This document shows, piece by piece, positions 1-18,604 of a stretch of DNA of 18,604 bases. The stretch's first letter is position 1. The number at the start of each line of letters is the position of its first letter. Both the position numbers and the translations under genes were made by a program. The stretch is from positions 1 to 18,604 of the forward strand of contig JBNKNM010000104.1 of NCBI GenBank assembly GCA_050293845.1, written 5' to 3'. The notes beneath the pieces are model-generated. The model searched no databases and was not told where the DNA came from. It saw nothing but the letters and a program-made list of their open reading frames with translations. This DNA comes from Pseudobacteriovorax sp. (GTDB lineage: Bacteria; Bdellovibrionota_B; Oligoflexia; Oligoflexales; Oligoflexaceae).

Positions 1-495
1 TGTCAGATTGAGCGGCATGACTCATGTAAAAACCTCGCCATACTATCCACAGTCCAATGGCAAAATTGAGCGCTGGCATCGTGAAATGAAGATTACCTAT
101 CGTTCAAAGGAAGTAGCAAGCTTTGAACAAGCTAAAAAGGTGGTTAGGGATTTTGTTGACGAATATAACCATTACCGTCTTCATAGTGCCTTGGATTACA
201 CAACGCCATACGATCGCTATTTAGGCATCGATCGCGACCTAATTGTCGAGAGGAAAAGCAAGCTCCAAGCCGCAGCTAATAAGCGAGCTGAATACTGGCG
301 AGGTAAAGATCAGAATGGCCGTCTTGAAGCGTATGACGTCTGTCTTGCAGAAGTTGCATCTGTAGTTTAGGTGGAATTGGTCGATAAGTTGCCGTCATCA
401 TGTGTTGAACAAGAAGAACGCTTGCATAGATCTCACTTCTAGGCAATATTGTCACTTCCAATCGGAGATTGTTAGGTTCCCGTCCGACCATTACA
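1..495 (+). mobile_element. Right end of an insertion sequence; candidate right terminus ...GGTTCCCGTCCGACCATTACA at 495
   Basis: The transposase 3' end is followed by about 125 bp of non-coding DNA ending in ACA (TGT on the minus strand), matching the TG...CA ends of IS3/IS481 elements. The left IR is outside the window, so the exact end is unconfirmed. Confidence 0.5.
2..370 (+). CDS. IS3/IS481-type DDE transposase, C-terminal part of integrase core (5'-truncated by window)
   Basis: The frame is open from the window start. Motifs TSPYYPQSNGKIERWH (catalytic E region), YNHYRLHSALDYTTP and the tail ERKSKLQAA are typical of rve-type IS transposases. Confidence 0.9.
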   Translation, partial: VRLSGMTHVKTSPYYPQSNGKIERWHREMKITYRSKEVASFEQAKKVVRDFVDEYNHYRLHSALDYTTPYDRYLGIDRDLIVERKSKLQAAANKRAEYWRGKDQNGRLEAYDVCLAEVASVV

Positions 496-532
496 GAGCA
501 ATAGAATTTAATGACTCTATCCATTTTATGCT

Positions 533-1693
533 CTATAGTTGTAGTCCTAACCTTAAAGTATAAAATGACTGGTATAAACGTTTAGCGACCCACCCATATT
601 CACTATACAAATATCCACGATAAAACTCGCCCTCTAGAGATATATGAAATTCTTTAGCTTCCTGACCTTGGTATTGAACACCTAAAATGGTTAGAGAACT
701 ATTGTCATTAAGAGATTGATAAGCTCTAATAATGGGAGACCAAGGACTATTTATATGAGCAATCAAATTACAATACGCAAGATCGCGGCTTAACCATTGG
801 CTAGCTCCCCAAACAAAGCTATCTTCAGTACCTGGTTTTTTATGATCATAGTAATCATAACGATTGCTAGTGGTAATTGTTTCTCTACCTTGGTCGATAT
901 TGATTAGGTGATTCAGAGATTTCTTTGCAGTTAGTCCATGAGCATTGCGAATATACTCAAGATTTAGTGATAAAGGGATATTGTGAAATCCAATACGACT
1001 GCCTAGTAAACCGTCACTATAGTATCTATTATTTCTACCGCTATGATGAATATTGTATTCTAGATAGAGTACCATAAAGTCGAAGGGAGTTGAACTTAGA
1101 TTCTGACCTAAAAAATTTTGTCCTATCATGGCACGACTCTGTAACTTTTCACCTTCATAGTTAATTAGAAAATATGGTAGTATATGTTCTCGATCAGACT
1201 CATATATAGTTAATATACCAAGGGATAGTTCATCATTAACAAATCTTGATAGTTTAATAAGTTCAGATCCTTGATCAATAGTGAAAGGACCTTGTTCGTT
1301 CCGCATGGCTGCTCTTACAGCTTGCGAAGGATTCGTTGAGATACCAGAACCCATTCGAAAGGAATAACGCCCTATAATTAAACTCAAATTATCAGTTTCA
1401 TAGTTGAGAAATCCCTCTATTAGATCAGCATCACAGTAGTCTGTAGACTCGAAATCAATACGTGAAGCACATGTACCTCGGGTATTAACTTCACCTTGCC
1501 AGCTATCAATACTAATAACCGTCTTAAGCTGTAGTCCTATGGTATGCAGGCTTCTAGCTCTATCTTGCATTGTAGTAGTCCAATAACTACTAGTTGTATC
1601 TACAGATGGATAGATATCCATTGCAAGATCTTCTGCTAAACCTCGGATTGAGTACAAAATCAGAAAACTTAAAAAAACTATTCTGATTGTCAT
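533..1693 (-). CDS. Putative outer-membrane beta-barrel protein of the export module
   Basis: It has a Sec signal peptide (MTIRIVFLSFLILYSIRGLA|ED), many alternating aromatic/hydrophobic strands and a C-terminal amphipathic strand FYTLRLGLQL. It lies directly after the ABC/LolA-like genes. Confidence 0.65.
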   Translation of the reverse strand: MTIRIVFLSFLILYSIRGLAEDLAMDIYPSVDTTSSYWTTTMQDRARSLHTIGLQLKTVISIDSWQGEVNTRGTCASRIDFESTDYCDADLIEGFLNYETDNLSLIIGRYSFRMGSGISTNPSQAVRAAMRNEQGPFTIDQGSELIKLSRFVNDELSLGILTIYESDREHILPYFLINYEGEKLQSRAMIGQNFLGQNLSSTPFDFMVLYLEYNIHHSGRNNRYYSDGLLGSRIGFHNIPLSLNLEYIRNAHGLTAKKSLNHLINIDQGRETITTSNRYDYYDHKKPGTEDSFVWGASQWLSRDLAYCNLIAHINSPWSPIIRAYQSLNDNSSLTILGVQYQGQEAKEFHISLEGEFYRGYLYSEYGWVAKRLYQSFYTLRLGLQL

Positions 1694-3676
1694 CTATAGA
1701 TGATCCTTAGTGATAAGTTTAATTGCTCGAGCCAGTTTAGAGCGAGAAAAAAAGCTTTTTGGTCGGCTATCAGTATTTTTCACCCCAAGGAAACTCACCT
1801 TAGTTTGTTTTTTGTCGTTAATGGCATCTATTACTACAAGGTCGTCGATAATTTTGTCTTGGTCTGTGTATAGTGGTATTCCGCGTTTAATCATTTTTCC
1901 CGAAAGGGCGAAATATTGAATTTCTTGTAAACGTTGTTTTTTGATACTGTAGCTCAGATTGATTGCTCCATAACTGGCGTCTTTGCTGACACCTTTTAAC
2001 TTGATAATATGAAATTTACTGTCTGAAAAATATTCCACTATTTGGTAATCTATGCCATTAAATCTAACATCTAAAACATCTCCAATTGATGCTTCGCCAA
2101 CCAGTCTTTGAGTTGGAGAAATTCTTAAAGGCAAGCGGCTTCCTTCTTTTTGAATCCAAACACCCTTAGTAGTCCTTAGAACGGCCATCCGCTGACCTCT
2201 AGGTTCAGAGATAGCAACTGCAATTTTGTCGTAACCTTGAGAAAAAGAGCGATAGATAACACGATTTTTTTCCTTACCATCAACCGAGTGAAGAAATTCA
2301 ACATCTGCTAAGAACGAATTGTTCTTAGGATAAGGAAACTGTTCGTTAATGGTTGTCAGTAAGGTTTGACCCTGACTGTTGTTTGTTTGGCTTTTACCCT
2401 GACTGATACTTGGCAGGAGGACAAAACCTAAAACGGCTGTTTTTAGTAATAAATCTATGATTTTATGACGACTAGCGGAACGTACTGGAAATATACTTGC
2501 TAGGGCTGAGCTGAATATAGCGACTATCATAACGATGGAGACTCCCTTCAAATCAATAAAAAGTTTAAGATTATAGCCTTTGCTTGCTCCAGGTGGGGGA
2601 GGCATAGGAATACCGCCAATTAAGTCGATGATTCCAGCAATTGATAAAGCAATTGCAACACCAACAGTGGCTCCTAGAATGGCAAGTATGAAGGTTTCAT
2701 GGACAAACAGAGAACTAATAAAGCTTCTAAAGATGCCAATAGAACGAAGAATACCAATCTCATCATGACGCTCCATGATTGACATGTACAGGGTGTTTGA
2801 CATAGCTAATAGAGAAACCAGAAGCAGGATGCTAAGGAAAATCATAAAAAGCCTATCGTTGAGGTTTTTAACCCCTTGGTAAAAATCAGCAACTTGATAC
2901 CAAGGTTTTGCACTGTAGCCTTGATATTGGCTCATAATTAATGACAGATGATCCATGACCTCATCCGTGTCATCAGTCTTGTAAAGAGAAAGAGCTAAGT
3001 AATCGGCCTCCTTAGATTGAAGAGATTCTATAGCGGTGTTAAATGGAATGATAAGTCGGACTGCCTCCGCTTCCTTCGAACGTGACTCCAGAAGTCCTAA
3101 TATAGAAACATCAATGGCATTCATACGACCATCGTCTGTAGATACTAGTAGGGAAGCATATTCACCTATCTTAACATCTAAACGTTCCGCCATCCGTTTA
3201 CCGATTACAACGCCGTAGGGTTCTTCTTCAAGAATATTCTCACCTATATTGACTGGTGACCAACTGCTAAGGGATATTTGCCCTTCTGGGCCGACCCCTT
3301 CGGCAACGAAGACCGTACTGCTTTCACCTGTGCCAATGACTCCACTAAACTTTCGTTTGAGTGATGATCCTTCGATAAAAGGTTCCAGATTTGGATCAGC
3401 CAAAATCTTTCTTTCAATATCCTGAAGGGTTTTGATCGAGCTTCGATTTTTTTCTGGTGTACTGGAGCTGAACCATGATGATTGTGCAATTTGAACGTGA
3501 CCGTTCCCAGAACGAGAAAAATTTTCGCTTAGGCCCCAATAGGTGTATTGCATATAGCCATAAAAAATAAGAGAACCGAGGACACTTACACAAATAGAAA
3601 GAATCGTTATGATGCTTCGTTTTGGAGAACGGAGAAGATTTAGCCAAGCCATTTTAAGAAGAAATTTATAGATCAT
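1694..3676 (-). CDS. ABC permease (MacB/LolE/FtsX-type) fused to a C-terminal LolA-like 'outer membrane lipoprotein-sorting' domain
   Basis: N-terminus KMAWLNLLRSPKRS plus a TM helix, a periplasmic domain, ERHDEIGILRSIG and PMPPPPG mark the permease (about aa 1-410). The C-terminal ~230 aa carry RISPTQRLVGEASIGD and YFALSGKMIK, typical of the LolA-like sorting family. Confidence 0.8.
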   Translation of the reverse strand: MIYKFLLKMAWLNLLRSPKRSIITILSICVSVLGSLIFYGYMQYTYWGLSENFSRSGNGHVQIAQSSWFSSSTPEKNRSSIKTLQDIERKILADPNLEPFIEGSSLKRKFSGVIGTGESSTVFVAEGVGPEGQISLSSWSPVNIGENILEEEPYGVVIGKRMAERLDVKIGEYASLLVSTDDGRMNAIDVSILGLLESRSKEAEAVRLIIPFNTAIESLQSKEADYLALSLYKTDDTDEVMDHLSLIMSQYQGYSAKPWYQVADFYQGVKNLNDRLFMIFLSILLLVSLLAMSNTLYMSIMERHDEIGILRSIGIFRSFISSLFVHETFILAILGATVGVAIALSIAGIIDLIGGIPMPPPPGASKGYNLKLFIDLKGVSIVMIVAIFSSALASIFPVRSASRHKIIDLLLKTAVLGFVLLPSISQGKSQTNNSQGQTLLTTINEQFPYPKNNSFLADVEFLHSVDGKEKNRVIYRSFSQGYDKIAVAISEPRGQRMAVLRTTKGVWIQKEGSRLPLRISPTQRLVGEASIGDVLDVRFNGIDYQIVEYFSDSKFHIIKLKGVSKDASYGAINLSYSIKKQRLQEIQYFALSGKMIKRGIPLYTDQDKIIDDLVVIDAINDKKQTKVSFLGVKNTDSRPKSFFSRSKLARAIKLITKDHL

Positions 3677-4347
3677 AACTTGCCCTCCAATTGCCCATCG
3701 ATCATTCTTACTATACGGTGAGATCGTTGCGCAACATCCTGATCATGGGAAGATATAATAGCCATAATGTTTTGTTCATCGACAAGCTCCTGAAAAAGAT
3801 CCAGAACTGCTGTGGACGTTTTTGAATCCAAATTCGCAGTGGGTTCATCAGCAAATACTATTCGTGGTTTGTTCACCAGAGATCTAGCTATCGCAACCCT
3901 TTGCCTTTGTCCGCCACTAAGTTGGCTAATACGTCTTTTTTTAAACTCATTTAGACCAACACGATCCAATAGATGGGAAGCGTAATCTCGACTTGATTTG
4001 AGGTTACGACTTAAATATACCGCTGGAAGGGTAACATTCTCCATAACACTGAGTGTGGGAATCAGATGGTAAGACTGAAAAATAAAACCAAAGCATGAAA
4101 GTCTAAAGCGGCTTTTTGAATTTTCGTCTAAGTTATCAATCCGGTCTCCTTTGTAGTATATCTGTCCTGATTCGATAGGGTCGATTAGACCAAGACAGTG
4201 CAGGAGTGTGGACTTTCCTGAACCGCTTGGCCCCATTAAGGCTATCAATCCAGATTCATCGAAATGCGATGAAATTCCCTTCAATGCTTGAAAACTTTTT
4301 TCACCCAAATTATAGGATTTTTTTAGATTCTTAATCAAAAGTTCCAT
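3673..4347 (-). CDS. ABC transporter ATP-binding protein (LolD/MacB-like)
   Basis: Walker A GPSGSGKST, Q-loop GFIFQSYHL, signature LSGGQRQRVAIAR, Walker B FADEPTANLD and H-loop SHD. Confidence 0.95.
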   Translation of the reverse strand: MELLIKNLKKSYNLGEKSFQALKGISSHFDESGLIALMGPSGSGKSTLLHCLGLIDPIESGQIYYKGDRIDNLDENSKSRFRLSCFGFIFQSYHLIPTLSVMENVTLPAVYLSRNLKSSRDYASHLLDRVGLNEFKKRRISQLSGGQRQRVAIARSLVNKPRIVFADEPTANLDSKTSTAVLDLFQELVDEQNIMAIISSHDQDVAQRSHRIVRMIDGQLEGKL

Positions 4348-4350
4348 AGT

Positions 4351-4920
4351 TTACCTATATAACCGATCTTTAGATGATTTTAAGGATTTATCAACTTGAT
4401 TTAATAGTTCCTTGAGTTTTGGATCTTGACTTAGCTCAGCTGACAGTGCTTCAGCTTGCTTTAGGCTTTCTTTTCCCCTAGTATTTTCGTTGATCATTGT
4501 TTTAGGAAGAAAAGAATAAGTTTTTACGAGGTTCTTTAAGCTTAGTAAATAGGAAATTCTATCGGAGCTTCTCTTAGTTTTACTAACACTTCGTTCTAAT
4601 AGAGATTTTGACTTCTTAAAATTTTTGGCCTGTTCTTTTTCTGATTGAACAAATACATTTTGCATACTTAACATTACTCCTAGATAGCTTTGAAATAAGA
4701 CGCAACCAGAATTTTTATATGAAGTTCTCAGTTCTGAGATGTACTTATGGATTAGATCTAGGCTAGATTTTGGGCTTTTTTGTTGAAAGATATCGCTGCT
4801 ATTTTTTGCTAAATCCTGTTCCAAAATGTCCGGCTTGGGGCAAGTTTTGGAAATTCCGTAGCTTGACGCTGTCGAAAACGCAAAATAAAGAATAAAGGAA
4901 TGAATTACTCTAGAAACCAT
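4351..4920 (-). CDS. Hypothetical exported, mainly alpha-helical basic protein
   Basis: Strong RBS AAGGAGG, an N-terminal signal-like segment (MVSRVIHSFILYFAFSTASSYG) and Lys/Ser/Leu-rich amphipathic helices. No family recognised. Confidence 0.6.
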   Translation of the reverse strand: MVSRVIHSFILYFAFSTASSYGISKTCPKPDILEQDLAKNSSDIFQQKSPKSSLDLIHKYISELRTSYKNSGCVLFQSYLGVMLSMQNVFVQSEKEQAKNFKKSKSLLERSVSKTKRSSDRISYLLSLKNLVKTYSFLPKTMINENTRGKESLKQAEALSAELSQDPKLKELLNQVDKSLKSSKDRLYR

Positions 4921-4933
4921 TTAAACCTCCTTG

Positions 4934-6283
4934 CTATTTATTACTTAAATTTAATAGATTGATTTCTTTAACAACCTTCCGAAATAAAATCAAAACGGTG
5001 ATAGCAAATCCAAAATTCATACCGACCCATAATCCTCTGACTCCCATGTTAAGCATAAATGCGAAGACAAACTGGCTTAGCCCACCAAACAAACCATAGC
5101 CAATAAAGGCTTGATAAAGAGGAGCACGTGTTTGCCCGATACCTCTGAGAATCGCTGCGAGAACGATTATAAGACTTTGAAAAAGACACAAGATCCCTGC
5201 ATGGATCATAATAAAAGGAACCATATTTCGTACTTCATTAGAGTCAATAGTCCTTTGGTAAAATAAATTTACAACGTCGAAGGGATAAAGAGAAAACAGG
5301 ATTACAAGAAAAAGAGAAAAACCAAGTGTTATAACTAAAGCCGCTAGGCAGTTTTTACGAGCTCCCACAAAGTTTTCTTGGGACCAAAGTATACTCATCT
5401 TTTGAACTATAGCCTGCGACACACCAAGTGCAACCAGTAGCCCAATACTTATCCAAAGGAGGGCAATGGATTGGATTGACGTAAATTGGGGCCAAAATTT
5501 ACTAATAATTAACAGCGATAGGAGGATTGCGAAGTTTTCAATAAGAATTACGCCACTGATAGGCCAACCAAGTGCAATAATCTTTTGAAGTTGATCAAAG
5601 GAAATAGCTTGAACAATAGTTTTCGGCATTGGTAAAGCGAATTTAGTGCGAAAAGCAAAAGGTAGGGCTAAAAAAAGTACTAAAGTGTTAGCTGCAGCCA
5701 CTGCGAGTAGAATGGTCTGAGTTTTTTCTAATGAGTTCAACTGATTTAATGAGATAATGTAGTAACATAGGGCTACACCAGATAGGGAACCCATGGAGAA
5801 CAGCATGGATAATAGTCCTGCTCGTTCGTGCAGGACGAGATGAATCTTAATGGGAGTTAAGAGCAAGGTGGGAATGATAAGAACGGCTATACAAGGAGCA
5901 AGCTCCTTAGCTAAGTAGATAATTTTGGGATCAATACCTATAGCTTGCAAAATGTGACCTGAAAAGAACAGAATTCCAGATAAAACGAGCGCTAAAAATA
6001 AGGCAAGGCCAATTCCATTAGCAATACTTTTTTCATATTGCTTTTGATCTTTTCGACCAAAATCTCTCCCCCCAAAGAAGAAGAGGGCTTGCATCATCCC
6101 TGTTCCACCTAGGATAGCGGCAAAGCCCAATTTATCTAACAGACCGAACGCGCTGTAAGTATCCAAAGCTCCAATAAGTCTATGGATAATAAATCCCAGG
6201 AAAAACGGAGCAAGTTGGGCAAAGGTCAGCCACATAGATTGTATGCCTAGGGAATAAACATATTTAACGCCAGAAAGAACCAT
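4934..6283 (-). CDS. MATE family efflux transporter
   Basis: About 12 hydrophobic segments with MATE-like motifs LGWPISG, AILRGIGQT and MGVRGLWVG. The start is probably ATG 6283, preceded by AGGTG; the ORF track uses GTG 6292. Confidence 0.85.
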   Translation of the reverse strand: MVLSGVKYVYSLGIQSMWLTFAQLAPFFLGFIIHRLIGALDTYSAFGLLDKLGFAAILGGTGMMQALFFFGGRDFGRKDQKQYEKSIANGIGLALFLALVLSGILFFSGHILQAIGIDPKIIYLAKELAPCIAVLIIPTLLLTPIKIHLVLHERAGLLSMLFSMGSLSGVALCYYIISLNQLNSLEKTQTILLAVAAANTLVLFLALPFAFRTKFALPMPKTIVQAISFDQLQKIIALGWPISGVILIENFAILLSLLIISKFWPQFTSIQSIALLWISIGLLVALGVSQAIVQKMSILWSQENFVGARKNCLAALVITLGFSLFLVILFSLYPFDVVNLFYQRTIDSNEVRNMVPFIMIHAGILCLFQSLIIVLAAILRGIGQTRAPLYQAFIGYGLFGGLSQFVFAFMLNMGVRGLWVGMNFGFAITVLILFRKVVKEINLLNLSNK

Positions 6284-6292
6284 GTTTTGCAC

Positions 6293-7510
6293 CTACAAAA
6301 GAAATTCATTGACTTCTGGATGGCTTAGGAACCCACTTGGACTTGACGTTTTACCATAAGCCCCGGATTGAAAGATTATAATTTTGTCCCCAATTTCCAG
6401 TTCAGGCAGTAATATATCAGAAGCGAAGATATCCAATGGAGTACATAGTAAACCCGTGACTCGATAGGATCTTTCTGCACCTGTTTTTCCAAGAACTTTA
6501 ATGGGGAAGTTACGACGAATGACCTGCCCAAAATTGCCTGTAGCTAGTAGGTGATGATGCAGTCCTCCATTAGTAATGACAAAGTTGATTCCACCAGAGG
6601 TTTTAAGGTCTACAACATCACACACATAGATTCCTGCTTCACCTACAAGAAAGCGACCAAGTTCCAGAGCTAGTATCGTATCATCAAAATCCTTTCTTGC
6701 TTTTTCTGCAAGATCATTCATTTTAGCTTTAATCAAAGGTAGATCGATAGCCTTATCGTTTGTATAGTATGGAATACCCAGGCCACCACCCAAATTAACC
6801 TTTTTCATGGGTAGCTGATATTTTTGAGATAAGCTTCGTGCCAGCTCGTAGGACTGTTCCTGAACACTAGTTATTTGTTTAGCATCTAGATTTTGAGAAC
6901 CTGAAAAAAGATGTAATCCTTTGAAGTCAAGTTGGTAGTCTTTAATTGTTTGCACAAGTTCAGGGACTTGTTCCCAATCGATACCGAATTGCCGTGGGGA
7001 TCCTCCCATCTTGAGTCCAAATCCCTTGGTTTCGAAGGGGACGTTAATACGCAATGCGATCGGGCAAGGAAAACCTAGCTCTTCACTAATGTCTCTTAGC
7101 ATCCCTAACTCTCTCGCACTTTCGATGTTCACAGTGGCTCTAACCATGGCAGCTGCACGAAGTTCCTGTTGCGACTTTCCTGGTCCAGCCATAGATACGT
7201 GTTCGGGATTTATTCCGGTATTTAAAGCTAAATTCAACTCTTTTCCTGAAGCTAAATCGAAACCGTCGGTTATCTGTGACATGAGTTCTACTAAATGCAC
7301 ATTGGGGTTTGCTTTTATCGCAAAGTGAATCTTGATGGAGTCATCTAAGTTTTCTTTTATAGCACTCATACGATTTCGGATCAAATTTCGATAAATCACG
7401 TAAGATGGGCCATCAAATCGTTCAAGGTTTAGGTTTAGAGGAAGCCCCTTGTGTTTCATATTTATATCATTATGGTATAGCTCTAAGGCAGTTTGGAACC
7501 TACTTTTCAT
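6293..7510 (-). CDS. Fold-type III PLP-dependent decarboxylase (LysA/BtrK/VinO-like; resembles the 'exosortase A system-associated' decarboxylase family)
   Basis: PLP Lys motif HFAIKANP, plus HLFSGSQ, NLGGGLG, ELGRFLVGEAG, GGLHHHL, GLLCTPLD and GAYG. Confidence 0.9.
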   Translation of the reverse strand: MKSRFQTALELYHNDINMKHKGLPLNLNLERFDGPSYVIYRNLIRNRMSAIKENLDDSIKIHFAIKANPNVHLVELMSQITDGFDLASGKELNLALNTGINPEHVSMAGPGKSQQELRAAAMVRATVNIESARELGMLRDISEELGFPCPIALRINVPFETKGFGLKMGGSPRQFGIDWEQVPELVQTIKDYQLDFKGLHLFSGSQNLDAKQITSVQEQSYELARSLSQKYQLPMKKVNLGGGLGIPYYTNDKAIDLPLIKAKMNDLAEKARKDFDDTILALELGRFLVGEAGIYVCDVVDLKTSGGINFVITNGGLHHHLLATGNFGQVIRRNFPIKVLGKTGAERSYRVTGLLCTPLDIFASDILLPELEIGDKIIIFQSGAYGKTSSPSGFLSHPEVNEFLL

Positions 7511-9072
7511 AATTGGCTCTCCAAATTTGCTGTTTTAAGCAATGCTCTGTCAAGCTTACCATTGCTGTTTTTTGGCAATTTCTTAGATGTCAGGTACACC
7601 TCATGAGGAATCATATAAGCGGGCATCTTCTCCCGGCAATAATTTAGAATGTCTCTTTTCGTTTTGGTATCATTAGCGCCATTATTTGCATAGCAAATTA
7701 TTTCAATTCGTTGCCCTAACTTTTGATCCTCCACTCCTATAGCAACTACTTCTTGAACCAACTTCGATTTGTAAACCGACTCTTCAATTTCCTCTGGCGA
7801 GATACGATAGCCTGAGGTTTTAATCATACCGTCTAGGCGTCCGACGAAGAATAGATAACCTTCCTTGTCTCGGTACACTTGATCACCCGAAAAAACTACT
7901 TTCTCATTGAAATTTTCATACCCTTTTACAATAGAAAGATCCCTGAAACGAAAGGCCGTTTTTTGGGGGTTACGCCAGTATCCTTGGCTTACTAGCCGCC
8001 CTCTATGAACGAGTTCCCCAATCTCATAATCTTCACAAATCTCGTTCCTCGCATTAACAACTAATATTTCTTCTCCAGGAATTCCTTTACCAATAGATTC
8101 AGGCCTAAGTTCCACCTGCTCAGGGACTAAGTAGGTAGAACGGAAGGCTTCAGTTAGCCCATACATTAGGTAGGGCTTCGTAGAGGGAAAAAGCTGTCGC
8201 AAGGTAGTTAGAATTGGTACTGGAAGCTTGCCTCCCGTGTTGGCGAAATATCGCAAGCATTGCGTTGCTCTTTCGGGTATTGTAGTTGAACTGAGAGCCA
8301 TATATATTGGTGGCACTGCGGTTAAACCTGTAATCTTATACTCGATAAGTGCTGCCATCAGTTGGGGACCAGTAAGAAAATCGAATAGAATCAATTCCGC
8401 ACCTACTAGCAACGATGTCGTGATTTGAGAAAACCCTGCATCAAAGGAAAATGGAAGGGCTGCCAGAATTTTATCATCCCTATGATTATTTAGATAAGAA
8501 GCAACACATTTTGCTCCTGTTATAAGGTTTCTATGGGTTATCATCACTCCCTTTGGTTTACCAGTAGATCCTGATGTATAAAATAAGGCTGCAAGATCTG
8601 TTTCTACGATATCCGTAGGGTAGGAGTGAATCTCACCATCGACTGGATTACTTTTTTCTAAAAACAACTGTCTTCCAACTACAAGAGTCTCGCAGTTTCC
8701 AATATTATCTCTAAAATCTTGTCCTAATATCACTAATTTACTCTGTGATACAATGAGTGCAGAACTGTTGCTATCCTTAATGATTTGCAGTACCTGGTCA
8801 GATTTAAGGTTAGGATTAACAGGAATAAATACTAGACCTAGCCGGCTAGCTGCTAGAACTGACACAATAAAGTCAAAGCTCTTCGGTAATAGAATTGCAA
8901 CCCGAGACCCTTTACTATAATTTTTACTACGTAACTGTTCCATAAAATTCTTAACAGCGCGTTCTAGCTCTCCGTAGCTGAATGAGTGTTCTCGATCCCT
9001 GATAGCTACATTTTCTTTATGTGTAGCCAAGTGGTCTTCGTAAATTTGATGAAGAAGAAGTGGAGTACTCAT
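7507..9072 (-). CDS. Stand-alone adenylate-forming enzyme (AMP-binding; probably an amino acid:carrier protein ligase)
   Basis: Motifs YTSGSTGKPKG (A3), LPFSFDAG (A4-like with Asp), MYGLTEAFRST (A5), SGD (A7), GRLDGMIKTSGYRISP (A8) and LPKNSNGKLDR (A10). Confidence 0.92.
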   Translation of the reverse strand: MSTPLLLHQIYEDHLATHKENVAIRDREHSFSYGELERAVKNFMEQLRSKNYSKGSRVAILLPKSFDFIVSVLAASRLGLVFIPVNPNLKSDQVLQIIKDSNSSALIVSQSKLVILGQDFRDNIGNCETLVVGRQLFLEKSNPVDGEIHSYPTDIVETDLAALFYTSGSTGKPKGVMITHRNLITGAKCVASYLNNHRDDKILAALPFSFDAGFSQITTSLLVGAELILFDFLTGPQLMAALIEYKITGLTAVPPIYMALSSTTIPERATQCLRYFANTGGKLPVPILTTLRQLFPSTKPYLMYGLTEAFRSTYLVPEQVELRPESIGKGIPGEEILVVNARNEICEDYEIGELVHRGRLVSQGYWRNPQKTAFRFRDLSIVKGYENFNEKVVFSGDQVYRDKEGYLFFVGRLDGMIKTSGYRISPEEIEESVYKSKLVQEVVAIGVEDQKLGQRIEIICYANNGANDTKTKRDILNYCREKMPAYMIPHEVYLTSKKLPKNSNGKLDRALLKTANLESQL

Positions 9073-9998
9073 GCTTGACTGTCCTCAAAGAGTAAATTTA
9101 GAAAACTGATGATTCCCTTAGACTCTTCATAGAGCCTCTTTAATTGAAGGCCATCCACATAACCATGTCCCCCTGCAACTTGTACTGCTTCTTTGCTAAT
9201 ATTATGGGCATATTGACTTAGACTTGCTAAAAAGCTCTCCATCTTTGGATGGCGGTCTAATATCCTTAGTGATTGAAAAATTAATGCGTTCAAAGATTCG
9301 AAATCAATAATAATATTACCAATTCGTAAGCTGACTGCTTGATGATGGAAAATAGCCTTTCCTGCAGATTGCCTTACTTTGCTATAGGCAATAGCTTCAT
9401 GAACCATCCCTTGTAATATACCACTTAGTATACCAAGTAAGGTAGCTCTCATATATCTTGCAAGAATCTTCTGTCGACTTATGCATATTTCTTGTACGGC
9501 TAAAGTTTTTGACTTCACCAAACATAATTCTCCCAAACCCAAAATCTTTATTTGGGAATGTTTGTTAAGATATAGAGATTCGATTCGTGCGAGTTGGCCA
9601 TTTTGGTAAAACCTTATTCCGCTAGCTGTTGATTCTATAGGCTTACTAATACATAACATTCCTTTAGAAGTTAGAAATGATAGTTCATTGTGATTGGTAG
9701 AGCCTTTAAAAAAATAATCTAATACCAAACTGCTTAAAGTTTCGATAGCTAGCTTGAGGTCCTGTTGAGCAAGAATCATAGCCAGATTTAGCAAAGTTTC
9801 GGTATAGTCTTGCGGCCCTTGTTCAACTTCAATCATATTTAAACAAGAAGGAATATCAAGTTCACGGATTTCTTCTTTTATAGATCGATAGACGCGATCA
9901 TTACGATATCCTTCTACCCAAATAGATTGATTTTTACTTAGACAATCACTAAGATGATTCAGAATGAAGCAATGTTCATTTGCCGTCGGATGTAACAT
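9069..9998 (-). CDS. Acyl-CoA dehydrogenase-like subunit, degenerate (only the C-terminal helical domain is recognisable)
   Basis: YSKVRQSAGKAIFHHQAV and AVQVAGGHGYV are present. TEPxxGSD, KxFxTN and the IxEGT catalytic motif are absent. RBS GAGGTG. Confidence 0.75.
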   Translation of the reverse strand: MLHPTANEHCFILNHLSDCLSKNQSIWVEGYRNDRVYRSIKEEIRELDIPSCLNMIEVEQGPQDYTETLLNLAMILAQQDLKLAIETLSSLVLDYFFKGSTNHNELSFLTSKGMLCISKPIESTASGIRFYQNGQLARIESLYLNKHSQIKILGLGELCLVKSKTLAVQEICISRQKILARYMRATLLGILSGILQGMVHEAIAYSKVRQSAGKAIFHHQAVSLRIGNIIIDFESLNALIFQSLRILDRHPKMESFLASLSQYAHNISKEAVQVAGGHGYVDGLQLKRLYEESKGIISFLNLLFEDSQA

Positions 9999-10017
9999 TT
10001 ATTTCTCACCTCAATAA

Positions 10018-11199
10018 TCAAGGACGATACAATTGTGCAACCATTATTCTTTGCATATCACCTGTTCCTTCTAATATATCAAAAGCCTTAGCATCTCTGT
10101 AAAACCTCTCCCAAAAACTTCCAGACTGGCATGCTTCCTCATTAAAGCTATCATACAATCCATGAGCAATTTCCATTGCTAAACTTGAACTTGAGGCTTT
10201 TGCTATTGAAGCCTCTAAAGAACAACTTTTACCTTCATCATATTTATAAGCTGCTTTATAAGTTAGCAATCTTGAGGCATCTAAACGATATTTCCAATGA
10301 GTAATTTTATCTTGAAGAAGTACATCACGATGAAAGGAATGACTTTTCTGCTTCATAGTTTTTTCCGCCTGATCAAGAGCTTCTAAGCAGCAACCATTAA
10401 TCACTCCCGCTAGACAAGGACGCATATAATCCCAGGCTCGTTGAGCTCCAGTAAATGCGTCTACTAGCGGACCGCGTTTTCCAGTATGACCGAGCATTTC
10501 TCTTGCACTAAGCTTCACATTATTAAACGAGAAATTGGTAAGCTGACTAGGTCTGAGCCCCATCATGTTTTCAACCCGATCTATATTAACACCTTTTTGA
10601 GATGTATCGACAACAAAGGCTCTAATACCAAAACGTCCTTTTTCAGGTGCAACCGTTGCAAATACCACAAGCTTAAGTGCTCTAGAACCATTTGTAACAA
10701 AACATTTTTCTCCATTTAGAAAGTAGTCTTCGCCATCTTTTTTTATTCGGCACTGAATGGCTGTAGCATCAGAGCCGCAAGAAGGTTCAGTAATCGCAAA
10801 TGCTCCCCATACAGGTTGACTATCATTAAAGAAATTTTCTACATATATTTTTTGTTGTTCTACAGTCCCAAGTGAAAATACAGGGGGCATGGACAACCCC
10901 GGACCAGGCAGAGATATAGCAATACCTGGTCCGATACGTCCCATTTCCTCAAACAGTAGAACCCTATGATAGGCTTTGGCAGCAATTTCCAATCCCCCGA
11001 GATTTTTGGGAATATTCATTCGATTTAAAAATTCGAGATTTAGCTTTTTCCAAAGAGTCGAGCATAATTCTCCAGATATATCTGATGGTTCGACATACAT
11101 AGGAAGATGGTGAAGAACCTGTTCAAAGGAAGTTCCTTCTTCTGGAAATAATCTTTTCAATCTATTAAGATCTTTTTGAAAGGTCCCATTAATGATCAT
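10018..11199 (-). CDS. Acyl-CoA/acyl-ACP dehydrogenase family flavoprotein (catalytic subunit)
   Basis: Motifs FAITEPSCGSD, LNGEKCFVTNG, MGLR and ERFYRDAKAFDILEGTGDMQR (catalytic Glu position). Start moved to ATG 11199, 1 nt after the upstream stop. Confidence 0.9.
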   Translation of the reverse strand: MIINGTFQKDLNRLKRLFPEEGTSFEQVLHHLPMYVEPSDISGELCSTLWKKLNLEFLNRMNIPKNLGGLEIAAKAYHRVLLFEEMGRIGPGIAISLPGPGLSMPPVFSLGTVEQQKIYVENFFNDSQPVWGAFAITEPSCGSDATAIQCRIKKDGEDYFLNGEKCFVTNGSRALKLVVFATVAPEKGRFGIRAFVVDTSQKGVNIDRVENMMGLRPSQLTNFSFNNVKLSAREMLGHTGKRGPLVDAFTGAQRAWDYMRPCLAGVINGCCLEALDQAEKTMKQKSHSFHRDVLLQDKITHWKYRLDASRLLTYKAAYKYDEGKSCSLEASIAKASSSSLAMEIAHGLYDSFNEEACQSGSFWERFYRDAKAFDILEGTGDMQRIMVAQLYRP

Positions 11200-11200
11200 A

Positions 11201-11482
11201 TTAGATCCCCATTTTCTCTTTATAAGCACCAATTAAGCTACTAACTGCAATACCTTCAATTGTCATACCTTCGTACTTACAATCTGAAATCGCTACTCCA
11301 GACAGGTCGACCTCACTAAAGACCGTATCTTTGAATGAACACTCTCGAAATTGACTGTTTTGAAAACTTGAGTCGATGAACTTCACTTCACCCAACAGAC
11401 AGTCAGTGAAACTGCTAAATCTGAGCTTTGAGTCCTGAGCTATAATCTTATAATCTTTGTCTTCTAATTGAATAACAGACAT
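11201..11482 (-). CDS. Short pentapeptide-repeat protein (93 aa)
   Basis: Twelve consecutive pentapeptides: SKLRF SSFTD CLLGE VKFID SSFQN SQFRE CSFKD TVFSE VDLSG VAISD CKYEG MTIEG. Start moved to ATG 11482, whose AAGGAG RBS overlaps the upstream TAA. Confidence 0.85.
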   Translation of the reverse strand: MSVIQLEDKDYKIIAQDSKLRFSSFTDCLLGEVKFIDSSFQNSQFRECSFKDTVFSEVDLSGVAISDCKYEGMTIEGIAVSSLIGAYKEKMGI

Positions 11483-11492
11483 AAATTTCTCC

Positions 11493-12509
11493 TTATAGTT
11501 TTGGAAAAAAAAGAGCACCCGCGAAATTACCGTTTAAGCTAACGCTACAAAATAATAATCCGTATCCTCTCCATCGATTTGGATTAGTTTTTAATTGTTC
11601 TAGGACTTCATGTACCATGACAGGAACATCCATACTAGCAAAGAAACCTAATTGGGTTGGACCAATAGCTCCTATCTCTAAACCTAAATCCCAAGCCACA
11701 TGGTGTGACATAACTGTGGAAGGGCTCGAGATAAAGAGTACTGTTTTAGACAGATTTTCGATATTCATTGAGGTGAGGCAATTCCCGATGGCTGACTGGA
11801 AAAAAGCTCTGGTCGCGGTCTGATTCCACTCAATATTACCATTCTCTAAAAATATAAAAGGCTCATAACTTTCATGGTAAAGACCCTTGAGTTCTAACAG
11901 AACGTTTTTTGATCCATGGTTAATCTTAAGAGCACAAGCGCCATCTGATAGTGGATCTAATCCTGCTATAGATCTAGGGTACGGTATTGGCCATTTTTCA
12001 GCAGAACAGAAGACAGAAAAGCCTTCGTTCTCACGAGTACCTTGCATAGTTTGATTTAATATTTTTAGACTTTGAAAAAAGCTAATATTTCCCGTTTGTG
12101 AAACAGCAAAATGAGGAATATTAGACCAATTTAATTCAGCGGCCAAACGTGCTACATTTGAAGTATAAATAGCTTCTTCAATTGAACAATGGCTATAGAT
12201 GAATATGTTTGCCAGTTCATCATTCGAGCAAAGATTCTTTAGACATTCTAAGGCTATTTCGAATTGACTTTGGTTTGGAGCATAACTAAAGGTTCCTCGA
12301 GTCAAGGCATTCGTTGGAGAATTAAGAACAGACTCAATATCCAAAATAGGCATGTGTGAAAGCACCATGGCTACCACTTTCGTGTAGTGATCAGGCTTAT
12401 CTGAGTTAAGATAATCAAGACAAGTCCGATTCCACTTTGCGATATTGCCAATAGTTTTCGGAATGACTAAAGCCGAATCTTCAATTCCTATGACAAACTT
12501 TTGATTCAC
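11493..12509 (-). CDS. FabH/KAS III-fold protein lacking the catalytic Cys (KS4)
   Basis: It aligns by eye with KS1/KS2: IFIYSH, HFAVSQTGNIS (Cys->Asn), SAEKW, LSDGACAL. GTG start in a GTGA overlap with the ACP stop. Confidence 0.7.
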   Translation of the reverse strand: MNQKFVIGIEDSALVIPKTIGNIAKWNRTCLDYLNSDKPDHYTKVVAMVLSHMPILDIESVLNSPTNALTRGTFSYAPNQSQFEIALECLKNLCSNDELANIFIYSHCSIEEAIYTSNVARLAAELNWSNIPHFAVSQTGNISFFQSLKILNQTMQGTRENEGFSVFCSAEKWPIPYPRSIAGLDPLSDGACALKINHGSKNVLLELKGLYHESYEPFIFLENGNIEWNQTATRAFFQSAIGNCLTSMNIENLSKTVLFISSPSTVMSHHVAWDLGLEIGAIGPTQLGFFASMDVPVMVHEVLEQLKTNPNRWRGYGLLFCSVSLNGNFAGALFFPKL

Positions 12510-12769
12510 AATATCTTTCCTTTGACAAATTTTTTCAATGTTCCAAAATTAGTGAATAGATCCGCTGAAACATCTTCAATTTCAATTGTAAATTGAAACA
12601 CTTCTTCAATTTGCGTTAAAACTTCTACGACATTGATCGATACTAAACCAATTTCAAACAGATTAGTCTCATCATTTATGCTAATTGTGTCATCTACACC
12701 CAATACTTTGTACAAGATTTGCTTTATTTTCACACTAACGTTATCTTGAATCACTGCGTTTGTTAACAT
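12506..12769 (-). CDS. Acyl/peptidyl carrier protein
   Basis: Acidic 87-aa protein with DETNLFEIGLVSINVVEVLTQIEEVFQFTI (the Ser of GLVS is the phosphopantetheine site). Strong RBS AGGAGGT. Confidence 0.88.
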   Translation of the reverse strand: MLTNAVIQDNVSVKIKQILYKVLGVDDTISINDETNLFEIGLVSINVVEVLTQIEEVFQFTIEIEDVSADLFTNFGTLKKFVKGKIL

Positions 12770-12779
12770 TAATTACCTC

Positions 12780-14015
12780 CTAAAACGAATCTACTTTTAA
12801 TTCATTCTTAAAACTATTATGGATGTTCATAATTCGATTAAACGTCTCTTTGTAGGTGCTTCCTGATACAATAAAGAATGCTGAGAAATCTGTGCAATGA
12901 GATGCTGGAAGTGCAGTTTCTCCAACAGAAATTGAAATTTCATGACGATGTATCCATTCATGATTTAAGCTCTTTGGATCTGGTAAAGATTTAACAGTAC
13001 CGAAGAGGTTATTGCGAATACCAATCAGACCACAAGATTTTTTGTCTTGACTACTAGCAACATTATCTTGGGACCAAGGTCGATCCAATTCAATCGTTAA
13101 TAGTTCTCGGTTCAAATTAACTCCCGTTGATTCTTCTATCATGGCTACTATACCGCCTCCACCTGATCGCGCAGCAACTTCGCAAAAAATGACTTCGTCT
13201 GCTGAATTTAGGAAAACCTCAAGGTGAATCACGCCTTTATTCAATGAAAGCTTTTGAATAACTTCATCAGCAACCGACTCTAACTTATCAATGATCTTTG
13301 AATCGGTTTCTATGACTGATACAAAGGGACTTCCTTCGTTAAAATCGATGTTACCCATTTCAGGAATGTAAGGTGCCAAGGAATGAAACACAGATTCACC
13401 TCCTTGAACTAGGGAATTAATATGGTACAAAACCCCAGAGACATACTCTTCGAGTTGAAATTCTTCTTGACACTCTTCTTTTGCAAACCATTTATCAATT
13501 TGATTTTCGGTAAATAATATAGCTACCCCTTTTGATCCTTGACTACTACGAGGTTTAACGACTATCTTCCCATATCTTTTGAGGAAGTCCTTAGCATCTG
13601 CGATATTAAATTTTTCTTTAAATCTGGGAATACGAAAAGTTTTTGTATTCTGAAGGCAATGCTTCATGTAAACCTTATCGCGAAATTTTCTTGCAGTGTC
13701 CTGATTTGTACCAGGAATACCTAAAGATTCTCTAATATTTGAGGCTAGCTCAACATCCTCTTCAGAAAATGCAGCGACGGCTGTAATAGGCAATTCCCTA
13801 TGAATCTTTAGTGCTAAATTCAGAATTTCGGAATGTCGACGCATGCGGACAACATGAATTTTTTCATTTTGATCTAGATCTTTAAAATTATCTTTATTCT
13901 TTTCGTCGGTAAATACAGTAACAGCAGCCTTCAAATCGGAGAACACAGCTTTACCATTAGAAAGATAATAATTACGTTTTTCTCCTCTAACGAGGATCAG
14001 AATGTGATCTGACAT
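12780..14015 (-). CDS. ATP-grasp ligase (amino-acid ligase type)
   Basis: Motifs FRDKVYMK, VVKPRSSQGSKGV, LEEYVSG, HLEVF and FCEVAARSGGG. Confidence 0.9.
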   Translation of the reverse strand: MSDHILILVRGEKRNYYLSNGKAVFSDLKAAVTVFTDEKNKDNFKDLDQNEKIHVVRMRRHSEILNLALKIHRELPITAVAAFSEEDVELASNIRESLGIPGTNQDTARKFRDKVYMKHCLQNTKTFRIPRFKEKFNIADAKDFLKRYGKIVVKPRSSQGSKGVAILFTENQIDKWFAKEECQEEFQLEEYVSGVLYHINSLVQGGESVFHSLAPYIPEMGNIDFNEGSPFVSVIETDSKIIDKLESVADEVIQKLSLNKGVIHLEVFLNSADEVIFCEVAARSGGGGIVAMIEESTGVNLNRELLTIELDRPWSQDNVASSQDKKSCGLIGIRNNLFGTVKSLPDPKSLNHEWIHRHEISISVGETALPASHCTDFSAFFIVSGSTYKETFNRIMNIHNSFKNELKVDSF

Positions 14016-14018
14016 GAT

Positions 14019-14924
14019 TTATGTCCTTTTCTTATAGTTAACGATGATGGCATATCCATGGCCAGATAAGCTCAAAGTCCAAATAAGAGCTTGCCCACCT
14101 TTTTTAAGATATTTTGAGCCTTCCTCGATGGAAGCAATCAATGCAGCGGTTCCTTCATGAAAATTTCGGGGAGGTGCAATCTTTATAGATGATATTTCTT
14201 TATATGCAAGCTTAAGTAATTTAGATCCGTAAGGATCGCCAATTATTAAATCAGGTACAACATCCATTTTTATTAATTGTGTACCTAACCATCTGCCAAA
14301 TGTATGGAATAATGAAGACATATCATTGTTGTCACCATAACGATCATCAAAGGTGTATATATCTTTAATATTAATGAAACTTTCAGAGTGTCGTTCCATT
14401 GATCCTGCAAAAAGAAATCCACAAAAATCTCGAAATGGTGTTTCGTCACTCATTTCTATATCGAAAGGGGATAGCCATTGATCAGCACAGCTTAACAAAT
14501 ATGGACTCTGATTCTGGTTGGTTAGTCCTAATAGCGATAAACATGCCCCAATACCCGCGGTCCCAACTTGATCTATAGCGATACTATCCTCTTTAAGGTT
14601 AAGTTGATTATGGACCCTTAGGCATCTTGAGCTTAAAAAGCTGTCATTAATGGTGCATTGACTATGTATATGCGCTAATTTATCTGAAAGATTGAATTGA
14701 CTTTTAAATCTATCGAGCAAAATCTCCAGTTCTGAACCGATATCATGGTTCTTCGATCCTTTTAATTGTTCAACCTCCAATGGTTGAGATAATTTTTGGG
14801 GCAGGGAATGGGTACCTGCAGCTTCTAGCAGATAAGGGTATCTTAAGGAAAAGTTACCATCATGACACTCCTGTGGTCTTCGAATTTGTAGATCAATTAT
14901 ATCTATATTTAGCTCAATTCTCAT
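14019..14924 (-). CDS. Divergent FabH/KAS III-fold protein lacking the catalytic Cys (KS3)
   Basis: SIAIDQVGTAG aligns to the SQxxC motif of KS1/KS2 (Cys->Thr). LSCADQW and the C-terminal LIWTLSLSG resemble KS4. Start moved to ATG 14924, preceded by GAGGA. Confidence 0.6.
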   Translation of the reverse strand: MRIELNIDIIDLQIRRPQECHDGNFSLRYPYLLEAAGTHSLPQKLSQPLEVEQLKGSKNHDIGSELEILLDRFKSQFNLSDKLAHIHSQCTINDSFLSSRCLRVHNQLNLKEDSIAIDQVGTAGIGACLSLLGLTNQNQSPYLLSCADQWLSPFDIEMSDETPFRDFCGFLFAGSMERHSESFINIKDIYTFDDRYGDNNDMSSLFHTFGRWLGTQLIKMDVVPDLIIGDPYGSKLLKLAYKEISSIKIAPPRNFHEGTAALIASIEEGSKYLKKGGQALIWTLSLSGHGYAIIVNYKKRT

Positions 14925-15891
14925 TGATATCTTCCTCAATCACTTCTTTTGGATACGAAAGAAGGCAGCCTTGAATTCCTAAATTAGATTGTCCAAAGGA
15001 CAATATTGGTTTACCTTGGGCAAGTTGAGTAAATCCTTGATCGACAAGGTTAATTATGAAGTCATTTGAGCAAGCGTGTCCTCGTCTCCGAATATTGTCG
15101 CTAAATAAATTTTCTGGCGTAAATGAAAGAGACTTTACAATCAATTTCCAAAGCGAAAGGTCCGCATTAATAGGTAAAATTTGCGGGATAGTCTCTGGCT
15201 CAAGACTGCTTTGTTCGAGACACTTCTTGATGAGATCACGACTATGTCGCCAACATGTCTGAGCAATTATTTGTGAATTACCTGGTATTTCAGGCCCTCC
15301 GTGAAGTCGGCTGAAATAGTAAAACAGAGGCATATCTAGCCAACATTTTAAAGAATCACGACCAAGGAGTAGAGCTGCCGCACCATCGCTTTGAATACCT
15401 CCATCCTGGCGAAGTCTATGGTCAGCATCTCCAAACACCCGGTCAGAAGTAAGTATAAGCGCATAGGGCTGGGAACTCGTTTTTTGGAGATAGTTCATCG
15501 ATAGTTCCACAGCTTTAAACACCGAAGCACATGCCAACTGACTTACTGAAAAATCGATCTTTGGTTTGAATTCAAACCGATTTTTAATTTTTGTGAGAAG
15601 GGACTCAGGTGGGGCAGGTATACTGAAACCTTGTGTTCGTGCATGAACTATAATACCAATATCTTCGACTTGGATAAATGCTGGAAGTTTTTTCCAAAGT
15701 CGTAAAATAGATTCGCTAACAAGTTCAAAATCAGACAAATTTGAGTTTTCATAAAAGTAGCGACAACCATTTTTTAATAACGCATCGATCCTATCTTTGG
15801 GAACTTTTTTCTCTATTCCCCACTGAGTCACATCTCGTGCTTCTCCTGGCAAATAGTACGCAGCATCGATTATTCCTAAATTTGTACGCAT
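14914..15891 (-). CDS. FabH/KAS III-like enzyme with catalytic Cys (KS2)
   Basis: Motifs GIIDAAYYLPG, FSVSQLACAS (Cys121), LILTSD, QSDGAAALLL and RGHACSND. Confidence 0.85.
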   Translation of the reverse strand: MRTNLGIIDAAYYLPGEARDVTQWGIEKKVPKDRIDALLKNGCRYFYENSNLSDFELVSESILRLWKKLPAFIQVEDIGIIVHARTQGFSIPAPPESLLTKIKNRFEFKPKIDFSVSQLACASVFKAVELSMNYLQKTSSQPYALILTSDRVFGDADHRLRQDGGIQSDGAAALLLGRDSLKCWLDMPLFYYFSRLHGGPEIPGNSQIIAQTCWRHSRDLIKKCLEQSSLEPETIPQILPINADLSLWKLIVKSLSFTPENLFSDNIRRRGHACSNDFIINLVDQGFTQLAQGKPILSFGQSNLGIQGCLLSYPKEVIEEDINEN

Positions 15892-15906
15892 ACTAAAGTA
15901 TTCCTT

Positions 15907-16479
15907 CTATTTCTTCTTTGCAAAAGTTTTACCATTTAGACTTTGAATATTAGGGTAAATGGCGGCAAATTCTTGCTTTGTCACATCATATAGAATTCGA
16001 TCACATCTTTTATTTTCTAGAACATGAGCACTACGCAAGCGTCCTGTAGAGCGAAATCCACATTTATCATGAACTCTATGAGAGAGTATATTTGGTTCAG
16101 CAACCCAGGTGCTTATAACTTCTCTATCGAAATCGAGAAATCCCGTAGCAATGGTCCTTAAAAAGGCAGACACGGTGAGATTACGTCCTCCTCCTTTTTC
16201 ACCACGCAAGCCCCAGACCTCACCTAGTCCCATTTCATGGGTATACCCATTAAGACTCATTAAACCTACTAGACGGCTTTTTTCAGGTCCGTAAAGGAAT
16301 ACCTTATTGTTTGGATTACAGAAAAGAATATGTAGTTCTAGGTCAGTGAGGTTTTGTTTTCCTAGTCCCATATCTAACCACTTCACTATACTTTCACGTC
16401 TAAACCATTCACAAACTTTCTTAGTATGAGTGTTGCTATATGGAATAAGTACAGCTTCATTAAGATTTTCAATTGTCAT
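15907..16479 (-). CDS. GNAT family N-acyltransferase (RimJ/RimL-like)
   Basis: Motifs LVGLMSL, WVAEPNILSHRVHDKCGFRSTGRLR and DRILY match the RimJ/RimL-type C-terminal pattern. ATGA overlap with KS1. Confidence 0.8.
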   Translation of the reverse strand: MTIENLNEAVLIPYSNTHTKKVCEWFRRESIVKWLDMGLGKQNLTDLELHILFCNPNNKVFLYGPEKSRLVGLMSLNGYTHEMGLGEVWGLRGEKGGGRNLTVSAFLRTIATGFLDFDREVISTWVAEPNILSHRVHDKCGFRSTGRLRSAHVLENKRCDRILYDVTKQEFAAIYPNIQSLNGKTFAKKK

Positions 16480-17429
16480 TGTGCAACCCCAAGCCTATTC
16501 TCCAAGTGGGAACTAAGTATAAAGGAACCAAAACATCCCCCAATACCACTAGAAAATATAAGATGGTATCCCTCACGTTTATGGGCATTTGAATTTTTAA
16601 TATTAATAGCGACATCTGAACCTAAAACATGTCCTATTGTCCGAAGACCTTGATCATGAAGTTTAGAAACAGGAATTCCAAGAGCATTAAGTACAATAGA
16701 CCAAGAAGGTTTATGGGTATTCTGAGGGCATACTGTATCGACGTTCTCGCCTTTTATACCAACTTGCCGAAGACTTTTCCGCATTATGGAAGTGCAATTC
16801 CATAAATAATTGGGATTATCTTCGTAGCTTCCATCATCCATGATGCCTTTTAAATTTCTTTTATCATTGTATGTATTTATCCCGGATATAAGATTTCTGG
16901 ATCTCACGCTTTTGCCAATTAAGATGGCGGAAGTCCCATCACTTTGTATTCCACTATCATTTATTCGTCTCAAGTGTTCTAAGAGAATATTATCAATCGT
17001 CACAACAATGGCCACTTTCTCTGCAGATTCTGCATTCATAAGGTAATTCAAGGTATTAATGGCATGAATAGGTGAGACACAATTTTGTTGGCTAATAGAA
17101 AACCCAGCAGTGTCGTATAGACTAAATTTTTTCTTAATAGTGTCAACTATCGAAAATGGTGGGGGCAGTATGTTTGCCTGTGACGTATGACAATAGATTA
17201 GATAAGCAACATCTTTTCGATTAATATTATTTCTATTTATAACATCATGGACACATTCTAATCCTAGATCAAATATTTCCTCAGTATTCGAGCGATAGTA
17301 ACGTTCTGAAGTATTGGTTCGCAACTGCTGGACCATCTGATTGTCAATTCTATGCTCTATACAGTAGTCGTCTGTAAGACAAAGCTCTGAACCTAATCGA
17401 TATTCAATATCAATGATACCAATTCCCAT
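16476..17429 (-). CDS. FabH/KAS III-like enzyme with catalytic Cys (KS1)
   Basis: Motifs GIGIIDIEY, LIYCHT, FSISQQNCVS (Cys117), QSDGTSAILI, IGHVLGSD and SSGIGGCFG. RBS GAAGGT-N5-ATG. Confidence 0.85.
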   Translation of the reverse strand: MGIGIIDIEYRLGSELCLTDDYCIEHRIDNQMVQQLRTNTSERYYRSNTEEIFDLGLECVHDVINRNNINRKDVAYLIYCHTSQANILPPPFSIVDTIKKKFSLYDTAGFSISQQNCVSPIHAINTLNYLMNAESAEKVAIVVTIDNILLEHLRRINDSGIQSDGTSAILIGKSVRSRNLISGINTYNDKRNLKGIMDDGSYEDNPNYLWNCTSIMRKSLRQVGIKGENVDTVCPQNTHKPSWSIVLNALGIPVSKLHDQGLRTIGHVLGSDVAINIKNSNAHKREGYHLIFSSGIGGCFGSFILSSHLENRLGVAQ

Positions 17430-17443
17430 GATGCACCTTCATC

Positions 17444-17494
17444 TCATTGATTGAGTTTATATTTCTTTGCATGCCAAAAACTATTATAGATCAT
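17444..17494 (-). CDS. Candidate small ORF MIYNSFWHAKKYKLNQ (16 aa; 17 aa if ATG 17497 is used); possible precursor or leader peptide
   Basis: The minus strand reads GAAGGT-AGATG-ATG ATC TAT AAT AGT TTT TGG CAT GCA AAG AAA TAT AAA CTC AAT CAA TGA. The RBS and 5-nt spacing are identical to those of KS1. It lies between the sigma54 promoter and the KS1 RBS. Confidence 0.45.
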   Translation of the reverse strand: MIYNSFWHAKKYKLNQ

Positions 17495-17527
17495 CATCTA
17501 CCTTCTTTGTTTTTGCATCGTTACTAA

Positions 17528-17543
17528 AGCAAAGACTGTGCCG
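17528..17543 (-). promoter_or_regulatory. Sigma54 (RpoN) -24/-12 promoter
   Basis: Minus strand CGGCACAGTCTTTGCT gives GG-N10-GC, close to the consensus TGGCAC-N5-TTGCW. It points into the operon, with a predicted +1 near 17517. Confidence 0.8.
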
Positions 17544-17925
17544 ATAGCTTTGGTCATTGTTAGAAAAGTGATTTAGTGCTGATTTTATTGCATAAAATTG
17601 ATTTTTAAAATTTGGGATCAGAAAGTATCAAACAATCGACAAATTAAAAGTGCTAAAAATTAGGAACTTTATTCTAGAATTCATCACCAGGTAGATTGAC
17701 ATATTACATTTTCTTCAACTGCAATTCGCAGCAGGATATAAAAAGCAGATAGAATTGTATTTTTTGCCTCAATTTAACAGCAAATATTCTTTAGCTATTC
17801 TTAAATATGGCTGTAAAATATGGTTTTGTATGTTCATAGTTAAAGGAAATAGCATAGGTTCGAATGATTCACTTTTTTTATGAATTCTTCAATTTTTTTA
17901 CTAAGCTAAAATGTTGGCTCGGAGG

Positions 17926-18603
17926 TTAAATATGGTATTTTTTACGTCTAGAATCGAGTGTTGATCGGCTTATATCGAGTTTTGCTAGGGCTTCCGTAAT
18001 ATTCGATGTAGATTCTATAGTCTTTTCTAGAATCATTTTATCGAGGGTAGATATCGCTTCACTATACTTTAACACTCCAGATAAAACTTTTTTAACGATC
18101 TTTTCGAAGTCTTTTGTATCCGCAGTATTAAGTCCTGGTTCTCTCATAAGATTAAAGTCAGGAAGAAACTTGGAGCTATAAGGTTCTTCAGCTAAATCAG
18201 CTTCCATGATTAATACCTTGAATGCCTGAAAGAGCATTCTAATATTTCCCTGCCAGTAGTAACCTTTGCAAGCATTAGCAAGCTCTTCAATCTGGTCTTT
18301 ACTAAGTTTCTTTCCCTTTCTTGCAAAGAAGATCTCAATAAAATCGGAAATATCTTCCTTTCTTTCTCTCAAAGGAGGCAACTTAATAAAACTCCCCATT
18401 ATACGTGAAGCTAAGTCAAGTAGAATTTTGCCTTCAGATACCGCGTCTCCGAGAGGTATTGTCATAGCTGCAATAAGATGAAAACTTGAATACTGAACAT
18501 CAGTAGAACCTACTCTTTGGTAGCTTCCATCATTTAATACTCGAAGTAGATCTTGTTGACACTCTTTTGGTAAGTAGTGGATTTCATCGAGAAACAAAAT
18601 ACC
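17926..18603 (-). CDS. Sigma54-dependent transcriptional activator (bEBP; AAA+ C-terminal half plus Fis-type HTH), 5'-truncated by window
   Basis: Walker B ILFLDEI, QQDLLRVL, YQRVG, LPPLRERKEDI, WQGNIRML and HTH NITEALAKLDISRSTL. Confidence 0.9.
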   Translation of the reverse strand, partial: GILFLDEIHYLPKECQQDLLRVLNDGSYQRVGSTDVQYSSFHLIAAMTIPLGDAVSEGKILLDLASRIMGSFIKLPPLRERKEDISDFIEIFFARKGKKLSKDQIEELANACKGYYWQGNIRMLFQAFKVLIMEADLAEEPYSSKFLPDFNLMREPGLNTADTKDFEKIVKKVLSGVLKYSEAISTLDKMILEKTIESTSNITEALAKLDISRSTLDSRRKKYHI

Positions 18604-18604
18604 C

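What the first reader, a model, noticed from the sequence alone, without database searches (positions are those of the whole stretch)
533..17543. 17-gene, sigma54-driven, NRPS/PKS-independent carrier-protein BGC with an unusual enzyme set
Seen: 17 co-oriented genes with overlaps or gaps of no more than ~20 bp (ATGA/GTGA overlaps at 16476, 12506, 9069, 7507, 3673). They encode 4 KAS III-fold proteins, GNAT, ATP-grasp, ACP, pentapeptide-repeat protein, 2 ACAD subunits, adenylation enzyme, PLP decarboxylase and two export systems. Known: the parts echo thiotemplated non-NRPS logic, as in butirosin AHBA (BtrI/J/K/O), closthioamide (carrier proteins, ATP-grasp, PLP decarboxylase) and the vicenistatin starter (VinL/N/O). 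Inference: the cluster makes an exported amide or lipo-amide containing a decarboxylated, possibly desaturated beta/gamma-amino acyl unit, coupled by KAS III-type transferases. I do not recognise this combination as a characterised cluster.
Basis: partly seen in the sequence, partly recalled or inferred. Interest (0 to 1): 0.88.

Follow-up and report, generated by a model that had tools for sequence, protein, structure and literature searches.

The report
Rare afc-like beta-alanine peptide operon
This is a real, rare 17-gene operon in a little-studied Pseudobacteriovorax-type bacterium that most likely builds an exported amide or lipopeptide-like compound from carrier-bound aspartate-derived beta-alanine, using the same unusual chemistry as the recently solved Burkholderia antifungal AFC-BC11 but with a different enzyme set and an unknown product.

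Summary
There are 17 co-oriented minus-strand genes (533-17429) with the stated ATGA/GTGA overlaps, and the domain calls are right, including four KAS III-fold proteins and two ACAD-like proteins. A consensus sigma-54 promoter lies below an activator gene. All 17 genes keep their order in two related genomes at 34-79% identity. Looser versions occur in metagenomes.

There a VinN-type adenylation enzyme loads Asp through its side chain onto one carrier protein. A PLP decarboxylase makes beta-alanyl-S-carrier, an ACAD is proposed to desaturate it, and KAS III-like Cys/His/Asp transferases move the chain.

The window shares several afc parts:
- the A enzyme (41% to AfcQ, same pocket Arg)
- a KAS III-like enzyme (34% to AfcO)
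- a carrier protein and a decarboxylase
- an ABC/FtsX/LolA-like exporter

It lacks the fatty acyl-AMP ligase and the fatty-acid tailoring genes. It adds a GNAT, an ATP-grasp ligase, a pentapeptide-repeat protein, a MATE pump and catalytically dead KAS/ACAD partners.

Verdict: a new variant of a known kind, product unknown. The scan reached the same afc link earlier on other DNA (e1-5198498).

The parts
17529..17542 (-). Sigma-54-type -24/-12 promoter element, GGCACagtctTTGC
   Evidence: It is the only match in the window, with 0.06 expected by chance. The sequence was read. It lies about 100 nt upstream of the g01 start codon. rpoN is present in the genome. A degenerate TGGtct-N5-TTGCT sits at a similar place in L009. 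None was found in L010.
17926..18603 (-). Sigma-54 enhancer-binding activator. Only the C-terminal 225 aa are present because the contig ends here.
   Evidence: Pfam gives Sigma54_activat E 3.6e-14, HTH_8 and AAA_lid_14. NCBIfam gives NtrC/PrdR-type hits. A 35%-identical homologue lies at the far end of the L009 cluster on the opposite strand.
16476..17429 (-). g01, KAS III-like acyltransferase 1 with a Cys117/His267/Asp272 triad
   Evidence: Pfam and NCBIfam give weak FabH hits. Cys117, His267 and Asp272 are invariant in the family alignment. HMMER alignment to a solved FabH places them at the Cys112 and Asn274 positions. It is 22% identical to AfcO.
15907..16479 (-). g02, GNAT (Acetyltransf_3-type) N-acyltransferase
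   Evidence: Pfam gives E 0.0037, below the cut-off. Homologues are conserved in L009 and L010 (62-64%), in L022 and L023 (35-42%) and in the small variant (26-31%).
14914..15891 (-). g03, KAS III-like acyltransferase 2 with a Cys/His/Asp triad. It is the closest match to AfcO.
   Evidence: BLASTP to g01 gives E 2e-26. It is 34.4% identical to AfcO over 314 aa, E 7e-56. The triad columns are shown.
14019..14939 (-). g04, KAS III-fold protein without the Cys. It has Thr at the nucleophile position and keeps the His, which resembles AfcR.
   Evidence: hhalign to the g01 family gives 72%, E 3e-5. The AF2 model (pLDDT 59) hits only FabH, KAS III-like and type III PKS chains among the listed Foldseek rows.
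12780..14015 (-). g05, ATP-grasp amide ligase related to L-amino-acid ligases
   Evidence: Pfam gives ATP-grasp_4 E 5.6e-8. The only PDB hits are L-amino acid ligases 3vot and 4wd3, E about 1e-10. NCBIfam gives DdaF and PRK07206 below cut-off. Homologues at 36-37% identity occur only in L022 and L023 among the 12 metagenome loci.
12506..12769 (-). g06, stand-alone acyl/peptidyl carrier protein
   Evidence: Pfam gives PP-binding E 9.4e-10. The attachment Ser (Ser44, GLVSIN) aligns with the GIDSLN Ser of AfcK.
11493..12509 (-). g07, degenerate KAS III-fold protein. It has Asn or Ser at the Cys position and Phe or Tyr at the His position, so it is probably non-catalytic.
   Evidence: hhalign to the g01 family gives 97.8%, E 7e-13 over 291 columns.
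11201..11518 (-). g08, small pentapeptide-repeat protein. About 93 aa are conserved from Met13, and no membrane segment is evident.
   Evidence: Pfam gives Pentapeptide_4 E 5.5e-10 and Pentapeptide E 1.8e-9. It is conserved in L009 and L010 (59-78%) and in L022 and L023 (34-49%).
10018..11232 (-). g09, catalytic acyl-CoA/ACP dehydrogenase (short-chain ACAD-like) with Glu388 in the ILEGT motif
   Evidence: Pfam finds three ACAD domains. PDB gives SCAD/MCAD at 120-139 bits and prolyl-ACP dehydrogenase 4irn at 101 bits. Glu388 is invariant in 6 of 6 family members.
9069..9998 (-). g10, ACAD-like protein with only the C-terminal domain recognisable. Leu300 sits at the catalytic-Glu position.
   Evidence: Pfam gives Acyl-CoA_dh_1 E 5.8e-14. 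The register against g09 comes from a weak hhalign match. Leu is present in 5 of 5 members.
7507..9072 (-). g11, stand-alone NRPS-type adenylation enzyme of the VinN/AfcQ and TIGR03098 type. It probably activates the Asp side-chain carboxylate.
   Evidence: TIGR03098 scores 595.3 bits against a cut-off of 592.35. PDB gives LgrA A domain 286 bits and VinN 3wvn 169 bits. It is 41% identical to AfcQ, E 8e-106. It shares the LMYGLTEAFRSTY motif, with Arg311 aligned to the AfcQ pocket Arg.
6293..7510 (-). g12, PLP-dependent decarboxylase of the BtrK/TIGR03099 type that acts on a carrier-bound amino acid
   Evidence: TIGR03099 scores 463.4 bits against a cut-off of 478.45. The best PDB match is BtrK, 236 bits, E 7e-69. 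It is 25% identical to AfcP and 44% to the S. meliloti pSymB enzyme. The PLP Lys in the AIKAN motif is conserved.
4934..6292 (-). g13, MATE efflux transporter
   Evidence: Pfam gives MatE E 1.1e-14. NCBIfam gives matE and NorM below cut-off. It is conserved in L009, L010, L022 and L023.
4351..4920 (-). g14, 189-aa protein with an N-terminal hydrophobic signal-like segment. Its function is unknown.
   Evidence: No Pfam or NCBIfam hit. The Atlas search gave no usable lead. It is conserved only in L009 and L010, at 42-47%. hmmsearch found no match in the afc, L022 or L023 loci.
3673..4347 (-). g15, ABC ATPase of the LolD/MacB/DevA type
   Evidence: Pfam gives ABC_tran E 3e-32. NCBIfam gives LolD 222 bits and DevA 173 bits, both below cut-off. 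It is 37.5% identical to the ABC part fused to the afcA-position gene in L035.
1694..3676 (-). g16, MacB/LolCE-type permease (MacB_PCD + FtsX) fused to a C-terminal LolA-like domain
   Evidence: Pfam gives FtsX, MacB_PCD and LolA_like. It is 29% identical to the afc FtsX-like permease. The LolA-like part weakly matches the separate LolA-like genes of L023 (E 3e-5) and afc (E 7e-4) (annotation).
533..1693 (-). g17, 386-aa secreted all-beta protein, probably an outer-membrane barrel that completes the exporter
   Evidence: No family hit. The AF2 model is of low confidence (pLDDT 41) but shows an N-terminal helix followed by about 20 long strands. It is conserved in L009 and L010 at 45-48%. Unassigned genes of 439 and 470 aa sit in the same position after the LolA-like gene in afc and L023.

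Best explanation
The 17 genes form one operon for a thiotemplated assembly line without condensation domains, of the afc (AFC-BC11) type. It is probably switched on by a sigma-54 activator. All steps below are inferred from homology.

1. The stand-alone A enzyme g11 adenylates L-Asp at its side-chain carboxylate and loads it on the single carrier protein g06.
2. The BtrK-like PLP decarboxylase g12 removes the alpha-carboxylate while the residue is tethered, giving beta-alanyl-S-g06. As shown for AfcQ, g11 may repeat the loading on the freed amine to make an oligo-beta-alanyl chain.
3. The free amine is capped. No fatty acyl-AMP ligase is present, so the cap is added by the GNAT g02 or by one of the Cys/His/Asp KAS III-like transferases, using an acyl-CoA or acyl-ACP.
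4. The ACAD g09, probably paired with its catalytically dead relative g10, dehydrogenates the N-acyl-beta-alanyl thioester to dehydro-beta-alanine, an enamide.
5. The two active KAS III-like enzymes g01 and g03 take the chain as a Cys thioester and pass it to an amine or other nucleophile. They may be partnered by the Cys-less g04 and g07. The ATP-grasp ligase g05 supplies or attaches an amino acid.
6. The product leaves through the MATE pump g13 and through a MacB-type ABC system (g15, g16 with a built-in LolA-like domain, g14, and the g17 barrel). This exporter type suggests a hydrophobic, envelope-associated product, as in afc.

The pentapeptide-repeat protein g08 has no assigned step.
For: What the sequence and searches show:
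- Gene order, overlaps and domain content are as described.
- All 17 of 17 genes are syntenic in G002 (44-79% identity) and G001 (34-72%).
- g11 reaches the TIGR03098 cut-off. It is 41% identical to AfcQ. It shares the LMYGLTEAFRSTY motif, whose Arg aligns with the AfcQ Arg that the paper says turns Asp round for side-chain activation. VinN is among its solved relatives.
- g12's best solved relative is BtrK, which decarboxylates a carrier-bound amino acid.
- g06 keeps the attachment Ser.
- g01 and g03 have Cys, His and Asp in the columns where AfcL and AfcO have the Cys/His/Asp that the paper names. g04 has Thr plus His, like AfcR.
- g09 keeps the catalytic Glu in 6 of 6 homologues. g10 has Leu there in 5 of 5.
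- The afc locus also holds an ABC ATPase, an FtsX permease, a LolA-like protein and an unassigned protein in series, as does L023.
- In 11 of 12 metagenome loci found with the g01 family, a g11-type A gene lies nearby. In 8 of the 12 a g12-type decarboxylase is seen as well.

What rests on the literature (PMC12186527, sections 6 and 13 read):
- AfcQ/AfcK/AfcP were shown in vitro to make (beta-Ala)n-S-AfcK.
- AfcL was shown to carry the chain on Cys and pass it to Lys-CoA.
- AfcE is proposed, not shown, to make dehydro-beta-alanine.
- AFC-BC11 is membrane-vesicle associated (PMC13614206, abstract).
Against: - No step has been tested for this cluster and the product is unknown.
- By tblastn at E<=1e-3, 7 of the 17 proteins match the afc locus, and the g09 match is a marginal 47-residue stretch. 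g06, g02, g05, g08, g10, g13, g14 and g17 give no match. An HMM of the g06 family reaches AfcK only at E 0.02.
- g12 is only 25% identical to AfcP. It is closer to BtrK, which acts on Glu, and to the polysaccharide-locus enzymes, so Glu to GABA is not excluded.
- g09 is not an AfcE orthologue.
- No fatty acyl-AMP ligase is in the window. g11 is the only AMP-binding gene on this contig, while 14 others lie elsewhere in the genome. Lipidation is therefore a guess from the exporter type.
- An earlier follow-up on a related 11-gene operon read that one as lipid-free.
- The pairing of g09 with g10, and of the active KAS proteins with g04 or g07, was not tested.
- The strict sigma-54 motif is not conserved in L009 or L010.
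Confidence: 0.6

Rival explanations
1. The chemistry is the same, but the tethered unit is glutamate-derived GABA, as in the butirosin side chain (BtrI/BtrJ/BtrK). The ATP-grasp g05 plays a BtrJ-like loading or gamma-glutamyl protecting role. The ACAD then makes a 4-aminocrotonyl unit.
For: BtrK is by far the best solved relative of g12, at 236 bits against 91 bits for AfcP by tblastn. An ATP-grasp gene sits next to the carrier-protein gene.
Against: g11 shares 41% identity with the Asp-activating AfcQ and carries the pocket Arg. g05's only solved relatives are L-amino-acid ligases, at E about 1e-10. Its likeness to BtrJ could not be tested because no BtrJ sequence was at hand. None of the 17 proteins hit a BtrH-type or luciferase-like (BtrO-type) Pfam family.
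Confidence: 0.15
2. The cassette decorates a cell-envelope macromolecule, such as a polysaccharide, lipoprotein or lipid, with an amino-acyl group rather than making a free metabolite. This would resemble the exosortase-A-associated ligase/decarboxylase/carrier sets found in polysaccharide loci.
For: g11 reaches the TIGR03098 cut-off and g12 nearly reaches TIGR03099. Homologues at 42-44% identity in S. meliloti pSymB sit with a carrier protein among glycosyltransferases. The Lol-like exporter with a LolA-like domain points to the envelope.
Against: The window has no glycosyltransferase, polymerase or flippase gene. No exosortase was found in this 96%-complete genome. The window does have a MATE pump, four KAS III-like proteins, an ACAD pair and an ATP-grasp ligase, which fit metabolite assembly and match afc.
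Confidence: 0.12
3. The KAS III-like proteins act as true condensing enzymes. They extend a beta-amino-acyl starter with malonyl or fatty acyl units to give a polyketide-like amino-lipid, pyridone or resorcinol/pyrone-type product.
For: The window has four thiolase-fold proteins. Two of them lack the Cys and could serve as partner subunits. An ACAD could supply an enoyl partner.
Against: g01 and g03 have His and Asp where condensing FabH has Asn274 and a Ser five residues further on. The FabH His244 position is Gln in g01 and Ile in g03. This matches the AfcL/AfcO acyltransferase pattern described in the paper. There is no ketoreductase, dehydratase, malonyl transferase or cyclase.
Confidence: 0.1

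Closest known systems
afc biosynthetic gene cluster for AFC-BC11, Burkholderia cepacia complex. Sources: Zhong et al., JACS 2025, PMC12186527 (sections 6 and 13 read); Tavares et al., JACS 2026, PMC13614206 (outline, abstract and passages read).
   Same: Both have a single carrier protein and a VinN-type A enzyme (g11 is 41% identical to AfcQ and shares the pocket Arg). Both have a PLP decarboxylase acting on the tethered residue. Both have several KAS III-like proteins with a Cys/His/Asp triad plus one with Thr/His (g03 is 34% identical to AfcO). Both have an ACAD-family dehydrogenase, no C domains, and an ABC ATPase + FtsX permease + LolA-like + unassigned-protein export set.
   Different: The window has no fatty acyl-AMP ligase (AfcA), no citrate synthase, O-methyltransferase, TauD or FAD-oxidoreductase tailoring set, no desaturases and no AfcM. 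Its ACAD is not an AfcE orthologue. Its decarboxylase is only 25% identical to AfcP, and its carrier protein is not detectably similar by BLAST. It adds a GNAT, an ATP-grasp ligase, a pentapeptide-repeat protein, a MATE pump, a dead ACAD partner and a fourth KAS III-fold protein. The regulators also differ: sigma-54 here, the LysR-type ShvR there. The host phylum is different.
Unnamed 'small variant' locus in a Burkholderia cenocepacia 3.2-Mb replicon (L037) and in metagenome contigs (L025, L026, L029-L031). I did not find it described in print.
   Same: It holds ACAD, carrier protein, KAS III-like x3, A enzyme (42%), decarboxylase (44%), ACAD-like partner and GNAT (31%). These are closer to the window's proteins than the afc proteins are.
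   Different: It has no ATP-grasp, pentapeptide-repeat, MATE or Lol-like exporter gene in the fetched DNA. It is followed by LuxR and LuxI genes rather than a sigma-54 system.
Butirosin AHBA side-chain pathway (BtrI/BtrJ/BtrK)
   Same: A carrier-bound amino acid is decarboxylated by a group IV PLP enzyme. BtrK is g12's best solved relative. An ATP-grasp enzyme lies next to the carrier protein.
   Different: In the window the loader is an A domain, not an ATP-grasp enzyme. No BtrO/V-type, BtrH-type or BtrG-type protein was found in Pfam. There is no aminoglycoside context. The roles of the Btr proteins are recalled, apart from the PDB molecule name seen.
Vicenistatin and fluvirucin beta-amino-acid starter cassette (VinN/VinL/VinO)
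   Same: A side-chain-activating A enzyme works with a carrier protein and a PLP decarboxylase. VinN (3wvn) hits g11 at 169 bits. The afc paper itself calls AfcQ VinN-type.
   Different: The window has no second A enzyme, no acyltransferase hand-over to a type I PKS and no PKS.
Exosortase-A-associated ligase/decarboxylase pair (NCBIfam TIGR03098 and TIGR03099)
   Same: g11 scores 595.3 against a cut-off of 592.35. g12 scores 463.4 against a cut-off of 478.45.
   Different: There is no exosortase in the genome and no polysaccharide genes in the window. The family's function is uncharacterised.

Membership tests
afc-type C-domain-free beta-alanine/dehydro-beta-alanine assembly line | VinN/AfcQ-type A enzyme with the pocket-entrance Arg that forces side-chain activation of Asp | tested here: met
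   g11 is 41% identical to AfcQ. The shared TEAFRST motif places g11 Arg311 against the AfcQ Arg (309 in strain FXe9, 311 in the paper's strain). Substrate specificity itself was not assayed.
afc-type C-domain-free beta-alanine/dehydro-beta-alanine assembly line | A single stand-alone carrier protein with the attachment Ser | tested here: met
   Pfam gives PP-binding E 9.4e-10. The Ser aligns with the AfcK Ser. It is the only carrier protein in the window.
afc-type C-domain-free beta-alanine/dehydro-beta-alanine assembly line | PLP decarboxylase acting on the carrier-bound residue | tested here: inconclusive
   A homologue is present and its best solved relative is BtrK. It is only 25% identical to AfcP. 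Activity on a tethered substrate cannot be tested with these tools.
afc-type C-domain-free beta-alanine/dehydro-beta-alanine assembly line | KAS III-like acyltransferases with a Cys/His/Asp triad | tested here: met
   g01 and g03 carry Cys, His and Asp in the AfcL/AfcO columns. g04 has Thr/His, like AfcR.
afc-type C-domain-free beta-alanine/dehydro-beta-alanine assembly line | Fatty acyl-AMP ligase (AfcA) that N-acylates the chain and sets its length | tested here: not met
   g11 is the only AMP-binding protein among the 17 and on the contig.
afc-type C-domain-free beta-alanine/dehydro-beta-alanine assembly line | Fatty-acid tailoring set (citrate synthase AfcS, O-methyltransferase AfcT, AfcF, AfcU) and desaturases (AfcC/D/N) | tested here: not met
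   None of the 17 proteins hit such families. They are present in the afc locus L035.
afc-type C-domain-free beta-alanine/dehydro-beta-alanine assembly line | AfcE/BolQ-type dehydrogenase for dehydro-beta-alanine | tested here: not met
   g09 matches the AfcE-position ACAD only marginally (E 5e-4 over 47 aa; E 0.0015). A different ACAD pair, g09/g10, is present instead.
afc-type C-domain-free beta-alanine/dehydro-beta-alanine assembly line | ABC/FtsX/LolA-like envelope export set | tested here: met
   g15 is 37.5% and g16 29% identical to the afc counterparts. The LolA-like domain matches weakly.
Sigma-54-dependent operon | A -24 GG / -12 GC element with correct spacing upstream of the first gene, an activator gene nearby, and rpoN in the genome | tested here: met
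   Conservation is only partial: degenerate in L009 and not found in L010. Transcription was not tested.
Exosortase-A-associated ligase/decarboxylase cassette (TIGR03098/TIGR03099) | Both proteins above the curated cut-offs, in a genome with exosortase A | tested here: not met
   The ligase is above its cut-off, but the decarboxylase is 15 bits below. No Exosortase_EpsH match was found in the 96.4%-complete genome.
Butirosin AHBA pathway | BtrJ-type ATP-grasp loader, BtrO/V hydroxylase, and BtrH/BtrG transfer and deprotection enzymes | tested here: not met
   None of the 17 proteins hit a BtrH-type or luciferase-like family. g05 is an ATP-grasp enzyme, but its relation to BtrJ was not tested. 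Only the BtrK-like enzyme is shared.

The most novel reading that the evidence does not exclude
The operon may make a new chemotype. This would be a short, light-sensitive enamide (dehydro-beta-alanine) oligomer capped by a GNAT and extended by an ATP-grasp ligase. The assembly machine would be built from catalytic/pseudo-enzyme pairs: KAS III with a dead KAS III, and ACAD with a dead ACAD. The conserved small pentapeptide-repeat protein would be either a DNA-mimic self-protection factor against a topoisomerase-directed product or a factor in lipid export. It would be the first natural product pathway described from the Oligoflexia/Pseudobacteriovorax lineage, with relatives in Myxococcota.
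Probability: 0.15. Interest if true: 0.8.

Novelty: new variant of a known kind. Interest (0 to 1): 0.6.

Why it matters
The afc pathway was worked out only in 2025-26. It showed that peptide bonds can be made without condensation domains, by an iterative A enzyme and by KAS III-like transferases around one carrier protein. Its enamide-rich product is a potent antifungal.

This operon shows that the same core has been recombined with other amide-forming and capping enzymes (GNAT, ATP-grasp) and with dead partner subunits. It has no fatty acyl-AMP ligase, and it sits in a phylum with no described natural products.

Relatives of the first KAS enzyme are rare. Only 6 of 1.84 billion representatives score E<=1e-85. 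They nevertheless occur in named genomes: KAS relatives in Hyalangium, and ATP-grasp relatives in Myxococcus, Tahibacter and Pseudoalteromonas piscicida. The product class should therefore be reachable in the laboratory.

The operon also gives a testable reading for the widespread but uncharacterised 'exosortase-A-associated' ligase/decarboxylase family.

Tried and rejected
- The search for related loci with the ATP-grasp protein alone found nothing in genome contigs. 39 pattern matches were seen and none was confirmed.
- With the g16 alignment it found only the G001 contig, which named the genus.
- The literature searches 'Pseudobacteriovorax + biosynthetic gene cluster' and 'exosortase + pyridoxal-dependent decarboxylase + acyl-CoA ligase' returned 0 papers.
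- The g17 AF2 model is too poor (pLDDT 41, pTM 0.35) for a fold search. Only its all-beta secondary structure is used.
- The Atlas search for g14 gave only sub-threshold TPR/FcpA leads, which I did not use.
- HMMs of the g14 and g17 families found no counterpart in the afc, L022, L023, L036 or L037 DNA. The equivalence of g17 to the unassigned afc/L023 gene therefore rests on position only.
- hhalign of the g10 family against the g09 family was weak (2% probability). The ACAD assignment of g10 rests on Pfam, and the Leu-for-Glu reading on the shared RLYE/RFYRD register.
- The sigma-70 promoter and terminator scans found no more than chance (39 against 53 expected; 16 against 11.5 expected) and were not used.
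- The four weaker phylum hits of the g01 profile (E 1e-22 to 1e-24 in G011, G016, G019 and G101) were not examined further.
- I considered a pyrrole route (prolyl-carrier dehydrogenase, 101-bit hit to 4irn). I rejected it because g09 is closer to short-chain ACADs and because the A enzyme and decarboxylase point to Asp.
- Whether g09 binds g10, or an active KAS binds g04 or g07, remains untested.
- The supplements of PMC12186527 (Tables S2, S8, S9 with gene annotations, A-domain codes and triads) were not opened. They may refine the residue comparisons.

Full report
WHAT IS THERE

The window is a whole contig (G000:C104) of a 6.68-Mb, 96%-complete draft genome. The ORF listing gives 17 consecutive minus-strand ORFs from 17429 down to 533. 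A script confirmed ATGA at 16476, 9069, 7507 and 3673 and GTGA at 12506. All other junctions are gaps of 0-19 nt or overlaps of at most 32 nt.

Pfam named 12 of the 17 products at E<=0.01:
- KAS III (g01) and GNAT (g02), both below the curated cut-offs
- ATP-grasp (g05) and carrier protein (g06)
- pentapeptide repeat (g08)
- a complete ACAD (g09) and a protein with only the ACAD C-terminal domain (g10)
- AMP-binding (g11) and an Orn/DAP/Arg-type PLP decarboxylase (g12)
- MatE (g13) and an ABC ATPase (g15)
- a MacB_PCD+FtsX permease with a C-terminal LolA_like domain (g16)

Five products had no Pfam hit: g03, g04, g07, g14 and g17.
- g03 is KAS III-like by BLASTP to g01 (E 2e-26).
- g07 is KAS III-like by profile comparison with the g01 family (97.8%, E 7e-13).
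- g04 is KAS III-like by a weaker profile match (72%). Its AF2 model has modest confidence (pLDDT 59, pTM 0.68). All listed Foldseek hits of that model are FabH, other KAS III-like enzymes or type III PKS chains at E about 1e-9.
- g17 gave a poor model (pLDDT 41) that is all-beta behind an N-terminal helix.
- g14 stays unassigned.

The 82-aa ORF at 276-524 is not conserved and is probably not a gene.

REGULATION

The only match in the window to GGCAC-N5-TTGC lies at 17529-17542 on the minus strand. Chance expectation is 0.06, and 10 of 200 shuffles had a match. It is about 100 nt upstream of the g01 ATG. It is downstream of a sigma-54 enhancer-binding protein gene that is cut by the contig end. 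The genome encodes sigma-54.

In the syntenic locus L009 a degenerate TGGtct-N5-TTGCT lies at a similar distance, and an activator homologue sits at the other end of the cluster. In L010 I found no such element. Sigma-54 control is therefore likely here but is not a conserved property of the cluster.

CONSERVATION AND RARITY

All 17 of 17 genes recur in the same order in G002 (44-79% identity) and G001 (34-72%). G001's contig is titled as a Pseudobacteriovorax sp. MAG. The G002-type proteins are named Pseudobacteriovorax antillogorgiicola in the protein collection.

A profile of the g01 family found strong matches in only 3 of 131 genomes of the phylum. Four more genomes had weak partial hits, which I did not examine.

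In 1.84 billion representative proteins the same profile found:
- 1462 hits at E<=1e-3
- 97 hits at E<=1e-30
- 6 hits at E<=1e-85

The word-indexed search with the profile gave 28 proteins at E<=1e-10, 15 of them at E<=1e-97. One of these is named Hyalangium. The ATP-grasp protein has 26 relatives at E<=1e-8, counting itself. Among them are proteins named from Myxococcus sp., Tahibacter amnicola and Pseudoalteromonas piscicida at 33-36% identity. Two g01-type and two g05-type hits share longest-contig lengths (32,020 and 236,485). This suggests they lie on the same contigs, but I could not fetch those contigs.

The metagenome scan returned 12 loci. tblastn of the window's proteins against them gave the following:
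- L022 and L023 (2 of 12) carry KAS1-GNAT-KAS2-KAS3-ATP-grasp-carrier-KAS4-MATE-pentapeptide-ACAD-ACAD-A in order.
- L023 also has ABC-FtsX-LolA_like-unassigned upstream.
- L025, L026 and L029-L031 (5 of 12) carry a smaller set without ATP-grasp, pentapeptide or MATE: ACAD, carrier, KAS, KAS, A, decarboxylase, ACAD-like, GNAT, unknown, KAS.
- L032 and L033 carry another arrangement.
- L024, L027 and L028 are short fragments.
- A g11-type A gene is present in 11 of the 12 loci.

The small set also occurs in a Burkholderia cenocepacia 3.2-Mb replicon (L037). In L031 it is followed by LuxR and LuxI genes.

THE KEY COMPARISON

NCBIfam placed g11 at the cut-off of TIGR03098 (595.3 against 592.35). 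It placed g12 just under TIGR03099 (463.4 against 478.45). These are the 'exosortase-A-associated' ligase and decarboxylase. No exosortase is found in this genome. In S. meliloti pSymB the pair sits with a carrier protein among glycosyltransferases.

Following the LuxR/LuxI-linked, high-GC small variant led me to recall the Burkholderia afc cluster. A literature search then found two recent papers.

Zhong et al. (PMC12186527; sections 6 and 13 read) report that AFC-BC11 is an N-acyl tetrapeptide with three dehydro-beta-alanines and a dehydrolysine. Their findings on its assembly are:
- The VinN-type A enzyme AfcQ activates the Asp side-chain carboxylate. A pocket-entrance Arg311 explains this.
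- AfcQ loads the sole carrier AfcK and then adds further Asp units to the freed amine.
- AfcP decarboxylates the tethered Asp.
[quoted passage not shown] - AfcO (Cys/His/Asp) is essential. AfcR has Thr/His/Glu.
- The ACAD AfcE is proposed, by analogy with BolQ of bolagladin, to make the enamides.

Tavares et al. (PMC13614206; outline, abstract and passages read) report that the compound leaves in membrane vesicles. They note afc-like clusters in Collimonas, Pseudomonas and Chromobacterium.

TESTING THE COMPARISON

An annotated afc locus was fetched from a Burkholderia sp. FXe9 replicon (L035). tblastn of the window's proteins against it gave these results:

| Window protein | afc counterpart | Identity | E-value |
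|---|---|---|---|
| g11 | AfcQ | 41% | 8e-106 |
| g03 | AfcO | 34% | 7e-56 |
| g01 | AfcO | 22% | 2e-22 |
| g12 | AfcP | 25% | 3e-22 |
| g15 | ABC part fused to the afcA-position gene | 37.5% | 7e-43 |
| g16 | FtsX permease | 29% | 3e-37 |

g09 matched only a 47-residue stretch of the AfcE-position ACAD (E 5e-4). At E<=1e-3 there was no match for the carrier, GNAT, ATP-grasp, pentapeptide, g10, MATE, g14 or g17.

Residue-level checks gave the following:
- g11, its orthologues, AfcQ, the small-variant enzyme and the S. meliloti enzyme all share LMYGLTEAFRSTY. The Arg (g11 Arg311) aligns with the AfcQ Arg, which is position 309 from the FXe9 start.
- In a MAFFT alignment, g01 and g03 have Cys, His and Asp (five residues after the His) in the same columns as AfcL and AfcO. 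g04 has Thr and His, like AfcR. g07 has Asn or Ser at the first position and Phe or Tyr at the second.
- HMMER alignment of the g01 profile to a solved FabH puts the His at FabH's Asn274 position and a Gln/His at its His244 position.
- That this Cys/His/Asp spacing marks DpsC/CerJ-type acyltransferases is recalled, not tested.
- g09 keeps the catalytic Glu (ILEGT) in 6 of 6 homologues. g10 has Leu at that place in 5 of 5.
- g12's best solved relative is BtrK, at 236 bits against at most 160 for DAP decarboxylases.
- g11's solved relatives are NRPS A domains, including VinN.
- g05's only solved relatives are L-amino-acid ligases.
- The carrier Ser and the PLP Lys are conserved.

HOW IT MOST LIKELY WORKS (all steps inferred)

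1. g11 loads Asp through its side chain on g06.
2. g12 makes beta-alanyl-S-g06. Loading may be iterative.
3. The amine is capped by the GNAT or by a KAS III-like transferase, because no fatty acyl-AMP ligase is present.
4. g09, perhaps with g10, makes the enamide.
5. g01 and g03 shuttle and release the chain to a nucleophile. The ATP-grasp ligase supplies or attaches an amino acid to it.
6. The MATE pump and the ABC/FtsX-LolA-like/g14/g17 set export the product.

The exporter type is shared with afc, where the product is a vesicle-borne lipopeptide. This is the only argument for a lipid tail. An earlier follow-up in this scan on a related 11-gene operon read that one as lipid-free. I put 0.6 on this overall reading.

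The rivals are:
- a Glu-derived GABA unit in the butirosin manner (0.15)
- decoration of an envelope polymer, as in the exosortase-type loci (0.12)
- true Claisen condensation by the KAS proteins (0.1)

COMPARISON WITH THE KNOWN, AND NOVELTY

The cluster works like the afc core but is not an afc orthologue. It fails the tests for AfcA, for the fatty-acid tailoring set and for an AfcE-type ACAD. Only about a third of its genes have afc counterparts, at 22-41% identity. It is closer to an unnamed small variant in Burkholderia and soil metagenomes.

I did not find that variant or this 17-gene form described. The supplements of the afc paper were not opened.

The new features relative to afc are:
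- the GNAT and ATP-grasp amide-forming enzymes
- the conserved small pentapeptide-repeat protein
- the dead KAS and ACAD partners
- the fused permease-LolA-like protein
- the sigma-54 setting
- the host lineage

I rate it a new variant of a known kind, with interest 0.6. The scan had reached the same afc link earlier on other DNA (e1-5198498). I saw that note only after my own search.

Noticed in passing
window 2-370 (+): This is the C-terminal fragment (122 aa) of an IS481/IS3-type transposase (rve_3, E 8e-16) that runs off the contig start. The cluster contig is thus bounded by an insertion sequence at one end and by the cut activator gene at the other.
   Followed up: no
L036 (Bacillus wiedmannii plasmid p536, 437061-465756); also 8 Bacillus mycoides plasmids: This is a distant, apparently uncharacterised cluster. 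It holds three KAS III-like genes, ACADs, a carrier protein, an adenylate-forming enzyme, an ATP-grasp enzyme, a BtrH-N-domain protein, a lysA-like decarboxylase (36% to g12) and embedded uvrB/uvrA copies.
   Followed up: partly
L037 (B. cenocepacia 3.2-Mb replicon) and L031 7238-19369: A 'small variant' of the pathway (ACAD, carrier, KAS, KAS, A, decarboxylase, ACAD-like, GNAT, unknown 400-aa protein, KAS) is followed in L031 by LuxR-type and LuxI-type genes. This suggests quorum-sensing control. I did not find it described.
   Followed up: partly
L035 10301-12769 and 22111-23700: In the Burkholderia sp. FXe9 afc locus the AMP-binding (AfcA-position) gene is annotated as one 822-aa product. 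Its C-terminal part matches the window's ABC ATPase in frame. The AfcQ-position reading frame changes near its 3' end in this record and carries no listed CDS.
   Followed up: partly
L009 versus L010: The cluster of the other-genus genome G002 (P. antillogorgiicola-type) is closer to the window than that of the same-genus genome G001. For example, the ATP-grasp protein is 63% identical against 50%, and KAS4 is 48% against 34%. This hints at lateral transfer or old divergent alleles.
   Followed up: no
window 1694-3676 (-), residues about 405-430 of g16: A short hydrophobic stretch follows the fourth FtsX helix and precedes the LolA-like domain. It could carry that domain back to the periplasm. 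In afc and L023 the LolA-like protein is a separate gene.
   Followed up: no
L034 (S. meliloti pSymB 1118781-1141941): The TIGR03098/03099 pair plus a carrier protein sits among glycosyltransferases, a polysaccharide deacetylase and glf. This fits an amino-acyl decoration of a polysaccharide.
   Followed up: no

Follow-up and report, generated by a model that had tools for sequence, protein, structure and literature searches.

Four KAS III-like paralogues in a conserved Pseudobacteriovorax operon and their candidate enzyme/helper pairs

Layout of the operon

The window, that is the whole stretch of DNA analysed here, comprises 18,604 nt of Pseudobacteriovorax sp. (GCA_050293845.1 JBNKNM010000104.1:1-18604). 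All genes and features described below are on the minus strand, and the four KAS III-like genes KS1-KS4 are found in the region 11493..17429, at the coordinates given in an earlier note on this DNA. The first of these genes, KS1 (16476..17429), encodes a protein of 317 aa with Cys117, Gln236, His267 and Asp272, as defined by the ORF and the orthologue alignment A5. Its stop is overlapped by 4 nt by the gene of a GNAT-like acetyltransferase (15907..16479; Pfam Acetyltransf_3 E=0.0037, below the cut-off), which in 11 loci separates KS1 from KS2. KS2 (14914..15891; 325 aa) has Cys121, Ile241, His272 and Asp277 (alignment A1). KS3 (14019..14924; 301 aa) is a Cys-less paralogue with Thr122 at the Cys position and a retained His256; its ATG start at 14924 is likelier than the TTG at 14939 (306 aa, 14019-14939) because the Shine-Dalgarno sequence GAGGAAG lies upstream of the former. 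It is followed by an ATP-grasp ligase (12780..14015; Pfam ATP-grasp_4 E=5.6e-8) that weakly resembles DdaF, PylC and BacD-type ligases in NCBIfam, and by the sole carrier protein (ACP/PCP) of the operon (12506..12769; Pfam PP-binding E=9.4e-10), whose stop overlaps the GTG start of KS4 (GTGA). KS4 (11493..12509; 338 aa) has no triad residue and carries Asn143 at the Cys position.

The operon continues with a short pentapeptide-repeat protein (11201..11518; Pfam Pentapeptide_4 E=5.5e-10) and two proteins of the acyl-CoA dehydrogenase (ACAD) family. The full-length protein (10018..11232) has all three ACAD domains and resembles AcrC, PigA and RedW-type enzymes with scores far under their NCBIfam cut-offs; the C-terminal ACAD domain alone is recognisable in the short protein (9069..9998), and the two gave no significant BLASTP match to each other. 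Next are an AMP-forming ligase (7507..9072; TIGR03098 595.3 bits, cut-off 592.35), a PLP-dependent decarboxylase of the DAP-decarboxylase fold (6293..7510; Pfam Orn_Arg_deC_N E=6e-39), which scores slightly below the cut-off of TIGR03099 (463.4 vs 478.45 bits), and a MATE efflux transporter (4934..6292) that lies within the cluster in other genomes. Profile matches also identify an ABC ATPase gene at 3673-4347 and, at 1694-3676, the gene of an FtsX/MacB permease that carries a fused LolA-like domain; homologues of the two flank the cluster in L002, L006, L008, L010, L011 and L014. Upstream of KS1, at a distance of ~100 nt, there is a sigma-54 -24/-12-like site (cGGCAC-N5-TTGC, 17529..17543), the sole match with one mismatch across the window, and the 3' part of a sigma-54-dependent activator gene (17926..18603; Pfam Sigma54_activat E=3.6e-14, HTH_8) is cut by the window end. 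The operon of ~13 genes probably makes a small molecule that is exported.

Fold and active-site residues of KS1-KS4

All four KS proteins are KAS III (FabH-like, thiolase-fold) proteins, as had been proposed from the sequence, and this assignment is borne out by FabH profile matches and by Foldseek comparison of the structural models. All four fall short of the Pfam and NCBIfam cut-offs: KS1 and KS2 match ACP_syn_III/ACP_syn_III_C below the threshold (18.6 and 14.7 bits vs the gathering score of 26.6), and KS3 and KS4 match nothing in these libraries, save that KS3 has one ribA line at the level of chance (E=0.053). Family profiles aligned with the FabH structure 2ebd at E=5.2e-23 for KS1 (A5, full length), E=3.7e-15 for KS2 (A1, 26 sequences) and E=4.2e-25 for KS4 (A2, full length); KS4 also matches 43 library representatives at E<=1e-3. 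The hhalign comparison joins KS4 with KS2 (probability 99.3%, E=2.4e-20) and KS3 with KS4 (94.6%, E=6.7e-8). The AF2 model of KS3 (pLDDT 72.8, pTM 0.76) matches FabH 4z19 in Foldseek at E=1.8e-11 (TM 0.62), and that of KS4 (pLDDT 92.9, pTM 0.93) matches FabH 2x3e at E=2.6e-17, with TM scores to FabH of 0.68-0.72. The possibility raised earlier that KS3 and KS4 are not thiolase-fold proteins falls away.

The resemblance among the paralogues far exceeds what chance would give. Pairwise BLASTP gave E=4e-27 for KS1-KS2, E=9e-7 over 110 aa for KS3-KS4, E=4e-5 over 269 aa for KS1-KS4, with Cys117 opposite Asn, and a weak E=0.038 for KS2-KS4. The KS2-KS3 and KS1-KS3 comparisons were without significance, and KS3 is tied to the other paralogues solely via KS4 and profiles. 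The motifs quoted in the earlier note are all present in the translations, including the nucleophile loops SQQNC (KS1), SQLAC (KS2), DQVGT (KS3) and SQTGN (KS4), the GIQSDG common to KS1 and KS2 with GHVLGSD and GHACSND for GHxxxxD, and the CADQW/SAEKW and TLSLSG/SVSLNG likenesses of KS3 and KS4. The numbering of Cys117 and Cys121 is correct, and each is invariant in its orthologue alignment.

The description of the set as two catalytic and two Cys-less proteins holds for the cysteines and needs amendment for the catalysis. At the positions of the FabH triad, Cys-Gln-His is found in KS1 (most orthologues have His in place of Gln), Cys-Ile-His in KS2, Thr-Asp-His in KS3 and Asn-Ser-Phe in KS4, which keeps 0/3. 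The Cys-His-Asn triad is absent from all of KS1-KS4, which rules out KS1 and KS2 as canonical condensing FabH enzymes. Instead, alignments to three FabH structures show that both have His at the FabH Asn position and Asp five residues on, a combination with the nucleophile that is found in KS1 and KS2 and not in KS3 and KS4. In alignment A5 C117, N237, H267 and D272 are invariant, with C117/H267/D272 in 14/14 sequences, and residue 236 (Gln or His) stands 31 residues ahead of His267. In the KS2 alignment H272 and D277 are at least 90% conserved.

This arrangement resembles the ChlB3 triad, given as Cys113-His296-Asp301 in the available part of PMC9573744, with KS2 C121/H272/D277 and KS1 C117/H267/D272 both having Asp at His +5. 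DpsC, in the same partial source, has an additional first His 31 residues earlier (His266, His297), which is matched by the spacing of residue 236 and His267 in KS1. The ChlB3-type assignment reads as one of motif and spacing rather than direct alignment. The KS2 profile matches DpsC at E=2e-7 and ChlB3 at E=1.7e-4, the KS1 profile matches them at E=4e-4 and E=2.5e-8, respectively, and FabH is the top solved match for both, so that a closer relationship to ChlB3/CerJ/DpsC than to FabH was rejected; a search with the C-terminal half did not return ChlB3 at E<=0.01. ChlB3 also differs in having no Cys-less partner, as its dimer is described as consisting of two copies of one chain.

Cys is found at the aligned position in 0/14 KS3 orthologues and in 0/11 KS4 orthologues, although the KS4 nucleophile loop can be placed against FabH only to within one residue and, in L001, the KS4 orthologue bears a Cys immediately before that position (SQQCN). 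The KS4 family has Asn or Gly at this position. KS3 fits the picture of a stripped pseudo-subunit in part, since its Cys is absent but an invariant His256 (14/14) and a nearly invariant Thr (13/14) are kept (alignment A4). These two residues could be explained if KS3 were itself an enzyme, with Thr122 and His256 forming a site of O-acyl transfer or decarboxylation, so that the operon would have three active enzymes and KS4 as a helper. We consider this improbable, even though DpsC uses a Ser nucleophile according to the available part of PMC9573744: KS3 has no Asp five residues past the His256 position, it evolves at nearly 2x the KS2 rate, a Thr nucleophile was not found for the KAS III fold in a limited literature search, and both residues may be kept just for pocket shape.

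Gene order and phylogeny

Among the 15 loci fetched for the gene-order comparison, nine keep the order KS1-GNAT-KS2-KS3-ATP-grasp-ACP-KS4-...-ACAD-ACAD-ligase-decarboxylase, and a tenth (L012) shares this order but lacks the ATP-grasp and pentapeptide genes; these ten genomes span Bdellovibrionota, Myxococcota and Pseudomonadota. Reduced clusters were observed in L008 and L011, which have KS2 and KS3 without KS1 and KS4, and in L014, which has only ACP, KS4-like and KS1-like genes adjoining one another. L003 has two KS2 copies with a single KS3, and L015 has two Cys-bearing and three Cys-less paralogues; such unequal numbers speak against a strict one-to-one pairing of the two kinds. The tree resolves four clades, one per KS group, with support of 99, 100, 99 and 94. 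KS1-KS4 each represent an old orthologue group, and the four groups occur jointly in a conserved operon.

The tree joins KS1 with KS2 and KS3 with KS4, a topology that agrees with the duplication of an ancestral pair suggested earlier, although the KS3+KS4 side has an SH-aLRT of merely 82%. The KS3 and KS4 trees are longer (11.95 and 11.49) than those of KS2 (6.33) and KS1 (6.77), which we read as a probable relaxation of constraint in the Cys-less paralogues.

The reduced clusters also bear on how the proteins may associate. All four could form one larger complex round the carrier protein, or the pairs could be KS1-KS3 and KS2-KS4. A single ACP for four KAS III-like proteins and the tight operon with overlapping genes are in line with such arrangements, and the common fold implies the same dimer surface in all four; we hold them to be the least probable of the readings discussed here, as the reduced clusters divide into KS2 with KS3 (L008, L011) and KS1-like with KS4-like (L014).

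Candidate heterodimers and their chemistry

The preferred explanation, to which we assign a probability of about one half, is that KS1-KS4 operate as two enzyme/helper heterodimers, KS2-KS3 and KS1-KS4, making two different bonds. For the first pair, the earlier proposal of a heterodimer is backed by gene overlap, co-occurrence and a predicted complex, from which we infer the pairing. A KS3 orthologue immediately follows KS2 in 13/13 loci with a KS2 orthologue, L008 and L011 included, and in each of the 13 it begins before the KS2 stop, with an overlap of 4 nt in 10/13 and, in the window, 11 nt with the Shine-Dalgarno sequence upstream. The predicted KS2-KS3 complex, the only pair modelled, gave ipSAE values of 0.93, 0.92 and 0.93 in three runs (best of three controls, 0.00), a score that cannot separate KS2-KS3 from KS2-KS2 or KS2-KS4; the mark is attained by 116/157 solved complexes and 2/215 mismatched pairs. 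At least 90% of contacts agree between the runs, with a partner pLDDT of 84-87. The score may reflect a remembered fold, because structures of FabH homodimers and of PqsBC have been solved. In the predicted complex KS3 Ser99, Cys101 and Leu102 contact KS2 residues 118-119, beside Cys121, and 15/23 invariant or near-invariant KS3 residues are among its 60/301 predicted interface residues (p=9e-7), an enrichment that is not independent evidence since the active site is near the interface in the KAS III fold.

A competing explanation is that KS1 and KS2 are ordinary homodimers, whereas KS3 and KS4 act apart from them without catalysis, for instance as carrier-protein chaperones, scaffolds or gatekeepers, either as homodimers or as a KS3-KS4 pair. 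Homodimers are usual among FabH-like enzymes according to the available part of PMC4807248, conserved KS2 residues show no enrichment at the predicted interface (6/19, p=0.12; 13/57, p=0.25), rate covariation is without a pairing signal (KS2-KS3 r=-0.02, KS1-KS4 r=0.08), and the KS4 gene is coupled to the ACP gene rather than to KS1. We nevertheless find this explanation unlikely. KS3 residues 1-38 are disordered in the monomer model (pLDDT <50), yet this N-terminus bears an invariant AGxxSRP that is placed in the predicted KS2 contact. Furthermore, an obligatory KS3-KS4 pair is ruled out, since L008 and L011 have KS3 but no KS4 and L014 has a KS4-like gene but no KS3.

The KS1-KS4 heterodimer of the preferred explanation would rest mainly on the single reduced cluster L014, which has just these two types side by side; the ACP-KS4 order, retained in every locus having KS4, also counts in its favour. 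Against it, KS1 and KS4 are non-adjacent in the window and in the 10 full-length loci.

Active/inactive pairs are known in related families. In the KS-CLF pair of type II PKS, which is of the KAS I/II branch, an active ketosynthase has its pocket shaped by a Cys-less paralogue, CLF; the latter carries Gln at the Cys position, where KS3 has Thr and KS4 has Asn or Gly. Closer to the KS proteins is PqsBC, the Pseudomonas aeruginosa alkylquinolone synthase, which is described in the available part of PMC4807248 as a FabH-like heterodimer mimicking the FabH homodimer, with PqsB lacking all three triad residues, PqsC lacking Asn and using a Cys129-His269 dyad, and the PqsC pocket being partly lined by PqsB. 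KS4 likewise has no triad residue; KS3, without Cys, is only partly PqsB-like because its His is kept. PqsC chains are among the matches of the KS1, KS2 and KS4 family profiles, at E=1e-6 to 1e-13, but FabH outscores PqsC with every profile, and the KS proteins are therefore not PqsB or PqsC orthologues. The residues differ as well, as PqsC keeps the first FabH His with Val at the Asn position and in KS2 the situation is turned round, with Ile in place of that first His and a His where FabH has Asn. PqsBC is one pair, whereas the KS operon has two candidate pairs and a dedicated carrier protein.

A similar coupling of Cys-bearing with diverged Cys-less KAS III genes is known for LstAB (lipstatin) and NltAB (nocardiolactone). 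In the available parts of PMC12141560 and bioRxiv 10.1101/856955, an active KAS III subunit has a diverged triad-less partner that always co-clusters and is required for solubility and activity, and LstB and NltB still aid catalysis by giving a Glu across the interface. In the KS3 (A4) and KS4 (A2) families, none of the invariant or near-invariant columns holds a Glu.

In the preferred explanation, KS2-KS3 and KS1-KS4 would be pseudo-symmetric heterodimers of the FabH-dimer type with one Cys active site apiece, in which the Cys-less subunit would provide the interface for dimerisation and also line part of the substrate pocket; KS4 perhaps also offers a docking surface for the carrier protein. 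Judging from its motif (Cys121, Ile, His272, Asp277), KS2 may be a ChlB3/CerJ-type acyl-shuttling enzyme that would accept on its Cys an acyl group delivered by the carrier protein and then hand it to an O or N nucleophile. KS1 (Cys117, His/Gln 236, His267, Asp272) would be DpsC-like and might still condense. Given these motif differences, the two pairs would make two different bonds, both presumably formed on intermediates of one exported product.

A broader and more tentative possibility, for which the odds are clearly less than even, is a horizontally mobile pathway with one carrier protein and three enzyme/pseudo-enzyme heteromers (KS2-KS3, KS1-KS4 and the ACAD pair). Heterodimers of the acyl-shuttling (Cys-His-Asp) branch would then be seen for the first time, in the KAS III pairs, and KS3 would be far from dead, since its invariant residues AGxxSRP, His87, Ser99, Thr122 and His256 would form a composite active site with KS2 across the interface. 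The ACAD pair had already been suggested as the third heteromer, which is consistent with the match of the short protein to the C-terminal ACAD domain alone and with its evolution at a rate ~2.5 times faster than that of the full-length protein.

Four KAS III-like paralogues and their fold

The window consists of one minus-strand operon with a G+C content of 33-42%. This base composition first pointed to Legionella, an origin that was rejected since the closest relatives come from Pseudobacteriovorax. The four open reading frames claimed by the earlier note are all real, namely KS1 (16476-17429, 317 aa), KS2 (14914-15891, 325 aa), KS3 (14019-14939, 306 aa) and KS4 (11493-12509, 338 aa, with a GTG start), all on the minus strand, and every motif quoted for them was found in the translations. 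Judging from the nucleotide sequence, the most likely start of KS3 is ATG 14924, which gives a protein of 301 aa; it falls 11 nt inside the KS2 3' end, is preceded by GAGGAAG 8-14 nt upstream, and yields a form that is also present in the protein database. The stop codon of the carrier-protein gene overlaps the KS4 start, as GTGA.

Pairwise BLASTP comparisons connected KS1 with KS2 (25% identity, E=4e-27), KS1 with KS4 (E=4e-5 over 269 aa, with an Asn opposite Cys117) and KS3 with KS4 (E=9e-7 over 110 aa), whereas the KS2-KS4 match was marginal (E=0.038) and KS3 matched neither KS1 nor KS2. The cut-offs of Pfam and NCBIfam were reached by none of the four proteins, KS3 and KS4 being without any relevant match there, and single-sequence PDB searches of these two returned nothing useful. 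Family alignments were compared with the FabH structure 2ebd and matched it for KS1 (14 sequences, E=5.2e-23), KS2 (26 sequences, E=3.7e-15) and KS4 (39 sequences, E=4.2e-25, full length). The KS4 alignment was drawn from the 43 representatives of this type that an exhaustive search retrieved from the 50%-identity library; a word-based homologue search had retrieved no relative for KS4 and one for KS3 besides itself. The KS4 profile matches the KS2 profile with 99.3% probability, and members of the KS4 family match PF08541 (14 of 39) and PF08545 (7 of 39).

KS3 could be assigned by two routes only, by way of the KS4 family and by a structural model. A two-sequence profile of KS3 and its relative P0002 matched the KS4 family (94.6% probability, E=6.7e-8), scored 0.5% probability against the KS2 family in hhalign and found nothing in the PDB. 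Scores of 0.94 and 0.96 in the protein atlas to clusters partly annotated as ACP_syn_III are leads only. The AlphaFold2 model of KS3, built with 15 orthologues from related loci, has a disordered N-terminus (pLDDT 72.8, pTM 0.76) and matches FabH, PqsD, AbyA1 and ChlB3 in Foldseek (best E=1.8e-11, TM ~0.62), while the KS4 model (pLDDT 92.9, pTM 0.93) matches FabH with E=2.6e-17 and TM 0.68-0.72. The family profiles and the models confirm the thiolase fold of KS3 and KS4, on which the proposal of the earlier note depended. Kinship with the KS-CLF pairs (KAS I/II) was rejected, as all matches are KAS III.

Non-canonical active sites

The active sites were read from alignments to three FabH chains and from a joint alignment of 60 paralogues, in which the nucleophile loop is one residue longer than that of FabH and its register relative to FabH is uncertain by one position. 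The KS1 loop reads Q-Q-(N/Q)-C-V-S; the FabH His position is occupied by His in most orthologues, by Gln236 in the window and its equivalent in the related locus L001, and by Asn in L014, and the FabH Asn position holds His267, followed by Asp272. KS2 has the loop Q-L-A-C-A-S, with Ile, Thr or Ala at the FabH His position and His272, then Asp277, at the FabH Asn position. In KS3 the loop is G-Q-L-G-T-A-G, with Thr replacing Cys in 13 of 14 sequences; the FabH His has no counterpart, and the FabH Asn position carries an invariant His256 with no Asp at +5. KS4 (Q-L-Q-G-A-S, or S-Q-T-G-N in the window) has a counterpart of neither residue. KS3 and KS4 of the window lack Cys at either possible loop position; the L001 orthologue of KS4 has a Cys one residue before the aligned position.

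Two related arrangements are known from acyltransferases: according to PMC9573744, ChlB3 uses Cys113-His296-Asp301, the triad of CerJ is of this type as well, and DpsC has Ser together with His266 and His297. KS2 bears the ChlB3/CerJ signature and KS1 a DpsC-like one with equal 31- and 5-residue spacings, both likenesses being at the motif level, with FabH as the best solved match. The C-terminal half of KS1, searched to align its His/Asp pair with that of ChlB3, returned FabH-type chains only.

Candidate partnerships among the four paralogues

The earlier note had proposed two active/inactive heterodimers, KS2-KS3 and KS1-KS4. Taken as a whole, we infer this to be the best-supported explanation, with a probability of roughly 0.5; reduced clusters and a predicted complex argue for it, whereas rate covariation is silent.

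Species-representative genomes were scanned once with the KS2 alignment, which gave 15 loci (L001-L015), and their genes were mapped by BLASTP and HMM. The order KS1-GNAT-KS2-KS3-ATP-grasp-ACP-KS4-(MATE)-pentapeptide-ACAD-short ACAD-AMP-ligase-decarboxylase is found in nine loci, from Pseudobacteriovorax, Myxococcus, Hyalangium, a gammaproteobacterial MAG, Rheinheimera, Gynuella, Piscinibacter, a Burkholderiales MAG and Rubrivivax. The operon has hosts among predatory bacteria, myxobacteria and many proteobacteria. L012 has the same order minus ATP-grasp and pentapeptide. In L008 and L011 the KS cluster is reduced to KS2-KS3-ATP-grasp-pentapeptide, surrounded by FabA-like, fatty-acid-hydroxylase, ligase, ACAD and AurF-like genes, whereas L014 (Sphingobium) has only GNAT-ACP-KS4-like-KS1-like-MATE-ligase-decarboxylase and the ACAD pair; the paralogues thus split into KS2+KS3 and KS1+KS4. 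The KS3 orthologue is the next gene after KS2 in all 13 KS2-bearing loci, its start overlapping the KS2 stop (by 4 nt in 10 of them). An obligatory KS3-KS4 pair was rejected, each being found without the other. Our literature search, in which subscription journals were thinly covered, found no published description of this cluster type.

Complex prediction was applied to KS2-KS3 as the sole pairing, each protein with its own alignment. Three runs scored ipSAE 0.93, 0.92 and 0.93, the best of three controls 0.00. Of 157 solved complexes, 116 reach the mark, and of 215 mismatched pairs, 2 do; at least 90% of the contacts agree between runs, and the partner pLDDT is 84-87. The predicted contact corresponds to the FabH dimer interface, with the strands preceding the nucleophile loops pairing mutually. 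It includes the KS3-specific N-terminal AGxxSRP, disordered in the monomer model, and places KS3 Ser99, Cys101 and Leu102 against KS2 residues 118-119, beside Cys121. Invariant or near-invariant KS3 residues are concentrated among the 60 predicted interface residues (15 of 23, p=9e-7), although the active site is near the dimer interface in this fold anyway; conserved KS2 residues are not enriched there (13 of 57, p=0.25). The score may also reflect a memory of the fold, from solved FabH homodimers and PqsBC. We consider that KS2 and KS3 probably form a heterodimer, and that a KS1-KS4 heterodimer is possible but tentative.

A quick, unrooted IQ-TREE tree of the 60 paralogues (one omission, the L003 KS4 fragment; the L015 rows are very long) placed each type in a clade of its own: KS1 (12 rows, support 99), KS2 (15 rows, 100), KS3 (14 rows, 99) and KS4 (11 rows, 94). 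The KS1 and KS2 clades share one side of the tree (support 92), and KS3 and KS4 the other, with weak support (82). This topology fits the duplication of an ancestral active/inactive pair without proving it. The sister pairs window+L001, L002+L006 and L010+L012 recur in each of the four clades, so the cluster has moved as a unit and did not follow species lines. Duplication and divergence continue in this family: L003 (Rhodopila), a locus without ATP-grasp that ends at a contig edge, has two tandem KS2 copies and a single KS3 (9876-12268), and L015 (Noviherbaspirillum, 2271-10960) encodes five KAS III-like proteins; three of these lack the Cys, and an H-x4-D motif occurs in one of the three.

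Evolutionary rates were analyzed for 10 cluster genes in 11 taxa. Covariation gave no pairing signal (KS2-KS3 r=-0.02, KS1-KS4 r=0.08) over 19 branches, which are too few to weigh against pairing. Trees are longer for KS3 (11.95), KS4 (11.49) and the short ACAD (12.45) than for KS2 (6.33), KS1 (6.77) and the full ACAD (4.99), a pattern expected of non-catalytic partners under relaxed constraint.

To our knowledge, heterodimers of an active FabH-like enzyme with a degenerate paralogue are known from few pathways only (PqsBC, LstAB and NltAB). The 'dead' subunit matters in all three for solubility, pocket shape or catalysis (PMC4807248, PMC12141560, bioRxiv 10.1101/856955). PqsBC is described as a FabH-like heterodimer in which PqsB retains no triad residue and PqsC only Cys and His (PMC4807248). 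In LstAB and NltAB the gene for the triad-less subunit is invariably clustered with that for its active partner; the triad-less subunit is required for solubility and provides a Glu across the interface (PMC12141560; bioRxiv 10.1101/856955; PMC9486936). By analogy, the heterodimers we infer here would work like these. The window differs in that its operon would have two pairs, its active sites are His/Asp instead of His/Asn, and the helpers KS3 and KS4 lack a conserved Glu, KS3 keeping a Thr/His remnant. If this reading is true, one operon carries two active/degenerate FabH-like pairs with non-canonical active sites. The Cys-less families escape the notice of Pfam and NCBIfam, and the operon is a defined, testable target for new natural product discovery and for the evolution of pseudo-enzyme partners after duplication.

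Neighbouring genes and control of the operon

The short ACAD-like protein (9069-9998) matches only a C-terminal ACAD domain. BLASTP against the full-length ACAD next to it (10018-11232) gave nothing significant, and the short protein evolves ~2.5x faster. The pair is kept in 11 loci and in L014, which makes the heteromeric dehydrogenase of the earlier note plausible. The pentapeptide-repeat gene (11201-11518) and the ATP-grasp gene (12780-14015) are both present in the window, the nine full loci, L008 and L011, and both absent from L012 and L014; this shared distribution suggests a functional link between their products and not a stand-alone immunity gene. At 6293-9072, the AMP-ligase clears the TIGR03098 threshold ('exosortase A system-associated'), and the decarboxylase falls slightly short of the one for TIGR03099; the window has no exosortase gene, and the two enzymes are evidently also used outside the exosortase context.

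The operon carries exporters as well as the pentapeptide-repeat protein. An FtsX/MacB-type permease fused to a LolA-like domain (1694-3676) is encoded beside a LolD-like ATPase, and next to the related clusters of L008 and L015 LolA-like proteins are encoded by genes of their own, which hints at a lipid-like product delivered to the outer membrane. For the proteins encoded at 533-1693 (386 aa) and 4351-4920 (189 aa), neither Pfam nor NCBIfam gave a family.

A sigma-54 -24/-12-like site (cGGCAC-N5-TTGC, 17529-17543, minus strand), the sole 1-mismatch match within the window, lies ~100 nt upstream of KS1, and a gene for a sigma-54-dependent activator (17926-18603, minus strand) is located just upstream of it; the operon may therefore be sigma-54-controlled. 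At the window edge (2-370, plus strand, opposite to the operon), a transposase/integrase core fragment (rve_3, E=8e-16) would fit a mobile or recently acquired region.
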